Assembly (NCBI GenBank): GCA_965223155.1
Contig: CBDCVR010000013.1
Coordinates: 800,001 to 864,000 of the forward strand
Length of the DNA: 64,000 nt
From: Candidatus Multivoradales bacterium
GTDB lineage: Bacteria > Acidobacteriota > Thermoanaerobaculia > Multivoradales > JAHEKO01
Direction: 5' to 3'
Shown: positions 1 to 64,000 of the stretch, piece by piece
How positions within the stretch are numbered: position 1 is the first letter of the stretch
How the letters are laid out: every line of letters starts with the position of its first letter
The notes under the pieces: model-generated
The model's input: the letters and a program-made list of their open reading frames with translations, nothing else
Told to the model about the DNA's origin: nothing
The model's database searches: none
Translations under genes and position numbers: made by a program

Positions 1-459
1 GTCGAGCGCATTCTGGACGAGACCGGACTCGATCCGGAGCGCCTGGATCTCGAGCTCACCGAGCGCGGTGTCACGCTGGACGACGCCCGCTCGGCGGCAC
101 ACCTCCAACAGCTCCGGACCCGGGGCGTCCGGATCGCTATCGACGATTTCGGTACCGGCAATTCAGCGCTGTCCTACCTCAAGGCGTTTCCGCTCGACCT
201 CTTGAAGATCGACCGGTCGTTCGTGCGCGGCATCCAGTCCGGTGGCACCGACGCAGCGATCATCTCGGCGGTGATCGCAATGGCGCACCGGTTGGGCTTC
301 GAGGTGGTGGCCGAGGGGCTCGAATCCGAGGCCCAGCTTCGGTTTCTGGCCGCCGAGCGCTGTGACTACGTCCAGGGTTTTCTCTTCGCCAAACCGCTGC
401 CGGCTGAGGAATTCAGTAGGATGTGCCGGAGCGGCGGTTTCTCGACCCTCCGCCGCTAG
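1..459 (+). CDS. EAL-domain c-di-GMP phosphodiesterase, C-terminal part (5' end outside the window)
   Basis: Frame 1 is open from base 1: LELTE...IAIDDFGTGNSALSYLKAFPLDLLKIDRSF...VVAEGLE...QGFLFAKP, the canonical EAL motifs. Confidence 0.93.
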   Translation, partial: VERILDETGLDPERLDLELTERGVTLDDARSAAHLQQLRTRGVRIAIDDFGTGNSALSYLKAFPLDLLKIDRSFVRGIQSGGTDAAIISAVIAMAHRLGFEVVAEGLESEAQLRFLAAERCDYVQGFLFAKPLPAEEFSRMCRSGGFSTLRR

Positions 460-473
460 CCTCTAGGAACCTC

Positions 474-3400
474 ATGCCTCGACACCTACGCTGGAGCCGC
501 TGGGCGGCGACGCTCGTCCTCCTGGCCCTGGCGACCGCCGCCAGCGCCCAGGAACGGAGGATTCCATTCGACCACGTTGGCCTGCAGGAGGGGCTGCCTC
601 ACAGCACCGTCAACGCCATCGTCCAGGACGATCTCGGCTTTGTCTGGTTGGGGACCCAGGACGGCCTCGTGCACTGGGACGGCAACGCGTTCACCGCCTA
701 CCGCCACGAGCCGGGCAACCAGGGATCGCTTTCCAATAACTGGGTCTGGACCATCCTCAAGGACAGCACGGGCCGCCTCTGGATCGGCACCAATGAAGGC
801 GGCCTCAATCTCTGGGAGCCGGCGACTCGCAGCTTCGTCCAGTACCGAAACGACGAGATGGACCCCGCTTCGCTCTCCAACAACCGGGTCCGGGCCCTAC
901 TGGAGGACCGAAATGGGCGCATCTGGGTCGGGACCGAATCCGGCCTCAACGTCTTCGATCCGATAGCCGGCCGTTTCGACCGCTATTTCCACGATCCGTC
1001 GAATCCGGACAGCCTGTCGCACAATCAGATCCGCACGATCTTCCAGGACCGCCGCGGCTCGATCTGGGTCGGCACCAACGGAGGCGGCCTGGATCGCTTG
1101 GATGACGCCGGTGGCGTCTTTACGCACTTCCGGCACGATCCGGACGATCCGGCCAGCCTGAGCCGCGACCGAGTCCGGGTGGTCTTCGAGGACCGGTCCG
1201 ACCAGCTCTGGGTCGGAACCTATGAAGGCGGCCTCAACCGCTTCGACCCCGCAACCGGCGCCTTCACTCGCTTCGCCGAGGAGCCGGGCCGGAGCGGCAG
1301 CCTGCTGGGCAACCGGGTGACTTCGATTCACCAGGACTCGAACGGCGTCCTCTGGGTCGGCACCTTCAGCGGCCTCAACGAATGGCTCCCCGAGCGTCAG
1401 GCGTTCACCCGCTACGCTCACAACCCGGCCGATCCCGCCAGCCTGAGCGACAACCGGGTCATGACCATCTTTCAAGATCGGGGCGGCGTGCTCTGGGTCG
1501 GCACTCAGGGCGGGATCAGCAAGTGGAACGCCGTAACCGGATCGTTTTCCGGCTTCCGGCACGACCCGGCTGCCCCCGATCGCAGCCTGATCAGCAACAC
1601 GGTCAACGCCCTGGCCGAAGACGCTCAAGGCCGGCTTTGGATCGGCACCTACGAGGGCCTGGACGTTCTCGATCGCGGCACCGGCACCGTGACCCACCAC
1701 CTGCGCGACGACGCCGTGCCCGGAAGGCTGCGCGACGACCGGGTCATGTCGCTCCACGTCGATCGCGGAGGCACGCTCTGGGTCGGCACCTTCGAAGGGG
1801 GATTGCACCGGCGACGAGCGGACGGCCGTTTCCGCAACTACCGGCACGATCCCGACGACCCAGCCAGCCTCAGCCGGGACGCGGTAACCGCGATCTTGGA
1901 AGATAGTCAGGGGGTGGTCTGGGCCGGCACCTACGGCGGCGGCCTCAACCGAGTCAAGGCAGACGGCTCAGGATTCATCCGCTACCGCAACGATCCCGAC
2001 AACGTCACGAGCATCGGCAACGACAAGGTGCTGGCTCTCCTCGAGGCCAGCGACGGGGCCCTCTGGGTCGGCACGGACGGCGGCGGACTCAGCCGGCTGG
2101 ACCGGCGCCAGGGCACCTTCACCCGGTACCGCAGCAACTCGGATGCGGAGTCCTCCCTGGGGGCCGACACGATCTTCTCGCTCGCGGAGAGCTCAGACGG
2201 GACCCTGTGGATCGGCACCCAGGGCGGCGGCCTCAGCCGGTGGCTCAAGCAGGACCGCATCGCAAACCGGGTCCGTTTCAAGACCTACACCACCAGCGAC
2301 GGTCTGCCCAACGACGTCGTCTACGCGATCCTGGAGGACGAGAGCGGCTCGCTCTGGCTGAGCACCAACGACGGCCTGGCCCGTTTTGACCCCGCCACCG
2401 AGACCTTCCGCAAGTACGGCACGACCCACGGGCTGCTCAGCACCGAGTTCAACTTCGGCGCCTTTCTCAAGACTCGTGACGGCGAGATGCTCTTCGGCAG
2501 CGACCAGGGCGTGAACTTCTTCCAGCCGTCCCGGATCCACGCCAACGACCACGCTCCTCCGGTGGTCCTGACCTCGTTTCTCAAGTTCAACCAGGAGGAA
2601 CGGCTCGAGATCCCGACGCCCGAGCTGCGCGAGCTCTACCTGACCCACAAGGACTACGTCGTGTCCTTCGAGTTCGCCGCCCTCGATTTCTCGGCTCCCG
2701 AGCGCAACAGCTACGCCTACATGCTGGAGGGGTTTGATACCGGTTGGAACGAAGTCGGGAACCTGAACCGCGCCACCTACACCAATCTGGACCCCGGCAG
2801 GTACACCTTCCGGGTCAAGGCCAGCAACAACGACGATCTCTGGAACGAGAACGGGGTGGCGCTGGCGATCAACGTGGCACCCCCTCCGTGGCGAGCCTGG
2901 TGGGCCTATCTGGCCTACCTGGCCGCGGCCCTGGCGGTCCTGCTGGCCGTGGTTCGCCGGCAGTCCGCGATCCGTGTGCGTGAAATCCAGCAACGCCGTG
3001 AGCTGGAGGACCAGGTCGCCCTGCGCACCACTGAGCTCGCCGAGCGAAACCAGGAGTTGGAAAGCGCCATCGACCGGCTCGAGCACGCCAGCGTCACCGA
3101 CGCGCTGACCGGGCTCCGCAATCGCCGCTACCTGGTCAACAACATCGACGCCGATCTGGCGCTGGTGGACCGGCACCACGAGAACCTGAAGCGCCGGCCC
3201 AAGGTCGCGGCTGAGGGACCGCCACCGGACTTTCTCTTCCTGCTGTTCGACCTGGATGGATTCAAGCAGGTCAACGACACCTACGGGCACGCCGCCGGCG
3301 ATCTCATCCTGCTCCAAGTGACCGAGATCCTGCGCGGCGCCTGCCGCGACGCCGACACCGTCATCCGTTGGGGCGGAGACGAATTCCTGATCGTCGCGCG

Positions 3401-3785
3401 CAACGCCACTCCCAAGACCGCCGAAGACCTGGCCGAGCGGATCCGCGCCGGCATCGCCGGCCATCGTTTCGAGCTGGGTCCCGAGACCTCGGTCGAGCTG
3501 AGCTGCTCGATCGGCTTCGCCTCGTATCCCTTTCTGCGAAAGTTCCCGCGTGCGTTCACCTGGGAACAGGTGGTTGCCGTCGCCGACCGCGGTTTGTACT
3601 TCGCCAAGAAAAGCTGCCGCAATGCTTGGGCCGGAATCTCCGAGAACCACCGGGTGGACACCGTCCACCCGTCCTCGCTGCTCCACCAGATTAACCACGA
3701 GTTGGAGCAGTTGGTCCAGCTCGAAGTCGTCGAGCTCAGGACCTCGATCGAAGACGAGGCGGAGCTCGTCTGGGGCTGGACCTAG
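474..3785 (+). CDS. Membrane-anchored diguanylate cyclase with periplasmic beta-propeller (Reg_prop repeats) and Y_Y_Y sensor
   Basis: Signal peptide; many 'D..G.LWVGT.GGL' repeats; YTNLDPGRYTFRVKASN; PPPWRAWWAY TM segment; DLDGFKQVNDTYGH...RDAD-TVIRW-GGDEF (intact A-site and RxxD I-site). ATG 474 preferred over the track start at 423. Confidence 0.92.
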   Translation: MPRHLRWSRWAATLVLLALATAASAQERRIPFDHVGLQEGLPHSTVNAIVQDDLGFVWLGTQDGLVHWDGNAFTAYRHEPGNQGSLSNNWVWTILKDSTGRLWIGTNEGGLNLWEPATRSFVQYRNDEMDPASLSNNRVRALLEDRNGRIWVGTESGLNVFDPIAGRFDRYFHDPSNPDSLSHNQIRTIFQDRRGSIWVGTNGGGLDRLDDAGGVFTHFRHDPDDPASLSRDRVRVVFEDRSDQLWVGTYEGGLNRFDPATGAFTRFAEEPGRSGSLLGNRVTSIHQDSNGVLWVGTFSGLNEWLPERQAFTRYAHNPADPASLSDNRVMTIFQDRGGVLWVGTQGGISKWNAVTGSFSGFRHDPAAPDRSLISNTVNALAEDAQGRLWIGTYEGLDVLDRGTGTVTHHLRDDAVPGRLRDDRVMSLHVDRGGTLWVGTFEGGLHRRRADGRFRNYRHDPDDPASLSRDAVTAILEDSQGVVWAGTYGGGLNRVKADGSGFIRYRNDPDNVTSIGNDKVLALLEASDGALWVGTDGGGLSRLDRRQGTFTRYRSNSDAESSLGADTIFSLAESSDGTLWIGTQGGGLSRWLKQDRIANRVRFKTYTTSDGLPNDVVYAILEDESGSLWLSTNDGLARFDPATETFRKYGTTHGLLSTEFNFGAFLKTRDGEMLFGSDQGVNFFQPSRIHANDHAPPVVLTSFLKFNQEERLEIPTPELRELYLTHKDYVVSFEFAALDFSAPERNSYAYMLEGFDTGWNEVGNLNRATYTNLDPGRYTFRVKASNNDDLWNENGVALAINVAPPPWRAWWAYLAYLAAALAVLLAVVRRQSAIRVREIQQRRELEDQVALRTTELAERNQELESAIDRLEHASVTDALTGLRNRRYLVNNIDADLALVDRHHENLKRRPKVAAEGPPPDFLFLLFDLDGFKQVNDTYGHAAGDLILLQVTEILRGACRDADTVIRWGGDEFLIVARNATPKTAEDLAERIRAGIAGHRFELGPETSVELSCSIGFASYPFLRKFPRAFTWEQVVAVADRGLYFAKKSCRNAWAGISENHRVDTVHPSSLLHQINHELEQLVQLEVVELRTSIEDEAELVWGWT

Positions 3786-4708
3786 CCCCCGGTCTCTTTA
3801 CCGCCAATCCGGTCGACAATGGCTCCGACCGCCTCGGGCAGCGCGTCGAGACTGTCGGGCAGCACGAGCTCCACGGCGTCAACGGCGGGGGCGGCTCCAG
3901 TGAAGAGATCGAAGGCCGCCGCCCTGAGCCATTGGGCAAAGAGACTCGATGCCGTGAGGTTGGCGAGAATCCGGGTCACGGCCTCACTTGGCGCCAGCGG
4001 CCGGACCGTGGGCGCCGACACGTCGGGCCTGCGTCGCGGAAAGACGATCGCGCCGAGCGGCGCGCTGGCCGGTTCGAGCGGCTGCTGGTCCGGCCCCATC
4101 TTGAGCTGGGGAAATCGCGGCAAGACCTTCAGCCCCGGCCCGGCCCCCGCCAGAATCACCTGATCGTCGGCCAACCTCGTGTGCCCCGCAGCTTCGGCAA
4201 CACGCGCGAATGTGGACTTCCCCGCCCCGCTCTCGCCGGCTGCGGCGACCACCCGATCCCCGATCTGAAAGGCCGAGGCGTGGAGGCTCCAGCGCCCACA
4301 GGCGGCCAGGGCCAGGGTCAGACCGGGGCCGAGCGCGGCGTACCGAGCCTGATCCTCGGACCGGGGGCCCTCGATCGTGAGATCCACCGCAGGAGCCGAG
4401 AAGCGGCATCGGAGCCACTGCCGACCCTCGAGCTCCAGCCTGGCCCCCTCGTCGCCTGTGTGGATCAGGTACCGGGTCCTCCGGCCGGCCAGCCAGTTAC
4501 GCCCCGCGAGGGTCTCCAGCATGGACCGGTGCTTCCCCGCCGGAGCGTCCGGCTTCGAAAACTCGACGCCGAACAGCGTGAACGGCGTCAGCTCGCGCAC
4601 CGTGCCTGTGGCGCTCACGGTCAGTCCGGCCAGGCCGTAGTGGCGCCAGCGCGGCTCTCCGTCTTCCTGAAACCAGAGACGTACCGTCTCTCCGTCCGGC
4701 ACCTTCAT
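3782..4708 (-). CDS. HPr-kinase-like P-loop kinase (lasso/RiPP-associated kinase), cluster 1
   Basis: LHASA...GESGAGKST...LADD motifs; ATG at 4708 overlaps the cyclase stop (TGATG). Confidence 0.8.
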   Translation of the reverse strand: MKVPDGETVRLWFQEDGEPRWRHYGLAGLTVSATGTVRELTPFTLFGVEFSKPDAPAGKHRSMLETLAGRNWLAGRRTRYLIHTGDEGARLELEGRQWLRCRFSAPAVDLTIEGPRSEDQARYAALGPGLTLALAACGRWSLHASAFQIGDRVVAAAGESGAGKSTFARVAEAAGHTRLADDQVILAGAGPGLKVLPRFPQLKMGPDQQPLEPASAPLGAIVFPRRRPDVSAPTVRPLAPSEAVTRILANLTASSLFAQWLRAAAFDLFTGAAPAVDAVELVLPDSLDALPEAVGAIVDRIGGKETGG

Positions 4709-6378
4709 CAAGCCAGCTCCCAACCGTGACGGCCGCGCCAGAGCTCGAAGGACGCGCATCGCCAGAGCAGCGCCTTTTCCGCCTCCGACGAACGGGGCCC
4801 AACGGCCTCGACGGCTTCAGGGCGGACGAACTCCGGCCAAACCGCCCGCCTCCGGCCCAGCAGCTCGGCAATCGGTCCGGACTCGCGTTCGAAGACTCCC
4901 CGATCGAAGAGCGGCGAAAGATTGGCGGTGGTCTGGTTCCGGACCACCGCGTCCGGCAAGCGGCTGGTCATCGCCCGGCGCATCAGATCCTTGGCGCAAC
5001 CTGGCCTGGCGATCAGAAAGCTGGGGAGCGCCAGCAGGAGCTCGACGAGATCCGGGTCGAGATACGGCGAGACTACACGGACCCCGGCGTGGGACGCGTG
5101 CACCGCCTCGATCGGAAGTCCCCTACGCTCGAGATCCAGATAGGGCCGCACCAAGCGCGCGCGCGCGCCGGTGTCCTGCCCATCCTCCGGTGCCCGAGCC
5201 GATCCCGAGCTCGCGGCCACCCCCGGGCGGAGCCAAGCCCGGCTCGCGCGCGATGCAACCCGAGCCATGCGCCCGGCCGGACTTCCGATGCGGCCGATGG
5301 CTCCCAGCGCCTGACGCGGCCCCCGGCCACGGGCGATCTGGAGGATCGCGGCGGCGGCGCGGGCGAAGTGTCCGTGGCGCACGAGGTCCCGTACCAGGAG
5401 CTGCTGTACGCCGCGGTAGAGAGCGTCGGCCGGTCCCCCGTTCCAAAGCACGCCGACGCCCGCTTCGGCCGCCCTCCGGTACAGGCGCTGCTTGAGGCCC
5501 CGATAGGGATTCTCCTCGGGATGGCCCGGTTCGAGGCCGTAGGCGTCGGGGTCGGCAAGGGGCCAGCAGTCATCTCCGGAGACGCGCACGGCCGTGAGCC
5601 TAAGGCTCTCCACGACCGCGTCGATACGCTCCCTTTCGTCGCACGTCCTCAGCTCGTCGAAGATCCAGGAAGCAGCCACCGGCCGGCGCCCGGCCTGCTC
5701 AGCGTACTCGGCGGGCGCGGCAGGTTCGAACCGGGCCGCGGCGGCCGCCGCCAGGGCTCCTGAGTCGATTCCCCCGCTCAGCATCAGGCCAAGCTCACCG
5801 TCCGGCGGCGTCCAGCGCGCCGCCGCCGACTCGAGGGCCTTCCAGAGGCGCTCGGCGGCCTCTTCCGGCGAAAGGTCGCTCAGCGCGGCCGAGTCGGGCG
5901 GCTGGCCGCACGTCTCCAGCCGGCCGGGCTCGTCCGCCAGACCGCTCGGATCCGGCCGTGGGCCAGGCGGCGATCCGACGGGAAGCCGCACCCGGCAGCC
6001 GGCCGGCACCTCGAAGACTCCTCGGAAATGCGTCCGGCCCACCGTGGGGCTCTCGAGCGCGAAGAAACGAGCGAGCTGACCTCGATCCAAACCCGGCCGC
6101 ACCGGCAGGGTCGCCAGCAAGTCACTCAGGACCGACGACGAATAGAGCCGGCCCCCGGCCCGCGCGTAGTAGAGCCCCTCGGCACCGCTAGCGCCTCGCG
6201 CCAGGGTAACTCCTTCACCGTCCGGGTCCAGCCGAGTCCCGGTTTCGGAAAGAGCGCCGGGTTCCCGAAGCCGCCGCCGCCCGGGATGCGGCTCGGAGGC
6301 GGACGTGTCGACCCCGAAGCCATTCCTGGCCTGCATCCGGGTACCGGTGGCGAGGTCGAACACCGCCGAGCGCGACAT
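4708..6378 (-). CDS. Asparagine-synthetase-like lasso cyclase (macrolactam synthetase), cluster 1
   Basis: PP-loop LSGGIDS; NGGPADALY acidic motif; SPYLDPDLVELLLALP...KDLMRRAM; no N-terminal catalytic Cys; directly downstream of a lasso-type precursor. Confidence 0.82.
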   Translation of the reverse strand: MSRSAVFDLATGTRMQARNGFGVDTSASEPHPGRRRLREPGALSETGTRLDPDGEGVTLARGASGAEGLYYARAGGRLYSSSVLSDLLATLPVRPGLDRGQLARFFALESPTVGRTHFRGVFEVPAGCRVRLPVGSPPGPRPDPSGLADEPGRLETCGQPPDSAALSDLSPEEAAERLWKALESAAARWTPPDGELGLMLSGGIDSGALAAAAAARFEPAAPAEYAEQAGRRPVAASWIFDELRTCDERERIDAVVESLRLTAVRVSGDDCWPLADPDAYGLEPGHPEENPYRGLKQRLYRRAAEAGVGVLWNGGPADALYRGVQQLLVRDLVRHGHFARAAAAILQIARGRGPRQALGAIGRIGSPAGRMARVASRASRAWLRPGVAASSGSARAPEDGQDTGARARLVRPYLDLERRGLPIEAVHASHAGVRVVSPYLDPDLVELLLALPSFLIARPGCAKDLMRRAMTSRLPDAVVRNQTTANLSPLFDRGVFERESGPIAELLGRRRAVWPEFVRPEAVEAVGPRSSEAEKALLWRCASFELWRGRHGWELA

Positions 6379-6437
6379 CGTGCCCGAGCCTACCTTGCGC
6401 CTAGGTCCGACCGGACCTGTCGCGACCTGCCAGCCCG

Positions 6438-6644
6438 CTAGCCCTGGAACGGAGGGTTGAAGGCAAACGGATTGCCCGAGTCACCGACGCCGGGAGAGCC
6501 GCCCAAGGTCAGGCTGGCCAGCGAGCCGTAGCGCACGAGAGTCGGCTGGCGATAGGGCCTGCGGCCTTCGAGCGGCCGAAGTTCCGCCCCAGTCCGGTGA
6601 GCCGATTGCCGGCGCACCCGCGAACGCTCGCTGGCCTTGTCCAT
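6438..6644 (-). CDS. Lasso-type RiPP precursor A1 (68 aa); predicted core GGSPGVGDSGNPFAFNPPFQG
   Basis: MDKASERS...RRPYRQPTLVRYGSLASLTL|GGSPGVGDSG...: YxxPxL motif, leader Gly, Thr(-2), Gly1, Asp8. ATG at 6644 overlaps the stop of the 2754-aa gene; it is the 3' end of track ORF 6438..7142. Confidence 0.88.
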   Translation of the reverse strand: MDKASERSRVRRQSAHRTGAELRPLEGRRPYRQPTLVRYGSLASLTLGGSPGVGDSGNPFAFNPPFQG

Positions 6645-9600
6645 CAGGGCACGATTGTCATCGTCGGGTCGCCGAGAAGCGTCCATCCGAGAATAACATC
6701 CAAGCGACCCGGATCGCTCTCGGCCAGATCGCGCTTGGCCTCGACCACCGCGCCGCCAAGGCGAGCACCGGGGCTCGCCAGGCGGTCGAACACGCGACGT
6801 CCCAAACGCTGCTCGGAGAGGGCCTCGGTCAAGGTCGCGGCACCCAAAACCGCCGCCGCGCCCGTATCGGCCTCCAGCAGAAGCCGGTTGCCCAAGGTCT
6901 CGTAGGTCGGCAGCACGTGGTAGGTGTTCCAGCAGCCCCACTGGGTCACGACGGTCGGCTTGCCGCGGTTCTCGAGCCGATCGACGTCCGACGAGCGGAA
7001 GAGGCCGCTGAAGCTCCAGACGGTCAGGCCGGAGTGCCCAAAGTAGCTGGTGATTGCCGGGCCCTGGCCGATCTCGCGCACGAGCGCCTCGCGGGCATCT
7101 GTAAGCGGCATCTCGTCCAGATAGACCCGCTCGAGGGACCAATCGGAACCCAGGAGCGCCCCCATGGCGTCGCTCTTCTGTCCGAACGAGAACCCAGTCG
7201 GCGCGTCCCGCTTGTCCGCGGCTAGAACCGCGGTCAGCTCGCCGCCGTCGTAGAGCAGCGTCTTGTCGATCACCGCGGCCAGCTCGTCGAGAGTCCGCAC
7301 CGGCCAGCGGCCCACGGCCACCTCGGGGATGAGGTCCCCGTCCACGTCGCCGTACAGGGGATCCACCGGCGCGTAGCGGACGATCGCGTCGGTCTGGAGA
7401 TACGGAGTCGGGACGAAGCTCATCGAGCCGACACCCAGATGATCGAAGTAGTCGTAGGTGTCGCCGCCCACCAGCAGCAGATACCGTGTCCCGAGGCTCT
7501 TGTACGCGTCGCGGACGTAGCTTCGAATCGCCTCCGGATCCACAATGCCATTACTGTAGGCAGCGTAGACGTCGTCCACGTCGACGGTCCGGACCGCCAA
7601 GCCTTCACCGCGGCGACGGCTCTCCCAGCGGCCCAGGCCGTCCAGGAAGTCGGCGTGCGCGATCACGAGCACGTCGGCGGGCGCGTCGCCGAGATCGCTG
7701 GCGGCGCGAGCGGCCTCGATCGCCGGAACGCGGATCGAGCCGGCTCCGACCGTCCAGTACTCGGCATCGGCGGCACCCAGTCCCGAGAACGCAGCAGCGT
7801 AGCCTCCCAAACCGTCGGCCACCGTCGCCGCCTCGAGACGCGCCAGCGTGCCGGCGGTTCGTCCGTAGGCCACGACGTCGGTCGAAGCAAAGCCGCGCAC
7901 CAGGAAACTCCGGCCGCCGGACGCGAAGCTCAAAGCGTCGGCCCGGGCCACGAAGTCTCTCGGGTACCTGACCGTCAGGTGGTCGTAGTTAACAAGATCG
8001 AACTGGGCGCCCGTGTCATGCGGCAATAGCAGCCTCATCGTGTTGCCGGCCGGCGCCAGGAGGGCGTCGCTCAAGACCGCCGAGATCTCGGGTTGGTAGA
8101 GCCCGTCGAACCATTCCTCGGCAACCAGGCCGCCGTTGACCTCGACGACCAGATGGTGGTCGGGTGCCTGCGGCAGGTTCGTGACGCCGTAGGCCGACAC
8201 CTCGAGGGCCACGTCGGCGGCTCCGGGCAGCCAGTTGTCGAGGTCAAACGTCACCGACGTCTCGACAGGCTTCGTAGTCGCGAGCAGGCGCCGGTCGTAC
8301 CACGGATCACCGGTCGGCGAGGCGAAGTTGTACTGGCGCTCGACCTCGACCTTGTGGGTCTCGAGGTAGTAGGGCTCAGCGGCGCCCGCGCCGGAGTACG
8401 GCTCGATCTCCGCCCGCAGCGCCCGGTCCCGATTCACGCTCAGTCGATAGACGTTGGTCCGGGTGTAGAGGCTGTCGTCGACCGGCTCGCCCACGAACTC
8501 GAGAGACGAGCCGGGACCGAACGGACCCTCTCCGGACACCCAGAAGGGGACCGGCTCACCGCCGCTGGCCAGGCTCAGCCAGTCTCCTCGAATTCCCTGG
8601 AGGCGCACTCCCGCGGCTGCCAGATCTTCGTAGGTGACCCGGTAGATACCCGCCTCGGAAACCTTGAAAGTCGCCAGCTCGTCACCACGGCCCGGCCGGC
8701 CCGAATTCGAGCCACTCGAGCCTCCGTTCGAGCGCAACGCCCTGCCGCCGAACTCGATCGCGCCTCCGAGATCGGCCGAACCGGCCTCGGGCAGCACGCC
8801 GGCGTTCCGCCGCGCGGCCTTGCCCGCTTTCCGGCGCGCCTTGGCGTCCCGGATCTTGGCCCAGGCAACAGGTTGCGCGGAAACCACCTCCGACCCGGCG
8901 GCTTCATCCGCGTAGAACGGACCGTGGTGTCGAATGACGCCGTTGATATCCACGTCCTCCAGAAGGAAGGTATCGCCTGCGACTCCGGCGGCCGAGAACT
9001 CGTACACCTGCGGCTCGAGCGAGTCCACGACGTGGGACGGGATGAGCTCGTCGTTCAAGCGGCGCAAGCCGTCATCTTCGAGCGCGTAAAGATTGAAGCC
9101 GAGATTCCCGACCTCGGTCGAGGTCATCCAGCGGAAGTCCACCGATCCGCGTCCGTGGGCTTCGAAGTAGGCCAGAGTCACCGGCGTCGTGGTCACGCCC
9201 CCGTTCCAGAAGCCGAAGTCCTGATCGGTGACGTTCGAAGAGACCAGAGTCACCGGCTGGACCCCGCCGGTCCCGGCTTGGGTGGTCTGGACGAAGCCGT
9301 CGACCAAGGTGCCCTCGCTGTCGGCGTACACCAGATAGTCGCCCGGCGGCAGGTTGTCGAAGCTGTAGGTACCGTCGATCGCGGTCACGGTGGTCGCGAC
9401 CAGGGGATCGTCCGGATCGATGACTCCGTCGCCGTCCAGATCCTGATAGAGGTACACGGTTACCGAGGGCACCACCGGCTCGAGTCCGGTTCCCGCGAAG
9501 GAACCGTTGGCATCGCCGTCCTCGAACACGGTTCCGGAGATCGAGAGCGCGCCGGTCGGAAGGACGAAGCCGAAGTCCGCGGTGAAGTTGGACGAGTTCA

Positions 9601-12600
9601 AGGTCAGGGCGTACGGGTTGGTCTGATTGTTGTCGTCCTGGCCGGGGTTCGGACCCAGAACGGTAGCGGTCAGGCCAGCAGTCACGCCGTATTCATCGGT
9701 GAGCCGCGCGATGTAGTCGCCGGAGGGAATGCCCTCGCAGTAGTACTCGCCGGCCTCATCCGTCGTCTCGGTCCGGATCAGGTTGTCGGTACCGTCGATA
9801 TCCAGGATGCCGTTGCCGTTGACATCGTGCCAGCATTCCAGTGTCACGCCCGAGATCGGCGGCTCGCCAACCTGATAGACGCCGTCCAGATTGGTATCGA
9901 ACCACACCAGATTGCCAATCGAGCCCAGCCCGGCCTCGGGGCCGTAGCCAAAGTCGGCGGTTGCCGTAGAGCCCCCAGCGACCGAGACCGAGGTTTCCTC
10001 GTCGCAAGTCGAGCAGGTCCCGGACTCGTCGGGATCGCCCGTCTGCTGCAAGCCCACCAGAACGCTGTCGACGTCGGTGACCTCTACGGTGTAGGTGCCG
10101 TCGGGCACGCCGGTGAACTCGTAGTCGCCGTTTGCATCGGTGGTCGTCGTGGCGATGATGTTGCCCGAGCCATCGACCAGGTTGACGGTCACGCCGACGA
10201 TGCCGCCCTCGCTTCCACCTTCGACGCCGTCGTTGTCGCCATCGTTCCAGATCGTGCCCTCGATCGTATTGACGACGCCCCCGTCGTAGCCGAAGTCCAG
10301 CGTCGGCACCACGTCGCCATCGGCCAGGGTCAGTAGGTAGGTATCGTCACCGCCGTTGTTGGTCGGCGTGGTCGTGTAGCCGAGCGCGGCAATGCCGGCC
10401 GAGTCCACGGTCACGATGTAGTCGCCGGGCAGGAGGCCCGTGGCCAGCCAGGTCCCATCCGGGTTGGTGGTCACCGTGCAACCGGTCGGACACGACGGAC
10501 CCTGGATCAAGATGTCGATGCCGCCGATACCGACCTCGCCTTCGTCCTGGATGCCATCGCCGTCGGCGTCGTACCAGACGGTGTCGCCGATGGTGGCCGT
10601 GCCCGCCGTCGGCACGTAGCCGAAGTCGGCGTCGTTGTAGTCCTCGCCGTCCGAAAGCGCAATCGCTGTCGTCGTGTCGCCGCCGGTCGAGGAGGTCAGG
10701 CCGGTGGGCGCGGTCGGAACGTCCACGTAGTAGATGCCCGAGTCCAGCCCGCCAAAATCGTACTGACCGTTGGCGTTGGTGGTCGTCGAGCCCACGAAGA
10801 CGTCATCGGCGGTGCCGACGATGCCGTCCGGACCGGCGTCATAAAGATCCACCTGCACCCCGGAGATACCGCTCTCGTCGGGGCCCTGGACGCCGTCGCC
10901 ATTGGTGTCCAGAAAGACCGTGTCGCCGATCGAGGCCGTGCCGGTGTCCTGGACATAGCCGAAGTCCACGTCGTCAATGTCGGAGCCGGCCAGGGTCACG
11001 TCCAGCGCGTCGAGTCCGCTGGTCAAGGTGTAGCCGTCGAGCACGTTGTCGGTATCGGTCACCACCACCGTGTAGTCACCGTCGGGAAGATCCGGAAAGC
11101 TGTAGTCCCCGTTCGAATCGGTGACAGTGGTCGCGATGACCGCGCCGGTGTCGTCCAGGAGCTCGAGGGTGACGCCGCCGATTCCGGCTTCGGTGCCGTC
11201 CTGGATCCCGTCGGTGTCGGTATCGTTGAACACGGTTCCGAAAACGTCGGCAAGAGACGTGTCCTGGTAGCCGTACTCGATTCCGGTCACGCTCTCGCCC
11301 GCGTTCAGGGTGACCGCAGTCGTGGTCGTACCGTCGCAGACCGTGCAGGTTCCAGACTCGTCGGGGTCGCCGGTCTGGGAGCCGCTGGGCGCCGCGCCCA
11401 CCGTCACCACGTAGTTGTCGGGAGCCAGGTCACCGAAGGAGTAGCTGCCATCAGCCGCGGTAGTGGTCTGGGCCACAAAGTTGGGGCTCGACGGATCGCA
11501 GGGACTCGCGGGATCCGTACAGAGATAGATCGGCACGCCCTCGATTCCCGCCTCTTCCGGGTCGTGGACGCCATCGCCGTCGGCGTCGCTCCACACGGTT
11601 CCGGACAGAGTGTCCGGCTCGTTGTAGCCGAAGCTGGGCGTGCCGCCGTCGGACGGAGCGTTGAGGACGTCTCCGCCCGAGACCACGACGTCCTCGACGC
11701 CTCCGGTCGCGGTGGTCTCGGTAAAGCCGTCGAGCTCGCTCGCCGTATCCGTGACCTGAAGCTGGTAGACGCCGTCGGTCACGCCGGTGAACGACACTTC
11801 ACCGTTCTCATCCGTGATCGCGGTCGCGATCGTGGTGTCGTCGGCAGCGTTGGCCCCACCGCAAATGCCGTCGGCGCCGCAGTCGACCAGATCCACGGTG
11901 ACACCCGGGATCATCTCTTCGCCGGGATCCAGCACGCCGTCTCCATCCGCGTCATACCAGACCGCGTCGCTGACCTCGTAGCTCGTTGACGTATCGAAGC
12001 CAAAGTCGACGTCACTGATGATGTCGTTCTCCAGTACCGAGATCGGATCGCTCTGAGTAGGACTGGTCTCGCAGCCGGCTACCGGGTCGGGACTGCAAAA
12101 CGCCACCAGCTCGGGGTCGGTCGTGTCTACGACGACGATGTACTCACCGGGCGGCACGTCGGTCAGAAGATAGGAGCCGTCCGGTCCGGTGACCGCGGTG
12201 ATCGGCTGCCCGCCGGAGTCAAGGACCGGCGTGCCGTCGGGATTCAAGAGCTGCACGGTTACACCGGCGATGCCCACCTCTCCGGGATCCTGAATCCCAT
12301 CCTGATCGGCGTCGCTCCACACGGTCCCTTCGATGACCGCGGTACCTGAATCCGGGACGTACCCGAAGTCTGCCGTTTCCGTTTCTCCGGCCGCCAGCGT
12401 CAGGGTGCCCGAGTTGCCCGCCACGTTGCCCGGCGATTCTTCCAAGCCATCCAGGTCGCCACCGGTCAGTTCGGCCGGTTCGACCTGGGTCTGATAGTCG
12501 CCCGCCGACAGATCCGGGAAGCTGTAGTCGCCGGCGGCGTCGGTCACCGCGGTGGCAATGGCGGTCGAGGCGTCGCAGACGGGCTCGGAAGCCTCACAGA

Positions 12601-14908
12601 GATAGACCGTAACGCCATCGATCCCGGGCTCGCCGATGTCATGGACACCGTCACCGTCGGTATCGAGCCAGACGGTCCCTTCGATCGCCGAACACGTGCT
12701 GCCGCCATTGCCGATCGTGTCCAGATTGTTGCCAGGATTCGGATCGTTGTTGTCGGCCGTGACATACGCCACGTTGTCAAATTCGCAAGCCCGCGCCACC
12801 GGATTGCCGGCGACGTCCCCGTCCGAGTCACTGTTGTTGGACGTATCCTGATCCGCCTCATCGGCGCTCACGGTGACCACATTGTCGAACGGTCCCGAGG
12901 CATCGATCGTCGCAATCACAGTGATCACTTCGCTAGCGCCGGACGCAAGGCTGGGAATCGTACAGGGCAAGGCACCGCAACTCGCGCTCGAGACGCTGGT
13001 GATCGTGAGATTGCTCGCGACGTCGGTGACCAGCACGTTCGTGGCCAGAGAGGGACCGTTGTTGGTCACCACCATCGAGTAGGTCACGGTCTGGCCGGAA
13101 ACGTAGGGGCCGGCGGTGATCAGGGTCTTGGTAACCGCGACGTCGGCCCCGACCGGATTGACGGCGTCGTCCGAGATCGGGTCAATCCCGGTCGCCGAGG
13201 CCTCGGCCGTGTTGGTCAGCTCGGTGATCGCCGGGTCCAGCGGATCGTCTACCAGAACCTGAAACGTCACGGTCAGAGTCTCGCCTGGAGCCAGCGTGAA
13301 ACCGTCTCCCGACTCGACCAGGCTCGGCGGTGTGCCGTCCACCAGGTCCATGTTCGTCCCACCCGGTACGTTGTCTTTGGTCGTCGTGCCCGAAGCACCG
13401 TGGGCTTCGATGACGATGTTGTCGAAGTAGACGTCTTCCGAAGAGCTGGTCGTACCCGACCGCAAGCGGATCACGGTGCTCGCATTCCCGGCCGTGATCG
13501 ACACCGACTCCGTCCCCGACTGGTTGTCGTCCTCCTCTGGACACACCTGGGTCCCGTCACGGCTGAACACCGTCGAGAACGTCCCTCCTCCATTGGTCGA
13601 GACCTGGACGTCCAGAAAATCGCTCGACTCCCAGCCGCTGCTGGTGTCGTTGCACTCCCAGGTGAAAGACAACGTGGCGCTGGTGTAGGCGCTCAGGTCT
13701 GCCGACCTGGAAGCCGTGCCTGACGAGCCACCGTTCATGAACACCGCATTGGACAGACCTCCGGGAGAGGTCGTCTCGATGCTCGAGCTATTGAACGTCC
13801 AGTTGCCCGACCAGCCGGTTCCTCCAGTGCCGTCGCCGCTCGAGAAGTCGTCGCTGATGGTGGCCGAGCTGTCCACCGGACCCGTCGCCGCCGTGCTCTG
13901 CGCCACGTAGGTGACCCCGGTCGGCAGCGTGTCGGTCACCACCACGTCGTTGACGTTACCGGGACCGCTGTTGGTCACCTCGATCGTGTAGGTGATCGTC
14001 TCCCCAGGCTGAACCGAACCACTTGGACTCGCCGTCTTGACGATCGACAGGGCCGGTGGGACGTCCTCGACGCAAAGCGCGAACCCGGACAGACGAACCG
14101 CGTGTCCGTTGCTCTCCCCCGTACCGCTCTCGTTGGTCGCATCGTCCGGACCGTTGTTGTATGTGAAGTTGAGCGTGTCGAACGCCGCACCGCTGGACAC
14201 GGTCAACGTTCCGGCCGCATCCCCTGGAGAGAGGTTCCCATTGACGCCGGGCGCCACAATCGCCGTCGCCGTCTGACCCGAAACGGTCATGTTGCTGCCG
14301 CCGCTCAAGGTCAGGGGAACATTGCTGCCCCCGTCCGAGGCCGAAAAGGTCAGCTGATCCTGAAACGACTCTTCGGGCTCCGGCGCCTGAGCCCCGAACC
14401 CGACGTCATCGATGTCACCAAGCGAGAAGTCGTTCAGGATCACCGACTTCGAGAACGTGAAATCGAACCCGATGGTGTCGCTCACCGAGTTGACGCTGGC
14501 CATCTTCACAGTCAGGAAGCCCGAACCGAACGCCCCGTTGGTCTCGGTCTTCGTCGTCGTCGGATTGTCGCAGCCATTCGATAGCGCCGCCGGACACGAG
14601 AAGTTGTCGTCGTAGTTCATCCCGTCCGGATCCTGCAGCGTCACCGTCACGTCCAGCGTGTTCGGGTTGCCGTAGGCGTCCGTGTAGGCGACGGTGTAGA
14701 TCTCCGACGCCCCAGTCGTGTTGTTAGCGATCGTCCACTCGTTGCCCGTACCCGGAGACGTTGACCAGTCGAAGGTCGCCGCCGCCGTCCCCGACGGGCA
14801 GCTCTGGGCTACCGCTTGGGCCGGAGCCAGCAACCAGCCGAGAGCAAGAGCCGGCGCCAGGCGCAGCGCCAGGCCCGGCCATCGCCTCATCGACCAAAGG
14901 TCCGTCAT
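6644..14908 (-). CDS. Giant secreted protein (2754 aa): DUF11 domains, about 10 SdrD-B-like Ca-binding repeats, Ig-like 'PVTL' domain, C-terminal C25 (gingipain/PorU-like) cysteine peptidase
   Basis: Signal peptide ...AQAVAQ; TYTIEVTNSGP DUF11 motifs; repeats 'IGDTVWxDxDGDG...DFGY'; FKVSEAGIYRVTYEDL; YLLLVGGDTYDY; DGDLIPEVAVGRWPV; His in YFGHSG and Cys in QWGCWN; WTLLGDP terminus. Confidence 0.88.
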   Translation of the reverse strand: MTDLWSMRRWPGLALRLAPALALGWLLAPAQAVAQSCPSGTAAATFDWSTSPGTGNEWTIANNTTGASEIYTVAYTDAYGNPNTLDVTVTLQDPDGMNYDDNFSCPAALSNGCDNPTTTKTETNGAFGSGFLTVKMASVNSVSDTIGFDFTFSKSVILNDFSLGDIDDVGFGAQAPEPEESFQDQLTFSASDGGSNVPLTLSGGSNMTVSGQTATAIVAPGVNGNLSPGDAAGTLTVSSGAAFDTLNFTYNNGPDDATNESGTGESNGHAVRLSGFALCVEDVPPALSIVKTASPSGSVQPGETITYTIEVTNSGPGNVNDVVVTDTLPTGVTYVAQSTAATGPVDSSATISDDFSSGDGTGGTGWSGNWTFNSSSIETTSPGGLSNAVFMNGGSSGTASRSADLSAYTSATLSFTWECNDTSSGWESSDFLDVQVSTNGGGTFSTVFSRDGTQVCPEEDDNQSGTESVSITAGNASTVIRLRSGTTSSSEDVYFDNIVIEAHGASGTTTKDNVPGGTNMDLVDGTPPSLVESGDGFTLAPGETLTVTFQVLVDDPLDPAITELTNTAEASATGIDPISDDAVNPVGADVAVTKTLITAGPYVSGQTVTYSMVVTNNGPSLATNVLVTDVASNLTITSVSSASCGALPCTIPSLASGASEVITVIATIDASGPFDNVVTVSADEADQDTSNNSDSDGDVAGNPVARACEFDNVAYVTADNNDPNPGNNLDTIGNGGSTCSAIEGTVWLDTDGDGVHDIGEPGIDGVTVYLCEASEPVCDASTAIATAVTDAAGDYSFPDLSAGDYQTQVEPAELTGGDLDGLEESPGNVAGNSGTLTLAAGETETADFGYVPDSGTAVIEGTVWSDADQDGIQDPGEVGIAGVTVQLLNPDGTPVLDSGGQPITAVTGPDGSYLLTDVPPGEYIVVVDTTDPELVAFCSPDPVAGCETSPTQSDPISVLENDIISDVDFGFDTSTSYEVSDAVWYDADGDGVLDPGEEMIPGVTVDLVDCGADGICGGANAADDTTIATAITDENGEVSFTGVTDGVYQLQVTDTASELDGFTETTATGGVEDVVVSGGDVLNAPSDGGTPSFGYNEPDTLSGTVWSDADGDGVHDPEEAGIEGVPIYLCTDPASPCDPSSPNFVAQTTTAADGSYSFGDLAPDNYVVTVGAAPSGSQTGDPDESGTCTVCDGTTTTAVTLNAGESVTGIEYGYQDTSLADVFGTVFNDTDTDGIQDGTEAGIGGVTLELLDDTGAVIATTVTDSNGDYSFPDLPDGDYTVVVTDTDNVLDGYTLTSGLDALDVTLAGSDIDDVDFGYVQDTGTASIGDTVFLDTNGDGVQGPDESGISGVQVDLYDAGPDGIVGTADDVFVGSTTTNANGQYDFGGLDSGIYYVDVPTAPTGLTSSTGGDTTTAIALSDGEDYNDADFGYVPTAGTATIGDTVWYDADGDGIQDEGEVGIGGIDILIQGPSCPTGCTVTTNPDGTWLATGLLPGDYIVTVDSAGIAALGYTTTPTNNGGDDTYLLTLADGDVVPTLDFGYDGGVVNTIEGTIWNDGDNDGVEGGSEGGIVGVTVNLVDGSGNIIATTTTDANGDYEFTGVPDGTYTVEVTDVDSVLVGLQQTGDPDESGTCSTCDEETSVSVAGGSTATADFGYGPEAGLGSIGNLVWFDTNLDGVYQVGEPPISGVTLECWHDVNGNGILDIDGTDNLIRTETTDEAGEYYCEGIPSGDYIARLTDEYGVTAGLTATVLGPNPGQDDNNQTNPYALTLNSSNFTADFGFVLPTGALSISGTVFEDGDANGSFAGTGLEPVVPSVTVYLYQDLDGDGVIDPDDPLVATTVTAIDGTYSFDNLPPGDYLVYADSEGTLVDGFVQTTQAGTGGVQPVTLVSSNVTDQDFGFWNGGVTTTPVTLAYFEAHGRGSVDFRWMTSTEVGNLGFNLYALEDDGLRRLNDELIPSHVVDSLEPQVYEFSAAGVAGDTFLLEDVDINGVIRHHGPFYADEAAGSEVVSAQPVAWAKIRDAKARRKAGKAARRNAGVLPEAGSADLGGAIEFGGRALRSNGGSSGSNSGRPGRGDELATFKVSEAGIYRVTYEDLAAAGVRLQGIRGDWLSLASGGEPVPFWVSGEGPFGPGSSLEFVGEPVDDSLYTRTNVYRLSVNRDRALRAEIEPYSGAGAAEPYYLETHKVEVERQYNFASPTGDPWYDRRLLATTKPVETSVTFDLDNWLPGAADVALEVSAYGVTNLPQAPDHHLVVEVNGGLVAEEWFDGLYQPEISAVLSDALLAPAGNTMRLLLPHDTGAQFDLVNYDHLTVRYPRDFVARADALSFASGGRSFLVRGFASTDVVAYGRTAGTLARLEAATVADGLGGYAAAFSGLGAADAEYWTVGAGSIRVPAIEAARAASDLGDAPADVLVIAHADFLDGLGRWESRRRGEGLAVRTVDVDDVYAAYSNGIVDPEAIRSYVRDAYKSLGTRYLLLVGGDTYDYFDHLGVGSMSFVPTPYLQTDAIVRYAPVDPLYGDVDGDLIPEVAVGRWPVRTLDELAAVIDKTLLYDGGELTAVLAADKRDAPTGFSFGQKSDAMGALLGSDWSLERVYLDEMPLTDAREALVREIGQGPAITSYFGHSGLTVWSFSGLFRSSDVDRLENRGKPTVVTQWGCWNTYHVLPTYETLGNRLLLEADTGAAAVLGAATLTEALSEQRLGRRVFDRLASPGARLGGAVVEAKRDLAESDPGRLDVILGWTLLGDPTMTIVP
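13152..13957. repeat. ~800-bp near-identical direct repeat, copy A (copy B at 15164..15969)
   Basis: Constant offset of 2012 nt; long identical stretches, e.g. 13381 'tcgtcgtgcccgaagcaccg' = 15393. Confidence 0.9.
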
Positions 14909-16944
14909 TGGATAGTCGCCGTCACAGTGAGAACGACGGTCGCTCCGGCACTAAGATTCGGGATCACACAAGGAAGGCTGGCGCAGCCTCCGCCCGACAC
15001 CGAGTCGATCGTGAGGTTGGTCGGAGCGTCATAAACGGTCACGTTGGTCGCGTCCGCCGGGCCGGCGTTACTGACAATCAACTCGTAGGTAATCGTCTGG
15101 CTTGAGGAATAGGGCCCGGCCGTAACGAGGTTCTTGACGACGCTGACGTCGGCATCCGTCGCCACCGGATTGACGGCATCGTCGGAGATCGGATCGATCC
15201 CGGTCGCCGAGGCCTCGGCCGTGTTGGTCAGCTCGGTGATCGCCGGGTCCAGCGGATCGTCTACCAGGACCTGAAACGTCACGGTCAGAGTCTCGCCGGG
15301 AGCCAGCGCGAAATCGTCTCCCGACTCGACCAGGCTCGGCGGTGTGCCGTCCACCAGGTCCGCGTTCGTCCCACCCGGTACGTTGTCCTTGGTCGTCGTG
15401 CCCGAAGCACCGTGGGCTTCGATGACGATGTTGTCGAAGTAGACGTCTTCCGAAGAGCTGGTCGTACCCGACCGCAAGCGGATCACGGTGCTCGCATTCC
15501 CGGCCGAGATCGACACCGACTCCGTCCCCGACTGGTTGTCGTCCTCCTCTGGACACACCTGGGTCCCGTCACGGCTGAACACCGTCGAGAACGTCCCTCC
15601 TCCATTGGTCGAGACCTGGACGTCCAGAAAATCGCTCGACTCCCAGCCGCTGCTGGTGTCGTTGCACTCCCAGGTGAAAGACAACGTGGCGCTCGTGTAG
15701 GCGCTCAGGTCTGCCGACCTGGAAGCCGTGCCTGACGAGCCACCGTTCATGAACACCGCATTGGACAGACCTCCGGGAGAGGTCGTCTCGATGCTCGAGC
15801 TATTGAACGTCCAGTTGCCCGACCAGCCGGTTCCTCCAGTGCCGTCGCCGCTCGAGAAGTCGTCGCTGATGGTGGCCGAGCTGTCCACCGGACCCGTCGC
15901 CACCGTGCTCTGCGCCACGTAGGTGACCCCGGTCGGCAGCGTGTCGGTCACCACTACGTCGTTGACGTTGCCGGGGCCGCTGTTGATTACCTCGATCGTG
16001 TACGTGATCGTCTCACCAGGCTGAACCAAACCGCTCGGACCCGCCGTCTTGACGATCGATAGGGCCGGTGGGGTGTCCTGGACGCAAAGCACCTGAAACC
16101 CGGAGATGCGGACCGCGTGCCCGTTACTCTCCCCCGTGCCGCTCGAGTCCGCCGTGTCGTCCGGACCATTCGAATACTCGAAGCTGAACGTGTCGAAAAG
16201 GCCCGTCGATGACGCCGTCAGTGTGCCCGCGGCGTCGTCGGGAGTCAGGTTGCCATTGACCCCCGCCACCACGATCGCCGTCGCCGTCTGTCCCGAGAGC
16301 GATATGTTCGAGCCGCCCGAAAGGGTCAAAGGAACGTTCGCACCACCGGCCGAGGCCGTCAGTGTTACCTGATCCTGAAAGGACTCCTCTGGCTCTGGCG
16401 CCTGCGCGCCGACGCCCACGTCGTCGATGTCTCCGATCGTGAAGTCGCTCATCGACACCAGCTTCGAGAAGGAGAAGTCGAAACCTACCGTGTCCGTCAC
16501 CGAGTTCACACTCGCCATGCCCACGGTCAAAAAGCCCGAACCGTACGACCCGTTTGTCTGGGTGTCAAAGCCTGGGTCGCAGCCGTTCGACAAGGCCGCC
16601 GGACACGCGAAGTTGGTGTCGAAATTCATCGCATCCGGATCCTGGAGCGCCACCGTGACGTCCAGCGTGTTCGGATTGCCGTAGGCGTCGGTGTAGCCGA
16701 TCGAATAGACCTGCGAGTTGCCGTCCGTATCGTTACTCGACAGCCACTCGTTGCCCGTACCAGGGGTACTCGACCAGTCGAACGTCGCCGCCGCCGTGCC
16801 CGACGGGCAGCCTTGGGCTACGACATCTGAGCCCGGGACCAGTCCTAGTACGGCCCCAAGCAGGAGGCTCGAGACCACACGCCGCCGCCGGCCCGAGGAG
16901 CCGGGCGGATTCTTGGGAGGTACACCGGGGGAAAGTTCGTTCAT
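14905..16944 (-). CDS. Secreted DUF11-domain protein, paralog of the N-terminal ~700 aa of the giant protein
   Basis: Signal peptide then QGCPSGTAAATFDWSS..., colinear with the giant protein; its stop overlaps the giant's ATG (ATGA); ATG 16944 preferred. Confidence 0.82.
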   Translation of the reverse strand: MNELSPGVPPKNPPGSSGRRRRVVSSLLLGAVLGLVPGSDVVAQGCPSGTAAATFDWSSTPGTGNEWLSSNDTDGNSQVYSIGYTDAYGNPNTLDVTVALQDPDAMNFDTNFACPAALSNGCDPGFDTQTNGSYGSGFLTVGMASVNSVTDTVGFDFSFSKLVSMSDFTIGDIDDVGVGAQAPEPEESFQDQVTLTASAGGANVPLTLSGGSNISLSGQTATAIVVAGVNGNLTPDDAAGTLTASSTGLFDTFSFEYSNGPDDTADSSGTGESNGHAVRISGFQVLCVQDTPPALSIVKTAGPSGLVQPGETITYTIEVINSGPGNVNDVVVTDTLPTGVTYVAQSTVATGPVDSSATISDDFSSGDGTGGTGWSGNWTFNSSSIETTSPGGLSNAVFMNGGSSGTASRSADLSAYTSATLSFTWECNDTSSGWESSDFLDVQVSTNGGGTFSTVFSRDGTQVCPEEDDNQSGTESVSISAGNASTVIRLRSGTTSSSEDVYFDNIVIEAHGASGTTTKDNVPGGTNADLVDGTPPSLVESGDDFALAPGETLTVTFQVLVDDPLDPAITELTNTAEASATGIDPISDDAVNPVATDADVSVVKNLVTAGPYSSSQTITYELIVSNAGPADATNVTVYDAPTNLTIDSVSGGGCASLPCVIPNLSAGATVVLTVTATIQ
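15164..15969. repeat. ~800-bp near-identical direct repeat, copy B
   Basis: Matches 13152..13957; both encode the SATISDDFSSG...ISDDAVNPV segment. Confidence 0.9.
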
Positions 16945-17280
16945 CGGAGATCGCCTGGGTCGGCTTATGGTCGGGCCGACCGAACTATACCTGTAATCAT
17001 GCACCTCAAGTGCCACTCGGGCCCGCAACGTCAAGCTCTTCTATTGCAAGAGTTGCTGCGCAACCCGGGTCGGCCCCGCTACGCCGGCCGGCACTCAGCG
17101 CCCGTCACCTGCCAAAATTCGTCACCTACCGGCGGCCGCCCGGGCTCGCCGCACCGGACATGCTTCCCGATCCGCTCGTCTCCGGACCCGGGTAACTTTC
17201 CCTACGGAAGCCGACCCGAGCGCCTGGGATGCTACCGGCCTCTGGCGCCGGTCCGCGGCTCGTGGGCGGCTAGTGGGCTG

Positions 17281-18477
17281 CTAGAGGCCTTCTTCGTAGA
17301 AGATGCGCCAGCGTCCGCCTTCCTGGCGCCAGTACTGGTGCTTGCGGCGCTGGGCGCGAAAATTGTCGGACTCGTAGCGCTGGACGAAGTCCACCAGGAC
17401 CAAATCGCTTTCGCCGGGATACCGATACATGCCGACCTCGGCCAGCTCGACTCGGATGTAGCGCTTGGAGCTGTTGACGCGGCGCTTGTGGTTGGCGAAA
17501 GCGGTTCGGCTCATGCCGGGCGTGCGGAACTCGCGAGAGTAGTGACTGAGATAGCGGTCCGGATCGCGACTCTCCCAATCCCGCCGCCACGTTTCGAGCG
17601 CCTGCTCGAGGTTCCGGCGAGCGACGCCGTGCTCATCCTGCCGGACCCAATCGATGGTCCGCGCCACGATCACCGGGGTTCGATCCACTCGAACGTGCCT
17701 CTCAAGCAGTTCGAAGTCTCGATTGCTCAGAGTCACACAGCCCCGGCTCGAAAGCGGCGGCCGGCTATAGCTCGTGAACTCGGTGCCGTGAATCCAGATG
17801 CCGCTGCCGGTGCGACCCTGGAGCCGGTCCCACGCATTGGGATAGTTGATCGGGAACGCACCGACTCCGTAGAGGTCGGGCAACTCCTTCTCGGGCAGGT
17901 AGTCGTTGACGAGATAGACCCCGACCGGCGTTTTCTCGTCTCCTTCGCGCCGCTTGTCGCTGCCGCCTTTGCCGATCGAAACGTAGAAGTCCCGGGTGCG
18001 CACGAAGCGGTGGTCGCGCTGCTCGAAGAGGAACAGCCGATAGCCTTCCAGGTCGATGACGATGGCCGCGGGGGTGCCCGCCGGCAAACGTAGTAGCTCT
18101 GCCGGCACCGCGTCGGGCGGAGGGGACTCCAGATAGCGCTGCAGTCGAGCGCGCGCTTCGTCGAGGTGCTCGGTAACCCGGCCGCCCGCCTTACCGTTGC
18201 CGGGTCCGGACAGGATCTGCGCGTGCGCGCTCAGGAGATCCGCGTAAAGCAACTGCGCCAATCGGAAGTCAGGCTGCTCGCGAACCAGAAACGACACGTT
18301 GCGCAGCGCCTCCTGGATGCGTCCCTGCCGCAAATCGAAGAGGCTCTGCATCAGCCGGCGCTCTTCGAGCGTCGTCGGGCTGCGGTCGGCCGCCGGGGCG
18401 AATCCGGCCCCCCAGGCGGCGGACGCAATCGTCCCGGCTACCCCGAGAGTAGCGACCCATGAAGCTCGCTTGCACAT
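17281..18477 (-). CDS. L,D-transpeptidase (YkuD family) with C-terminal NTF2-like domain
   Basis: KRREGDEKTPVGVY...GIWIHG...SSRGCVTL catalytic His/Cys; signal peptide; WRRDWES...YLSHYS NTF2-like tail. Confidence 0.85.
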   Translation of the reverse strand: MCKRASWVATLGVAGTIASAAWGAGFAPAADRSPTTLEERRLMQSLFDLRQGRIQEALRNVSFLVREQPDFRLAQLLYADLLSAHAQILSGPGNGKAGGRVTEHLDEARARLQRYLESPPPDAVPAELLRLPAGTPAAIVIDLEGYRLFLFEQRDHRFVRTRDFYVSIGKGGSDKRREGDEKTPVGVYLVNDYLPEKELPDLYGVGAFPINYPNAWDRLQGRTGSGIWIHGTEFTSYSRPPLSSRGCVTLSNRDFELLERHVRVDRTPVIVARTIDWVRQDEHGVARRNLEQALETWRRDWESRDPDRYLSHYSREFRTPGMSRTAFANHKRRVNSSKRYIRVELAEVGMYRYPGESDLVLVDFVQRYESDNFRAQRRKHQYWRQEGGRWRIFYEEGL

Positions 18478-18499
18478 CAGCTCTCTGAGATCGGGCCGC

Positions 18500-19696
18500 T
18501 CAGGACTCGACGGTCTCCGCAACGATCTTCCACTCGCCACCCTCCCGCGCCAGCTCCAGGGCCTTGGTGACCACGTCGCTGAAGGTGTTGGACTCGTAGG
18601 ACTGGTTGAAACGCACCACCGCCCGATCCTCCTCGTCCAGCTCGAAATCCAGAAACGCCACCGAGACCTCGATGTACTCGGGCGCGGTCAAGCGCTGCCG
18701 CCGGAGAGACTCCCACGCCTCCCGGCTGGAGCCATCGGTGGGCACGAAGTCGCTGGAGTAGAGATAGAGGTAGTCATCGACCCGCTGGTCGGACCAGGCC
18801 TTGGCCCAGGCTTCGACCACAGCAGCCAGATCCGCCGGATTGGGCAAGAGGGTCTCAGACTCCACCGGGATCTCTTGGACGACCGGTTCACGCACCGTTC
18901 CGAGCATTGGCTCGGTTGGAGCCTCTTCCTCGACGACTTCCCCGGCGGCCTCCCGCTCGGCCCGGGCTCGGGCCAGGGCTTCGGCGATCGCCTCCTCCGG
19001 CGACGTGATTGGCGGGCCTTCGTCGGCCGGCTCGCCCCCGTCGTCGTGGGGCTCGCCGCCTGCTTGCGTCTCCTCGACCGGAGGACCCACCGGATCGCCC
19101 GCCTCTTCCTCGAGACGTGCGGCTTCCGAGCTAGCTACTTTGTCGGGCCTGTCCTCCGAAGCCTTCGCCGCCGCCAGCACCGCCATCTCGGTCTCCGGCA
19201 GGATCATCTCGCTCAGCATGACCAGTTCCACCGCGGACCGATCCCGCACCTGGTCCACGTTGAGCGCCCTGCCATAGGCCTCGCTTGCGAGCTGGCCGTA
19301 GATCTTGGTCAGATTCTCGTACACCGTGCGATAGGCGGGATCGGTGCGCAGGGCTTCCTTGAGGGTCTCGACCGCCAGCTCGTAGTCCCCGGCCGCGGCC
19401 TGCAGGACCGCCAGGTTGTTGTACGGTTCAGGACGGTCCGGCCGCAGCTCGGAAAGCTCTTCGTAGACCCCCTGGGCCTCTCCCTCCTTGCGCGACTCCG
19501 CCAGCATCAGGCCCCGCAGAAACAAGGCGTGCGGATCGTGCGGATTGTCCCGAAGATGCTCCGCTACGAGCCCCAGCGCTTGGTTCACCTTGCCCCGCTG
19601 GGCCAGGTCGCGGGCCTCTTCCAGGTCCGCCAAGGCCGGAGCCGACAATGCTCCGGCAAGCACAACAGTGAGAATCGCCTGGCGACAGCGCTGCAT
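18500..19696 (-). CDS. Secreted TPR protein with C-terminal NTF2-like domain
   Basis: Signal peptide; TPR 'PEPYNNLAVLQAAAGDYELA'; acidic linker; WAKAWS...YLYLYS...FNQSYES...WKIVAE. Confidence 0.8.
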   Translation of the reverse strand: MQRCRQAILTVVLAGALSAPALADLEEARDLAQRGKVNQALGLVAEHLRDNPHDPHALFLRGLMLAESRKEGEAQGVYEELSELRPDRPEPYNNLAVLQAAAGDYELAVETLKEALRTDPAYRTVYENLTKIYGQLASEAYGRALNVDQVRDRSAVELVMLSEMILPETEMAVLAAAKASEDRPDKVASSEAARLEEEAGDPVGPPVEETQAGGEPHDDGGEPADEGPPITSPEEAIAEALARARAEREAAGEVVEEEAPTEPMLGTVREPVVQEIPVESETLLPNPADLAAVVEAWAKAWSDQRVDDYLYLYSSDFVPTDGSSREAWESLRRQRLTAPEYIEVSVAFLDFELDEEDRAVVRFNQSYESNTFSDVVTKALELAREGGEWKIVAETVES

Positions 19697-19877
19697 CCGA
19701 GCTACTCCTTGGTCCGGTATCGAGATCCGGGCATTCCGGTCGGTTTGGAAGACATTTCGGCGTTGGACCGTCGAGACCGAACCTCCGGCTCCCGATCCCC
19801 CGCTTCGCCAAAAATCCTAACATGGCCGGCCGGCCCTGGCCCAATGCCCCTAGGGGCATCAAGAGTCCGCACTACGA

Positions 19878-19903
19878 TGGAACTTTGTGCGCCGCCAAGC
19901 GTT
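19878..19903 (+). promoter_or_regulatory. Putative ECF-sigma-type (autoregulatory) promoter
   Basis: TGGAAC-N16-CGTT about 30 nt upstream of the ECF sigma start, matching ECF -35 (GGAAC) / -10 (CGT) geometry. Confidence 0.5.
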
Positions 19904-19932
19904 GTAGACCATAGGTACGGAGAGCCCTGTCC

Positions 19933-20547
19933 GTGTATGCCACCCTCGAAGCGCCCCAGCCGACGATGACCACCAGCGACGGCGAGCTCTTCGAGCGATC
20001 TCGGGAGGGCAGCGAAGCCGCCTTCACCGCCCTTGTCGAGCGCCACAAGGATGGCTTGGTCGGCTATCTGTTTCGGCTGGTAGGCGATCGCGAGCGGGCC
20101 GAGGACTTCGCCCAGGAGGCCTTCTTGAGGCTGTACCACCGAAGCGGCTCGTACCGGGAGCAGGGCCAACTCAAGGCCTACCTCTTCCGGATCGCCACGA
20201 ATCTCGTGCGCTCCGAAGGGCGCCGGTCCCAGCGCTGGCTCGCGGTCCGGTCCTTGCTCGGCGGCGCCGAGATCGCCCCCGATCCGAGTCCGTTCGATCG
20301 AACCGCTCGTGCCGAGCTCCGGCAGGCGCTCGAGAACGCGCTGGTCGAGCTGCCCTTGCGATACAAGGCCCCAATCGTGTTGCGCGAGCTTCGCGATTGG
20401 TCCTACCAGGAAATCGCCGAAGCTCTGGACTGCTCCATCGGCACCGTCAAGTCCCGCCTGCATCGCGCCCGCCGCATACTGCGGGAGCGCTTGGAGTCCG
20501 ATTGGCCCGGCAACCGCGGCGCAGGAAACTCCGGCAGCCTGTCATGA
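19933..20547 (+). CDS. ECF RNA polymerase sigma-70 factor
   Basis: AEDFAQEAFLR, YLFRIATN, SYQEIAEALDCSIGTVKSRLHRAR. Confidence 0.93.
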   Translation: MYATLEAPQPTMTTSDGELFERSREGSEAAFTALVERHKDGLVGYLFRLVGDRERAEDFAQEAFLRLYHRSGSYREQGQLKAYLFRIATNLVRSEGRRSQRWLAVRSLLGGAEIAPDPSPFDRTARAELRQALENALVELPLRYKAPIVLRELRDWSYQEIAEALDCSIGTVKSRLHRARRILRERLESDWPGNRGAGNSGSLS

Positions 20548-20981
20548 GCTCGGACCGCGACTTTCTGAAGCCTCTGCTCGACGAGCTGGATGACGTCGGT
20601 GCCTCTCCCGGGTTCGCCGAACGGACGCTGTCTGCGGCCCGCAAGCGGGACCGCGCCGGCCGCGTCGGACGCCGGCTGGTGCCGGCAGTGGCCGCCGCCC
20701 TCGTCTTCGGCACGTTCGCTCTCGTGGTCTCGAGTCAGCGCAGCCAGCGCCAGAGCCTGGTCGAGGAGGCCCGCTCGCTTCGATCCCAGCACCGCGAGCT
20801 GGAGCGCGAGCTTTCGGAGCTCCGAGCCCGCACCGTGGACGTCCTGCCCGTGGTTTCCCTGGGTTCTCATGACCGGGTGGAGTACGTCCTGGACTTGACG
20901 CCTTCGATCGACCCAGCGCTCGGAGGCGCGGAGAACCTCCAGATCGTACCGGCGGCCAACGCTTCGCTCGCGACCTACTGA
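20544..20981 (+). CDS. Putative membrane anti-sigma factor
   Basis: ATGA overlap with the sigma stop; single TM segment (LVPAVAAALVFGTFALVV) followed by a coiled coil. Confidence 0.6.
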   Translation: MSSDRDFLKPLLDELDDVGASPGFAERTLSAARKRDRAGRVGRRLVPAVAAALVFGTFALVVSSQRSQRQSLVEEARSLRSQHRELERELSELRARTVDVLPVVSLGSHDRVEYVLDLTPSIDPALGGAENLQIVPAANASLATY

Positions 20982-21010
20982 CCTGTCACTCTGACCCAGC
21001 ACTTCACGAA

Positions 21011-21817
21011 ATGAACTCCCGTCTGGAGCCGAGGACCGACACCATGCCTTGCCGAATCACAGCAATCGCTCTTATCGTCGCCAGCGCGCTCCTGCCGGCC
21101 GTCGTCCGTGCCCAGGATCCTCAGCACGAGCGGCACGTTCTCCGGGTTGTGACCTCGGACGGGAAAACCACGTCCAGCCAACGCTATGTCGTCATGGATA
21201 GCGATGGGCCCGGAACCCGCGTCCTGGCGGCACCCGGACTGGCCTTCTACTCCCGGGGCTTTCTCGGCGTCCAGGTGCTCGACCTCACCTCCGAGTTGAG
21301 GACCCATTTCGGAGCGCCCACCGATCGGGGCGTCCTAGTGGCCTCGGTGACGACCAACGGACCGGCGCGCAAGGCGGGAGTCGAGGTCGCCGACGTCCTG
21401 ACCGCGATCGACGGCAGCCCGGTCTCGAGAACGCTCGACATTCCCATCCGCTTGGCCCGGCTGGACGAAGGCACCGGCGTTGCGCTCGAAATCTGGCGCG
21501 ACCACGAGCCCCAAGTGCTGCACGCCAAGATCCAGTACCGGCCCGGCCCCCCAGGGGGAGGACCCGGTACTCACCTGCGGCGGCGGCAGGTCGTCGTGAG
21601 CGAGAGGGAGGGCGGCACCGTGCGGGTTTTGGACATCGATCCGGAAGCCATCGACCGGACCGTGCGCGAGTTCGAGCAGAAGTTCCAGCGCGGCGAAATC
21701 CGGGACCGCCTCCACGCGATCGGCGCCGATCGCCGGGCTCTCTTGGAGCGCATCGAGGAGCTGGAGACTCGCCTACGCCAGCTCGAGGCGCAGCTCGACC
21801 GGCTGCCCGAGCGCTAG
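21011..21817 (+). CDS. Secreted PDZ-domain protein with C-terminal coiled coil
   Basis: GFLGVQVLDLT...GVLVASVTTNGPARKAGVEVADVLTAIDG; signal peptide; no protease domain seen. Confidence 0.82.
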   Translation: MNSRLEPRTDTMPCRITAIALIVASALLPAVVRAQDPQHERHVLRVVTSDGKTTSSQRYVVMDSDGPGTRVLAAPGLAFYSRGFLGVQVLDLTSELRTHFGAPTDRGVLVASVTTNGPARKAGVEVADVLTAIDGSPVSRTLDIPIRLARLDEGTGVALEIWRDHEPQVLHAKIQYRPGPPGGGPGTHLRRRQVVVSEREGGTVRVLDIDPEAIDRTVREFEQKFQRGEIRDRLHAIGADRRALLERIEELETRLRQLEAQLDRLPER

Positions 21818-22755
21818 CCCGACTCCAGATCGGCCCTCGGACCTGTCCCCGGACCCGTCTTCGAACCCTGCCGATATCCGGCCCGTCGCCCGACTCGGCG
21901 CTCGGCCCGGCGTTCGAGTGCGGCCGCGATGTCGGCCCCGACGAAAACCGAGGCGGCCGATAGGTAGAGCCAGAGCATCCACACCAGGATGCCTCCCAGG
22001 ACACCGTAGACCAGCGTCAGTCCCGTGGCCCGCTCCAAGTAGTAGCGAAACAGCAGCGTACCCACGACCCAGAGCACGGTTCCCGCGGCCGAGCCGAGCG
22101 CGATCGCCCGCAGCGAACGAGGATGCTTCGGTACCGGCAGCACGTAGTACAGGATGCCCAGCTCGATCCCCATGCCGATCCAAACCAGGGGCCAGCGCAG
22201 GCTTCCGGCCAGGGCCTCGAGGCCCAGCGCGACCGCCAGCCTGGGTCCAGCCAGGACCAACACCGCGCCGACGATCAGGAAGGCGGAGTTGCCTACGAGC
22301 AGCAGCAGCGCCAGCGCCTTCTTGCGCCACCAGGGCCGCGGACGCCGGGCGCGGTAGGCGCGGTTGATGCCGTGCGCCAATGAGTCGATGACGTTCGAAG
22401 CGCCCCAGAGGCTCAGGAGCGCCGAGAAGGACAGGAAGCCGGCGCTCGAAGCGGTCTTGATCTCCTGAATTAGAGCGGTCACGACGGTCCGGGCCTGGGG
22501 CGGCAGCTCGTCGGCGACCGAATGAACGAACCCTTCCAGGGCCTCCTGGCTGCCGACGAGCCCCGCAAACGAGAAGACGACCATCAGCGCCGGAACCGTC
22601 GACAGCGACAGGTAGAAGGCGGCGCGAGCCGATTCGGCCGAGCCCAAGCCCTTCTCGGCCGCCACCGCCACGATCCGCACCGCGTCGCGAAGCGGGACCA
22701 GGAACCGGCCGGCAGAGCCGTTTCGAGGAGCCACCGGCGGTTCGGTCGCGGTCAT
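21814..22755 (-). CDS. YihY/virulence factor BrkB family membrane protein
   Basis: AAFYLSLSTVP, LSLWGAS...INRAY, VYGVLGGILVWMLWLYLSA. Confidence 0.85.
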   Translation of the reverse strand: MTATEPPVAPRNGSAGRFLVPLRDAVRIVAVAAEKGLGSAESARAAFYLSLSTVPALMVVFSFAGLVGSQEALEGFVHSVADELPPQARTVVTALIQEIKTASSAGFLSFSALLSLWGASNVIDSLAHGINRAYRARRPRPWWRKKALALLLLVGNSAFLIVGAVLVLAGPRLAVALGLEALAGSLRWPLVWIGMGIELGILYYVLPVPKHPRSLRAIALGSAAGTVLWVVGTLLFRYYLERATGLTLVYGVLGGILVWMLWLYLSAASVFVGADIAAALERRAERRVGRRAGYRQGSKTGPGTGPRADLESG

Positions 22756-22840
22756 GGTCCGATAGGATACAGGGCCCTGAGCGCCCCTTGGGGCAACGCT
22801 GCAAGCCGCGCCGCCCATAGGCACCACGCTCCCGACCAAA

Positions 22841-24100
22841 ATGAGAATTTACCCCTTTCAAGGCGTTCGCTACTCGGGTTCCGAGCCCGGACGCCACGCC
22901 GCGCCTCCCTACGACCAGATCAACGACGCGCTGCGGGACCAGCTGCACGCCGACGAGCTGAGCTTCGCCCAACTCACGCGCCCGGCGGCCACGAACCGAT
23001 CCGAGGGGCACGCCCGCGCCGCGCGGACCCACGCCGACTGGCTCGCCTCCGGAGTGATCGCGGTCGACGACGAACCCGGGCTTTACCCCTATCGCATCGA
23101 GCTCGCCGGCGGCGGCGAACGGTTTGGCCTGGTGGCTCTCGTCGGCATCGAGCCGCCCGACTCTCTGGTCATCCGCCGCCACGAACACACGATCTCGAAG
23201 ACCGTTGACGAGCGCTTGGAGCTGGTGCGCACGCTGCGCGCCGACCTGGGACCGGTTCTGCTCTTGAGCGAGGACGACGGCAGTCTGGACGAGCTGCTGG
23301 CCGCGGATTGCGCCGACGCCCCCCTGGCGGAGCATCAGGACGCCGACGGCAACCGCCACTTCCTCTTCCGCGTCGCCGACAGCGCCCGTCTCGAAGCCTA
23401 CCGCCAAGCCCTCAGAGAGGCTCCGGGCCTTATCGCCGACGGCCACCACCGCTACAAGGTCGGTGGCCTGTTCGCGCGCGAGGCCGGCGCGAAGCCGGGC
23501 GAGGCCGCGGCCGCGAAGCTGGCCGTAGTGACCAGCCTGCGCTCTCGCGCGCTCACCATCGACCCGATTCACCGGGCCTTGCCGGTGCCGGTGCCGCTCG
23601 CCGGCTCCCAGCTCGAAGGCCTGGTGCTCGAGGAACGCCCCACCGAAGCGTCCAGTGGCAGCGCTCTGGCGGCCGCGGTGGCCGAGGCCGGCCAGCCGGC
23701 CCTTGGCATTCTCGACGCACAGGGCGGGCGAATCTTCCGCTTGGAGGCCGGACACGGACCGAACGACCTGCCGGCGGCGGCCTCAGAGCTCTCGGTGGTC
23801 CTCCTCCATCACGCGCTTCTGCCCCGGCTCGGTTTCGCGCCCGGGGCCGCTACAGACGGCACGATCCTCTACCGCTCGGATCCCGACGAGCTTTGGAGCC
23901 TGATCCGCCAGGCCACCGATGGCAACGCCGGTATCGCTGACGGAGCGCCACGAACCGGTATCTTCCTGCCGCCCATGAGTGCCGAGGGCTTTGCCGGTGC
24001 CATCGCCGACGGAGACATCTTGCCGCCCAAGTCGACTCGCTTCCTGCCCAAGGTGGTGAGCGGCTTGGTGTGGTCCACTCACGAGTCGCGGCTCGGCTAG
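22841..24100 (+). CDS. DUF1015 family protein
   Basis: PFQGVRY, APPYD, RRHEHT, IADGHHRY, PPKSTRFLPKVVSGL. Confidence 0.85.
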   Translation: MRIYPFQGVRYSGSEPGRHAAPPYDQINDALRDQLHADELSFAQLTRPAATNRSEGHARAARTHADWLASGVIAVDDEPGLYPYRIELAGGGERFGLVALVGIEPPDSLVIRRHEHTISKTVDERLELVRTLRADLGPVLLLSEDDGSLDELLAADCADAPLAEHQDADGNRHFLFRVADSARLEAYRQALREAPGLIADGHHRYKVGGLFAREAGAKPGEAAAAKLAVVTSLRSRALTIDPIHRALPVPVPLAGSQLEGLVLEERPTEASSGSALAAAVAEAGQPALGILDAQGGRIFRLEAGHGPNDLPAAASELSVVLLHHALLPRLGFAPGAATDGTILYRSDPDELWSLIRQATDGNAGIADGAPRTGIFLPPMSAEGFAGAIADGDILPPKSTRFLPKVVSGLVWSTHESRLG

Positions 24101-24152
24101 ACGGCCGAGCGCGTTTTCGACAACGACCCGGTCCGAGCCCGAGAAGCCTCTG

Positions 24153-24545
24153 ATGCCGACGTTCAAGCGGCCCGACGGCAAGCCGCAGGTTCACTTCGAC
24201 CCGGCTCTGGAGATCACTCCGTTCACGCTCTACCGGCGCTTGCGCGACGGCCGCGCGCCCGTCCTCGTCGACGCTCGGTCTGAGCCGGCGACCCCGCGCA
24301 GCCTCGCCGGAGCCCTGCACCGGCCTGACGCGGGCTGGCGTCCGGCCGGCAAGGACGTGGACGTGGTCGTCTTCGACGAGGACGGCTCGGAAGCGATGGA
24401 CTGGGTTCTGGAACTCCAGCACGAAGGCTACAGCCGGGTGCGCCTGCTCTTCGGTGGACTCGACCTCTACGAATTCTCGCTCGATCCCGAGGTGGTGGGC
24501 GACGAAACCTTCCTGAATGGCACTGGCCTGATCGACACTGGCTAG
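24153..24545 (+). CDS. Rhodanese-like domain protein (probably non-catalytic)
   Basis: PVLVDAR...LAGA...VVVFDEDG...GYSRVRLLFGG; Asp where the catalytic Cys is expected. Confidence 0.65.
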   Translation: MPTFKRPDGKPQVHFDPALEITPFTLYRRLRDGRAPVLVDARSEPATPRSLAGALHRPDAGWRPAGKDVDVVVFDEDGSEAMDWVLELQHEGYSRVRLLFGGLDLYEFSLDPEVVGDETFLNGTGLIDTG

Positions 24546-24572
24546 GCCGCAACGCCGACTGAGCGCCGGCGC

Positions 24573-25602
<1,030 letters not shown>

Positions 25603-25613
<11 letters not shown>

Positions 25614-27483
25614 CTTCGTCTCCTTGGAGGATCGTCCGGATGCGGTCGTATAGCTCGCTCCGGAAGAAGGGCTTGCCTTCGACCTTGGTGTACGAGTGGA
25701 CGTCCTTCAGGAACGTGCCGCGTAGCACGAAGGCAAGCTGGCCCATGTTCATCTCGGGTACCAGGACGCGCGGGTAGCGCTCCAGCAGAGCACCCAGATT
25801 CCGGGGAAAGGGGTTCAGATGGCGCAAATGGGCACGGGCGACCTTGAAGCCGTCCTTGCGGGCCAGATTGACGGCGCCGGTGATGGCTCCGAGGGTACTG
25901 CCCCAACCCAGCACCAGCAGCTCCGCGTCGGCGTCGCCGGCCACCTCCAACTCGGGAAGATTATCGGCGATCCGCGCGACCTTCTCGGCCCGCAGGTCGG
26001 TCATGAGCTGATGGTTGGCCGGATCGTAGGACACGTTGCCGGTCAGGTTCTCCTTCTCGAGGCCGCCGATGCGGTGCTCGAGTCCCGGAGTACCCGGAAT
26101 GGCCCAGGGACGTGCCAGCGTGTCCTCGTCACGCGAGTACGGCTGGTAGTTCTCGGGATCTTGGTGAAAATCCCGGCGCAGGTCGGGGAGATCCTCGATC
26201 TTGGGCAGCATCCAGGGCTCCGAACCATTGGCGATGTAGCCATCCGAGAGCAGCATCACCGGCACCATGTACTTGAGCGCGATACGGCAGGCTTCGATGG
26301 TGGCCTCGAAGGCGTCGCCTGGAGTCGCGGCGGCCACGACCGGCAGCGGGCACTCACCGTTACGGCCGTAGAGGGCCTGCAACAGGTCGGACTGCTCGGT
26401 CTTGGTGGGCAATCCGGTCGAGGGTCCGCCGCGCTGGATGTTGCAGACCACCAGGGGCAGCTCGACCATAACCGCCAGCCCCAGAGCCTCGCCCTTGAGG
26501 GCCAGGCCGGGACCACTGGTCGTCGTCACCGCCAGGGCGCCGCCGAAGGCCGCGCCCACCGTCGAACAGACAGCGGCGATCTCATCCTCGGCCTGAAACG
26601 TGGTTACTCCGAAGGACTTGTACCGCGACAGCTCGTGCAGGATGTCGCTGGCTGGGGTGATCGGATAGGACCCGAGAAAGAGCGGCAAACCGCTCCTGCG
26701 GCTGGCCGCCACCAGTCCTAGCGCCACTGCGCTGTTGCCCATGACGTTGCGGTAGGTGCCCGGGGGCAGGGTCGCTGGATCCACCTCGTAACGCGTCTGA
26801 AACGCCTGGGTGATGTCGCAGTAGTTGTAGCCGGCCTTCATCGCCAGGATGTTGGCCTCGGCGATCTCGGGACGCTTGGCGAACTTCTTGCGCAGCCAGT
26901 CGATCGAGGTGTCCAGCGGCCGGCTGAACAGCCAGTAAACCATCCCCAGGGCCAGAAAGTTCTTGCACCGGTTCTTGGTGCGACCGTCGAGGTCGACTTC
27001 CTCGAGCGCGCGCATGGTCATCTTGGTGATTCCGGCCGTATAGACCCGGTACTGCGCCAGTGAGTCGCCTTCGAGCGGACTGGTCTCGTACCCGGCCTTC
27101 TTCAGATTCCCGGCCTTGAACTCGTCGGTGTTGACGATCAGGATGCCGTTGGGCTTCAAATCCCCGATCGATTTCTTGAGAGCCGCCGGATTCATCGCCA
27201 CCAAGACATCCGGACGGTCCCCCGGCGTGTGGATGTCGTAGTCCGCGATCCGGACCTGAAAGGCCGAAACCCCGGGCAGAGTGCCCGCTGGGGCGCGAAT
27301 CTCCGCCGGGAAGTCCGGCAAGGTGGCCAGATCGTTGCCAACCAGTGCGGAGGTGCTGGTGAACTGGCTCCCGGTCAACTGCATGCCGTCGCCGGAGTCT
27401 CCGGCAAACCGGACGACGACGTCGTCTAGCCGCTCGGCGACGACGTTTCTCGGGGTCGACTCTTCGGCACTCGTCTCTGTCAT
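25603..27483 (-). CDS. korA: 2-oxoacid:ferredoxin oxidoreductase alpha subunit (gamma-alpha fusion)
   Basis: FAGDSGDGMQLTG, YPITPAS, QAEDEIAA, TTTSGPG, QRGGPSTGLPTKTEQSD. Confidence 0.93.
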
Positions 27484-27515
27484 GAAAGTCCTCGGATGCT
27501 CGTTCCGAGCCGGCG

Positions 27516-28139
27516 TCAGGCCGCCGGGCTCTGTTGGTCGCCCTGGCGGCGCCTGGCCTCGGCGACAAGGTCGATGATGCCTTCACGGATCAGGGCGCGT
27601 TGCGCTTCTTCCTCGGGATAGCGCGGGCGGTAGCCGAGCTGGCTCGGGTCATAGGTGTAGGGCTTTTGCAGCTCTTCTTTGGTGGCGATCGATTGGTCGC
27701 GGCTGAAATAGGCCATGTCGTAGTTGTTGCTCATGATGATGGCTTCTTCTGGGCAAGCGTCGACGCAGTACCCGCAGAAGACGCAACGCAGCATGTCGAT
27801 GTCGTAGACAATTGGATACTTCTCCACGTTGACGTCGGGATGTTCCCCGGCCTCGATGTGAATGCATTCGGCCGGGCAGGCGGTCGCGCACAGAAAGCAG
27901 GCCACGCAGCGAAGCGAGCCGTCCGGCCTGGTGGTCAGGATGTGGTGGCCGCGAAAGCGGTGGGAGTACGCCCGGCGCTCTTCCGGGTAGTGAATGGTGT
28001 AGCTCCGTCCCCGGCCCAGGAGGTTGCGGACGAAGTGGCGCATGGTGATCCACAACCCCTTGACCAGGGGCAGGTACAGCCTCTCGGCCAGTGTATAGCG
28101 GTACGGGCGGGTCGCGGTCGGATGAGGCGAGCCGGTCAT
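27516..28139 (-). CDS. nuoI: NADH-quinone oxidoreductase subunit I (2x[4Fe-4S])
   Basis: CVACFLCATACP and CVFCGYCVDACP; ATG 28139 overlaps the nuoCD stop (ATGA). Confidence 0.9.
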   Translation of the reverse strand: MTGSPHPTATRPYRYTLAERLYLPLVKGLWITMRHFVRNLLGRGRSYTIHYPEERRAYSHRFRGHHILTTRPDGSLRCVACFLCATACPAECIHIEAGEHPDVNVEKYPIVYDIDMLRCVFCGYCVDACPEEAIIMSNNYDMAYFSRDQSIATKEELQKPYTYDPSQLGYRPRYPEEEAQRALIREGIIDLVAEARRRQGDQQSPAA

Positions 28140-29842
28140 CGTTCCAGCTCCCCGGCAATAACGTTGAGACCGCCAAGAGAGACAACCGCATCGGAGATCG
28201 TGCCCCCTTCGATCAGACTCGAAAACGTCGAGAAGATCGGGAAACACGGCGGCCGCACCTTCAAGCGATAGGGCTTGCCGGAGCCGTCCGAGACGGCGTA
28301 GAAGCCCAGCTCGCCGTTGGCGCCCTCCACCATCGAGTAGAGCTCGCCGGGAGGTACCTGAATGCCGTCCATGATGAGCTTGAAGTGATAGATCATCGAC
28401 TCCATGTGGGTGTAGGCCCGGTCCTTGGGCGGCAGCGCCACATGGGGATCGTCGACGATGTGGGGCCCTTCGGGCATGCCCCGGTCCAGAAGCTGGCGGA
28501 TGATCTTGAGGGACTCGCGAGCTTCGGCCATGCGCACGCGGTAGCGGTCGTGAACGTCGCCACCGTGGAGCACCGGAACGCTCCAATCCACGGTGTCGTA
28601 GAGATCGTAGGGATGGTCCCGCCGGACGTCGTAGTCGACCCCTGAGGCCCGTAGACACGGGCCCGTCCAGCCCCAGTTGACGGCGTCCTCGCCGCAGATC
28701 GCGGCCACGCCCACCGCGCGGTCGAGCCAGATCCGGTTGCGGGTGATGAGGCCCTCGACGTCGTCCAGAAAGGCCGGGATGGTCTCCAGGAGACGCCGGC
28801 TGCGCGCTTCGAAATCTGGCGGCAGGTCGTTGGCGAGCCCACCGATGCGGCAATAGGAAACCGTGAGCCGCGCCCCGGCGCAGGCCTCGAGTAGGCCGTA
28901 AATCTCCTCCCGCGGTTGAAACAGATACCAGAAATTGGTCAAGGCACCGGCGTCAACCAGGGTCGATCCGTTGCACACACAGTGGTCCATGATCCGGGAG
29001 AACTCGGACAGAATGGTCCGCGCCCAAGCCGCCTTGGGCGGCGCCTCGATGCCGAGGAGCTTCTCGACCGTTCGGCAGTAGGCAACGTTGTTGATCAATG
29101 ACGAGCAGTAGTTGAGGCGGTCGGTGTACGGGATCACCTGCTGCCAGGTATGGGTCTCGGCCATCTTCTCGAAGCAGCGGTGCAGGTAGCCGATCTCGAC
29201 TTCGCTGGCGGTGATGATCTCCCCGTCCAGGTTGGCCACCACGCGGAAGGTCCCGTGCATCGCCGGATGCGAGGGACCGATATTGATGGTCATCTGCTCG
29301 AACATGTCGTCCGGGCTCTTGACCTCAGGCTCGGGCAGGGGCCGGTAGACCTTGTCGTCGGTCAGGATCCAGCGCCGGGCCGGGTCGTAGTCCTTGCGTA
29401 GCGGGTGGCCCTGAAAGGCATCGTGGGTCAGGATCCGGCGCAGGTTCGGATGCCCGTCGAAGCGGAGGCCGAACATGTCCCAGGCCTCGCGCTCGAACCA
29501 GTCGGCGGCTTTCCAGACTTCCGTGAGCGACGGCAGCACCGGATCCTCTTCGGGCACCGGAACCTTGAGGCGCAAGCGCTCGTGGCGGCTCACCGAATAG
29601 AGGTGGTAGACGGCTTCGAAGCGGTCTTCCCCGCTCCCCGCGCGCTCGGGATAGTCGACCCCGCACAGGTCCAGCAGCAAATCGAAGCCACGCTCCCGGT
29701 CGGCCTGGAGGGCGCGGGCGACGCCGGCCAGAGCCTCGCGCCGGACGATCCAGGTCGGCTGGTCCAGGCCTTCGAGCTGGGTGACGCCGTCGCTGGCGAC
29801 GCCGTCAAGCAGCGGCGCTGGAGCCGTTTCCGTTACCGGCAC
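28136..29842 (-). CDS. nuoCD: NADH-quinone oxidoreductase fused subunit C/D
   Basis: [11 protein letters not shown]...GHPLRKDY (C); [25 protein letters not shown] (D). Confidence 0.92.
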
Positions 29843-30317
29843 TTGGACTCTTGGCTTTCCTCGAGCGCTTCCGGTCGCGTTCGATCTTCTGTTTGAGCTG
29901 GAGAATGCCGTGAATCAGCCCCTCCGGCGTGGGCGGGCAGCCGGGGACGTAGACGTCCACGGGCACGATCTCGTCGATGCCCTGCATGACGTGGTACGCC
30001 CGGTAGAAACCTCCCGAGCACGCGCAGGCTCCCATCGAGATAACCCACTTGGGATCCGGCATCTGGTCGTAGATCCGGCGCAGCACCGGTCCCATCTTGT
30101 CGGTGATGGTGCCGGCGACGATCATGACGTCGCTCTGCCGGGGCGAGAACCGGACGACCTCGTAGCCGAACCGGGACATGTCGTAGTGGCTCGACACCGT
30201 GCCCATGAACTCGATGGCGCAGCAAGCGGTGCCGAACGGCAGCGGCCAGAACGAGTTGTTGCGGCCCCAGTCTTCGAGCTTTTCGAGCGTGGTCGTTACC
30301 CAGGATTCGCCGATCAC
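29805..30317 (-). CDS. nuoB: NADH-quinone oxidoreductase subunit B
   Basis: [33 protein letters not shown]. Confidence 0.92.
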
Positions 30318-30459
30318 GGCCGCTCCTCTCGCGGGCAGCTTAGCGCATGTTCGTGGCGGTCACAAGCTAGCTCGCGGGCTGCCACGGACTCATAATAGCG
30401 TCCGTTTGGACCACCCTGAGAGGGCCCCGTACCGAGCTCGCTCCGGGTCTGCTCGAGGC

Positions 30460-31608
30460 TCAATCGGACGGATCTTGGGCAGCTCCGGACGCCGTCGCGA
30501 GGCGCTCCTCGAAGCGCCGAACCCTGGAGTTCTCGGGATCCTGCTCGAGAGCCCGGTCCAACCAAACCCGGGCGCGCTCGAGGTCTCCCCGAGCCGCGGC
30601 GACACCACCCAGCGCGACCATCAACTCGGGTTCTTTCTTGCCCAGGCGCCGGCCCCGCCGGTAGAAGCGCTCGGCTTCATCCAGGGCCCCGCGCTCGAAG
30701 CTCAGGTCGCCCAGCGCCAGGTACACGAAGGGGTTCTTGGTCTTGAACCGATCCAGGAGATCCAGGAGCTCGGTCGCCCCTTGCCGGTCGCCCCGAAGGT
30801 GGTAGAGAGCCGCCAGGTTCTGGTACGCGGGCAGGAAGTCGTCTTCGACCTCGATCGCGCGCCGGTACGCGGACTCGGCCCGATCCGGCTGGCCGAGCCG
30901 GCGCGCCGCTACTCCCAAGTTGACCCAGGCGTCGGGCAGCTCAGGCTCGAGCTCGACGGCGGCCTCGAGCCAGGGCAGCGCCCGCGCGGCGTCGCCATCC
31001 CGCAGCAACTCGGCGCCGCGGTTGCTGTGGTAATACGCACGCGCCATCGCGTCGGTGATGCGCTCGGCACGCCGGTAGTCGACATCCGGCCCGACTTGAA
31101 ATTCCAGAATGCGCCGGTCGGGGCCGTCATCGAAGCCCACCGTGACATGGCCGGCGACGATCACCAAGTCGCCCTCCTTGCGGTAGGTCTCGCGGTCGCT
31201 GACGTCCATGTAGAAAGCGTCGATCTCGAGCTCCCGCGCCAGGGCCACCACCAGGTGGCTGTAGGCAAGGCAGTTGATCCGCCCGTGCCCGAACGCTTCC
31301 TCGGCGGTCGCGGTATGACCCTCAACGTAACGGATGCGCGGACCGGTCGGGTCGTACTGAAGAGCCTTCAAGAGCAGAGCCAGCCGGTCGAAGCTCCTGA
31401 GACCTGAAGGCACCACTCCAGCCGCCCAGGCGCTCATCTCCGCCGTGACCATGTCCGGCCGGATGGGTAGCTCCGGCAGGCGAGCTTCCAGGCCGGAAGC
31501 GGTCGCGGGGGGGCTGTCGGCGGCCGGGACCGGCCAAGCGGGCATCGGCGGCACGCCCAAGAGGCACGCGCCGAGAACCGCCACGAGCCTCAGCTCAGTC
31601 GATGTCAC
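30460..31608 (-). CDS. Secreted TPR protein with transglutaminase-like N-terminal domain
   Basis: Signal peptide; INCLAYS...AGHV Cys/His; TPR repeats AWVNLGVAARRLG, AYQNLAALY. Confidence 0.7.
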   Translation of the reverse strand: MTSTELRLVAVLGACLLGVPPMPAWPVPAADSPPATASGLEARLPELPIRPDMVTAEMSAWAAGVVPSGLRSFDRLALLLKALQYDPTGPRIRYVEGHTATAEEAFGHGRINCLAYSHLVVALARELEIDAFYMDVSDRETYRKEGDLVIVAGHVTVGFDDGPDRRILEFQVGPDVDYRRAERITDAMARAYYHSNRGAELLRDGDAARALPWLEAAVELEPELPDAWVNLGVAARRLGQPDRAESAYRRAIEVEDDFLPAYQNLAALYHLRGDRQGATELLDLLDRFKTKNPFVYLALGDLSFERGALDEAERFYRRGRRLGKKEPELMVALGGVAAARGDLERARVWLDRALEQDPENSRVRRFEERLATASGAAQDPSD

Positions 31609-31993
31609 CTCGCGCGCCCTGGAGACGCTGCTTGAGCTCGGCCAGAGACGCTACGTGCTTCTCCTGCTTTCCCACCACCGTCCGGAACACCTCCGCGGCC
31701 TCCTCCCCGTCCACGTCCCGAATCATCTTGGGATACAGAACCTGATTCTCGTAGCGCTCCTCGGCCAGGGCGTCGGCAATCGAGCGCTCGGCCGGGCGCA
31801 CCTGGCCCGCCGCCTCGAGCTGGCGGATGGCGAGAGCGTCCTTCTCGTGAGCCAGCTCGAGCCAGCGCTTCGAGAGATTCGCACGGCCCTCGCGCTCGGC
31901 GGCGCGGGCGTACGCTCGAAACTTGGCCGCGGCCGCGGCCTCACAGGCGAAACCGGTCTTCAGATGCTCTCTTGCTCGGGGTACTCGCGACAC
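31595..31993 (-). CDS. Rubrerythrin/ferritin-like four-helix protein
   Basis: LKTGFACEAAA...AEREG...EERYENQVLYPKM...QEKH; GTG start at 31993 inferred. Confidence 0.65.
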   Translation of the reverse strand: MSRVPRAREHLKTGFACEAAAAAKFRAYARAAEREGRANLSKRWLELAHEKDALAIRQLEAAGQVRPAERSIADALAEERYENQVLYPKMIRDVDGEEAAEVFRTVVGKQEKHVASLAELKQRLQGARGDID

Positions 31994-32160
31994 GCGTTGG
32001 CTCCTCGCCGCCTTCGGCTCTCCGCTAAGATCCTGGCAGGATCGTCCTCCTCGTGCAACTCGGAGGAATCGGGAGTCTACCAAGACCGGACCCTCTCCGA
32101 AGAGAATCGCGATCCGAAGAAAACGCAACTCGGAAAGGCCCGATCTCGTAAGGCGATACA

Positions 32161-34125
32161 GTGGCTACCTCGCACTCCAAGCACCCCTGGCTGCGCCGGA
32201 TCCTGCTCCTTGCCGCCTTTCTGGTCGGCGCCATCGCCTTGGTCTCGGGCCTGGCCGGCTATCTGTTCGGCTCGTCTTCGATCATACTGGCGGCGGAGCT
32301 CCTGTTCGCAGGCGCCTTGTTGCTGTTCCTGTTCTGGGGCTCCTGGTGGCTGATCCGCAAGTTCCTCTGGCGCGTCGGGCGCCGGCTGGCGTTCTCCTAC
32401 TTCCTGATCGGAGTGCTGCCCATCCCTATGGTGGCGGCCTTGACTCTGCTGCTCGCCTATTTGATCTCCGGGTTCTTTCTGGGCCACGTCTACCGCGACA
32501 CGATGGCGGCGCTCCAAGACGACCTCGCCGCCACCGCCGAAGCCTTGGTCGAGGGCCGCGAGCCCACCGAACGAGTTCCCGGCACCGAGCGCATGACCGC
32601 TCTCTACCGGGATGGGCACCGCGTCTCCGGTGCGGCCAGTCTGCCGTCGCTTTGGCCGGAAGCGCTCGATGGCTCGAGCTACCTCGAAATCGGCGACGGC
32701 GAAACCACGCTCATGGGATCGGCCCAACGCGGCCGGCACCAAGCCCTGGTGGTCTACTCGGGCGATCTGGCCGCCGAACTGAGACGCAGGGGCAAGATCT
32801 GGGTCGATTTTTCCCGCTCGGACGACCCCGAGCGCAAGTCGCGCGTCCGCATCAACTGGAATGGGCGCGAGTACGCGCTGCAGCCGCTCCTGGCAAGCCG
32901 CGGCTCGAAGGAGCGCGCCCGGTATTTCGCCGGCCAGGCCAAGACCAACCTCCTCGCCGATCAGCCCATCCTGTGGTGGAGCGACGTCTCGACCGCTTTG
33001 CCCCGGCTGGCGACCGGCGACACCACCGAAGAGTCGGTCACCGCGACCTTGAACGCCACCCCCCGCGCCGTCGCCCGCTACCTGCACTCCAGCTCGGCGG
33101 AGGTGGACACCGCCGCCTGGGCGGCCCTGATCTCGGCGGCCAGCCTCCTGACCGCCATCTATTCAATCGCGGTGGCGATGGCGCTGTTCATGATCTTCAC
33201 GGTGAGCCGAGCCGTGAATCGCCTCAGCCGGGCGACCGAAGCGGTCCAGGCCGGCGACTTCTCCACCCGGATTCCGGTACGCCGCACCGATCAGCTCGGC
33301 GAGCTGCAGCGCTCCTTCAATTCCATGGCCGGCAACCTGGAGGAGCTCGTCGCCACCTCGGCGCAAAAGGAGATCCTGGAAAAGGAGCTAGCCATCGCGC
33401 GCGACTTGCAGCAGAGCCTGCTGCCGTCCAACCTGCCGCGCTCGGAAGCGGTCGAGTTCTCGACCCTGTTCGAGCCCAGCGCCGCCATCGGCGGCGACTA
33501 CTTCGACATCCTCCGCGTGGACGACACCCGGATCGCGGTGGTGATCGCCGACGTCTCGGGCCACGGCCTGCCCACCGGCCTGCGCATGGCCATGATCAAG
33601 GCCGCCCTGGGGATTCTGGTGGAGGAGGAAAAGGAGCCCCGGGAGATCCTCAGCCGGCTCAGCCACATGGTGCGCTCGGAACGCGAGGACCGCTTTTTCG
33701 TTACCGCAACCGTTGCGGTAGTGGACTTCGCCGACGGCACCGTCGATCTCACCAACGCCGGGCATCCCCCCACGTATCGCGTCCGGGACGGCGAGGTCGA
33801 AGAGATCTTGCTGCCCGGCAATCCTCTGGGAGCGCTAGGCGAGGACTACGGCAACGACCTTCTCCGGCTCGAGCCCGGGGACCTTCTCGTCTGGCTGTCC
33901 GACGGCCTCATCGAGATCGTGGATCCGGACGGCGAGCCCTTCGGCTACGACGGCATCGTCGAGGCTCTCTCGGGCGTCGAGGCCAGCGCCGAGATCGCCC
34001 GCAACCGCATCGTCCAAGCGGTCGAACACCACGCCCAGGGACTTCCCGCCCAGGACGATCAGACACTCGTGGTGATGCGCTACAAAGCGGCGACGCTGTC
34101 CGGCGACAGCCCCAAGAACCCGTAG
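32161..34125 (+). CDS. Membrane HAMP + SpoIIE/PP2C (RsbU-like) phosphatase
   Basis: [17 protein letters not shown]; [31 protein letters not shown]. Confidence 0.9.
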
Positions 34126-34796
34126 ATCCGCCGGATGTAGGTGCGGGTCTCGCGAAATGGGGGCACGCCGCCGTAGCGCTTGACGTTGGCTTCGCCCGCG
34201 TTGTAGGCAGCCAGAATGCGCGGCAGATCGTCGCCGTAGCGATCGATCAGCCAGGCCAGATAGGTGGTCCCCGCTTCGATGTTGGCTTCGGGGTTGAAGA
34301 GATTGGCCGGCGAGACGCCGAAGCGGTGGGCGGTGGCCGGCATCAGCTGCATGAGGCCTCGCGCGCCCTTGATCGACACGGCGCGCTCGTCGAAGGCGGA
34401 CTCGGCGCGCACGATCGCCGCGACCAGGGCGGGATTCAGATCATGCCGCTCGGCCGCGGTGAAAATGAGCTCGCCGAAGGGCGTCTCGGGAACCGAGTCG
34501 TCCTGGGTAAAACCCAACGAGATAGACGTGGCCTGACCGGAGTCACCGGCGGGCGCGGCGGCCTCTGGCTCCGGCCACTCCACCTCGTCGTCCACGATGC
34601 GCTCGACCGAGCCCAGGCCCACCCGCATCGCGCCCCCGGAAGCGAAGCGCAAGACCACGGCCTCGCCTTCGACCCGGAAGCCCTCCACGCGCAGGAAATG
34701 TCCGCCCGAGAAGACCACCAGGTCGCCGGCGCTGGGCAACGCCGAGAAGACGAGAGCGGCCACGGCCACGAGCAACCTGGCGGGGGGCTTTCCCAT
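34080..34796 (-). CDS. Lytic transglycosylase (SLT domain)
   Basis: [25 protein letters not shown]; ATG 34796 precedes a signal peptide. Confidence 0.9.
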
Positions 34797-34918
34797 GCGG
34801 CCGATTCTACTGAACCGGCTTCCGCAAGCCCGTCGCGGCGACCCAGCGAATCCCAATAGCCGAAAAGCGTTCCTGTTCTCCCGGGCCTCCGGGTGGCTCC
34901 AGGGGGCCGGACGGGACG

Positions 34919-35851
34919 CTAGGAGCGCGGGTGAAACCGATCGTACAGGCTGCGCAGCCGTTGCTCGTGAATGTGGGTGTAGATCTGGGTGGTCGAGATA
35001 TCGGCGTGGCCTAGCATGGCCTGCACCGAGCGCAGGTCGGCGCCGTGCTCCAGCAAGTGTGTCGCGAAGCTGTGGCGCAGGACGTGCGGCGAGAGATCGG
35101 GTACCCCGATCCTGGCCCCGTAGCCGCGCAGGATCTTCCAGAAGCCTTGCCGGGTCATGCCTCGGCCTAGCCGGCTCACGAAGACCGTCCCGTGGCGGCC
35201 CCGAGCCAGCTCCGGGCGCACCTCGGCCAGGTACCGGCCGACCCACTCCTCGGCCGCCTCCCCCATCGGCACCATGCGCTCCCGGCTGCCCTTGCCCAGC
35301 ACCACCACGAAGCCCAGATCCAGCCGCACCTGAGAGACTTCCAGTCCGACCAGCTCGCTCACGCGCAAGCCACAGGCGTACACGAGCTCTAGCATGGCCC
35401 GGTCGCGCAGGCCGAGCAGAGTCTCGACGTCCGGCGCGGCCAGCAAGCGCTCGACGTCGCCCTCGCGCAGCACCCTGGGCAGGCGGCGCCAAAGCTTCGG
35501 TAGCTCCAGATTGACCGCGGGATCATCCGTTCGGTCTCCGATCTCGACCAGGTGCGCGTAGAAGCCGCGAACGGCCACCAGAGCCCGGCGTACGCTCGCC
35601 GGAGCGAGGCCGCGCCCCCGTAGCCCCCGCAGATGAGCGGTCAGCTCCTCGGTCCGAGCCGTCAGTAAGTCGCCGCCGGCCTCGTCCAGGGTGTCCGCAA
35701 GTTGGCCCAGATCCCGCCGGTAGGCGAGCACGGTGTTGCGGGCCAGGCCGCGCTCCAGAGCCAGGGCTTCCAGGAACCGCTCCAAGGCCCGCCTGCCGGG
35801 CGTGTCTCGCGGCCGCGAACTCGCCTCGCCGGCGTTCCGCCGCCCGGTCAA
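34919..35851 (-). CDS. xerD: Site-specific tyrosine recombinase XerD
   Basis: [52 protein letters not shown]. Confidence 0.9.
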
Positions 35852-37098
35852 GACCGCGGCCGGGCGCCGTGGCGCGCGCAGATCGCGGTGATGTCGGCTT
35901 CCGCCAGCACGGTCTCCGAATCCTTGGCGCTGCCGAAGATCTCGGTCACCAGGGCTTCGGACGCCTCATAGCCGCGGCGTTCCAGCCAGTAGACGACATT
36001 CGACTGGCCGCTCATCGGTCCGATCTCGATCTCCTGGTAGCGGCCGATCCAGGCCGCGGGCACTCCGGAGTAAATCCGGTCGGCCAGCCAGTCGTCTCCT
36101 TTGGCGTGGGCCTTGATAATCGCCGCCGCGTGGACGCCGGTGCCGGTGCGAAAGGCGTCCCGGCCCAGCACCGGATAGTTGTCGGTCAAGGGCACGCCGG
36201 TCGCCCGCGCCACCAGCTCGCAATAGGCGGGAAGCTCGGTCAGATCAGAGTCGATCCAGCCCAGAAGCTTGAGGTTCACCAGGAGAAGGTCCATGGGCGT
36301 ATTGCCCACGCGCTCGCCAATGCCCAGAGCCGTTGCGTGCAGACGGTCCGCACCGGCGCGAGCCGCGGCAATCGAATTCTCGATAGCCAGGCCCCGGTCC
36401 CGGTGCCCGTGCCAGTCGACGGCGACGCCTTCGGCCACCTCGTCCACCGCCCGGCGCACGAAGGCCACCACCCGGGCGGCTCCGCGGGGCGTCGCGTGCC
36501 CGACCGTGTCGGCGACGCACACCCGCCGGGCTCCCGCCCGGACGGCGGTTTGGTACAGCTTCTCGAGGTCCGTCGGGGCCGCTCGGGTGGTGTCCTCGGT
36601 CACGAACATGCAGGGCAGATCGTGGCTCACGGCCAGGCCCACGGCCTCTTCGGTCAACTCCAGGAGCCGGTCCAGAGTCCAGTTCTCGGCGAACTGGCGG
36701 ATCGGGCTGGAGCCCAGAAAGCAGGCGACCTCGATCGGCGTTCCAGCCGCCTGCGAGCATTCCACGATAGGCAGGATGTCCTGGCGCAGCGTGCGGGCGG
36801 CGCAGTTGGGCGCCAGGGCCAGGTCATGCTCGACGATCTCTCGCGCCAGGCGAGTCACCGAGCGGACGACGTGGGGCCCGGCTCCCGGCAAGCCGATGTT
36901 GGCCGAGTGGATGCCCAGCTCGGCCATCTTGTGCAGAATCTCGACCTTTTGCTCCAGGCTGGGATCCAGCACCGAAGGCGACTGCAACCCGTCCCGGAGG
37001 GTCTCGTCGTTGAGCTCGACGGCGCCGCCGAGCGGCGGCTCCTCGCCGCCGCCGGCCTCGTTCCAGTCGTGAATCAGGGCCTCGTCCGGTCCGGACAT
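35848..37098 (-). CDS. LeuA-family (2-isopropylmalate/homocitrate/citramalate synthase-like) enzyme without regulatory domain
   Basis: DETLRDGLQ, ADTVG, HGHRDRG, GIGERVGN. Confidence 0.82.
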   Translation of the reverse strand: MSGPDEALIHDWNEAGGGEEPPLGGAVELNDETLRDGLQSPSVLDPSLEQKVEILHKMAELGIHSANIGLPGAGPHVVRSVTRLAREIVEHDLALAPNCAARTLRQDILPIVECSQAAGTPIEVACFLGSSPIRQFAENWTLDRLLELTEEAVGLAVSHDLPCMFVTEDTTRAAPTDLEKLYQTAVRAGARRVCVADTVGHATPRGAARVVAFVRRAVDEVAEGVAVDWHGHRDRGLAIENSIAAARAGADRLHATALGIGERVGNTPMDLLLVNLKLLGWIDSDLTELPAYCELVARATGVPLTDNYPVLGRDAFRTGTGVHAAAIIKAHAKGDDWLADRIYSGVPAAWIGRYQEIEIGPMSGQSNVVYWLERRGYEASEALVTEIFGSAKDSETVLAEADITAICARHGARPRS

Positions 37099-37143
37099 CG
37101 AACCGATCTTACAGGGAAGCGGCGGCGGACCCGGGAGCCGGGC

Positions 37144-38235
37144 TCAGGAAGCCGGAGCGGTCTCGGCCGCGGCCAGCGCCGCCGCCAGGGCGTCTCCGAC
37201 CTCGGAGGTGGTCGCCTTGCCGCCTAGATCCGGAGTGGTGAGGCCCGCACGGATGGTCTCGGCTACTGCCTCTTCCACCGCCGCCGCCGCCTCGGCGTGC
37301 CCCAGCTCGGCCAGCATCAGGCTCACCGACAGAACCGCGGCAACCGGATTGGCGCGGCCCGTGCCCACGTACTTGGGGGCCGAACCGTGCACGGGCTCGA
37401 ACATCGAGGTCCTGCCGGGATGCAGATTGGCCGACGCCGCGATCCCCAGCCCGCCCTCGAGCGCGGCGCCCAGGTCGGTAACGATGTCCCCGAACATGTT
37501 GGTGGTCACAATGACGTCGAAGGACTCGGGCCTGCGCACCAGTTGCATGGTGAGCGCGTCCACGAACAGGTGCCGCGGCTCGATCTCGGGATAGCGTTCC
37601 GCGACCTCGTAGAAGGTCCGTTGCCAGAGATCGTGACCGTAGCGCATGACGTTCGACTTGTCCGACATGCACACGCTCTTGCGGCCGTGCCGGCGAGCGT
37701 ACTCGAAGGCCGCCACCACCACCCGCTCGACCCCCTTGCGCGAGTACACGCACTCCTGAAGCGCGATCTCGTCGGCGGTGCCCTGCTTGAAGTTGCCGCC
37801 GACGCCGACATAGGCGCCTTCGGTGTTCTCCCGGAACACCACGAAGTTGATGTCGTTCTTGGTCTTGCCCTTGAGCGGGCAGAGCCGGTCGTCGAGCAGC
37901 TTGATCGGGCGGAAGTTGATGTAGAGATCCAGCCCGAAGCGGATCCCTAGCAGGATGTCCGCCGCGTGCTTCATGTCGGGCACCCTGGGGTCGCCGTAGG
38001 CGCCGATGAGGATGGCCTCGAAGTTGTCCCGGAAGTCCTCGAGCGCGCCGTCGGGCATGGTCTCGCCGGTCTCGAGGTAACGATCCGCGTTCCAAGGCAG
38101 CTCGACGACATCGAAGTCGAGATCCCAGCGCCCGGCCACCGCGTCCAAAACCTTGAGAGCCTCGCGGGTGACGTCGACGCCGATGCCGTCGCCGGCCAGG
38201 ACAGCGATTCGTTGGAACTGCTTCGAGCCGGTCAT
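37144..38235 (-). CDS. leuB: 3-isopropylmalate/isocitrate/tartrate dehydrogenase family protein
   Basis: GDGIG, FRENTEG, DKSNV, NMFGDIVTD, FEPVHGSAP. Confidence 0.78.
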   Translation of the reverse strand: MTGSKQFQRIAVLAGDGIGVDVTREALKVLDAVAGRWDLDFDVVELPWNADRYLETGETMPDGALEDFRDNFEAILIGAYGDPRVPDMKHAADILLGIRFGLDLYINFRPIKLLDDRLCPLKGKTKNDINFVVFRENTEGAYVGVGGNFKQGTADEIALQECVYSRKGVERVVVAAFEYARRHGRKSVCMSDKSNVMRYGHDLWQRTFYEVAERYPEIEPRHLFVDALTMQLVRRPESFDVIVTTNMFGDIVTDLGAALEGGLGIAASANLHPGRTSMFEPVHGSAPKYVGTGRANPVAAVLSVSLMLAELGHAEAAAAVEEAVAETIRAGLTTPDLGGKATTSEVGDALAAALAAAETAPAS

Positions 38236-38240
38236 TCCGC

Positions 38241-39413
38241 TCAGCCTCCTCCGACCAGCCGGCACAAGTGCCCTGTCAGGATCGCCAGGTAGTTGCCCAG
38301 CGCATACCCGATGAGCGCCATCAGGATCGAGGCGGGCACCAGGCTCTCGCGATGGTAGGCGGCGACCACGGGCGCGGACGCGGCGCCACCGACGTTGGCC
38401 GCCGAGGCGATCGCCGCGCTATGAACGTCAACCTTGAACAACCAGGCGCCGGCGAGACAGAAGAGGCCGTGAATGGCTATCCAGATGGCGGCTCCAGCCA
38501 GAAAGGCCGGCGCCTCCCGAAAGCCGGCCAGCGACGCGGTCGCGCCCATGCGCGCCACGAAGACGTAGAGGATGGCCATGGCCAGCTCGTGGGAGCCGGG
38601 AATGGACTTGGCGGCCGTAAACGACAGAGCGATACCCAGCGTCGTGACCAGCAAGACCACCCAGGTCGAGGTCGAGATCACGGTCTCGCCGCCGAGCTGC
38701 ACCTCCGGCAGCCGCGGCGCCAGCCAGCCGGAGAACCAGGTCGCCGCCATGGCGATGACGCCCAGATTCAGGTAGTCCTTGAAGTTCGCGGGCCGGGCCT
38801 CGCGCACCTCGGCTTGAGCGGCGGCCTCCATGCGCGCAATCCGGTCTTCGGCGACGCCGGTCCAGCGGTTGAATCGGTCGGCGAAGTTCTTGGACAGCAG
38901 CAGCAGTGGCAGCCAACCGACGTAGATGACGGTGTCGGCCAGGACCGCCAGACCGAACTGATCGCTGGGCGTCTCGAGGGCCGCCGCCGCCGCGGCCATG
39001 TTGCCGGTCCCCCCGATCCAACTCCCGGCCAGTGTCCCGAAACCCTTCCAGGTCTCCGGACCCAGCCAGGCCTTGACCGCAAGAAACCCGACCGGAGCGC
39101 CGACCACGATTCCGACCGTGCCCAGGAGCATGACGAAGATGCCCCGGCCCATGATCCGGACCGCCGCCCCGACGTCGACCGAAAGGAGCAACAGCACGAT
39201 GACCACCGGCAGGCCGTAGGTGCGCAGCACGTCGTAGGCCGGCGAAGAATTCGGCAGCACGCCCACGTTGCGCAGGACCACCGGGATCGCGTAGATCCAG
39301 ATTAGCGGCACCACGTACTGGAAAAGCCGCCACCCGGTCGTCTTCTCGAGCCAAAAGAAAAACGCCGCGATCCCTATCAGCGCGGCCATGACGGCTCCAG
39401 GCGACTCGATCAT
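38241..39413 (-). CDS. DUF819 family membrane protein
   Basis: Polytopic; GSWIGGTGNM and ASAANVGG motifs. Confidence 0.8.
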   Translation of the reverse strand: MIESPGAVMAALIGIAAFFFWLEKTTGWRLFQYVVPLIWIYAIPVVLRNVGVLPNSSPAYDVLRTYGLPVVIVLLLLSVDVGAAVRIMGRGIFVMLLGTVGIVVGAPVGFLAVKAWLGPETWKGFGTLAGSWIGGTGNMAAAAAALETPSDQFGLAVLADTVIYVGWLPLLLLSKNFADRFNRWTGVAEDRIARMEAAAQAEVREARPANFKDYLNLGVIAMAATWFSGWLAPRLPEVQLGGETVISTSTWVVLLVTTLGIALSFTAAKSIPGSHELAMAILYVFVARMGATASLAGFREAPAFLAGAAIWIAIHGLFCLAGAWLFKVDVHSAAIASAANVGGAASAPVVAAYHRESLVPASILMALIGYALGNYLAILTGHLCRLVGGG

Positions 39414-39478
39414 GCGGGCGGAAACATATCAGAGCGGCCCTTCGGCGCGCCCACCCTCACGTCGATCGCCGGCTCGCC

Positions 39479-40234
39479 TCAGCCGACCGCCGGGATCCCG
39501 GGGCCCACTGCCGGCTCGGTCTCGGCCAAGTACTCGAAGGACGCCTCCAGCCGACTCTCCAGCCAGGCCGAGTGCACATGGAGCCCAGCCGCCGCCTCGG
39601 GCTCGCCGCCGGCCGCCTCTAGGGCCGCCGGGACCAAGCTGGTGCCAGCCAAGTCCACCGCTAGCGGCAGAGGCGCCGGGGCATCCGCGGCGATCTCGGT
39701 CCGCCGAAGCCTGCCCCGCGTCCAGCTCACGTCGGCCCGCGCCCGGAAGTAGCGCACCGTCCGCTCCCAACCACCCCCGAGAGGCTCGGATGGAACCTCG
39801 GGAGGCGCGGGCCGGGCCCGGACGTCGAGCGTTGCGCCCGCCGCGACCGACCAGCTCCAGGAGTCGCCGCGCGTGCCGGGAGCGCCGAGCTCCGGATAGG
39901 CGAACCGCGCCGCCCGGGCCAACTTCCCGGCCACCAGGCGCGCGCTGGGAAGCACCCAGTGCGGCAGGTAAACGGCGAAGACCCAGGCCAGGGGCGTGCC
40001 GTCGGCGGCCGTACAGCAAGCTTGCAGCTTGCACTCAGGAACGTTCATCCGTGTCAGCGCCGCCGGCGGCAAGGGGCTTTCTTGGCGGAAGAGCAGGGCG
40101 GATACGAAGACCCGAGGATCTCCGGTGCCGGCCGGCCGGTCGTAGCGCAGGCCGGGAGGCGGATCGGGCAGAACCTCCGCCGCCAGCGCCCAGTTGATCC
40201 TCAGGCAGTCATGAATCGCGGTCCGGAACACCAA
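39479..40234 (-). CDS. Hypothetical protein (DUF2071-like)
   Basis: Fills the gap in a minus-strand run; INWAL...LPDPPPGL N-terminus resembles DUF2071. Confidence 0.45.
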   Translation of the reverse strand: MVFRTAIHDCLRINWALAAEVLPDPPPGLRYDRPAGTGDPRVFVSALLFRQESPLPPAALTRMNVPECKLQACCTAADGTPLAWVFAVYLPHWVLPSARLVAGKLARAARFAYPELGAPGTRGDSWSWSVAAGATLDVRARPAPPEVPSEPLGGGWERTVRYFRARADVSWTRGRLRRTEIAADAPAPLPLAVDLAGTSLVPAALEAAGGEPEAAAGLHVHSAWLESRLEASFEYLAETEPAVGPGIPAVG

Positions 40235-40362
40235 CGCCGGCGGTCTCCACTCCTAGCAGCTCGTCGTACACGTCGAAGGGTCGCATCGTTTGCGCTACGG
40301 CACTGGATCTCGGACGCCGCACGCCCGGTCCAACCCCGCCTCCGCGCGGGCGGCCCGCTTCC

Positions 40363-40665
40363 TTATTCGGACTCGTCTCCGCCATCCGCCTCGACAGGCA
40401 GGTCCTTATGGGCCCCGTCGCAGTAAGGCGGCCCGGCCGTGTGCTTGCACTGGCACAGGGCGACGCGCTTGGGCTCGTCCAGATCGAACCGCATGGGTCG
40501 AAACGAGGTCCCCTTGTGGGAGCCGTCGCAAAACGGCTGCCTGGTCGAGCGGCCGCACACGCACCAGAAGTGCCTTCCCGCGTCGAGCTCCAGAACCGCC
40601 GGCATGCGCGCCGCGATCTCCGGCGTTTCGTCTCCGGCTTCGTCCTTGATCTCTAGGTCAGCCAT
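40363..40665 (-). CDS. CDGSH iron-sulfur domain protein (two CDGSH motifs)
   Basis: WCVCGRS..QPFCDGSHK and LCQCK...PPYCDGAHK; AAGGAGG RBS before ATG 40665. Confidence 0.9.
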   Translation of the reverse strand: MADLEIKDEAGDETPEIAARMPAVLELDAGRHFWCVCGRSTRQPFCDGSHKGTSFRPMRFDLDEPKRVALCQCKHTAGPPYCDGAHKDLPVEADGGDESE

Positions 40666-40679
40666 CGGCACCTCCTTGG

Positions 40680-41762
40680 TCAGACCGAAAGGATATCGCG
40701 GCTGTCCAGGCCGACCTCGGCGAAGCCGGCCAGCAACCGCTCGCGCAAGGCCGCCCGCTCGTCGTCGGCCGCAAAGGCATCGGCGGCCGCGTCCAGGGTC
40801 AAGGCCGCGAGGCCGGCGCCGCCGAGGCCGGCGAGGGTGCCGGAAGCCAGCAGCTCTCCGGCCAGGTCGCATCCGAAAAACTCCGGATCGTCTGTCGCCA
40901 CGGACCAGCGCGCACCCGCTCGGGCGAGCGAGCGCAGCGGATGGCTCGTCATCTCGTCTACGAGCCCAAGCTTGAGATTCGAAGTCGGACAGAGCTCGAG
41001 CGGCAGCTGGGCCTCGACCAGCTCGGCCACGAGATCGCCGTCCTCGACGCTACGAAAGCCGTGGCCGATTCGCCTCGGTGAACAGACCTCGAGCGCTTCC
41101 CGGACCGACGCCGCTCCCTCCTGCTCCCCCGCGTGAACCACGGTTCCCAATCCCTCGGCGGCGGCCACCCGGAAGTGCTCGCGAAACGGAGACGCCGGGT
41201 AGCTCTCCTTGCCGGCCAGGCCCAGACCGACGACATAGCGGCCGCGATGCTCGAGCGCCCATTCCAAGGTCCGGTCGGCCCAGGAGTAGTCGACGTTGCG
41301 GACAATGTCGGGAATCCAGCGGACTGAGATCCCCAGGTCGCGCTCGCCGCCGGCCACGGTCTCGGCCAGGGCGTCGGCGACCTCGTCCACGTTGGCCCCG
41401 TTGGCGGCGTGGGTGGACACCGTCAGGTACACCTCCGAGTAGACGATGTTCTGCGTGGCGCGCTCTGCCAGGAAGTCCCGAACCGCCATCTGAAAGTCCT
41501 CGGGATCCCGCAGGCACCGGGACACCGCGAGATATACCTCGACGAAGCGCTCGAAGCCGTCCACTTCGAACCATCGCCGGATCCCGGCTTCCGTGTCGGC
41601 GGGTAGGACGACTCCGCGCCGCCGGGCCAGGCGCAGCAGCGTGGCCGGCGCGATGGCGCCTTCGAGATGAACGTGCAGCTCGACCTTGGGCATCTTCCGG
41701 ACCTGCTCTTCGAGCGCGGGGTCCGGAACCGCAGGCTCCGCTCCGGCTGCTGTCCGGGTCAC
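40680..41762 (-). CDS. add: Adenosine/adenine deaminase
   Basis: PKVELHVHLEG, HAGE, RIGHG, CPTSN, TDDP. Confidence 0.88.
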   Translation of the reverse strand: MTRTAAGAEPAVPDPALEEQVRKMPKVELHVHLEGAIAPATLLRLARRRGVVLPADTEAGIRRWFEVDGFERFVEVYLAVSRCLRDPEDFQMAVRDFLAERATQNIVYSEVYLTVSTHAANGANVDEVADALAETVAGGERDLGISVRWIPDIVRNVDYSWADRTLEWALEHRGRYVVGLGLAGKESYPASPFREHFRVAAAEGLGTVVHAGEQEGAASVREALEVCSPRRIGHGFRSVEDGDLVAELVEAQLPLELCPTSNLKLGLVDEMTSHPLRSLARAGARWSVATDDPEFFGCDLAGELLASGTLAGLGGAGLAALTLDAAADAFAADDERAALRERLLAGFAEVGLDSRDILSV

Positions 41763-42256
41763 TCGCTGCGCTTGGCGGCCATGGCGGCCAGAGCCGCGGC
41801 GGGAACGAGACCTTGGAGCTGGCCGCCAAGGAAGAAGACTTCCTTGACCAGACGGCTGGACAGATAGATGTACTCGTCCTTGGGCATCAGGAACACGGTC
41901 TCGACGGCGTCATTCAGGCGCCGGTTCATCAGCGCCATCTGGAACTCGTACTCGAAATCCGAGACCGCGCGCAGGCCACGCACGATGACGCGCGCTCCGA
42001 TGTCGTCCATGAAGTCCACCAGCAGGCCCTGGAAGCTCTCCACCCGGCAATGCGGATGGCGGGCGACCTGCTCGCGGATGAGCTCGACGCGCTCGTCGAC
42101 CGAGAACAACGCTTCCTTGGTCTCGTTGTGGAGCACCGCCACGATCACTTCGTCGAAGAGGGGACAGCAGCGCTCGACGATGTCCAGATGGCCGTTGTGG
42201 ATCGGGTCAAACGACCCGGGATACACCGCGATGCGAGACGAATTCGGCGAGCTCAT
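41759..42256 (-). CDS. coaD: Phosphopantetheine adenylyltransferase
   Basis: YPGSFDPIHNGH, RGLRAVSDFEYE, LSSRLVKE. Confidence 0.95.
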   Translation of the reverse strand: MSSPNSSRIAVYPGSFDPIHNGHLDIVERCCPLFDEVIVAVLHNETKEALFSVDERVELIREQVARHPHCRVESFQGLLVDFMDDIGARVIVRGLRAVSDFEYEFQMALMNRRLNDAVETVFLMPKDEYIYLSSRLVKEVFFLGGQLQGLVPAAALAAMAAKRSE

Positions 42257-44484
42257 GGTAGGTGGCGGGAGAGATCGAACGTCACCACATTGTGGGCCGC
42301 ATCGGTAACGCGAAGCAAGACCATCTCGGGCGTGAGGGACCGAATCGGCAGGAGCACGGTCTCCCGCACCCCGTCCAGGAGCCCATCCGCCGCCGGCGCC
42401 GGCAGCCATGCCTCAGCGTCCATGCTGTAGAGCGCCTCGATCAGCGGATTGGCCGCATCCAAGACTTGCACGGTGAACGTGCCTGTGTCGGTACTCACCT
42501 TGCCCAGGGTCGGAGGCGTGTGATCCACGATCACGGGTTCGCTCACCTGCTCGGCGGAGAGCGCCGGCTCCAGGTCCTTGGCGGCGCGGTCCGCAACCTC
42601 GAGCTTGAACCGGTAGACCCCATCCGGCAGGGCGGTGGCGTCGAAGCTCCAGTACGAAGCCTCGAGGTCGTCCTCCATTAGCAGCCAACTGGCTCCGTCT
42701 TCGTCGCGGCGAAAGAACAACCGATACCGCAGGTCGTCCTTGTTGGGATCCTCGGCCTCCCAAGACAGGGTCCGGTAGCCCCTCTTCCACAACGTCTTGC
42801 CCTTGCGCTCCCTCGAGGGAGAGCTTGCCTTGAGCGGGGTGAAGATGCCATTGCGGTCAGGACGCGAGGGCTCGAAGGTGGTCGAACCGGCGCCGCCGGG
42901 AGGCGCGATGACCTCGCCCGGAGACAGAACCTCGAGCGACTTGATCCGCGGCCGGAGGTTCTGCTGCCGGTAGGAGACCGTAACCCTGCTGAGATCGGGA
43001 GAATCGCCGTTGGCCGAGGTCAGCTCGGCGCGCCACTGGAGGTACCGGCCGGGCGGAACCACCGCAAGCGACAGCTCGCTGCCGCCGGCTCGGGCCTCGC
43101 CCCCGCTCCAGGCCGACCAGGTTCGATCGGGGCGCGAGCTCATGCCGCTGCGATAGGAAAACCGGATCTCGGTGCCCTTGGGCCGCGCGCCCACCCAGCG
43201 CAGAGTGCCGAAATCGGCCACCGCCTCGGCGTCCAGAACCGGGCCGAGATAGGTTCCTACCCGCTCCGGCCGGCCCGAGGTCGCGAACAGAGCCGCTGAA
43301 TTCGTGGTGGCGTAAACCGGCCCCGAGGCGCCTCCCAACACAGCCACGACCTGACGCTCGTCAAGATCCTTTTCGAGCACCAGGGTGGTTCCCCGAAGGC
43401 CAAAGACCTTGCCCTCGAGACCGGTCCCGATCCAAAGCCGATCGTGGCTCCAGTGAAGCGCATACACGGTTTCGGCCTTGAAGCGCGCCACGCTATCGAC
43501 GGTGCCCTCGGCGCCGATGCGCAGGATCTCGGAGCGCGGCCCCTGGAAACCGGAAGGCCGGGTGCCGACCGCCGGGCCGCCGTGCGGCTCACCCTGCGAG
43601 GTCACCGTGACCCGCACCTCGCCGCCGCCGGATCCGGACTCCTCGCCCGTGTTCGCGGCGGCCCCGGGCGCCGGTCCGGCCGGCGGCAGCTGCTGCTTGG
43701 TCAGATCCACCCAGCTGGCTTCGGACGCGAGCACGGCTGCGTAGCAGGCGCCGTCTTCGCCCTCGGCGAACGCCACCACCTCGGGCTGCTCGGCGTCGTG
43801 GAGCGTCCGCACCTTACGCCCGCCCTCGCTCAGCCGCAGTACCAGGCCGTCGCCGGCCGTGCCCACGAGAACGTCACCGTCGGCCAGGATCTTGATGGTC
43901 CGCAAATGGGTGTCGGCGGAGTCGAAGAGCACTTCCCCGCCGCCATCGGGCCCGACCCGGAAGAGCTTGCCGCTGGTGCCCGTAGCGACCAGAAGCGAGC
44001 CGTCCGCAGCGCCCTCGATGTCCCAGATATACGTCTCCCCCGGCGAGAACAAGTCCTCTCCGGCTCCGTCGCGAATCCGGTAGACGCCGCCGTTGGGCGA
44101 GCTGCCGGCGTAGACCGTTCCATGGTCATCGGCCCATACCGCAAAGATCTCCGGCTCCGGCGCCACGAACAGAGTCTGGATCGAGCCGTCGTCGCCGACC
44201 AGCACGACCTTGCCGCCGTTGCCGGTGCCCACCACCCACCCGCGCGGGTGACGAGCCACGCTCAAGAGAAACGGCTCGCCGATCTCGGCCAGCCGGTCCA
44301 CGTGCTCGGCCAAGGACAGCTTCCCGAGCCGGTCGATGGCGATGCCCTCCAGGGTGCCCTCCAGGAACTCGGCCTGCGAGGCCATCTCGAAAAATCGGAC
44401 CTCTCCGGCCGCCCGCGCCGAGCTCGCCGGAAACGCCGCCAAGCCAGCCACCAAGAGGACCGCTACTCGTTTCGTGCCACGCAT
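42253..44484 (-). CDS. Secreted beta-propeller protein with C-terminal FN3/Ig-like domains
   Basis: Signal peptide; repeated 'G.V.AGT...G.V.R' blades; LSWEAEDPNKDDLRY...LPDGVYRFKL. Confidence 0.7.
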   Translation of the reverse strand: MRGTKRVAVLLVAGLAAFPASSARAAGEVRFFEMASQAEFLEGTLEGIAIDRLGKLSLAEHVDRLAEIGEPFLLSVARHPRGWVVGTGNGGKVVLVGDDGSIQTLFVAPEPEIFAVWADDHGTVYAGSSPNGGVYRIRDGAGEDLFSPGETYIWDIEGAADGSLLVATGTSGKLFRVGPDGGGEVLFDSADTHLRTIKILADGDVLVGTAGDGLVLRLSEGGRKVRTLHDAEQPEVVAFAEGEDGACYAAVLASEASWVDLTKQQLPPAGPAPGAAANTGEESGSGGGEVRVTVTSQGEPHGGPAVGTRPSGFQGPRSEILRIGAEGTVDSVARFKAETVYALHWSHDRLWIGTGLEGKVFGLRGTTLVLEKDLDERQVVAVLGGASGPVYATTNSAALFATSGRPERVGTYLGPVLDAEAVADFGTLRWVGARPKGTEIRFSYRSGMSSRPDRTWSAWSGGEARAGGSELSLAVVPPGRYLQWRAELTSANGDSPDLSRVTVSYRQQNLRPRIKSLEVLSPGEVIAPPGGAGSTTFEPSRPDRNGIFTPLKASSPSRERKGKTLWKRGYRTLSWEAEDPNKDDLRYRLFFRRDEDGASWLLMEDDLEASYWSFDATALPDGVYRFKLEVADRAAKDLEPALSAEQVSEPVIVDHTPPTLGKVSTDTGTFTVQVLDAANPLIEALYSMDAEAWLPAPAADGLLDGVRETVLLPIRSLTPEMVLLRVTDAAHNVVTFDLSRHLP

Positions 44485-44488
44485 CGAT

Positions 44489-46624
44489 TCACCTCTCTTG
44501 ATCCTTCGACCCGTCCGGAGGCTCCGTCCCCGCCGGACGAGCCGGCGGGCTGGTGGTCTCCGTGCCGCCGTCGCCGGCCTCGGCGGCCTGCGACGGTGCC
44601 GGCCCGCTCCGGCGCACCGAGGGAACCAGCGGGCGCGCGCGCTTCACCTCGAGATCGATCCTGGCCAAGCCCTCGAGCGGACGGTCGAGCGGCACGGTGA
44701 TCTCCTGGGTTACGGCCACGGGCAGGGGCCGGGCCTGGCGCGCGCCGGACGCCGTCCAGTAGGACCGAATCGAGCCCGGCAGGTCCGGCAGCACCTCGCC
44801 GCGCACCGCCAGCCCGGGGGCTGCCACGATCCCCAGCACCCGGAGCTCCGAGCGCGAATGAAGCGAGTTCAAGAACTCCACCGCTTGCTCGAAGCTGACC
44901 GGCTCGAACGGCTCGAAAGCCAGGCGGGCGGCGTCGGTACTCAGGCCGTCGCCCACCAGCAACGTGTACCGGCCCTCGGCCAGGTCGGTGGGGATGTCCA
45001 CCCCAACCACGCGCCGCTGCCGAGGCCCACGGTATTCGGCGAGATCCACGTACACCTGAATCCGGTCTCCGGGCCGCACCACGGTGCTCGAAGCATGCGC
45101 TTCCTCGAGCGCCAGGAGGCGAGGCGCTGGATGCGGCGTCAGATCGACTTGAATGCCCTCGATCGACACGTCCTCGAGACGGTTGTTGAGCACGTAGCTG
45201 ACGAACGTGAACATCTGTACCGCCGCGGTGATTCCCGAGCCGGCGCCGTCAAAGCTCTGCCGGAGCGCGAGCTCGCCCGCCTCTCCGAGATCGAACCGAA
45301 CGTCCAGATCAAGGCTCTCGAGAGCGATCGAAGGCGTGCCGGAGCTCAGCGCTCCCAAGAGGCCGATCGCGGCCAGCGAAGGCGTCACCGCGGGGATCCG
45401 GGCCAGCGACAAGGACAGGTCCCGGCGGGGCTCGCCGCCGATCGCGATCTGCATCGGCACGGTCGGCGCCCGGCGTCCGATCGTGCCGTGAATCCCGGTG
45501 TGGTGGTCGAAATCCACGGCGCCGACGACCTGACCCAGGTTGGCGAGCTTGAACGAGGTGACTTGATTCGAGACCACGGTCACGATCTCGGCCGGAGCCA
45601 TGGGGATCTCCACGGCGCCCAGTCCCAGGAAGGGATGTCCAAAGGCCAGCACCTGGGCACCCGAACGCTCGGTGACGGTTCCGGTAGCCGCCAGCTTGAG
45701 ATCACCATCGACCAGAACCGCGGCCACCGCCGTGCCCGCCGCCAGCAGATCCTCGCCGGCAGCGACCAAATTCTCATCGGCGCCACCGGCAGCCTCCGAA
45801 CCGGCCAGGCTCCCGAGAGCGGTCACGGCGCCCAGCTCGGTGCCCAGGAGCTCGCGGGCCGCCGGACCGAAGCCGCCCATCACCATCTGGACGGCGGCTG
45901 GCGCTTCGCCCAGAACGGGCGCCCGCAAACTCGCCAGGGACGCGCGCAGGAGCCGCTCCATCCGTGTCTCATCGTGCCCCTGCTCCAGGTGCTCCGGGTC
46001 TCCGGTACCCGCATGAAAGTCTTCGTCGTGCCGCCCGTCCAGGCCGGCCGGACCGATCGCATCTCCCAGGGCCGTGCCTGGCAAGAGGTCGGCAAGGCGC
46101 ACGGCCTCGGACCCCGGCCCGGCGCCGGCCGGCCGCGCGAGTCCGGTGGTCCCAAGCCGGGGAGCCAGAGCGATCGCGCGCATGCTGGCCGCCGGCGTGA
46201 TGCCGGCGATAGGCTCGTTCGCGAACGACCAACCGAACGAGACCGCGCCTAGGAGACGGCCGTCAACATACACCGGGCTTCCGCTCATCCCGGCGATGAC
46301 CCCCGTTTCCTCCAGGTTCTGTCCCTCGAGCCGGGCCAGGACGTAGGACAGCCCGGGCTGCAGGTTCTGGAGAACGCCGAGGACCTCTACCTCGAAGCGC
46401 TCGATCTCGTTGCCCGAAAAGACGCTGACGCCGTATCCGCGCTGACCCTTCCGGACTTCTTCGAGTGGCAGGATCGCCGTAGGCGAAGCGGCTTGCGCCA
46501 CAGGCAAGCCGGGAAGAACCGAGCCGGCCAGCGCCGTGATCGCTGCGAACGCCCCGAGCCGGGAGCCGTGCCGTCGGTTGCACACAAATCGATGCAACGC
46601 GGTGAGCCCAAAGCGCAATCGCAA
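44489..46624 (-). CDS. SpoIVB peptidase S55 domain protein
   Basis: GVIAGMSGSPVYVDGRLLGAVS; LAFGHPF. Confidence 0.82.
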   Translation of the reverse strand: MRLRFGLTALHRFVCNRRHGSRLGAFAAITALAGSVLPGLPVAQAASPTAILPLEEVRKGQRGYGVSVFSGNEIERFEVEVLGVLQNLQPGLSYVLARLEGQNLEETGVIAGMSGSPVYVDGRLLGAVSFGWSFANEPIAGITPAASMRAIALAPRLGTTGLARPAGAGPGSEAVRLADLLPGTALGDAIGPAGLDGRHDEDFHAGTGDPEHLEQGHDETRMERLLRASLASLRAPVLGEAPAAVQMVMGGFGPAARELLGTELGAVTALGSLAGSEAAGGADENLVAAGEDLLAAGTAVAAVLVDGDLKLAATGTVTERSGAQVLAFGHPFLGLGAVEIPMAPAEIVTVVSNQVTSFKLANLGQVVGAVDFDHHTGIHGTIGRRAPTVPMQIAIGGEPRRDLSLSLARIPAVTPSLAAIGLLGALSSGTPSIALESLDLDVRFDLGEAGELALRQSFDGAGSGITAAVQMFTFVSYVLNNRLEDVSIEGIQVDLTPHPAPRLLALEEAHASSTVVRPGDRIQVYVDLAEYRGPRQRRVVGVDIPTDLAEGRYTLLVGDGLSTDAARLAFEPFEPVSFEQAVEFLNSLHSRSELRVLGIVAAPGLAVRGEVLPDLPGSIRSYWTASGARQARPLPVAVTQEITVPLDRPLEGLARIDLEVKRARPLVPSVRRSGPAPSQAAEAGDGGTETTSPPARPAGTEPPDGSKDQER

Positions 46625-47323
46625 CTAGCCGCCTCCCTCCACAGAGATTTCCACAGAGTCTGCGGAAAAGCCGTCGGCGTCGAGCGCCTCCCGACCCACG
46701 AGACCGGCCAAGCGATCGCGCTCGAAGGCTCCCCACCGCAGGACCCGGACGCCATCTGCTCCGGGCTCGACCAGAGTCGAAGGCGGCCCCCCTTCGAGAG
46801 GCCCGCCATCCACCACCGCCGCTGGGCCGGGGGCCGTTTTCAACAGCGCCGCTACTGCCTCCGGATCCAAGCACGGCGGCTCGCCGCTCCGGTTGGCGCT
46901 GGTCGCAGTCATGGCCGCGCCGGTGCGGGCCAGCAGCTCGCGCAGCTCGGCATGCGCCGGCACCCGCACCGCCAGGGAACCGCCGCCGGCAGCCGCCGGC
47001 AACGGTCGCTCGACCGGCAACACCAGCGACAAAGGCGCCGGCCAGGCGCCGGCCAGGGTATCCGCGTAGCTGTCTTTCCTGATTCGCATTCCAAGCCCGG
47101 CGAGCCGCATCGTATCCGCAACCACCACCGGCAGGGGCATGCCGCGCGGCCGCCCCTTGAGAGCGTATACGGTCTCCACGGCCCCGGCGTTTTCGGGATC
47201 GACTCCCAGACCGTATGAGGACTCGGTCGGGAAGGCCACGACCCCGCCCGCGGCAAGAAGCTCCGGAAGCTCAGAGGCGGCGCGGCGCCACTCCCACCAG
47301 ACGACGTTCCCCGACCTATCCAT
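46625..47323 (-). CDS. tsaC: L-threonylcarbamoyladenylate synthase (YrdC/Sua5)
   Basis: FPTESSYGL, KGRP, AVRVP, TATSANRSG. Confidence 0.9.
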   Translation of the reverse strand: MDRSGNVVWWEWRRAASELPELLAAGGVVAFPTESSYGLGVDPENAGAVETVYALKGRPRGMPLPVVVADTMRLAGLGMRIRKDSYADTLAGAWPAPLSLVLPVERPLPAAAGGGSLAVRVPAHAELRELLARTGAAMTATSANRSGEPPCLDPEAVAALLKTAPGPAAVVDGGPLEGGPPSTLVEPGADGVRVLRWGAFERDRLAGLVGREALDADGFSADSVEISVEGGG

Positions 47324-47344
47324 GGCTCGGCCTCGGTCTCGCCC

Positions 47345-49087
47345 CTAGCCCGAGCCGGCGATGAGCTCGGCCGCATGCGATCGGGAAAGCTCGGTGATCT
47401 CCGAGCCCGCCAGCATTCTCGCGATCTCTTCGACGCGGGCGTCAGAGTCCAGAGCCTCGACGCAGATCCGGGTGCGCCCACCGGCGATTGCCTTACGGGC
47501 TTGAAAATGGAGATCGCCGAAGCTCGCCACCTGCGGCAAGTGCGTGACGACGAGAACTTGGCCGCCGTTCGAGAGACGGTGCAGTTTCGTCCCCAAGGCC
47601 GCAGCCTCGGCGCCGCCGATGCCCGCGTCCACCTCGTCGAAGACCAGTCCCGGGGCCGCGGTGCGCTCCGCGTTCGTGGACTCCCTCGAGCCAGGCGCAC
47701 CGTCCGAGCCGGCGGCCAGCTGCAGCGCTAGATAGAGGCGGGCCAGCTCGCCGCCCGAGGCGACCTTGGCCACGGGTCCGGCGGCTTCACCCGGGTTGGC
47801 CCTGAGAGTGAATACCACCCGGTCCGCGCCGGCTGCAGAGAACTCGACCGGAGTCCCTTCGAGCTCCACCGGCGAACCGGCCTTGGGCACGATCTCGAGC
47901 TCGACGTCAAACTCGGCCTTGCCCATCGCGAGATCCGTCAGTTCGCGATGCACGCGTTTGGCCAGGTCCGCGGACCATCCGTGCCGGGCCTTGGAGAGTC
48001 GCCGGGCGACCTTCGAGTAGTTCGCCACGGCCTCGGCCAGGCGCATCTGCAAGCCAGCGCGATCCTCCTCGTCGGCCTCCAGGTCGCCAAGCTCGTCTTC
48101 GATCGTGGCGAGGTAGGTCAGCGCCTCGGCCGACGACCCTCCGTACTTGCGGAACAGACGCTCCAGCAGCGCCAGCCGGTCCTCGAGCTCGTCCAGGCGC
48201 CCCGGCTCCAGATCCACCCGGTCCAGCTCGCCGCGCAGCTCCCCCACCAGGTCCTGAAGCTCGCCCTGAAGGCCGTCCAAGCGCTCTTGCCAGGCCCCGG
48301 CCTCGGGCAGCCAGGCACCCAGACCTTCGAGGAGCCGCCCGCACCGTCCGATGCGGTCGAAGGCCGAGCCCTCCTGATCGAAAAGCGAGCCGACCGATTC
48401 GCCCAAAGCCTCGCTGATGGCCTCGGCGTTGCGCAGCCGGTCCCGGTCGCGGCGCAGCTCGACCTCCTCGGCCTCGCGGAGGCCGGCGCTCTGGATCTCA
48501 CCGATCTGAAACCGCAGCAAGTCGATTCGCTCGAGCCGCAGTTTGTCGCTGCCCGTGGCCCGCCGCCAGCGTTCCAGGGTTCCAAGAAGGGTCTCGTGGG
48601 CGGTGCCGGTCTGTTCGAGGAGCGCCGCCGCCTCGGCTCCGGCGCTGGCATCCAGCCAGCGTCTCTGGAGCTCGTTCGAAACCAGCCCCAGCTCGTCCCG
48701 CTGGGTATGAATGCGGAGCAGATAGGGCGCCAGACGCGCGAGCAGGGCCAGCGTCACCGGCCGGTCGTCGAGGTAGACGCGGTTCCGTCCCGAACGGCTG
48801 ATCTCTCGGCGCACCACGACTTCGGCGCCGGGCTCGAAGCCCGCTTCCTCGAGCACCGCACGCCAGCCCGAGCCTCTTGGCTCGAACCGGCCGTCCACCG
48901 ACAGCGCCTCGGCATCGGCCCGGATGAGGTCGGTGCTGGCGCGCGCGCCCGCCAGCAGGCAAAGCGCATCGATCAAGAGGGACTTCCCGGCACCGGTCTC
49001 GCCAGTCAGGACGTTCAATCCCGGGCCGAACTCGACCGAGACGTCCTCGATGACGGCGAGGTTCCGAACGTGCAGCTCTCTCAGCAT
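47345..49087 (-). CDS. recN: DNA repair protein RecN
   Basis: LTGETGAGKS, ASGGELAR, FDEVDAGIGG, THLPQVA. Confidence 0.95.
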   Translation of the reverse strand: MLRELHVRNLAVIEDVSVEFGPGLNVLTGETGAGKSLLIDALCLLAGARASTDLIRADAEALSVDGRFEPRGSGWRAVLEEAGFEPGAEVVVRREISRSGRNRVYLDDRPVTLALLARLAPYLLRIHTQRDELGLVSNELQRRWLDASAGAEAAALLEQTGTAHETLLGTLERWRRATGSDKLRLERIDLLRFQIGEIQSAGLREAEEVELRRDRDRLRNAEAISEALGESVGSLFDQEGSAFDRIGRCGRLLEGLGAWLPEAGAWQERLDGLQGELQDLVGELRGELDRVDLEPGRLDELEDRLALLERLFRKYGGSSAEALTYLATIEDELGDLEADEEDRAGLQMRLAEAVANYSKVARRLSKARHGWSADLAKRVHRELTDLAMGKAEFDVELEIVPKAGSPVELEGTPVEFSAAGADRVVFTLRANPGEAAGPVAKVASGGELARLYLALQLAAGSDGAPGSRESTNAERTAAPGLVFDEVDAGIGGAEAAALGTKLHRLSNGGQVLVVTHLPQVASFGDLHFQARKAIAGGRTRICVEALDSDARVEEIARMLAGSEITELSRSHAAELIAGSG

Positions 49088-49150
49088 CCCAGGCGCCTCC
49101 GGACCGCCATCGGGGCTTGCTGAGAACGTCTCATCCCGGAGGCCGAGTTC

Positions 49151-49534
49151 CTAGTGATTCCAGGTTGTCGCCACGGCCTCCGGGTCCTCCTGGATGTGAC
49201 GCTCGAAGCAAAGAAAATCATAGTAGCCGCAGCGGGCTGTGCCCGGGAACTCGCGGCAGATCTTGGGCCGAGCCTCGTAGATCCCACACTGGCGCGTCTC
49301 GGGATCCAGAAATCTGCAGGCGGTCCCGAAATGCTCGTCCTCCCGATGACGCAAGATCCGTTCGCCCTTCTTTTCACCCTTCTTGGTGTACTTCTTACGA
49401 GCCTTGCCGACCGAGATCCCGAAATGCCGGGCCAGCCGGGCCAGGTCCTTCTTCTTGACTTCGATGTTGGCGTAGGTACAACAGTACGCTGGACAGTTGT
49501 TGCAGTTATAGAAGACGCGGGCACCGCTCGCCAT
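49151..49534 (-). CDS. YkgJ/UPF0153 family cysteine-cluster protein
   Basis: CNNCPAYCC...CRFLD...CGIYEARPKICREFP. Confidence 0.85.
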   Translation of the reverse strand: MASGARVFYNCNNCPAYCCTYANIEVKKKDLARLARHFGISVGKARKKYTKKGEKKGERILRHREDEHFGTACRFLDPETRQCGIYEARPKICREFPGTARCGYYDFLCFERHIQEDPEAVATTWNH

Positions 49535-49598
49535 CTGCCGATCTTATTCGCTTTCGCGCGCTCGTTCGCCCGGCGGCTTGCCGAGCCTCACGGCGGGT

Positions 49599-50297
49599 CT
49601 ACTGGCAGCAGTCGATCAGCGCCTGGAGGTCGTGCACCGTGATGTGGTGCTTCGGGTCCACGGAGACGAATTCCTTCTCCTTGAACTCGACCACAACCTG
49701 GTTCACTCGTTCGCGAGACGCTCCGACGAGGGACGCGAGGTCGGTCTGGGTCAGACGCAGAGGAATCCGAACGTCCTCCTTCTGCCCGGCCTGGCCGTAG
49801 CGCTGCGCGAACGCCAGCAGTTGACGGGCGACACGGCCTCTGACGTCGAGGCTGGACAGAGCCTGGATCTGTTCGTTGGCCAACCTCAGACGGCGGCTGA
49901 GCAACCGAACCAGGTTGTACGAGAGCTGATTATTGGTTCGGAGCGTCTGCAGGAAGGCCGCTCGATCCATGCCCAGGCAGACGCACTCTTCGAGGGTCAG
50001 CACGCTGGCCGAACGCCCCGAGCTGCCGATCATACCCATCTCGCCGAAGGTATCCCCCGGACCCAGGAACGCGAGGATCACCTCCGAACCATCGAGCTGA
50101 TCGACGTAGATCTTCACCGAGCCGTGCAGCATGATGTAGACGACCTCGCCCGGCTGAGCGACGGTGATGATGTTGGTCCCCGCCGGAAACGTCTTCCGGT
50201 GTAGGAGCTGTTCGTTGAGCCGGCGCAGGTCGGCCTCGGCGAGGCCCTCGAACAGGGTCAGGTTCGACAGGACGGAAAGCTCCTCAACAGCCGGCAT
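49599..50297 (-). CDS. Crp/Fnr family transcriptional regulator
   Basis: cNMP domain FGEM...RSASV; HTH LTQTDLASLVGASRERVN. Confidence 0.92.
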   Translation of the reverse strand: MPAVEELSVLSNLTLFEGLAEADLRRLNEQLLHRKTFPAGTNIITVAQPGEVVYIMLHGSVKIYVDQLDGSEVILAFLGPGDTFGEMGMIGSSGRSASVLTLEECVCLGMDRAAFLQTLRTNNQLSYNLVRLLSRRLRLANEQIQALSSLDVRGRVARQLLAFAQRYGQAGQKEDVRIPLRLTQTDLASLVGASRERVNQVVVEFKEKEFVSVDPKHHITVHDLQALIDCCQ

Positions 50298-50436
50298 CGA
50301 CGCGATTTCCTCCTTCTATGGTCCCGAGTTACGCTTGTTCGAGCGCTCCGCTCGAGGCGCTCCAATCAAGGATGTTCCGGTTCCGAGATTGTAGCACCGA
50401 GACGGCGCCTCCGGCGTCCCGACACCGCGGTCCACA

Positions 50437-51480
50437 TTACGAACCGGCCCGAGCCTCGACGGCCGCGCATACCGCATCCAGATCCGCGAGCCCTGAGCGG
50501 TAGCAGAGTCGCTCGACCGGCAGGCTCACGACCACCTGCGCCAGGGCGTCGAGCCGCGCCGGCGCCAGCCCCACGGCCTCCACCAGCCGGGCATGGAACG
50601 CGAAACGCAGGAGCTCGACTACGCCCTGCCGGCGAGAAAGCGGCTCGAACGCCACGCCATCGTCCTGCCATTCGCGGCGCGCCTCCGACTCGGCGGCGGC
50701 ATCGGCAACCCGATCCAGAACGAAGAGCGCATCCAGCAAGCCGCCCAGGGACCGGCGCTGCCAGCGCCCACGATCGCCCACCGCCAGGCGCCGCTTCGAG
50801 CCTCCGAAGGTCTCCCGCGGCAACTCATGGCGCTCCTCGCCCACGAAGTAGCCGGCGATCTCGTCGGCCAGCGTCAGCTCGGGCACGCCGGGTAGGTGCT
50901 CGACGGTCTCGTCTGCAGGCCGAACCGGTAGGACGTCGCCGGTGACGAGGGCATGCCCCCGAGCCAGGAGAGCCGCCGCAAGGGTGCTTTTTCCGGTACC
51001 GCTCGCGCCCAGAAAGCCGACCCGCCGGCCACTTCCGGCAAGTTCGACCGCCGCGGCGTGCAGGCAAAGCCAGCCTCCCATCTCGAGCCACAGCGGCAAA
51101 GCCGTACCCAGGAAATAGGCTTCGACGGCGTCGTCGCCGACGTTCTCCAGCCGGCGAACGGTCACGATCGAGTCCGGTCTACCGTACTCGTCCCAGGAAT
51201 AGCCGAGGTCAAGGAGACGCCCGACCCGCAGAATGCCTCCTGGGCCATCTTCTTCCCGAAACCGCCCGAACCGATAGTAGGGAGTACCGTCGGCCAGGCA
51301 CAGAGGACTCGTGTAGATCCAGTCCGCTTCCGGCCCATCCTCAAAGGGATCCCCGGGCTCGACCTCGCACAGCTCAAGGTCCGGGACCACGCCGCTGCCG
51401 GGCTCCAAGGGCGCAGCCGCTGCAAACGGAAGCGCAACGCTGTGCCCAAAGAGGCGGTACGCGAAGGGCCCTTTCGACAT
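50437..51480 (-). CDS. HPr-kinase-like P-loop kinase, cluster 2
   Basis: LHAAAV...GASGTGKSTLAAAL...LVTGD. Confidence 0.78.
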   Translation of the reverse strand: MSKGPFAYRLFGHSVALPFAAAAPLEPGSGVVPDLELCEVEPGDPFEDGPEADWIYTSPLCLADGTPYYRFGRFREEDGPGGILRVGRLLDLGYSWDEYGRPDSIVTVRRLENVGDDAVEAYFLGTALPLWLEMGGWLCLHAAAVELAGSGRRVGFLGASGTGKSTLAAALLARGHALVTGDVLPVRPADETVEHLPGVPELTLADEIAGYFVGEERHELPRETFGGSKRRLAVGDRGRWQRRSLGGLLDALFVLDRVADAAAESEARREWQDDGVAFEPLSRRQGVVELLRFAFHARLVEAVGLAPARLDALAQVVVSLPVERLCYRSGLADLDAVCAAVEARAGS

Positions 51481-51536
51481 CTGCGAAGCCTATCTCGGAA
51501 GCCTTGGTTCCTTCCGCCGAAGCGCCTAGAAACGGG

Positions 51537-53288
51537 CTAGAAGTGAGCCCGGAGCCAAAGCTCGAGGCAGATGGCGTTCCAGAAGGAGAAATCCCGATGT
51601 GCGCCGCGCCGAAATTCCTCCAGATGGCGCCGGAGCGGCGCGGGTTCCACAAATCCGAGGTCCGCAGCGCGCATGTCGTGGGTCAAGTAGACCAGTTTGT
51701 CCACCACCGCTTCAGCAAAGCCGACCCTGGCGAGCTCCACGAGACTGGTCTTGGGCGCAATCAGAACAGTCCGCGGCAGCCTCCCAGCGAGAGCCTGCCG
51801 TAAGACCCGCTTGTCTAAAGGGTGACGATAGAAGACATCGGTGGGAAGCTTCCAGGCAAATTCTTGGAGGCGTCGGTCCCAAAGCGGAAGGCGGACGTCG
51901 ACGCCCATCTTCCGCGCCATGGCGGTCACGTAGCCGAGATTCTCGATCTCGACCTGATTCGTGAGGCTTCGGTAGCGTCGCTCCCGGCTAGGCGCCAGAG
52001 CCGGTAGGGTCCGCGGCACCGCCCGCTCGGCGTCGACCCCATCGTGAAGCGATGGCGTCAGCCAAGGTAGCGGCCGCCACCGAGCGCGCTTCCACGGCCG
52101 GCCCATGCGGGACAACCAAGGGCGCAAGGCGAGGTGCCAAAATAGGAAGCCCACTCCTAGTTCGCGGCTCGCAGCTTCCTCCTCGAGCTCATCGGCCAAC
52201 CGAGCCCAGCGGCCCTCGGCAAGAAGCTCGGGATGGGCGCTTACCTGCCCGCCGAAGAGATTGTCGCCGCCCATCCCCAAGAACAGGCAACCCACCTCCT
52301 GAGCCGCCGCCGCCGCCACCAGGACATGAAGCCATTCGGGATAGGGCGTCATATGCGGCGAATCGGGCGAGGACGGCACCCGTTCCTCGGCCAGCGGCCA
52401 CAACTCACTGGCCTCGACCTGGTGATCTTCGAGGCCCAGCGCCCGGACCACCGCCGAGGCCTGGCGGCTTTCGTCCAGGTCCGGGAAGTCCGAGTACACA
52501 GCCCGGATGGCATGGACGGTACCGGTGGGCGCAACGCCACGAGTGGCGGCGGCCAGTGCGGTCGAATCCAACCCGCCACTCAGGGCGATACCGGGGGGGC
52601 CGACGTCAGGCAGGTAGGAAGCCACCACGTCCTCGAGCAGCTCCCAGAACTCGGAAGCCGCTTCGGATAACGACGTGGTCCGCACCGCGGCCTCCGGATC
52701 CAAGCACCAGTAGCGAGAGAGCGAACACCGCCCATCAGTCAATAGCGCCAGGGTCCCTGGCGCCAGCCTCCGAACTCCCGAGTAGAAGCTCGCTTGGGAG
52801 GCGCCGGGAAGGCCGGCGAGAAAAGTTGCCACCACGCAGGCATCGGGTACGACCCGACCGCACCACTCCGCCACACGCCGAGCGCTCGTACCGATCGCCC
52901 ACCCGGCACCGCCCTTGCCGGTAGCCCGAACCCGGGCCTCAGAAAGATACAAAGGGTGGGCGCCAGTTCGATCGGCGATCGCAAGCAGCCTGCGCGACCG
53001 AGCCTCCCAGACGACCAAGCTAGCCGAGCCCTCGAGCTGCCGCGCAGCACCTATGGGATCCCGATCCCGGAACAGATGCCCGACCAGATCGGACAATCCA
53101 ACCGCCCTTCCACCGCTGCCCGACTCGGAGTCCCTTCCGACGAAACTCCGGTTGGCGAGATGCCCTGAGTGATGGACGCGGACCGCCCCGTTACCGGGAC
53201 CGGTCGGGTCGATCACTAGCCGCCGTCCGCCACCACTTACGAGCCAGATTCCCTCGTCGTCCCAAACGACAAGCTCGGACGACGGCAA
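51537..53288 (-). CDS. Asparagine-synthetase-like lasso cyclase, cluster 2
   Basis: LSGGLDS PP-loop; GMGGDNLFGG; PLWDRRLQEF...KRVLRQAL; no N-terminal Cys; starts 10 nt after the precursor. Confidence 0.82.
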   Translation of the reverse strand: MPSSELVVWDDEGIWLVSGGGRRLVIDPTGPGNGAVRVHHSGHLANRSFVGRDSESGSGGRAVGLSDLVGHLFRDRDPIGAARQLEGSASLVVWEARSRRLLAIADRTGAHPLYLSEARVRATGKGGAGWAIGTSARRVAEWCGRVVPDACVVATFLAGLPGASQASFYSGVRRLAPGTLALLTDGRCSLSRYWCLDPEAAVRTTSLSEAASEFWELLEDVVASYLPDVGPPGIALSGGLDSTALAAATRGVAPTGTVHAIRAVYSDFPDLDESRQASAVVRALGLEDHQVEASELWPLAEERVPSSPDSPHMTPYPEWLHVLVAAAAAQEVGCLFLGMGGDNLFGGQVSAHPELLAEGRWARLADELEEEAASRELGVGFLFWHLALRPWLSRMGRPWKRARWRPLPWLTPSLHDGVDAERAVPRTLPALAPSRERRYRSLTNQVEIENLGYVTAMARKMGVDVRLPLWDRRLQEFAWKLPTDVFYRHPLDKRVLRQALAGRLPRTVLIAPKTSLVELARVGFAEAVVDKLVYLTHDMRAADLGFVEPAPLRRHLEEFRRGAHRDFSFWNAICLELWLRAHF

Positions 53289-53297
53289 GACCCGAAA

Positions 53298-53465
53298 CTA
53301 GGTACCGGAGGCCGGCGGGTCGGACCCAAGCCCGTCCGACGGAAGACCACCGCCACCGAGGGTGATGCGCCGGATGCTCCCGAAGCGCTCCAGCCTGGGC
53401 GGCGAGTACTCGCGACGCTTCCCGATAGAAGCCTCCCGCCGTACATCCGTTGATTTCATACCCAT
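53298..53465 (-). CDS. Lasso-type RiPP precursor A2; predicted core GGGGLPSDGLGSDPPASGT
   Basis: MGMKSTD...RREYSPPRLERFGSIRRITL|GGGGLPSDG...: YxxPxL, leader Gly, Thr(-2), Gly1, Asp8; lies between PqqD and cyclase genes. Confidence 0.88.
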   Translation of the reverse strand: MGMKSTDVRREASIGKRREYSPPRLERFGSIRRITLGGGGLPSDGLGSDPPASGT

Positions 53466-53550
53466 TTGCCGGCTTCTAGTGCGGAGGAGCGCCGCCGAAT
53501 TCGAGTCGAGCAACGATACACCGATCTGGCCTGATGTGCAAAGGAAACGA

Positions 53551-53844
53551 TCACAGCGGCTTCACTTCCAGAAGTCCCTGGTCGGCGAGCTCGGTGACCA
53601 AGGCGACAACGTCTCGCCGGAGGCGCTCCGCCGTCACGTCGTACTCTGCCATGGCGCTGCGCTCGACCTCCCCTACCGGCTGCCCGTCGGCCAACGCGTT
53701 CCACAGAAACGTCCCGACCTCATCCAGACCGAAGTACTGACCGGAACCCAGATGCAGCAGGACGGATTCGCCTCCGAGATCTCGAAACAGAACGTCATCC
53801 GGAACCCGGAAGCGGGTCTCGGGCGCGAGCAAGTCCTCAGCCAC
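53551..53844 (-). CDS. PqqD-family RiPP recognition element (lasso B1/E protein)
   Basis: VLFRDLGGESVLLHLGSGQYFGLDEVGTFLW...EYDV...DVVALVTELADQGLL; GTG 53844 inferred (ATG 53880 possible). Confidence 0.92.
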   Translation of the reverse strand: MAEDLLAPETRFRVPDDVLFRDLGGESVLLHLGSGQYFGLDEVGTFLWNALADGQPVGEVERSAMAEYDVTAERLRRDVVALVTELADQGLLEVKPL

Positions 53845-53888
53845 GCCGCCCTCGACAGCCGATCTGGTGGCCGCTAGCATCCCAATCT

Positions 53889-55031
53889 ATGGCTCCTAGA
53901 AAACAACGAGTCATGACCGCTCCCGGCTCTCCGCCGCCGAGAATGCCACATCCCGCGGCCTGGCTGGCAAATCTGGTCGTGTTCGGACTCGTGTTGGTCG
54001 TCTGGTGGGTCCAAGGCTCGAGCCCGCAGCTCTACTACCGGATGGTCCAGGAGGACGGCGCTCTGGAGTGGTCTACTTTCTGGGCCTTCTTGCTGGCAGG
54101 AATTGCCTTCGGATACTCCGCAGTCGCCGCAATCCGGAAAGAAAAGAAGCGCTCCGCGTCGCTGTTCCTCCGGCTGGACCTCTTGGTCGCGATCTTCTGC
54201 TTGTTCGTAGCGATGGAGGAGATCTCGTGGGGTCAGCGCCTCTTCGGCTACAGGCCGCCGGCCTACTTCTTGCGCGAGAACTTCCAGCAAGAGCTCAACG
54301 TCCACAACGTCCTTGGCACCGACCTTCGCAAGTTGGCGCTCAAGGCCGTCGTTCTCGGCTACGGAATCGTGCTGCCGGCACTCGGCGCCCTGCGTGCTCC
54401 GCGCCGGCTCACCCGGAAGCTCGGACTGACGATTCCACCAGCCGCCCTGATGCCGGCATTCCTGGCTACGTTCATGGTCTACCAAAGCTATCCCTGGAGG
54501 TTTTCGGGCGAGCTCGTCGAAGCGATGCTCGGACTGGGTTTTCTGGCGACGGCTTCCGTTGCCGTCCCGGAGTGGTCCGGAGTTCGAGCACTGGCCAGTG
54601 CCATGGCCTTGACGGCGATTCTGGGCCTGGCGTCGTTCGCCTATTCTAGCGTTAGCGGCAACGACGACCCGACCCGAGTCCAGGCTGCCGCCGCCGAGAT
54701 CGAAGCCCTGGCCACCGATTTCTCGCCCGGAGGGCTGCCCATCTCTCGATGCAGCGTTCATAAGCGGGTCTTTTCTTGGGCCGAGAAGTACGGAGCGGTC
54801 GAGCGGCTCCGTCGCGGCAGCTTCGCCTCGCTGATCAACCGGGGACTGCCGGAAGAGCGGGTTGAGTACTTCATCGACCCCTGGGACAGTTCGGTCTGGC
54901 TGCGGCACAAATGCGGACCCGGAACCGAGATCGCCTTCCTCTACTCATTCGGCCCGAATCGCCGCCGCGACTCCACCGAGTGGGAAATCCGCGGCGACGA
55001 CATTGGTACCGTCTTCTTCTCCCGTCCGTAA
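53889..55031 (+). CDS. Polytopic membrane protein with C-terminal GspG/pseudopilin-like head
   Basis: About 7 hydrophobic segments; EEISWGQRLFG...QELNVHN; tail DPWD...LYSFGPN...GDDI. Confidence 0.65.
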   Translation: MAPRKQRVMTAPGSPPPRMPHPAAWLANLVVFGLVLVVWWVQGSSPQLYYRMVQEDGALEWSTFWAFLLAGIAFGYSAVAAIRKEKKRSASLFLRLDLLVAIFCLFVAMEEISWGQRLFGYRPPAYFLRENFQQELNVHNVLGTDLRKLALKAVVLGYGIVLPALGALRAPRRLTRKLGLTIPPAALMPAFLATFMVYQSYPWRFSGELVEAMLGLGFLATASVAVPEWSGVRALASAMALTAILGLASFAYSSVSGNDDPTRVQAAAAEIEALATDFSPGGLPISRCSVHKRVFSWAEKYGAVERLRRGSFASLINRGLPEERVEYFIDPWDSSVWLRHKCGPGTEIAFLYSFGPNRRRDSTEWEIRGDDIGTVFFSRP

Positions 55032-55105
55032 CAGAGCGCCCGCCGCCTCGCCCTGAGAAAGCTTAGGCGCTTCGGCCTTGAAAGCGATCTCCTCGGCCAG
55101 CCCTA

Positions 55106-58100
55106 CTACAGCGAGCACAATGCGCCGCCGTGCTTGCTCGATCCCGAGAGAACCACGAAGTCACCGGAGATCAATCCCGGACCAATCGGCTGCGAGCAAC
55201 TCGTGTGGATCATCGTATTGAGGGCTCCCTCGACATAGAGTGTTATTTCGGTACCCAGCGTGCCACTGAAGCTCTTCTTTCCGGCAGCCGGACCGTAGAC
55301 CGTGAAGATGTCGCCCGGCTCGAGATAGCCCTCAAAGAGCACGTCGGTCGAGCCACCGCGCCGGCCGTCGACCCGCACGACGCCGGCCGTATCGCCAACG
55401 TACATCATGGTCAGGACGCTGACCTTGCCCTTGCACTCGCCGCAGTCCTGGTAGCCGAAGTCGAGGTCCAGCTGGTTCTCACCCGGTGCCAGGATGTAGG
55501 TCGTCTGGTTGTCGAGCGTTCCATCGAAGTCGTAGGTCGGGAAGAAGCCCGCCGGCAGTGTCGAGGTGTCGATCACGACGGTGTACTCGCCGCTGGGCAG
55601 AGTCTCGAACAGGTAGGAGCCGTCGCCCCCGGTGGTATCCGTCGCAATCTCATTGCCATCGGCATCCAGCAGCCGAACGACCACGCCGTTGATTCCCGGC
55701 TCAGCCGCATCCTGAACGCCGTCGCCGTCCAGATCCATCCAGACCCGGTCGCCGATCGAACCAACTTGCCGGTAGCCGAAATCGACGTCGTCACGGGTCT
55801 CGCCAGGCATGAGAGAAATCGTGGTCATGTGGTCGAGCGTGCCGTCCAGATCGAACGTCTGGGACGAGCCGCTCGGCAAGCCGTCGGGCACGACCACGAT
55901 TGTGTAGTCGCCCGTCGGCAGGTTCGAGAAGGTGTAGTTGCCATCTCCGGAGGTGACCTGCGTATCGATCACGTCTCCGGTCACAGGATCCACCAGCTGC
56001 ACGGTCACGCCGTTGATGCCCGGCTCGCCCGGATCCTGGACACCGTCGCCGTCCAGATCCTCCCAGACCCGGTCGCCGATCGAGCCCAGACGCTGGTAGC
56101 CGAAGTCGATGTCGTCACGATCCGACTCGAGGCCTCCCACGAAACCGATCGAAACGTCAGTGGAACCATCCAGGGTTCCGTCCTGCTCGAACGTCTGCAC
56201 CACGCCGCTGGGCAACGTCGTACCGTCGATCATGACGTTGTAGTCACCCGGGGGCAGCGACGTGAAGCTGTAGAAACCGTCGTCGTCGGTGGTCGTATCG
56301 GCCACGAAGTTGCCGTCACCGTCGTAGAGCACGACCCGGACGCCCGGGATCCCGGGCTCCCCGGCATCCTGCACGCCGTCACCGTTGTCGTCGTACCAGA
56401 CGTAGTCGCCGATCGAGCCCGGAGGCACCAGACCGAAGTCATACGTCAGGATGTTGGCATCGACCACCGTGTCGGTAATCGAGTTCGCCGTCGTGTAGCT
56501 GTACCCAGAGAGGGCTCCTTGGTCGATGTAGCCAAAGCTCTCGTCAACGACGTCGGCACCGGCGACCACCACGAGCCGCTCGTAGTCGAGGCCCGCCTGG
56601 GTCGTCCCGACAAGGCCGGCGAGGGCCGAGTTCATGTCGGTCAGCTCGACACCGTAGCCGGTCGAGCGCAGACCGCAGAACTGAATCACGCCGTCGGCGT
56701 CGGAGACGTCGCTCGCAAGGACATCGCCGCCACCCGAGGTCAGAGTCGCGGTAACCCCGGCGATGGGCGTGTCCGAACCGCCCGGAGCCGGCTCGTAGAG
56801 ACCATCGGCATCGGCGTCGTACCAGACCCGCTCACTGATGCAATAGCGCTCGGCAGGAGCCAGGGCCTGGTACCCAAAGTCCGCGGCGAGATAGACATCG
56901 CCCGCGGCCACGTTGATGTTCTGAGTCGGCCCCAACGGGGTCGTCAGGGTCAAGTCGGCAACCAGTCCGGCCGCGTCGATCACGACGACCGTGTAGCAGC
57001 CGGGAGCCAGGTCGCCGAAGAAGTACGAACCATCGGGCCCGGTCTTGGTCAGCGCCAGGCTCGTGCCCGGATCCGTGCAGTCCTCGAGACTCAAGGTCAC
57101 GCCGCCGATGCCGGCCTCTTCCGGCTCACGCACGCCGTTGCCGTTGTCGTCCAGCCAGACGAAGTCGCCGATCGCGGCCAGAGTCGGATCGATGGTGTAG
57201 CCGAAGTCCAGATCGTTAAAGGTCTCATCCGTGGTGATCGTGCGCGATACGCTGGGATTCGTGCCTCCGCTCAGCGTCAAACCGGACGGTAGCGTGCTCT
57301 CATCGACCTGGGTGCAGTACGTGTCGGCCGCCAAGTTGTCGAACCAGTAGAAACCGTCCGCATTCGTCTGCGTGGCCTCCTTCGACACCAAGCTGACGCA
57401 ATCCACCAGCCGCACCGTCACGTTGCTAAGTCCGGGTTCGCCACCGTCCTGGGCTCCGTCCCCATCCACATCTAGCCACACCCGGTCGCCCACCGCGCCC
57501 GTCGGAACCGGCGCGAAGTTCTCATCCGCTACCTCGACCGTGTAGGTCCCCGGCACCACGTCATAGAAGTACATGCCGTCGGCGTCGGTCACCCGCTGGC
57601 CGATAACGGTACCGCTCGAGTCGAAAATGTTGACCACCACGCCCGGAATCCCGTCTTCGCCCGGATCCTGGGTGCCGCTCTCATCCAGATCCAGCCAGAC
57701 CGTGTCGCCGATCAGGTAGGGATCCGGAGGACAGACGGGGGCGCCGTTGATCAGGCCGCAGGCGACCTGCTCGAAACGCCAGAAATTACTGTTGCTGAGA
57801 TCCAGTCCCCGCACCTCGACCTTCCACAGCCCGGAGGGCAGGAGCCCACCACCCGCGACCAGATGGTCGGGATTGTCGGCGGCGTCGGTCGAGATCAAGA
57901 ACTGCTCCCATTCCCGCTGCCCGGAGGGGTTGTCGTTGTCGTAGACGTTGGCGTTCGGGCCTCGCACCGCGTAGCGCACGCACGGGCTCCTGAGCACCAC
58001 AGGGTTAGTGCTGTCGTCCTCGGGGTTCCCCGCTCCCTGAGCGCCCTCTGCCACCGCGTCGGGCCCCGCGAAAGGCGGAATCCCCGAGCTGTTGAAATCG

Positions 58101-59059
58101 TCCGTGTCCGAGCAGGCCTCCGCAACGCCGGACGCCGTCAGGCTGTTGCCGTGATCGAAGTCCCCGTCCCAGATGCGAAGCGCCTGAATGTTGAACGGCA
58201 CGTCCAGAAAGAAGGCGTACATGCCGTCGTAGGTGGTCGGCGCGTTCTGGTGGTCGAACGGCACGCCCGGGTTGTTCAAGATGAACTCCGCCAGGGTCGG
58301 GTAGACGACGAGCTGCTCGTTGTTGCCGAGGCCGAAACCGCCCTCGAAACCGAACTGGGCGCTGAAGACCGCCAGCGGAACGTCCGCGAAGACCTTGTAG
58401 TTCGAAACACCTTCGCAGCCCGCCGGCGCGGGATCGACGTCACACTCGGGAGCGTCCTTCAGATCGATGACGACGTTGTAGAAGGCGGTGTCGCTTCCAG
58501 GCAGCGCGGCATCGGGGTTGCCGTCGCCGTCACCGTCGATCTCGACGAAAACGTCCCAGAAGTCGTTGTTGGGCATCCGCGCCGGACTCGCGGTCCAGAC
58601 ACCGGCCGGATCGGCCAGCGGATTGTCCTCGTTGCCGAACCACTCCCCGACCATGTCGGCGGGATTGGTATTGCCGATGCGCGTGGGATCCTCGAACATC
58701 CGGACCCGGATCGCCCGGGTGCCTTCGTCCCAATGGCCCTGGGTCGGAGCGAAACAGGTTGCGTCCACCGACGGCCAGTCCAGCACGCACGGATCGCCGG
58801 TGTCGCCATCGAACATCCGGAACAGAAACGTGCCGCCCGCCTTGTCGACCGGAACCGAGAGGCCGACCGAAGTGGTCTGGTCGCTGAGCCCGGCAAAACC
58901 CGAGACCGCGGACAGGAACTTGGCGTCGGTAACGTCCTCGCTCGGGAAAGCCGTAAACGGTCCCGCCGTGAGCTGGGCCGAGGCCGGAGCTACCGCCACT
59001 GCAATCAGCAGCGCGGTCGCCAGCGTGATCGAAAAACCCTTGTACATTCTCGTCGTCAT
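55106..59059 (-). CDS. Secreted SdrD-B-like repeat protein (1317 aa) with Cys-containing C-terminal domain
   Basis: Signal peptide ...APASAQ; 7 'GDxVWxDxDGDG' repeats; terminal CGECKGKV...IHTSCSQPIG...C domain. Confidence 0.85.
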   Translation of the reverse strand: MTTRMYKGFSITLATALLIAVAVAPASAQLTAGPFTAFPSEDVTDAKFLSAVSGFAGLSDQTTSVGLSVPVDKAGGTFLFRMFDGDTGDPCVLDWPSVDATCFAPTQGHWDEGTRAIRVRMFEDPTRIGNTNPADMVGEWFGNEDNPLADPAGVWTASPARMPNNDFWDVFVEIDGDGDGNPDAALPGSDTAFYNVVIDLKDAPECDVDPAPAGCEGVSNYKVFADVPLAVFSAQFGFEGGFGLGNNEQLVVYPTLAEFILNNPGVPFDHQNAPTTYDGMYAFFLDVPFNIQALRIWDGDFDHGNSLTASGVAEACSDTDDFNSSGIPPFAGPDAVAEGAQGAGNPEDDSTNPVVLRSPCVRYAVRGPNANVYDNDNPSGQREWEQFLISTDAADNPDHLVAGGGLLPSGLWKVEVRGLDLSNSNFWRFEQVACGLINGAPVCPPDPYLIGDTVWLDLDESGTQDPGEDGIPGVVVNIFDSSGTVIGQRVTDADGMYFYDVVPGTYTVEVADENFAPVPTGAVGDRVWLDVDGDGAQDGGEPGLSNVTVRLVDCVSLVSKEATQTNADGFYWFDNLAADTYCTQVDESTLPSGLTLSGGTNPSVSRTITTDETFNDLDFGYTIDPTLAAIGDFVWLDDNGNGVREPEEAGIGGVTLSLEDCTDPGTSLALTKTGPDGSYFFGDLAPGCYTVVVIDAAGLVADLTLTTPLGPTQNINVAAGDVYLAADFGYQALAPAERYCISERVWYDADADGLYEPAPGGSDTPIAGVTATLTSGGGDVLASDVSDADGVIQFCGLRSTGYGVELTDMNSALAGLVGTTQAGLDYERLVVVAGADVVDESFGYIDQGALSGYSYTTANSITDTVVDANILTYDFGLVPPGSIGDYVWYDDNGDGVQDAGEPGIPGVRVVLYDGDGNFVADTTTDDDGFYSFTSLPPGDYNVMIDGTTLPSGVVQTFEQDGTLDGSTDVSIGFVGGLESDRDDIDFGYQRLGSIGDRVWEDLDGDGVQDPGEPGINGVTVQLVDPVTGDVIDTQVTSGDGNYTFSNLPTGDYTIVVVPDGLPSGSSQTFDLDGTLDHMTTISLMPGETRDDVDFGYRQVGSIGDRVWMDLDGDGVQDAAEPGINGVVVRLLDADGNEIATDTTGGDGSYLFETLPSGEYTVVIDTSTLPAGFFPTYDFDGTLDNQTTYILAPGENQLDLDFGYQDCGECKGKVSVLTMMYVGDTAGVVRVDGRRGGSTDVLFEGYLEPGDIFTVYGPAAGKKSFSGTLGTEITLYVEGALNTMIHTSCSQPIGPGLISGDFVVLSGSSKHGGALCSL
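55771..56613. repeat. At least 843-bp near-identical direct repeat, copy A (copy B at 63158..64000)
   Basis: Constant offset of 7387 nt; only about 2 substitutions seen by eye. Confidence 0.92.
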
Positions 59060-59079
59060 CGTCCTGTCTCCCCGATCGA

Positions 59080-59304
59080 CTATGCCGTGTCGCGTTTCCG
59101 GCCGAGCGCGGACTCCGAAGTTGCGCTCTTGCCGCTGTCATCCAAGCCCGCAGTCAGGAGCTCGGCGATTCTCGAACCGTCGCCCATGAAGCGCTCTTCC
59201 CCGGTCCGCAGGTCCCGCAAGAAAAAGCGCGGCCCTTCCTCGGTCCCCGGTTCGCGCCAAACGCGAACCAGATAGGAGGTGCTTGCTTGGGGTGTCGTTT
59301 CCAT
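59080..59304 (-). CDS. Small hypothetical protein (74 aa, SYLVRVWRE motif)
   Basis: METTPQASTSYLVRVWREP...LRDLRTGEERF; ends 20 nt before the SdrD gene, whose GGAG RBS lies in the gap. Confidence 0.55.
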   Translation of the reverse strand: METTPQASTSYLVRVWREPGTEEGPRFFLRDLRTGEERFMGDGSRIAELLTAGLDDSGKSATSESALGRKRDTA

Positions 59305-59746
59305 CTCGGCGTTCTTTCTTCGATGCGTCAGTTGGTCATGCCACTGTCGGGGCCGAACTCGGTTCTTCATCGGATGCAAGCATGCCCGGAACGCGTCAGG
59401 GCAGCGTCAGGATTACATCGACATATCGAGATATGCGAACTGGCATTACAGAAATTTGCCGACCACCTCGGGCAGTCCGCCACTGGAAGCACCTTCCTTC
59501 GGCTGAGCTCCAGCTCGACGGCCAGGCGACCAGCGACAGCCGCCGCTTGGGCCAGGATCCAGGTACCCGACACCCAGTTTGCGGCCGCGCCACCCGTTCC
59601 GATCCGACAGCCGGACCAAAGGTCCAGGTCGAGGCGAGACCGCCGCGTCAGAAGTCGGCCAAGAGACGGCGTCGCCTTGCCACTGCCGATCCGGGGCCGC
59701 CGCGTTGCGGGCCACTACCTCAAGAACAGCCGCAACCGTCCTGCCC

Positions 59747-59869
59747 GCGGCACAAATGCGGGGCCGGAACCGAGCCTTCCTCTACTCAATCGGCCCGAAT
59801 CGCCGCCGCGACTCCACCGAATGGGAGATCCGCGGCGACGACATCGGTACCGTCTTCTCGCGCCCGAAG
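59747..59869 (+). pseudogene. Frameshifted remnant of the 3' end of the 53889..55031 membrane gene
   Basis: Aligns to 54902..55031 (AFLYSxGPNRRRDSTEWEIRGDDIGTVF) with a 4-bp deletion (gagATCGcc to gagcc) and a 3-bp deletion. Confidence 0.85.
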
Positions 59870-59873
59870 GCTG

Positions 59874-62800
59874 CTAGGCCCCTCCGTGCTCAATGCAGAG
59901 CTCGTAGTCGCCACGGCCGCTGTAGGACCGAACCTTCCACTTGTAGTAGCCAGCGGTTCCGTTGTACTGGATCGATTCGTCCGAACCGGCATGCGTGGCG
60001 TAAGCCACTCGCTCCCAGGTACCCGCCGAGCCGTTCCACTTGTACAAGTAGAGGTCGAAATCGGTGCCGGCGTCCGCCGAGAGGACGCCGCTCTGAACGC
60101 CTCCGTTGCTGTAGTAGTAGGTGCCGTCCGGCTGCCAGTCATAGTCACCCGAACCGGACAGGTAGCCCGTGTGATGGCTACCAGAGCAGCCTTCGCAGTC
60201 GATCACGATCTCCACCCAATCCAAGCAGAAGAGCTCGTCGGCACCGCCGTACTTGTTGGTCACCCGGAAGCGAATCGTCGTCTCGTCCGAGATGAAGGCT
60301 GAGATGTCGATCGACTCGGTGCCCTCGGCGGAGCCCGAGATGCCGTCAATAACCTGGAGAGTGGTCCAGGTGACGCCGTCGGTGCTGATGTCCAGAGTGA
60401 CTTGGTCGTCGGTGTCCACCGAGTTTCCCGCGATCCAGCGGAAGCTCAGGTTTGCACTGGTGGCGCCAGAGAGGTCGGCCGTACGCTGGACGCTCGGCTG
60501 CGTTCCGGAATCGGGATAGTCGTCCAGGGTCAGCAGCCCGTTGTGTACCTGGGCCTGGCCCGAAGCGGCGCCACCGCCGTTCGGATCCGACTCTTGCCAG
60601 GGTCCTGTCCAGGTCAGGCTGCCGTCGTTCCGCGAGTACGAGCTATCGGTCGAGAACGTGTCTTTGTAGTTGCCATCGACGCAAGAAGTCTCGCAATCGA
60701 TCGCGATGTGAACGTTGTCCACCTTGAAGTTCTCGTCCGTGCCGCCGCCGTAGTTGGCCGCCACGCGGAAGCGAATCCGGGTGTTGGCGGACGCGTAAGC
60801 GGTGATGTCGAAAGTCTTGGTTCCGCTCTGAGCGCCACTGAAACCGGTGAAGTCGTGCAGCGTCGTGTAGGACTGACCGCCGTCGGAGGAAATCTCAGCA
60901 ACCACCCAGTCGGAGGTGTCAACTCCACCGTGGGTCTCCCAGTAGAAGCTCAGCGTCGCGGAAGACGCGTTGGCCAGATTGACCTCGCGCGCGGCGCTCG
61001 GCTGGGTGCCGGTATCGGGATAGTCGTTGAGCACCAGGCGGTTCCAATTGACCGTGACGTTGCCGGCATTGGGACCGGCTCCGGCCACGTCGTTCTCGAT
61101 CCAGCTCGACGCCCAGCTCAAGCTGCCGTCGTTGTTCGAGAAGGACACGGAGTTGAACTCGTCCCGCACCGTACCTGGAACGCACTCGCCGTCCTCAGCC
61201 CGGTAGCCGAAGTCCACGTCCGTCCGATCCTGGCCAGACGCCAGACCGACCGAGGTCGTGTCGTCGAGTGTGCCGTCCAGGTCGAAGGTCTGTTCGAAGC
61301 CCTCGAGGGCGCCGCCAGAGGCGAAGTTGGAGCTGTCGATCTCGACCGTATAGGTACCGGCCTGGAGACCGTCGAAGGTGTAGAAGCCGTTGCTGCCGGT
61401 GGTCTGCATGGTGACACCGCCGGAGCCGTCGATCAGGTTGACCTTGACGCCCGAGATCCCGGGCTCGCCGTCATCCTGAACTCCGTCGCCGTCGAGGTCC
61501 TCCCAGACCCGGTCGCCGATCGAACCCAGCTCGTTGATAACGACCGTGGAGGGATCGCTGTCCGAGACCTGGGTGCCGCCGGCGGTGGTCCCGCTGACCG
61601 AAGCCACGTTGGTAAAGCCAGCCGTGACGTCGGTCACGGTGCAGGTGTAGCCGGTCGAAGCCCCTGCCGCCAGGTCGCCGATCACCTTGTCGCAAACCGG
61701 CGCCAGCGGATCGCTAACGGTTACGCCCGTCAGATCCACGTCGCCGGTGTTGGTCACGACGATCTCGAACGTCACGTCGCTGCCCTCGTTGAAGGTCCGG
61801 CTGTCGGCGCCTTCCGCCTGCTTGCGGATGTCGATCGACGGATCCAGAACCGTAACGGTCGAGGGATCGCTGTCGTTGACTTGCATCCCGTCGGGACCGA
61901 TACCGGTCACCGAGGCGATATTGGTGAACCCGGAAGTGACGTTCTGGACCGTACAGCTATAGCTGAAGGTCGCGCCGGGGCCCAGATCGCCGATGTTGCG
62001 ATCGCAATCGGGCGCCAGCGGATCGGCCACGACCACGTTGCTCAGGGGCACGTTACCGGTGTTGGTCACCACGATGTCGAAGGTCACCGCGCTACCAGAC
62101 TCAAACGAGCGGCTGTCGGGACCCTCCGCCTGCTTGCGAATGTCGATCGATGGCGTCATATCGAGCGGACACAGCGTGCCACCGTGCTTGCTTGAGCCGG
62201 ACAGAACGGTGAAGTCTCCGGAGATGAGGCCTGGACCAATCGGCTGCGAGCAGCTCGTATGGATGGTCGTGTTGAACTGTCCGTCGACGTAGAGATGAAT
62301 ATCGGTACCTACCGTGCCGTCGAAGCTCTGCTTGCTCGAGGGTAGACCGTAAACCGTGAAGATGTCGCCCGGCTCGAGATAGCCCTCGAAGAGGACGTCG
62401 GTTGAACCGCCGCGCTTGCCCTCGACCCGGACCACCCCGGCCGTGTCACCGGTATACATCAAGGTCAGGACGCTGACCTTGCCCTTGCACTCACCGCAGT
62501 CCTGGTAGCCGAAGTCGAGATCCAGCTGAATCTCGCCCGGACCCAGGGAGTAGGTGGTCTGGTTGTCGAGCGTGCCGTCGTAGTCGAAGGTCGGGAAGAA
62601 GCCCGCGGGGAGCGTCGAGGTGTCGATCACGACGGTGTACTCGCCGGGGAGAAGGTTCGTGAACTTGTAGGAACCGTCGCCCTCGGTCGTATCTGTCGCG
62701 ACCTCGTTACCGTCGGCATCCAGAAGCCGCACGATCACGCCGTTGATGCCCGGCTCACCCGCGTCCTGCACACCGTCACCGTCCAGGTCGTTCCAGACCC

Positions 62801-64000
62801 GGTCGCCAAGCTCGCCCAGCGCACGGTAGCCGAAGTCGGCATCGGTGACGACGTCACCCGCGCCCAGTACGACCTGGGTGGAGTGGTCGAGCGTGCCGTC
62901 CCGGTCGAAGGTCTGCTCGAGACCCTCGAGGGGACCACCCGGAGCAACGTTTGACGAGTCGATCTCGACCGTATAGTTGCCCTCCGGCAGGTTGCCAAAG
63001 GTATAGATGCCATCGGCACCGGTGGTCAGCATGGTAACGCCGCCGGAAGAATCGATCAGATTGACCTTGACGCCCGGAATGCCGTTCTCGCCGGCATCCT
63101 GGACGCCGTCACCGTCCAGATCCATCCAGACCCGATCGCCGATCGAGCCCAGACGCTGGTAGCCGAAATCGACGTCGTCACGGGTCTCGCCAGGCATGAG
63201 AGAAATCGTGGTCATGTGGTCGAGCGTGCCGTCCAGATCGAACGTCTGGGACGAGCCGCTCGGCAAGCCGTCGGGCACAACCACGATTGTGTAGTCGCCC
63301 GTCGGCAGGTTCGAGAAGGTGTAGTTGCCATCTCCGGAGGTGACCTGCGTATCGATCACGTCTCCGGTCACAGGATCCACCAGCTGCACGGTCACGCCGT
63401 TGATGCCCGGCTCGCCCGGATCCTGGACACCGTCGCCGTCCAGATCCTCCCAGACCCGGTCGCCGATCGAGCCCAGACGCTGGTAGCCGAAGTCGATGTC
63501 GTCACGATCCGACTCGAGGCCTCCCACGAAACCGATCGAAACGTCAGTGGAACCATCCAGGGTTCCGTCCTGCTCGAACGTCTGCACCACGCCGCTGGGC
63601 AACGTCGTACCGTCGATCATGACGTTGTAGTCACCCGGGGGCAGCGACGTGAAGCTGTAGAAACCGTCGTCGTCGGTGGTCGTATCGGCCACGAAGTTGC
63701 CGTCACCGTCGTAGAGCACGACCCGGACGCCCGGGATCCCGGGCTCCCCGGCATCCTGCACGCCGTCACCGTTGTCGTCGTACCAGACGTAGTCGCCGAT
63801 CGAGCCCGGAGGCACCAGACCGAAGTCATACGTCAGGATGTTGGCATCGACCACCGTGTCGGTAATCGAGCTCGCCGTCGTGTAGCTGTACCCAGAGAGG
63901 GCTCCTTGGTCGATGTAGCCAAAGCTCTCGTCAACGACGTCGGCACCGGCGACCACCACGAGCCGCTCGTAGTCGAGGCCCGCCTGGGTCGTCCCGACAA
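59874..64000 (-). CDS. Large SdrD-B-like repeat protein (5' end outside the window) with DUF11-like domains, two jelly-roll modules and a C-terminal PPC-like domain
   Basis: SdrD-B repeats; IHTSCSQPIG domain; VTFDIVVTNTGNV repeats; terminal GTDFDLYLYKWNG...GYYKWKVRSYSG (pre-peptidase C-terminal-like); frame open to the window edge. Confidence 0.85.
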   Translation of the reverse strand, partial: VGTTQAGLDYERLVVVAGADVVDESFGYIDQGALSGYSYTTASSITDTVVDANILTYDFGLVPPGSIGDYVWYDDNGDGVQDAGEPGIPGVRVVLYDGDGNFVADTTTDDDGFYSFTSLPPGDYNVMIDGTTLPSGVVQTFEQDGTLDGSTDVSIGFVGGLESDRDDIDFGYQRLGSIGDRVWEDLDGDGVQDPGEPGINGVTVQLVDPVTGDVIDTQVTSGDGNYTFSNLPTGDYTIVVVPDGLPSGSSQTFDLDGTLDHMTTISLMPGETRDDVDFGYQRLGSIGDRVWMDLDGDGVQDAGENGIPGVKVNLIDSSGGVTMLTTGADGIYTFGNLPEGNYTVEIDSSNVAPGGPLEGLEQTFDRDGTLDHSTQVVLGAGDVVTDADFGYRALGELGDRVWNDLDGDGVQDAGEPGINGVIVRLLDADGNEVATDTTEGDGSYKFTNLLPGEYTVVIDTSTLPAGFFPTFDYDGTLDNQTTYSLGPGEIQLDLDFGYQDCGECKGKVSVLTLMYTGDTAGVVRVEGKRGGSTDVLFEGYLEPGDIFTVYGLPSSKQSFDGTVGTDIHLYVDGQFNTTIHTSCSQPIGPGLISGDFTVLSGSSKHGGTLCPLDMTPSIDIRKQAEGPDSRSFESGSAVTFDIVVTNTGNVPLSNVVVADPLAPDCDRNIGDLGPGATFSYSCTVQNVTSGFTNIASVTGIGPDGMQVNDSDPSTVTVLDPSIDIRKQAEGADSRTFNEGSDVTFEIVVTNTGDVDLTGVTVSDPLAPVCDKVIGDLAAGASTGYTCTVTDVTAGFTNVASVSGTTAGGTQVSDSDPSTVVINELGSIGDRVWEDLDGDGVQDDGEPGISGVKVNLIDGSGGVTMQTTGSNGFYTFDGLQAGTYTVEIDSSNFASGGALEGFEQTFDLDGTLDDTTSVGLASGQDRTDVDFGYRAEDGECVPGTVRDEFNSVSFSNNDGSLSWASSWIENDVAGAGPNAGNVTVNWNRLVLNDYPDTGTQPSAAREVNLANASSATLSFYWETHGGVDTSDWVVAEISSDGGQSYTTLHDFTGFSGAQSGTKTFDITAYASANTRIRFRVAANYGGGTDENFKVDNVHIAIDCETSCVDGNYKDTFSTDSSYSRNDGSLTWTGPWQESDPNGGGAASGQAQVHNGLLTLDDYPDSGTQPSVQRTADLSGATSANLSFRWIAGNSVDTDDQVTLDISTDGVTWTTLQVIDGISGSAEGTESIDISAFISDETTIRFRVTNKYGGADELFCLDWVEIVIDCEGCSGSHHTGYLSGSGDYDWQPDGTYYYSNGGVQSGVLSADAGTDFDLYLYKWNGSAGTWERVAYATHAGSDESIQYNGTAGYYKWKVRSYSGRGDYELCIEHGGA
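63158..64000. repeat. Near-identical direct repeat, copy B (runs to the window end)
   Basis: Matches 55771..56613. Confidence 0.92.

Follow-up and report, generated by a model that had tools for sequence, protein, structure and literature searches.

The window, that is, the whole 64,000-nt stretch of DNA that was analysed, contains two lasso-peptide gene sets whose gene order and strand are coarsely alike (Table 1). At each locus a canonical lasso precursor is encoded together with an Asn-synthetase-like cyclase and an HPr-kinase-like protein, downstream of giant proteins with SdrD_B repeats. The double occurrence of this layout (SdrD giant, precursor, cyclase, kinase) had been proposed in an earlier sequence-only reading, and every part that it named is present where it had been placed.

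Table 1. Features of the two lasso-peptide loci in the window, with the matches that define them.
Feature	Position	Strand	Basis and remarks
Locus 1
HPr-kinase-like protein 1, 308 aa	3782..4708	-	weak HprK_rel_A/B matches; from the ATG overlapping the cyclase stop (TGATG)
Lasso cyclase 1, 556 aa	4708..6378	-	Asn_synthase E 4.4e-21; best NCBIfam match lasso cyclase NF033535
Lasso precursor 1, 68 aa (47-aa leader, 21-aa core GGSPGVGDSGNPFAFNPPFQG)	6438..6644	-	lasso_leader_L3 22.6 bits
Giant, 2754 aa	6644..14908	-	Pfam and NCBIfam; DUF7507, DUF11, 10 SdrD_B, C-terminal PorU-like module
PorU-like Peptidase_C25 module, giant residues 2147-2754 (~600 aa)	6647..8470	-	Pfam, NCBIfam, PDB match
Secreted DUF7507/DUF11 protein, 709 aa	14905..17034	-	Pfam; stop overlaps the giant's start (ATGA)
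Locus 2
HPr-kinase-like protein 2, 347 aa, very divergent	50437..51480	-	Hpr_kinase_C 25.9 bits, under the cutoff of 33.3
Lasso cyclase 2, 583-aa ORF, TTG start	51537..53288	-	Asn_synthase E 3.3e-37; NF033535 143.4 bits
Lasso precursor 2, core GGGGLPSDGLGSDPPASGT	53298..53465	-	lasso_leader_L3 23.1 bits
PqqD-type RRE (B1)	53551..53880	-	PqqD E 2e-18; lasso_PqqD models
Membrane protein, 380 aa	53889..55031	+	hydrophobic stretches; convergent with SdrD B, divergent from the RRE gene
SdrD_B protein B, 1317 aa	55106..59059	-	signal-peptide-like N-terminus, 7 SdrD_B, C-terminal DUF7467
Remnant copy of the membrane-gene 3' end, 95% identical	59774..59858	+	repeat family in the DNA repeat analysis
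SdrD_B protein A	59874..64000	-	5' end beyond the window; 5 SdrD_B, DUF7467, DUF7507, DUF11

Locus 1 (3782-17034) lies entirely on the minus strand and forms a single, tightly coupled operon of a head paralog, the giant, the precursor, the cyclase and the kinase, with junctions ATGA, TGATG and TGATG plus one 57-nt gap; the ATG of precursor 1 shares one base with the stop codon of the giant. The head paralog repeats the giant's head in tandem but is truncated, with 82% identity to giant residues 26-668, and DNA repeats at 13138-14812 and 15150-16821 match this duplication. The N-terminus of the giant, as read from the sequence, resembles a signal peptide. At its other end, Pfam Peptidase_C25 was matched at residues 2414-2751 (E 5e-60), the NCBIfam model for the T9SS sortase PorU scored 127.6 bits over residues 2147-2752 (cutoff 420), and among solved structures the closest relative is PorU (6za2, E 3.5e-24). 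The catalytic-type residues His2625 and Cys2659 are both present. A protein identical to the 68-aa precursor 1 was found in the database (P0330). No RRE was found at locus 1 or in the orthologous loci L002 and L003. The giants are signal-peptide-like at the N-terminus and the lasso enzymes are cytoplasmic.

At locus 2 (50437-64000), an opposite-strand membrane gene, whose product had no Pfam or NCBIfam match, splits the SdrD genes from the lasso genes. The remnant copy of its 3' end marks a segmental duplication of the membrane-gene/SdrD unit. Neither Pfam nor a six-frame HMM scan found Peptidase_C25 in SdrD proteins A and B. The RRE of this locus is the sole PqqD match in a six-frame scan of the window. 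The public gene call for cyclase 2 (P0016) covers just 382 aa.

The two sets appear to be independent, class-II-type systems of old origin, and the claim of the sequence-only reading that they do not stem from a recent duplication is borne out: the cyclases share 28% identity over 414 aa and the kinases 34% over 89 aa. The phylogenies that it had called for agree, with cyclase 1 falling within a clade (SH-aLRT 100) formed by the cyclases of kinase-anchored loci, cyclase 2 lying outside this clade, and kinase 1 grouping with the kinases of L002 and L003. Both cyclases exceed the Asn_synthase cutoff and contain SGGxDS; NF033535 is their best NCBIfam model, yet it scored 84.7 bits for cyclase 1 and 143.4 bits for cyclase 2 against a cutoff of 525. 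True amidotransferases have an N-terminal Cys, which is absent in the cyclase relatives.

Both precursors exceed the lasso_leader_L3 cutoff of 19, and both predicted cores, read from the sequence, have Gly1, Asp8 and a Pro-Pro close to the C-terminus. The motif said to be shared by the precursors is indeed present at both loci (Y-17, P-14, L-12, G-8, T-2, G1, D8 and the near-terminal Pro-Pro), but its leader part is that of a generic lasso leader and makes no special link between them. Precursor 1 belongs to a family of 564 clusters in the database, in which the ring has 8 residues and the core, G-(G/A)-S-P-G-x-G-(D/E)-S-G, hardly varies; among the best 120 of the 564 clusters, G1, S3, G5, D/E8 and S9 were each found in 120/120. 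Family cores are 16 to 50 residues long, the tails being variable and the ring fixed. The core of precursor 2 lacks this family motif.

The surroundings of locus 1 were compared with 25 kinase-anchored loci (L001-L025) from Chloroflexota, Acidobacteriota and Pseudomonadota, picked by two peptide patterns of one kinase subgroup; several are close relatives, and the sample represents about eight independent lineages. The locus 1 precursor type is present in 20 of the 25. A giant terminating in a C25 module adjoins the lasso genes in 14 (13 by Pfam, L016 by a local HMM only), and 13 of these giants lie directly upstream on the same strand, ending 0-240 nt before the next lasso gene. When only the 14 loci with both a cyclase and upstream sequence are considered, 12 have a C25 giant; the giant of L024, with the same type of stalk, is cut by a contig end, and L005 has none. 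C25 was not found in the flanks of seven of the 25 loci (L005, L009, L011, L014, L017, L018 and L022), and contig ends cut three further loci without C25 (L001, L019 and L023). Across phyla the C25 modules are 35-63% identical to that of the window, equivalents of its His and Cys are kept in 14/14, and the PorU model scored 98-174 bits on five other giants (cutoff 420). The closest parallels are the Thermoanaerobaculia loci L002 and L003, which mirror locus 1 gene by gene, including a convergent Reg_prop-GGDEF gene.

SdrD_B repeats, on the other hand, occur in only 5 of the 25 loci, the stalks of the remaining giants being composed of GEVED, P_proprotein, DUF7933, DUF11 or DUF7507. The conserved partner is thus the C25 module and not SdrD_B. 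Of the proposed recurrent adhesin-linked RiPP module, one part stands, as a giant-linked lasso module does recur across phyla, whereas its partner is a different domain and only locus 1 fits. A single recurrent lasso module linked to SdrD_B adhesins, with both loci as examples of it, is accordingly quite improbable. The loci do agree in coarse order and strand, both kinases are of one family, and kinase 2 is closest (32%) to that of L016, which adjoins a giant with SdrD_B and C25; this last pairing, however, is a flagged long-branch join. Locus 2 is set apart from the locus 1 family because its SdrD proteins lack C25, cyclase 2 is outside the linked clade, the core is without the family motif and the convergent gene stands in the way of an operon shared with the SdrD genes. 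Loci 1 and 2 are not equivalent, and locus 2 is, to judge by its sequence, a separate lasso system, which has an RRE to itself, differs in its core and has a cyclase that does not fall within the C25-linked clade.

Because it recurs in other genomes, the neighbourhood of locus 1 can be taken to exceed chance. Gene order is the sole link between giant and lasso genes, and it could be argued that they are co-inherited or co-regulated neighbours without a shared mechanism, or adjacent by chance; the seven loci without C25 fit such a view, as does the splitting of the system in some genomes, such as the Rhodanobacteraceae loci, which have the order A-K-(B2)-B1 and no cyclase. This explanation is improbable, considering that same-strand genes nearly abut or overlap in roughly eight lineages from three phyla even where their internal order is shuffled (giant-A-C-K, giant-C-A-K-B2-B1, giant-K-B1-B2), and that the C25 module and the ring of the peptide are constant under changing stalk domains. 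Locus 1 belongs to a large, apparently undescribed family found in many bacteria, in which the lasso genes stand right behind a C25-ended giant. The account as a whole, with two independent lasso sets, locus 1 in this conserved C25-giant-linked family and locus 2 separate, is probably correct.

The claim of a dedicated cyclase and kinase per peptide holds for these two enzymes, which each locus has of its own, but the two loci have a single RRE between them and the B2 leader peptidase is absent from the 64 kb: Transglut_core3 gave 0 matches in 43 ORFs, and a local B2 HMM gave 0 in six frames. No transporter or ABC exporter was found in the window either, and no exporter gene is conserved across the loci. 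Given that L002, L003, L004 and L006 likewise combine a C25 giant with no detected B2, and that the C25 His and Cys are intact, the C25 module might be the missing leader peptidase, replacing B2 in loci such as locus 1. This reading is highly improbable. B2 coexists with a C25 giant in 8 of the 14 C25 loci (L007, L008, L010, L012, L013, L015, L020 and L025), and locus 2, L011 and L014 have neither B2 nor C25. Moreover, removal of a lasso leader must precede ATP-dependent cyclisation in the cytoplasm, whereas the giants carry signal-peptide-like N-termini.

In the alignment, kinase 1 retains the conserved His, the P-loop Lys and the Asp-Asp pair, and it has 4321 relatives at E<=1e-3. In kinase 2, a Gly replaces the first Asp of the pair, and this protein is a long, poorly placed branch in the kinase tree, with a top identity of 32% to L016. 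For kinase 1, a PDB match to HPr kinase chains was obtained at E of about 3e-5; Pfam Hpr_kinase_C was under its cutoff or absent for the window kinases. Known lasso kinases are described as targeting a conserved C-terminal Ser (PMC9266682, PMC8498205). Such a residue was found in 0/22 cores of the loci and the window and in none of the best 120 of the 564 database clusters, and the window cores terminate in Gly and Thr. In its place, Ser3 and Ser9 are invariant in the same best 120 of 564 clusters, although this invariance could reflect the needs of folding or of the cyclase instead of phosphorylation.

The following order of maturation, the site of phosphorylation and a contact of the peptide with the C25 module are all inferred. 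An RRE, of which the window has only the one at locus 2, would bind the leader, an unlinked B2 peptidase would cut after Leu-1, and the cyclase would join Gly1 to Asp8. The HPr-kinase-like enzyme would then modify the peptide at Ser3 or Ser9, and no C-terminal Ser would be involved. Once matured, the peptide would most likely work jointly with the giant's C25 module, as gene order suggests, and our first choice is that it would be a dedicated ligand or inhibitor of this module.

The second choice is that the mature peptide would be a substrate of the PorU-like module, which would trim its tail or transfer it in sortase fashion to a surface acceptor. The nearest relative of the module is PorU, the sortase of type IX secretion, and the tails vary around a fixed ring, the very long cores suggesting later trimming. 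This alternative is unlikely: no conserved cleavage motif was seen in the tails of the best 120 of 564 clusters, the exporter is not conserved, the modules remain far under the PorU cutoff and the host organisms, going by their record titles, are not Bacteroidota. We propose tentatively, and at somewhat less than even chances, that the widespread lasso family with the G-x-S-P-G-x-G-D ring (invariant Ser3 and Ser9) is the dedicated small-molecule partner of a PorU-like cysteine peptidase/transpeptidase tipping giant surface proteins of Acidobacteriota, Chloroflexota and Gammaproteobacteria. The HPr-kinase-like enzyme would phosphorylate a Ser in or adjacent to the ring, and the peptide would then inhibit, regulate or be ligated by the protease. 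If true, it would be the first case of a RiPP that is hard-wired to a protease of the cell surface.

The gene sets can be compared with several known systems. Like the clusters of paeninodin PadeK, ThcoK, SyanK and pseudomycoidin PsmK, each combines a precursor and an Asn-synthetase-like cyclase with an HPr-kinase homologue, and the related locus L001 also has their typical nucleotidyltransferase, B1 and B2. The His, P-loop Lys and Asp-Asp of kinase 1 resemble, by description, the His-Lys-Asp-Asp motif named for lasso kinases in PMC9266682 and may correspond to it. The window family differs in its cores without a C-terminal Ser, in having no ABC exporter and in the attached PorU-like giant. 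Canonical split-B lasso clusters (A, B1/RRE, B2, C, D) share the leader motif, Gly1, Asp8 and cyclase with both loci and the RRE with locus 2, but have the B2 and transporter that the 64 kb lacks, and the RRE that locus 1 lacks. As for MSCRAMM SdrD adhesins, the window proteins match the B repeats only (10, 7 and 5 stretches); no whole-protein match with A domain, SD repeats and cell-wall anchor was obtained (NF012181, 262 bits against a cutoff of 2500).

The C25 module has the catalytic domain of PorU and the gingipains (Peptidase_C25) plus the region before it, and its His and Cys share alignment columns with the His and Cys of PorU and Kgp. PorU is its best NCBIfam and PDB relative, although at 98-174 bits against the cutoff of 420. 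Unlike these proteases, the module forms the C-terminal end of a repeat protein of 1200-2750 aa and is tied to a RiPP operon, and its hosts are Acidobacteriota, Chloroflexota and Gammaproteobacteria, from which type IX secretion is not known. In operons of the staphopain-staphostatin type, a small product without a signal peptide is encoded just downstream of, and coupled to, the gene of a secreted cysteine protease. The gene arrangement of locus 1 is alike, with the difference that the small product is a RiPP needing several enzymes, for which a role as inhibitor would be hypothetical.

The layout that the sequence-only reading had reported at two loci of the window, namely SdrD_B genes with a lasso precursor, a cyclase and a kinase, is present at both as described, with gene content and domain matches in agreement. 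At locus 1, the junctions between the five genes are, in order, ATGA, TGATG, a 57-nt gap and TGATG, so that the set reads as one translationally coupled operon; promoter and terminator scans returned the counts of shuffled sequences and were uninformative on its limits. The G+C content of the window is about 66%. Residues 26-668 of the giant protein are copied in the 709-aa protein at 82% identity, and the DNA repeats at 13138-14812 and 15150-16821 represent this same tandem partial duplication of the giant head. The 709-aa gene breaks off within a DUF11 domain, its stop codon overlapping the ATG of the giant.

Features of the two lasso loci and of the stretch between them (window coordinates)
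Feature	Position	Strand	Length (aa)	Content
Locus 1	3782-17034	minus		five abutting genes
DUF7507/DUF11 protein	14905-17034	minus	709	
Giant	6644-14908	minus	2754	signal-peptide-like start, DUF7507, DUF11, ten SdrD_B stretches, C-terminal Peptidase_C25
Lasso precursor 1	locus 1	minus	68	
Cyclase 1	locus 1	minus	556	Asn-synthetase-like
Kinase 1	locus 1	minus	308	HPr-kinase-like
Stretch between loci	33 kb			ordinary housekeeping genes (nuo, 2-oxoacid:ferredoxin oxidoreductase, leuB-like, xerC-like, recN, others)
Locus 2	50437-64000			order: two SdrD_B genes (minus), membrane gene (plus), PqqD-type RRE, precursor 2, cyclase 2, kinase 2 (all minus)
SdrD A	59874->64000	minus		
SdrD B	55106-59059	minus		
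Membrane gene	53889-55031	plus	380	multi-pass; start 8 nt from divergent RRE start
Cyclase 2	51537-53288	minus	583	
Kinase 2	locus 2	minus	347	HPr-kinase-like

The last ~600 residues of the giant (residues 2147-2754) form a PorU-like Peptidase_C25 (PF01364) module that is 35-63% identical between the window and 13 other aligned modules (alignment A4, from which the frameshifted L016 copy was omitted). The module profile matches PorU (6za2) with an E value of 3.5e-24, ahead of gingipains R and K, and the NCBIfam model for the type IX secretion sortase PorU is matched over profile positions 106-732 with 98-174 bits, far below its 420-bit cutoff. A His and a Cys aligning with those of Kgp and PorU are invariant in 14/14 modules (H2625 and C2659 in the window giant), and we take their Kgp counterparts to be the catalytic residues of that enzyme. 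All complete giants have a signal-peptide-like start and end in LLGDP.

The C25 module recurs beside lasso genes in other genomes. Ten kinase sequences, used in one scan of species-representative genomes, gave 25 kinase-anchored loci (L001-L025) from Chloroflexota, Acidobacteriota (including Thermoanaerobaculia) and Gammaproteobacteria, a small sample that is biased by the search pattern, is confined by its ten closer queries to one kinase subgroup and does not include the window's own genome. Gene content was read from Pfam scans of 300 picked ORFs and from a six-frame scan with local models; as these models were derived from the same loci, the training rows do not have independent scores. 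Some genes in the GC-rich loci L007, L008, L012, L016 and L025 were found only by this six-frame scan. A lasso precursor lies beside the kinase in 20/25 loci, and a C25-ending protein adjoins the lasso genes in 14 (L002, L003, L004, L006, L007, L008, L010, L012, L013, L015, L016, L020, L021 and L025). Thirteen of these 14 giants are on the same strand as the lasso genes, with 0-240 nt between their end and the cyclase, precursor or kinase that follows; the exception, in L016, is convergent and frameshifted, and only the local model supports it. The precursor of L024 is immediately followed by a giant of the same stalk type that is cut by the contig end, and contig ends also cut L001, L019 and L023. 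No C25 was found in the retrieved flanks of L005, L009, L011, L014, L017, L018 and L022.

The gene order of the module varies by lineage (giant-precursor-cyclase-kinase; giant-cyclase-precursor-kinase-B2-B1, where B2 is the leader peptidase and B1 the PqqD-type RRE; giant-kinase-B1-B2), and the link to the giant is kept in all. L002 and L003 match locus 1 gene for gene, down to convergent Reg_prop-GGDEF and EAL genes. SdrD_B occurs in only 5/25 loci (L001, L002, L003, L006 and L016), while GEVED, P_proprotein, DUF7933, DUF7507 or DUF11 take its place in the stalks of the other giants. Thus, the recurrent adhesin-linked module proposed from the sequence alone survives for locus 1 as a C25 giant beside lasso genes, but not as an SdrD_B association, and it does not extend to locus 2.

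Several other neighbors were noted. A Reg_prop/Y_Y_Y-GGDEF gene convergent to the kinase is found in the window (1-3785) and in three Acidobacteriota loci (L002 10891-16451, L003 10928-16500 and L019 2468-5239); in the window, L002 and L003 an EAL-domain gene is likewise convergent to the kinase, making c-di-GMP genes conserved neighbors of locus 1 in that lineage. A ThrE-family membrane gene, a putative Thr/Ser exporter, lies 3' of the lasso genes in the Lysobacterales loci L007, L008, L012, L013 and L015 and is the only recurrent transporter-like neighbor among the loci. Tandem paralogs also occur, with a second C25-ending gene just upstream of the C25 giant (L012 3-284, L013 2-289 and L015 1-423). 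In the Rhodanobacteraceae loci L011, L014, L018 and L022, precursor, kinase, B2 (only in L018 and L022, missing from L011 and L014) and PqqD come after a two-component system, and neither a cyclase nor a C25 giant lies within 10 kb. Between the two loci of the window, the ORF at 28136-29842 is a fused NuoC/NuoD, with both the 30-kDa and the 49-kDa domain of Complex I.

The cores of the 20 locus precursors nearly match that of precursor 1, with the pattern G-(G/A/S)-S-P-G-x-G-(D/E)-S-G and a tail that varies behind it (alignment A3, without L024, whose start is unclear). The precursor profile retrieved 564 clusters from a public protein set, named, where a name is given, only "lasso RiPP family leader peptide-containing protein". 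Among the best 120 of these 564 clusters, with 87 distinct cores of 16 to 50 residues, Gly1, Ser3, Gly5, Asp/Glu8 and Ser9 are each present in 120/120, Pro4 in 119/120 and Gly10 in 112/120, and a C-terminal Ser in 0/120. At 30-50 residues, with tails rich in Pro and Gly, the cores of some members (L005 3104-3346 and others from the database) far exceed the usual lasso core length.

The enzymes of locus 1 belong to the same lineage as those of the C25-linked loci. One clade (SH-aLRT 100) unites cyclase 1, all 17 locus cyclases and four database proteins. Both kinase 1 and cyclase 1 group with those of L002/L003 (SH-aLRT 99), which, together with the matching gene order of these loci, makes a relative of Thermoanaerobaculia the probable source of the window. 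A search of 5.8 billion proteins found only two good relatives of cyclase 1, at 47% and 43% identity, and no relative of cyclase 2 above 30%. The cyclases begin with MSG, MSA or MGA rather than MCG, as expected of lasso cyclases but not of true glutamine amidotransferases. Kinase 1 represents a large family of ~300-residue proteins (4321 representatives at E<=1e-3, 494 at E<=1e-10) with the conserved blocks LHASA, GxSGAGKST, ADD and PRFPQLK; the family has weak matches to HprK-related NCBIfam models and, among PDB entries, matches chains of HPr kinases with E about 3e-5. A plasmid collection contained no match to a kinase or to the C25 module.

Locus 2 is a separate system. Both precursors do have the leader motif, Asp8 and Pro-Pro pointed out earlier (Y-17, P-14, L-12, G-8, T-2, Gly1, Asp8 and Pro-Pro near the end), and they score 22.6 (precursor 1) and 23.1 bits (precursor 2) against the NCBIfam lasso leader model (cutoff 19); this motif is the generic lasso leader and not a special tie between the loci. 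The family core motif is not in the core of precursor 2, and neither Pfam nor the six-frame local HMM scan found C25 in the SdrD proteins of locus 2. A recent duplication of the lasso locus, already doubted in the sequence-only reading, is ruled out, as the cyclases are 28% identical over 414 residues, the kinases 34% over 89, and a split with 99-100% support separates the two cyclases. The phylogenies which that reading had proposed place cyclase 1 in the linked clade, but cyclase 2 falls outside it, among generic database matches across a 99% split, and kinase 2 is a long unresolved branch with Gly in place of the leading Asp of the Asp-Asp pair. For cyclase 2, the public gene call (P0016) covers only 382 of the 583 open-frame residues; lasso cyclase models still match the N-terminal part, which suggests that the call was shortened by a wrongly chosen start codon.

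Furthermore, the membrane gene, which matches no Pfam or NCBIfam family, separates the RRE from SdrD B and has the opposite orientation, which rules out a transcript common to the SdrD and the lasso genes. The SdrD genes have 78-100% identical stretches in common (55110-57000 versus 62164-64000), among them stretches of 93-100% identity, a segmental duplication, and the 3' end of the membrane gene (54933-55017) has a 95%-identical remnant after SdrD A (59774-59858), indicating that this gene and the SdrD genes move together. The SdrD adjacency of the locus 2 lasso genes is a single observation, from this window. A horizontal origin of locus 2 was also considered, and the GC3 difference (0.74-0.78 in its genes versus 0.80-0.88 elsewhere) is too small for any conclusion.

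By analogy with lasso biochemistry, the RRE would bind the leader, B2 would cut it off, the cyclase would make the Gly1-Asp8 ring and the kinase would modify the peptide. Locus 1 has no RRE, and its RRE must therefore act in trans; a hidden RRE in the N-terminal domain of the kinase is ruled out (hhalign probability 0.1%). The RRE of locus 2, the sole candidate within the window, may serve it; the leader motif is common to the two precursors. B2 must lie outside the window, which has no Transglut_core3 match in 43 ORFs and no six-frame match to a B2 model built from related loci; the window thus exemplifies clusters without a linked B2 peptidase. The C25 module might itself replace B2, a reading that we rate low because the two occur together in 8/14 C25 loci.

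The ring and the C25 module are fixed across phyla while stalk and tail change, and for this reason peptide and module probably work together. Our first choice is that the peptide would be a dedicated ligand or inhibitor of the C25 cysteine peptidase, an arrangement resembling the staphopain/staphostatin protease-inhibitor operons, in which an inhibitor is paired with its protease. As a second choice, the PorU-like module may trim or transfer the lasso peptide. Topology is the weak point of both, since the giant looks secreted and the loci have no conserved peptide exporter. Lasso peptides have mostly been studied as free antibiotics or enzyme inhibitors, and comparatively little is known about their native functions; the constant position of one lasso family beside one protease module across three phyla would, judging from these gene neighborhoods, offer a concrete and testable native partner. 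The association is also a lead on the role of PorU-like C25 modules outside type IX secretion. The literature search, which covered open text, turned up no paper that connects lasso peptides to C25, gingipain, PorU or PF01364; the sole lasso/gingipain co-mention was a reference-list entry, and an earlier mention in subscription papers or supplements is possible.

Other Acidobacteria clusters have a different kinase type, according to a soil-metagenome lasso study (PMC9064862). The characterized lasso kinases, as described in two reports, act on the linear precursor, in which they phosphorylate a conserved Ser at the C-terminus (PMC9266682, PMC8498205), whereas that residue is absent from the best 120 precursors of the family described here. 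Given this absence and the invariance of Ser3 and Ser9, one of these two is likely to be the acceptor if the enzyme is a peptide kinase, in which case lasso kinases would extend beyond the C-terminal-Ser rule.

Follow-up and report, generated by a model that had tools for sequence, protein, structure and literature searches.

The segment at 3782-6644 reads as a minimal kinase-type class II lasso cassette (precursor A, cyclase C and HPr-kinase-like K) that closes an adhesin operon on its 3′ side, with the RRE and the protease supplied in trans; we put the probability of this reading at about 0.6. The cassette is co-oriented with the adhesin gene and probably co-transcribed with it. All five minus-strand ORFs listed for this locus in the initial annotation were found in the window (the whole stretch of DNA analysed, 64 kb). 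Together with the convergent neighbor, which lies outside the cassette and is conserved, the features are as follows:

423..3785, plus strand: Reg_prop/Y_Y_Y sensor - GGDEF diguanylate cyclase, convergent (Pfam; counterpart in related genome L001 63% identical)
3782..4708, minus strand: HPr-kinase-like peptide kinase (kinase 1), 308 aa from ATG at 4708 (translation, motif, fold)
4708..6378, minus strand: Asn-synthetase-like lasso macrolactam cyclase (cyclase 1), 556 aa (Pfam Asn_synthase; NCBIfam NF033535; PP-loop)
6438..6644, minus strand: lasso precursor, 68 aa (translation; lasso_leader_L3; precursor alignment); leader 6504-6644, 21-aa core 6441-6503, stop 6438-6440
6644..14908, minus strand: giant SdrD_B/DUF11 surface protein (adhesin), 2754 aa (Pfam, NCBIfam)
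6647-9196, minus strand: C-terminal PorU-like module of the adhesin, approximately residues 1905-2754 (conserved among homologs)
6656-7669, minus strand: Pfam C25 of the adhesin, residues 2414-2751 (204 bits)
7034-7036, minus strand: candidate catalytic His2625 (alignment to PorU 6za2 and Kgp)
6932-6934, minus strand: candidate catalytic Cys2659 (same alignment)
14905..17034, minus strand: DUF11 protein, alternative ATG start at 16944 (Pfam DUF11 and DUF7507)

Read directly from the DNA, the adhesin/precursor and cyclase/kinase junctions are both TGATG and the DUF11/adhesin junction is ATGA, so each of the three stop/start overlaps claimed previously is present. The ATGA overlap is contingent on the choice of start. 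The adhesin copy in the protein database, which comes from the window's own contig, has 2748 aa (P0025) and hence starts at Met7, and the DUF11 ORF could begin at TTG 17034 or ATG 16944. Overlaps are frequent among same-strand neighbor pairs of the window (9/29, and 6/25 outside the present locus, counted with longest-ORF starts); therefore, three overlapping junctions out of four give the locus the look of an operon but are no oddity.

Precursor, cyclase and kinase

Against NCBIfam lasso_leader_L3, the precursor scores 22.6 bits, and those of a second cassette in the window and of L001, a Thermoanaerobaculia MAG, score 23.1 and 19.4 bits, so that all three exceed the curated cut-off of 19. 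The leader motif is canonical, with Y-x-x-P-x-L followed by T at position -2, and the core has Gly1, Ser3 and Asp8. When the three precursors were aligned, Y31, P34, L36, G40, T46, L47, G48, G49 and D55 were invariant, which includes Thr(-2), Gly1 and Asp8 in 3/3. Within the first 10 core codons, the window and L001 differ at six, and all six changes are synonymous (0 non-synonymous) although the cyclases are merely 37% identical. The core is thus under purifying selection, and the precursor is not merely a chance ORF. Ser3 is common to both cores, neither contains Lys, and the C-terminal residue is Gly in the window and Leu in L001.

For cyclase 1, the Pfam model Asn_synthase gives 76.3 bits, well over its cut-off of 21. 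The lasso cyclase model NF033535 is the top NCBIfam match for the cyclases of both cassettes and of L001 (3/3), its score for cyclase 1 being 84.7 bits, far under the cut-off of 525. The PP-loop SGGxDS is invariant in all four aligned members of the subfamily. A GATase-like N-terminal domain was not detected in cyclase 1 but is present in its three relatives, an observation that counts against our preferred reading.

Kinase 1 has a longest ORF extending to 4759, and its database copy is of 308 aa (P0145). Its matches to the NCBIfam models HprK_rel_A/B are weak (E 0.002-0.005; HprK_rel_A, E 0.0023). Nonetheless, the catalytic motif is complete (H143, G158, G161, G163, K164, S165, D181, D182), and these residues are invariant or nearly so across 55 aligned relatives. 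The AF2 model (pLDDT 92.2) matched PEPCK and HprK/P in Foldseek, pointing to a fold of the PEPCK/HprK type. The N-terminal domain of the model is all-beta, and neither the model nor Foldseek revealed an RRE-like domain in the kinase.

Scored with the lasso and HprK-related models, both enzymes fall far short of the curated cut-offs, as might be expected if an Asn-synthetase-like protein and a P-loop protein modified something else and the small ORF were incidental. We consider this extremely unlikely, given that three precursors score above the curated threshold for the leader, Thr(-2), Gly1 and Asp8 are invariant, the second cassette has a lasso-type PqqD and the peptide is under purifying selection.

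The kinase can be compared with that of the bsf cluster of Bradymonas sediminis (BsfA/K/B1/B2/C/D/N), as described in PMC10368454. The mutationally tested BsfK motif, H...GxxGxGKS...DD, is shared by kinase 1 with the same spacing; BsfK phosphorylates Ser3, is sped up by B1, and Ser occupies core position 3 in both systems. The YxxPxL-type leader is also common to both, whereas position -2 is Ile in bsf and Thr here. Moreover, bsf is likewise flanked by a large repeat (FG-GAP) protein, deemed uninvolved by its authors, but includes B1 and B2 together with a nucleotidyltransferase and an ABC exporter (PMC10368454). Cassette 1 lacks all four. In paeninodin-type systems, an HPr-kinase homolog works on the linear precursor, as we propose here. 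However, as described in PMC8498205, those kinases target a C-terminal Ser, while the window and L001 cores end in Gly and Leu, and those clusters have B1, B2 and D.

Helper genes and the second cassette

Cassette 1 contains no RRE or B2 gene and, as the initial annotation stated, lies directly 3′ of the adhesin gene; the C25 of this adhesin is apparently intact. Apart from the PqqD gene of cassette 2, no RRE or B2 was found in the 64 kb, neither in the 41 ORFs taken as genes nor in the ORFs of eight gaps. Since no exporter, B2 or nucleotidyltransferase was seen near cassette 1, the proposed pathway needs at least two unlinked helpers, and none was found, which counts against our preferred reading.

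A B-less layout has precedents, contrary to the earlier statement that no characterized system is arranged in this way. In Stanieria (cyanosphaera PCC 7437), a precursor, a macrolactam synthetase and a homolog of the PsmK kinase are clustered with the B genes absent (Zyubko 2019, PMC6993621). The same source demonstrated lasso formation without B1/B2 and proposed host proteases for leader removal. The likeness of cassette 1 to psm (pseudomycoidin)/Stanieria is one of gene content, and the phyla differ (Cyanobacteria/Firmicutes versus Acidobacteriota). Unlike the systems described there, cassette 1 retains the RRE-binding motif in its leader, has an RRE available in cassette 2 and follows the gene of a giant adhesin (PMC6993621).

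Cassette 2 (50437-53880) is a distant relative located 46 kb away:

50437..51480, minus strand: HPr-kinase-like kinase 2, 347 aa (Pfam Hpr_kinase_C; HprK_rel_A/B)
51537..53288, minus strand: lasso cyclase 2, 583 aa (Pfam Asn_synthase 129 bits; NF033535 143 bits)
53298..53513, minus strand: lasso precursor 2, 71 aa as longest ORF (lasso_leader_L3 23.1 bits, cut-off 19)
53551..53880, minus strand: PqqD-family RRE (lasso B1), 109 aa (Pfam PqqD 66.9 bits; NCBIfam lasso_PqqD models)
55106..59059, minus strand: SdrD_B giant protein without C25, 1317 aa (Pfam SdrD_B, seven stretches)

Cyclase 2 is 28% identical to cyclase 1. Kinase 2 falls short of the Hpr_kinase_C cut-off (25.9 versus 33.3 bits) and matches HprK_rel_A/B at E of about 1e-5. 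Precursor 2 has internal Met codons as possible starts; in its core, Gly is the first residue and Asp the eighth. Among PDB sequences, the PqqD protein matched TbiB1 (5v1u, E 1e-11) and also TfuB1 (6jx3). No B2 was found in cassette 2 and no C25 near it. Upstream, on the same strand, stands the SdrD_B giant gene. This second, independent placement behind such a gene hints that the association of cassette and adhesin is perhaps no accident, and it counts against our preferred reading.

Because the PqqD gene adjoins a precursor of the same leader family, its product is the obvious candidate for a trans-acting leader-binding protein of cassette 1, judging from sequence. We infer a route in which the 68-aa precursor would be synthesized in the cytoplasm and its leader motif bound by an RRE encoded elsewhere, possibly this one. 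The kinase would phosphorylate the linear precursor, most plausibly on Ser3 if it resembles BsfK, and an unlinked protease would cut off the leader. The cyclase would then close an 8-residue ring between Gly1 and Asp8, leaving a 13-residue tail with Phe plugs.

Linkage in a related genome

The linkage is kept in L001, the one related genome read, where the order is adhesin-C25, precursor, cyclase, kinase and convergent GGDEF gene, and where no RRE was found within 10 kb on both sides. Thus, two or more lineages of Thermoanaerobaculia have inherited the position behind the adhesin. Its survival across 37% cyclase identity and the stop/start overlap in the window count against our preferred reading. 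No such overlap joins adhesin and precursor in L001, where an internal GTG has a strong Shine-Dalgarno-like run, GGAGG, in front of it. Synteny also reaches past the cassette, the GGDEF gene being 63% and the upstream gene 66% identical; therefore, conservation of the linkage is weak evidence in either direction.

The cassette enzymes are 34-37% identical between window and L001 and the flanking genes 54-66%. Such fast divergence, the missing helper genes and the undetected GATase-like domain would fit a cassette in decay, left without a product after the loss of its RRE, B2 and exporter. This is improbable, as no ORF is broken in either of the two lineages, the PP-loop and kinase motif are preserved, the leader recognition motif is kept and the core ring shows synonymous changes only.

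The adhesin and its C25 module

The adhesin comprises 10 SdrD_B stretches, DUF11 and Peptidase_C25 (Pfam). Its N-terminus, read by eye, resembles a signal peptide, and the protein appears to be Sec-exported. The DUF11 gene upstream, to judge by its 82% protein identity over 646 aa and 87% DNA identity over 1730 nt, is a truncated tandem paralog of the N-terminal ~670 aa of the adhesin. The C25 module shares Pfam C25 with PorU and the gingipains (204 bits), and the GH(S/G)G His and the Cys of PorU 6za2 and Kgp align with its positions. Both residues, H2625 and C2659, are invariant in 20/20 aligned homologs, so the module is apparently intact. However, the NCBIfam T9SS_sortase match (residues 2147-2752, 127.6) is far below its cut-off of 420, the window showed no genes for type IX secretion, and in this Acidobacteriota host the module is not a free-standing enzyme but the C-terminal end of a giant protein with many repeats.

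Could the C25 act on the peptide? It is encoded next to the cassette, belongs to the Cys/His proteases and has its candidate catalytic residues intact, and B2 is absent from the 64 kb; it might therefore replace the B2 leader peptidase or, as a sortase-like transpeptidase, ligate the peptide to the adhesin. We find this highly unlikely. Lasso maturation requires ATP, and the cyclase and kinase are ATP enzymes. With a signal-peptide-like N-terminus on the adhesin, the C25 would fold outside the cytoplasm and meet the peptide only after export. Cassette 2 manages without B2 or a nearby C25, and given its PqqD gene the C25 need not stand in for the missing RRE. Lasso synthesis without B genes and relying on host proteases has also been documented (PMC6993621). 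The earlier interpretation thus holds as regards a lasso-type cassette directly 3′ of a C25 adhesin and its linkage in L001, but not as regards novelty of layout or a nucleophile ligated by C25. The latter is chemically unlikely: with the N-terminus inside the ring and Lys-free cores, the mature peptide would have no free amine.

Alternatively, in a post-export version of the earlier interpretation, the mature peptide may be a dedicated partner of the adhesin. It might inhibit or cap the active site of the C25, or be co-secreted as a signal for the neighboring Reg_prop-GGDEF sensor, which would tune adhesion. The TGATG junction, the gene order in L001, the strictly kept ring sequence beside diverging enzymes, the intact His/Cys pair, the SdrD_B giant gene adjoining cassette 2 and the conserved c-di-GMP genes nearby all favor it. 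Nevertheless, we regard it as unlikely: no exporter is encoded at the cassette, the adhesin of cassette 2 lacks C25, and the overlap is not conserved in L001, where GGAGG precedes the internal GTG and synteny of unrelated flanking genes would also fit plain vertical inheritance. Furthermore, the C25 module family is much broader than the cassette.

The last 705 aa of the adhesin have matches (E<=0.001) in at least 175 proteins, which are 1514-4820 aa long, and PF01364 is found in 120/120 of these homologs among the matches listed. Their source names include Thermoanaerobaculia, Acidobacteriota, Deltaproteobacteria, Chloroflexota and Ardenticatenia, and their N-terminal parts differ. The cassette, by contrast, is rare: in the same protein database the cyclase subfamily numbers three and the kinase has four representatives at E<=1e-30, itself included. 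This rarity argument is soft, since P0030, 99.9% identical to the L001 adhesin, is present, yet the search brought up no cyclase resembling that of L001, although the latter was part of the query profile; either one or more real cassettes are missing from the database or the assembly of P0030 has none. In our preferred reading of a minimal cassette served in trans, none of the present findings shows the peptide acting jointly with the C25 end of the adhesin. By its distribution among homologs, the C25-bearing module is a widespread, not lasso-specific part of giant proteins in several phyla, and it most likely serves their own processing or anchoring rather than lasso maturation.

The lasso cassette and the gene block it belongs to

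Translation recovers five consecutive minus-strand open reading frames at 3782-17034, as the initial annotation had described:

14905-17034 (-), DUF11 protein, 709 aa
6644-14908 (-), giant SdrD_B/DUF11 adhesin, 2754 aa, ending in a PorU-like C25 module
6438-6644 (-), lasso precursor, 68 aa
4708-6378 (-), cyclase, 556 aa
3782-4708 (-), HPr-kinase-like protein

The last three genes, which we call cassette 1, constitute a kinase-type lasso cassette in Acidobacteriota that lacks B genes and comes last in a putative giant-adhesin operon. The lasso annotation itself is sound. The precursor scores 22.6 bits against the NCBIfam model lasso_leader_L3, above the curated cut-off of 19, and combines the YxxPxL-type leader motif and Thr at position -2 (Y-x-x-P-x-L ... 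T-x-G) with a 21-residue core that has Gly1, Ser3 and, within the required 7-9 range for Asp or Glu, Asp8. T46, G48 and D55 are invariant in all three precursors compared, namely those of the window, of a related locus in a Thermoanaerobaculia MAG (L001) and of a second lasso gene set in the window (cassette 2). The alignment also shows conservation of Y, P, L, G and T in the leader. Moreover, the first 10 core codons of the window and L001 carry six differences, all of them synonymous. Judged by these comparisons, the peptide is clearly under selection.

The cyclase contains a PP-loop and matches Pfam Asn_synthase with 76.3 bits. Among NCBIfam models the lasso isopeptide cyclase scores highest, yet its 84.7 bits fall far below the cut-off of 525, and the sequence matches in PDB include no solved lasso cyclase. 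A word-indexed search returned two relatives (47% and 43% identity), after which identity drops below 30%. Searching with a four-member profile led to the same result (next match at E 3e-45), suggesting that the cyclase subfamily is tiny. In the plasmid collection there were distant matches only (at most 29% identity); one of them lies on a Nostoc plasmid in a canonical cluster that includes a transglutaminase-like leader peptidase (B2) and an ABC transporter, a context that is uninformative here.

The kinase-like protein has no Pfam match, only marginal HprK-related matches in NCBIfam and no match in the plasmid collection. Nevertheless, an exhaustive HMMER search placed it in a large family of proteins of about 300 aa that can be aligned end to end (4381 matches at E<=0.001, 504 at <=1e-10 and 4, itself included, at <=1e-30). 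Of 55 aligned members, 38 match HprK_rel_A at E<=0.001, whereas the window protein does not. Across the alignment H143, G161, G163, K164 and S165 are invariant, and G158, D181 and D182 nearly so. The window protein thus carries the H / GxxGxGKS / DD motif, with spacing equal to that of BsfK, the lasso kinase of Bradymonas sediminis, whose residues H148, G163, G166, G168, K169, S170, D186 and D187 are described in the relevant passages of PMC10368454 as mutated and shown to matter. The AlphaFold2 model (pLDDT 92.2, pTM 0.90) matched PEP carboxykinases and HprK/P; E was about 5e-6 to 1e-5 and TM-scores were modest.

In the same model the N-terminal 110 residues form an all-beta domain. This rules out a leader-binding RRE hidden in the kinase N-terminus, as the domain is not a winged helix, and leaves cassette 1 without the usual leader-recognition domain. 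A PqqD-like RRE (B1) is likewise absent as a domain from both cassette 1 and L001. The only PqqD gene among the ORFs scanned over 64 kb belongs to cassette 2, 46 kb away. No B2 peptidase was matched in the ORFs scanned over 64 kb or in L001.

The stop/start overlaps to which the initial annotation drew attention are present in the DNA, though they are not unusual for this window. Overlaps occur in 9 of 29 same-strand neighbor pairs in the window, and in 6 of 25 pairs outside the block considered here; overlapping genes are ordinary in this DNA. In addition, whether the DUF11 and adhesin genes overlap at ATGA hinges on which start is used: the adhesin entry in the database begins at Met7 (2748 aa). 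The DUF11 gene encodes a shortened version of the adhesin N-terminus, duplicated in tandem (82% protein identity over 646 aa; 87% DNA identity over 1730 nt). The duplicate at 14905-17034 corresponds to 13100-14810 and covers about 670 N-terminal adhesin residues. It could have arisen by recent duplication, by gene conversion or by collapse or expansion in the MAG assembly.

A terminator scan found a terminator-like hairpin at 3772-3789, where convergent genes end. Neither of the two stretches scanned contains sigma-70-like sites; since the sigma-70 pattern is uninformative for the host phylum, this weighs neither for nor against an internal promoter in the C25 gene. The Rfam scan of the whole window at gathering thresholds gave 0 matches, hence no riboswitch ahead of the adhesin genes, and no tRNA genes were found in the window. 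The G+C content of cassette 1 (0.69-0.72 at 4001-6000, versus 0.63-0.66 in neighboring DNA) might hint at horizontal insertion. However, third-position G+C equals that of the neighbors, so that the excess stems from amino-acid composition rather than codon usage, and insertion is unsupported.

Upstream of the adhesin block there are two Cds6_C/NTF2-domain genes at 17281-19696 (-), which additionally encode a YkuD L,D-transpeptidase domain in one case and TPR in the other. Divergent from them, at 19933-21817 (+), lie genes for an ECF sigma factor, a small ORF and a PDZ protein. It is possible that the genes at 17281-21817 represent an envelope-stress regulatory unit for the adhesin operon.

The C25 module of the adhesin

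In the adhesin, 10 SdrD_B stretches and DUF11/DUF7507 domains precede a Peptidase_C25 domain at the C-terminus (204 bits). When it is aligned to PorU (6za2) and Lys-gingipain, the His of its GHSG motif coincides with that of the enzymes' GHG, and the Cys of its WGCW motif coincides with the cysteine of PorU. All 20 aligned homologues keep both residues (His2625 and Cys2659), and conservation among them begins near residue 1905. With the fold and the candidate catalytic His and Cys in place, the C25 module looks active. It differs from the PorU/T9SS sortase in that a 600-residue match to the 'T9SS sortase' model reaches 127.6 bits, below the curated equivalog cut-off of 420. The window contains no T9SS genes.

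The C-terminal module of about 850 aa (6647-9196, residues ~1905-2754) consists of a beta-rich region followed by the PorU-like C25 domain. The last 705 adhesin residues match at least 175 proteins of 1514-4820 aa at E<=0.001; among the 120 matches listed, all are homologues of the C25 module with E<1e-145 and carry PF01364. By name, their sources are Thermoanaerobaculia, Acidobacteriota, Deltaproteobacteria, Chloroflexota and Ardenticatenia, while their N-terminal parts vary and include SdrD_B, DUF11, alpha-amylase, FG-GAP/CAP and VWA. The ~850-aa module is therefore common to at least 175 giants with differing N-terminal 'passengers', and the source names of these giants span at least four phyla. 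The module looks like a general one for export, anchoring or self-processing outside Bacteroidota. Being shared by otherwise different exported giants, it most simply serves those proteins themselves, and it merits separate study.

Is the C25 module also a partner in lasso maturation? We consider this unlikely on two grounds. First, the adhesin N-terminus, read by eye, resembles a signal peptide (positive charge, then a hydrophobic stretch, then an A-x-A-type site), and C25 should accordingly fold outside the cytoplasm. Second, cassette 2 also lacks B2, yet there is no C25 near it. The proposal that C25 ligates the mature peptide as a nucleophile is improbable for want of an amine, as neither the window core nor the L001 core contains Lys. 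Complex prediction, run without controls, paired C25 residues 2140-2754 (20 aligned rows) with the precursor (three aligned rows) and gave a score of 0.01 in both runs, which speaks neither for nor against binding.

Conservation of the linkage and the second cassette

We asked whether the adhesin-cassette linkage is kept in a related genome. A genome scan in which 182 pattern matches were examined confirmed one locus, L001, with the following genes:

gene 1, giant SdrD_B/DUF11 protein of at least 3105 aa with C25 at its end
gene 2, precursor, after the giant protein gene
gene 3, cyclase, 37% identical to the window cyclase
gene 4, kinase-like, 34% identical to the window kinase
gene 5, convergent Reg_prop-GGDEF, 63% identical to its window counterpart
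gene 6, EAL/GGDEF, 66% match to the window's first, cut-off ORF

The linkage is thus kept, in the same gene order. Since the wider neighborhood is conserved too, this is the pattern that vertical inheritance gives. The stop/start overlap is absent from L001, where 12 nt separate the adhesin stop from an ATG. A GTG preceded by a GGAGGGAGG run lies 54 nt downstream.

A c-di-GMP block is conserved beside the adhesin locus in both genomes (window 1-3785; L001 12399-21262). It comprises an EAL/GGDEF/PAS/REC gene and a Reg_prop-Y_Y_Y-GGDEF sensor, to which L001 adds a GGDEF-GAF-sigma54 activator.

Protein database tables were of little help in extending this comparison. With contigs matched by length, the only one common to the adhesin homologues (120 listed) and the cyclase homologues (67 rows) is the window's own, and two contig pairs with lengths off by one were judged to be chance. 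The co-occurrence test is, however, unreliable, because one adhesin homologue (P0030, on a 159,590-bp contig) is 99.9% identical to the L001 adhesin and an L001-like cyclase is missing from the table. The cassette may be broken or absent in that assembly, or else the protein database is incomplete.

Cassette 2 is the sister of cassette 1 and carries the only RRE within the 64-kb window. It lies at 50437-53880 (-), and its genes are, in order:

RRE, PqqD family (66.9 bits), a relative of TbiB1 and TfuB1, lasso B1 proteins of solved structure
precursor of the same leader family (23.1 bits), with Gly1/Asp8
cyclase, Asn_synthase 129 bits
HPr-kinase-like gene, the fourth member

The enzymes of the two cassettes are distant paralogues (cyclases 28% identical; kinases 34% over 89 aa). 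The tail of the cassette 2 core lacks bulky residues, and its last residue is Thr; a B2 peptidase and an exporter are both absent from the cassette. Upstream of it is an SdrD_B giant gene without C25 (55106-59059).

Between the two, at 53889-55031 (+), a conserved hypothetical multi-pass membrane protein of 380 aa is encoded; its Atlas look-alike clusters, at 0.97, are all unnamed. Its longest ORF and the divergently oriented RRE gene start only 8 bp apart, so that one of these starts probably lies further in. The giant gene at 55106-59059 stands in tandem with another at 59874-63959, with which it has a ~380-aa block in common (84% identical). Together with the adhesin and DUF11 genes, this pair makes up about 29% of the window.

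A putative maturation route and possible role of the peptide

Lasso maturation is described as requiring B1 to bind the leader, B2 to cleave it and C for ATP-dependent cyclization. HPr-kinase-like enzymes work on the linear precursor; the paeninodin type phosphorylates a C-terminal Ser (PMC8498205), whereas BsfA is phosphorylated at Ser3, a reaction accelerated by B1 (PMC10368454). Neither the window core nor the L001 core ends in Ser, which sets cassette 1 apart from the paeninodin type and would make Ser3 the probable phosphosite. As in the Bsf type, Ser3 is present and conserved in both cores as a candidate phosphoacceptor.

We propose that an RRE encoded in trans, for which the cassette 2 PqqD protein is the nearest candidate, would bind the precursor. 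The precursor would then be phosphorylated, probably at the conserved Ser3, and trimmed by an unlinked protease. Finally, Gly1 would be cyclized onto Asp8, with Phe residues of the tail acting as plugs. There is precedent for lasso formation without B genes: according to PMC6993621, a lasso peptide can be obtained without B1 and B2, host proteases performing the cleavage. The same source had already pointed out a Stanieria cluster of just precursor, cyclase and kinase. Cassette 1 resembles it in gene content, with these three genes and no B genes, and the uniqueness originally claimed for the layout was therefore overstated.

As for the association between C25 and the lasso genes, their adjacency holds and is kept in L001, but a functional link is unproven. 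A role after export, with the peptide acting as an inhibitor, cap or signal, has a low probability; in its favor are the conserved position of the cassette behind the adhesin, the conserved ring, the similar neighborhood of cassette 2 and the c-di-GMP genes flanking the locus. In its fullest form, a phosphorylated lasso peptide would have been recruited into giant-adhesin operons of Thermoanaerobaculia as a dedicated extracellular partner, either binding C25 tightly as its regulator or inhibitor or serving as a matrix signal for the Reg_prop-GGDEF sensor, which we regard as improbable. If true, the two independent cassettes behind SdrD_B giants and the L001 locus would be no accident, RiPP chemistry would be coupled to surface-protein processing and c-di-GMP-controlled adhesion, and the peptide would be the first of its class dedicated to surface-protein biology rather than antagonism. 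We found no literature combining 'lasso peptide' with 'Peptidase_C25'. Among the matches listed for lasso peptide, adhesin and gene cluster, titles and abstract starts revealed no such system, nor do the passages found in a 2026 review (PMC13352647) mention one.

We favor the plain reading of cassette 1 as a B-less, kinase-type lasso cassette. If it is right, Acidobacteriota, through Thermoanaerobaculia, join the barely explored lasso cassettes without their own RRE and leader peptidase, and two cassettes with one RRE in a single genome offer a test case for trans-complementation. Genome-mining tools that demand a B gene would miss such clusters, which bear on how lasso cyclases get their substrate.

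What the first reader, a model, noticed from the sequence alone, without database searches (positions are those of the whole stretch)
3782..16944. Lasso-type RiPP cassette translationally coupled to a giant adhesin ending in a C25 (gingipain/PorU-like) peptidase
Seen: five minus-strand genes (DUF11 protein, 2754-aa SdrD-B/C25 protein, 68-aa precursor, Asn-synthetase-like cyclase, HPr-kinase-like kinase) with stop/start overlaps at three of four junctions (ATGA 14905-14908, TGATG 6642-6646, TGATG 4706-4710). Known: lasso clusters are normally precursor + cyclase + RRE + transglutaminase-like B2 peptidase, often with a transporter; C25 enzymes are His-Cys proteases, and PorU is a sortase-like transpeptidase. 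Inference: the modified peptide may serve surface-protein biogenesis rather than act as an antibiotic, e.g. as a nucleophile or tag ligated by C25, an inhibitor or cap of the C25 active site, or a co-secreted signal. I know of no characterised system with this layout.
Basis: partly seen in the sequence, partly recalled or inferred. Interest (0 to 1): 0.92.

Follow-up and report, generated by a model that had tools for sequence, protein, structure and literature searches.

The report
Lasso peptide paired with PorU-like adhesin
Genes for a small knotted, probably phosphorylated peptide travel with a giant secreted adhesin that ends in a sortase-like cysteine protease in uncultured bacteria of four phyla, which suggests the peptide serves surface-protein biology rather than antibiosis, though how is not shown.

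Summary
The five genes and three overlaps are real. The overlaps are weak evidence: 31% of close gene pairs in this genome allow one, and the protease/precursor overlap is not kept in the genus. The upstream DUF11 gene is a local duplicate, not part of the system. The linkage itself is strong. In 171 sampled genomes of the class, the same 13 carry this C25 clade and this cyclase clade, always as neighbours. 55 of 80 GTDB loci carry the cassette, in four phyla and many gene orders. The core ring GxS/TPGxG[DE]S is nearly invariant and fits Bsf-type Ser3-phosphorylated lasso peptides. RRE and B2 are in cis in many relatives and elsewhere in this genome, so C25 does not replace B2. The protease module models as PorU over about 790 columns with intact His-Cys, but has no CTD. 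Precursors duplicate together with C25 genes, here and in a sister radical-SAM system. Best reading: the peptide is a dedicated partner of the C25 enzyme (about 0.45). The 'nucleophile' idea is doubtful because cyclisation blocks the amine. No exporter was found. I found no paper on the pairing; this scan noted it before on other DNA (e1-6646113, e1-4532403).

The parts
6644..14908 (-). 2754-aa secreted protein: Sec-type signal peptide (by eye), DUF11 and SdrD-B repeats (variable passenger), FnIII-like 'TPVTL' domain, PorU-like module ending in the C25 catalytic domain; no CTD
8890..9190 (-). Conserved 'TPVTL' beta-sandwich (FnIII/Ig-like) domain plus basic helix between passenger and protease module
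   Evidence: best Z 8.9, rmsd 2.8, 93 aligned, generic FnIII; single copy in genome
6647..8680 (-). PorU-like module; His2625 (GHSG, 7034-7036) and Cys2659 (QWGCW, 6932-6934), both invariant in 25 aligned relatives
   Evidence: (PorU 6za2 E 3.6e-28, 788 columns)
6438..6644 (-). Precursor: 47-aa leader with YxxPxL...G...T(-2)L, and 21-aa core GGSPGVGDSGNPFAFNPPFQG (6441-6503); predicted G1-D8 ring, Ser3 phospho-site
4708..6378 (-). Asn-synthetase-like macrolactam cyclase, C25-linked clade; SGGIDS, DER and GGPAD motifs kept; N-terminal domain about 60 aa shorter than in most relatives
3782..4708 (-). HPr-kinase-like precursor kinase with intact H...GxxGxGKS...DD motif
   Evidence: motif as defined for BsfK in PMC10368454
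14905..16944 (-). Lineage-specific tandem duplicate of the giant's N-terminal 670 aa (own signal peptide, no protease); in the operon but not a conserved member
53551..53880 (-). PqqD/RRE of a second lasso-type cassette; best candidate for the B1 function in trans (inferred)

Best explanation
This is one copy of a conserved, mobile module: a PorU-like cysteine peptidase fused to the end of its own giant surface-protein passenger, paired with a dedicated lasso-type peptide. Shown: gene content, intact catalytic motifs, conserved linkage, conserved core, PorU-like fold. Inferred by analogy to Bsf: in the cytoplasm the kinase, helped by an RRE (here probably the gene at 53.6 kb), phosphorylates core Ser3; a B2 peptidase (here probably the single orphan on contig C15) removes the leader; the cyclase closes G1-D8 (cyclic core 1986.89 Da, +P 2066.85 Da). 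Inferred by analogy to PorU: the giant is Sec-exported and the C25 module cuts, and perhaps re-ligates, its own passenger near the TPVTL domain to release or anchor the adhesin. Committed guess for the link: the constrained phosphopeptide leaves by an unlinked exporter and is a direct ligand of the C25 module, holding it latent or switching it on, or being opened by it, and so controls adhesin display.
For: 13 of 171 genomes have the C25 clade and the same 13 have the cyclase clade (>500 bits), adjacent in all; 7 were not in the training alignments. 55 of 80 GTDB loci carry precursor or cyclase, in four phyla and many gene orders. 4 of 4 Anaerolineae loci fetched are linked, 3 of them new. The precursor stays beside C25 when other genes move or are absent (L027, L031, L034, L051) and is duplicated with C25 (G003; sister system L164, L178). 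Core ring nearly invariant: S/T3 61, G5 56, D/E8 62, S/T9 61 of 64. Lasso-linked, radical-SAM-linked and cassette-free C25s fall in separate clades. L045 nests in the same fully supported Chloroflexota clade in both trees. The most divergent C25s (L049, L050) have the most divergent cores and cyclases.
Against: No peptide exporter recurs in the loci and the precursor has no signal peptide, so the two products start in different compartments. Extra copies of the same C25 clade lack any cassette within 20 kb (9 of 9 such loci; 7 of 80 with flanks on both sides), and 4 cassettes lack an adjacent C25 (L028, L033, L042, L056). A second cassette in this window and 4 of 10 related ones lie beside SdrD-B proteins that have no C25, which points to a general tie to surface loci. 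This copy's cyclase and kinase diverge fast (37-40% and 31-32% to same-genus orthologues, against 61-63% for the C25 module). No mature Bsf lasso was ever detected (PMC10368454).
Confidence: 0.45

Rival explanations
1. Co-regulated colonisation module without contact: peptide and adhesin are made together for one trait (biofilm or surface attachment). The peptide is a matrix component or signal, as speculated for paeninodin and LPP peptides in capsule loci.
For: Cassettes border exopolysaccharide genes in several loci (O-antigen ligase, Wzz, sugar transferase). Related cassettes sit by SdrD-B proteins without C25. A sensor-GGDEF gene is the convergent neighbour here and in 9 loci of the family. 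PMC13381572 notes the capsule-locus link in Bacilli.
Against: It does not explain why precursors duplicate one-to-one with C25 genes, or why C25 clades sort by peptide chemistry.
Confidence: 0.3
2. Anchor model: the phospho(glyco)peptide is the acceptor that the PorU-like enzyme ligates to the cut passenger. It would stand in for the seryl amine of A-LPS and tether the adhesin to a surface glycan through the phosphoserine.
For: PorU is a transpeptidase that accepts glycine and short peptides (PMC4560394 abstract; PMC10202324 passages). Cores start with Gly in 58 of 64. PF14907 enzymes, whose homologue PsmN adds hexose to the phosphate, are in 8 of 80 loci. No PorV was found in the host, so the A-LPS route looks unavailable.
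Against: A macrolactam removes the alpha-amine; Lys occurs in only 13 of 64 cores; no exporter. It needs the Asn-synthetase-like enzyme to do something other than cyclise, or C25 to attack the isopeptide bond.
Confidence: 0.12
3. Hitchhiking: an ordinary lasso cluster sits in variable surface islands, and the link is shared ancestry only.
For: Kin are not independent. Distance correlations (C25 vs cyclase rho 0.61) are expected from vertical descent alone.
Against: Adjacency survives many gene orders, inversions and a cross-phylum transfer; 13 of 13 co-occurrence with none in the other 158 genomes.
Confidence: 0.05
4. C25 replaces the missing B2 as leader peptidase.
For: 23 of 80 loci have precursor, cyclase and kinase but no RRE or B2; G003 (91% complete) has no B2 hit.
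Against: B2 is in cis beside C25 in 18 of 80 loci and clearly present somewhere in 26 of 29 cassette genomes. C25 is exported, while cyclisation needs ATP. Pseudomycoidin forms without B proteins (PMC6993621 Conclusions).
Confidence: 0.03
5. Not exclusive of the above: this genome's copy of the cyclase and kinase is decaying or has changed role, while the family is functional.
For: The cyclase matches the family profile only from position 113 of 609 and has a long branch; rough dN/dS 0.5-0.7 against about 0.3 for C25, with dS near saturation.
Against: Frames are intact, all invariant catalytic columns are kept, GC3 is 0.81-0.83, and the N-terminal erosion is shared in part by the genus.
Confidence: 0.15

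Closest known systems
bsf lasso cluster of Bradymonas sediminis FA350 (BsfA/K/B1/B2/C/D/N; PMC10368454)
   Same: YxxPxL leader, predicted G1-D8 ring, Ser/Thr3 in the ring, HPr-kinase-like enzyme with the same catalytic motif, no C-terminal Ser.
   Different: Thr(-2) here (57 of 64) against Ile(-2); no ABC transporter; RRE and B2 often in trans; obligate C25-adhesin neighbour. BsfA's sequence is in figures and supplements I did not see, so no direct alignment was made.
Paeninodin / pseudomycoidin phosphorylated lasso peptides (PMC9266682, PMC6993621)
   Same: Precursor, cyclase, kinase, RRE, B2 and sometimes a PF14907 enzyme; tie to surface-polysaccharide loci; function unknown.
   Different: They phosphorylate a C-terminal Ser, which only 2 of 64 cores here have; Bacillota; no C25.
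LPP linear polyphosphorylated peptides (PMC13381572)
   Same: Shared RRE, kinase and nucleotidyltransferase toolkit; capsule-locus context.
   Different: No cyclase; SpI peptidase and MsbA-like exporter; the main text has 0 mentions of C25, gingipain, adhesin or Acidobacteria.
PorU, T9SS sortase of Porphyromonas gingivalis (PDB 6za2; PMC4560394, PMC10202324)
   Same: Best structural match over 788 columns, ahead of the gingipains (about 380 columns); His-Cys dyad.
   Different: 16-17% identity; fused behind its own adhesin passenger; no CTD or domain after the catalytic domain; no PorV found in the host; below the NCBIfam cut-offs.
Sister C25 + radical-SAM phosphopeptide cassettes
   Same: C25 giant with TPVTL-like domain, RRE, kinase and a YxxP precursor directly beside C25.
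   Different: Three-Cys core ending in Ser, rSAM/SPASM enzyme, often an S26-like peptidase; separate C25 clade.

Membership tests
Lasso peptide BGC | Leader with YxxPxL and Thr(-2); core starting G/A/S/C with D/E at 7-9 | tested here: met
   NF033521 above cut-off; G1 58, D/E8 62, T(-2) 57 of 64
Lasso peptide BGC | Asn-synthetase-like macrolactam synthase | tested here: met
   PF00733 above cut-off; NF033535 is the best NCBIfam hit for this protein and matches 23 of 23 members (best E 1.6e-112), but this copy scores 84.7 against a cut-off of 525
Lasso peptide BGC | RRE (B1) and transglutaminase-like B2 in the cluster | tested here: not met
   Absent from this locus; present elsewhere in the genome and in cis in 17 of 80 related loci
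Lasso peptide BGC | Isopeptide ring and threaded topology of the product | not testable with these tools
   Needs MS and NMR
Bsf-type Ser3-phosphorylated lasso | Conserved Ser/Thr3 plus kinase with H...GxxGxGKS...DD | tested here: met
   S/T3 in 61 of 64; motif intact here and in 61 of 79 kinases by regex
Bsf-type Ser3-phosphorylated lasso | Ile/Val(-2) leader | tested here: not met
   Thr 57, Ala 4, Cys 2, Val 1 of 64
Paeninodin-type lasso | C-terminal Ser phospho-acceptor | tested here: not met
   2 of 64 cores end in Ser
Peptidase C25 | PF01364 domain with His-Cys dyad | tested here: met
   204 bits, cut-off 23; His and Cys invariant in 25 sequences
T9SS sortase PorU | PorU multidomain fold | tested here: met
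   AlphaFold model pLDDT 87.8; Foldseek E 3.6e-28 to 6za2
T9SS sortase PorU | C-terminal CTD and NCBIfam equivalog score | tested here: not met
   Protein ends at the catalytic domain; NF033707 127.6 against 420, NF052324 93 against 450
T9SS sortase PorU | T9SS in the host | tested here: inconclusive
   No PorV in a 98.7% complete genome, control rang; the SprA search rang nowhere, so it is uninformative
T9SS sortase PorU | Transpeptidase activity | not testable with these tools
   Needs biochemistry

The most novel reading that the evidence does not exclude
A family of T9SS-independent, self-sorting surface proteins whose PorU-like transpeptidase uses a ribosomally made, cross-linked phosphopeptide as its covalent anchor or obligatory cofactor. 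One C25 clade would use a lasso peptide and its sister clade a radical-SAM peptide. RiPP chemistry would then be part of a protein-sorting pathway.
Probability: 0.15. Interest if true: 0.93.

Novelty: new variant of a known kind. Interest (0 to 1): 0.72.

Why it matters
The roles of phosphorylated lasso and related peptides are unknown (PMC13381572 Discussion; PMC9266682). Here one such family has a fixed genomic partner, a nearly invariant ring and a named candidate target, so the question becomes testable with five small genes and one protease domain. It also points to a substrate and context for PorU-like C25 enzymes outside Bacteroidota, and shows one protease lineage paired with two different peptide chemistries.

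Tried and rejected
Complex prediction of the C25 module with the precursor: 'no answer' (score 0.00 in two runs); not used as evidence either way. RNA runs: no RNA holder listed, so co-transcription is untested. Promoter scan 3500-17600: 0 sigma-70-like sites (1.3 expected); terminator-like sites at chance level. TPVTL domain as a T9SS-CTD-like trans sorting signal: only generic FnIII matches, an Atlas lead to a Por_Secre_tail cluster at 0.79, one copy in the host and nearly always inside a C25 protein in 61 genomes; not supported. Metagenome scan with the cyclase alignment used an unspecific pattern: 53 loci, mostly generic AsnB or other lasso cyclases, many on short contigs; 1 had a C25 (L185, this family). 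The orphan B2 does not group with B2s of C25-linked loci, so its assignment is by elimination only. No solved lasso cyclase in the PDB sequence search. The maximum-likelihood tree did not finish, so trees are FastTree only. The kinase query was in the wrong frame; it was replaced by an HMM from then on. A PorU-type N|G site before the TPVTL domain is present here but too permissive and not conserved enough to count. Considered and rejected: a fused ancestor of the DUF11 gene and the giant, and C25 as leader peptidase.
Full report
Observation. The five ORFs and the three stop/start overlaps are as described. The closest relatives are titled Thermoanaerobaculia (Acidobacteriota). The giant has a signal-peptide-like start (by eye), DUF11 and ten SdrD-B stretches, and ends exactly at a C25 domain. 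The precursor passes the NCBIfam lasso-leader cut-off. Cyclase and kinase keep their catalytic motifs. The overlaps carry little weight: 465 of 1485 close co-directional pairs in this genome allow one (my own gene calls), and the three same-genus orthologues have gaps of 12-62 nt between C25 and precursor. The DUF11 gene is an 82% identical duplicate of the giant's N-terminus; the 7 relatives' giants compared give only 30-36% local matches.

Missing genes. The locus has no RRE, B2 or exporter. The genome has six PqqD hits, one B2 (isolated on C15, Cys and His kept), six PF14907 hits and one C25. One PqqD lies in this window at 53.6 kb, heading a second precursor-cyclase-kinase cassette next to SdrD-B proteins without C25. 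It is the host RRE that scores best against RREs of C25-linked loci. A B2 is clearly present in 26 of the 29 genomes with this cyclase type among 61 searched, borderline in 2 and absent in 1.

Linkage. I searched 60 relatives for C25, leader and cyclase, fetched 40 loci and built alignments from them. In a class-wide sample of 171 genomes at least 90% complete, 13 had the C25 clade at E<=1e-85 and 20 had a cyclase hit. The 13 best cyclases (526-824 bits) are in the same 13 genomes and adjacent to the C25 gene. The other 7 (307-426 bits) are in genomes without that C25; I did not fetch them, and I set the 500-bit line after seeing the gap. Seven of the 13 were outside the training alignments. 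A GTDB scan confirmed 268 loci and returned the best 80 (15 duplicate my earlier loci). Of the 80, 54 have a precursor, 50 a cyclase, 44 a kinase, 19 an RRE, 18 a B2 and 8 a PF14907-like gene; 55 have precursor or cyclase, 17 have all five core genes, and 23 have the three-gene form seen here. Of the 25 unlinked loci, 12 have under 2.5 kb downstream, 6 run off the upstream edge and 7 have flanks on both sides. Linked loci come from Acidobacteriota, Chloroflexota, Myxococcota and Pseudomonadota, in many gene orders. In 201 genomes of the class of an Anaerolineae carrier, 5 had the C25 clade; the 4 non-centre ones all have precursor and cyclase adjacent (one repeats L130).

Controls. Among 40 further C25 loci from relatives, 16 of a 'MTCYSAP' type had no cassette gene. 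Fifteen were of a 'GHGG' type, of which 8 have a radical-SAM enzyme, RRE, kinase and a three-Cys precursor. Nine were extra copies of this clade with no cassette within 20 kb, all in genomes that have one elsewhere. The three types form separate clades in a 135-row FastTree (35 of the 101 rows in this clade have no cassette in the locus held). In a 109-row cyclase tree, 55 of 63 rows of the main clade are C25-adjacent; four of the rest have real flanks without C25 (L028, L033, L042, L056). L045 from Acidobacteriota nests in the same fully supported Chloroflexota clade in both trees, which suggests joint transfer. The C25-cyclase distance correlation (rho 0.61, 48 loci) is confounded by descent.

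The peptide. In 64 precursors from C25 loci the ring is nearly fixed: G1 58, S/T3 61, P4 43, G5 56, G7 50, D/E8 62, S/T9 61, G10 49; the tail varies. Thr(-2) is in 57, a C-terminal Ser in 2 and a Lys in 13. This matches the Bsf pattern, where BsfK phosphorylates Ser3 of a predicted G1-D8 ring with RRE help and the mature lasso was never detected (PMC10368454; parts 1, 3 and 4 of 6 and passages read; supplements not seen, so BsfA was not aligned). It does not match the C-terminal-Ser paeninodin type (PMC9266682, passages). The precursor follows C25 when other genes do not: G003 has two C25 genes, each with its own precursor (L026, L027); in L031 and L034 it lies between two C25 genes, away from the cyclase; in L051 precursor, C25 and kinase stay together while the cyclase is on another contig. 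In the sister system each C25 of a tandem pair is followed by its own precursor (L164, L178).

The protease. An AlphaFold model of the last 853 residues (pLDDT 87.8) matches PorU over 788 columns (E 3.6e-28) and the gingipains over about 380. His2625 and Cys2659 are invariant in 25 sequences. There is no CTD, no PorV was found, and NCBIfam PorU scores are below cut-off: it may work like PorU but is not a T9SS PorU. PorU cleaves and ligates to amines, including free amino acids and peptides (PMC4560394, abstract; PMC10202324, passages). The TPVTL domain is a generic FnIII-like sandwich found almost only inside C25 proteins, so cis processing of the passenger is more likely than sorting of other proteins. 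That step is inference.

Mechanism. Shown: a conserved dedicated pairing (I put it at about 0.9) and intact enzymes. Inferred: a Ser3-phosphorylated G1-D8 peptide (about 0.7), matured with RRE and B2 in trans; B-independent formation has precedent (PMC6993621, Conclusions read). For the link I favour a direct peptide-C25 relation, as regulator or substrate (0.45), over co-regulated independence (0.3), an anchor role (0.12), hitchhiking (0.05) and C25 as leader peptidase (0.03). Against the direct reading: no exporter recurs among neighbours, cassette-free C25 copies exist, related cassettes sit by SdrD-B proteins without C25 (4 of 10 loci), and this copy's cyclase and kinase diverge fast and the cyclase N-terminus is eroded.

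Novelty. Seven literature searches (listings seen) returned no paper joining lasso peptides with C25 or PorU. The LPP paper has no mention of C25, gingipain or adhesin in its main text (abstract and sections 6 and 12 read) and says the roles of these peptides are unknown. The library lacks most subscription journals. This scan recorded the same system on two other genomes and sister systems on several; those notes are not independent support. One of them gave the lead to the LPP paper and to the sister system, which I then checked in my own loci. Both components are of known kinds; the pairing appears undescribed. Verdict: real, new variant of a known kind, interest 0.72.

Noticed in passing
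window 50437-53880 (-): Second lasso-type cassette: PqqD, 55-aa precursor (core GGGGLPSDGLGSDPPASGT, G1-D8), cyclase of another clade, kinase with GD in place of DD; no B2. Related cassettes sit beside SdrD-B proteins without C25 in 4 of 10 loci.
   Followed up: partly
window 55106-59059 and 59874 to window end (-): Two SdrD-B / DUF7467 surface proteins sharing long near-identical repeat blocks; the upstream one has reelin-like and DUF11 domains.
   Followed up: no
window 423-3785 (+): Beta-propeller / Y_Y_Y sensor fused to GGDEF, convergent with the kinase (4-nt overlap); kept beside the cassette in 9 loci of the family; could link to c-di-GMP control.
   Followed up: partly
G000 C15:886380-889534: Third RRE + Asn-synthase + convergent kinase set with no precursor found by my leader HMM or regex.
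   Followed up: no
L150, L152, L162, L164, L167, L168, L177, L178: Sister system: C25 giant + three-Cys precursor ending in Ser + rSAM/SPASM + RRE + kinase, often S26-like peptidase; one precursor per C25 gene in tandem arrays.
   Followed up: partly
L031, L032, L034, L098, L150, L162; G000 C15:321637-323292: Unnamed ~545-aa TPR-like membrane protein of exopolysaccharide loci recurs beside both lasso and radical-SAM C25 cassettes.
   Followed up: partly
L119:8792-11074 and L122:8894-11059: In two Arenicellales loci the passenger + TPVTL domain and the PorU-like module are separate ORFs, the second with a signal-peptide-like start; natural split or sequencing frameshift not resolved.
   Followed up: no
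L049, L050, L056: Divergent sub-type: long-branch C25 and cyclase with cores of the form FGGSQxxDSG (Ser at 4).
   Followed up: partly
L035, L036: C25 giant (and in L036 the cyclase) broken by several frameshifts; pseudogene or assembly error not resolved.
   Followed up: no
window 6504-6554 (-): The leader reads G-S-L where same-genus orthologues read G-D-L-R, resembling the second cassette's leader; may reflect a shared RRE.
   Followed up: no
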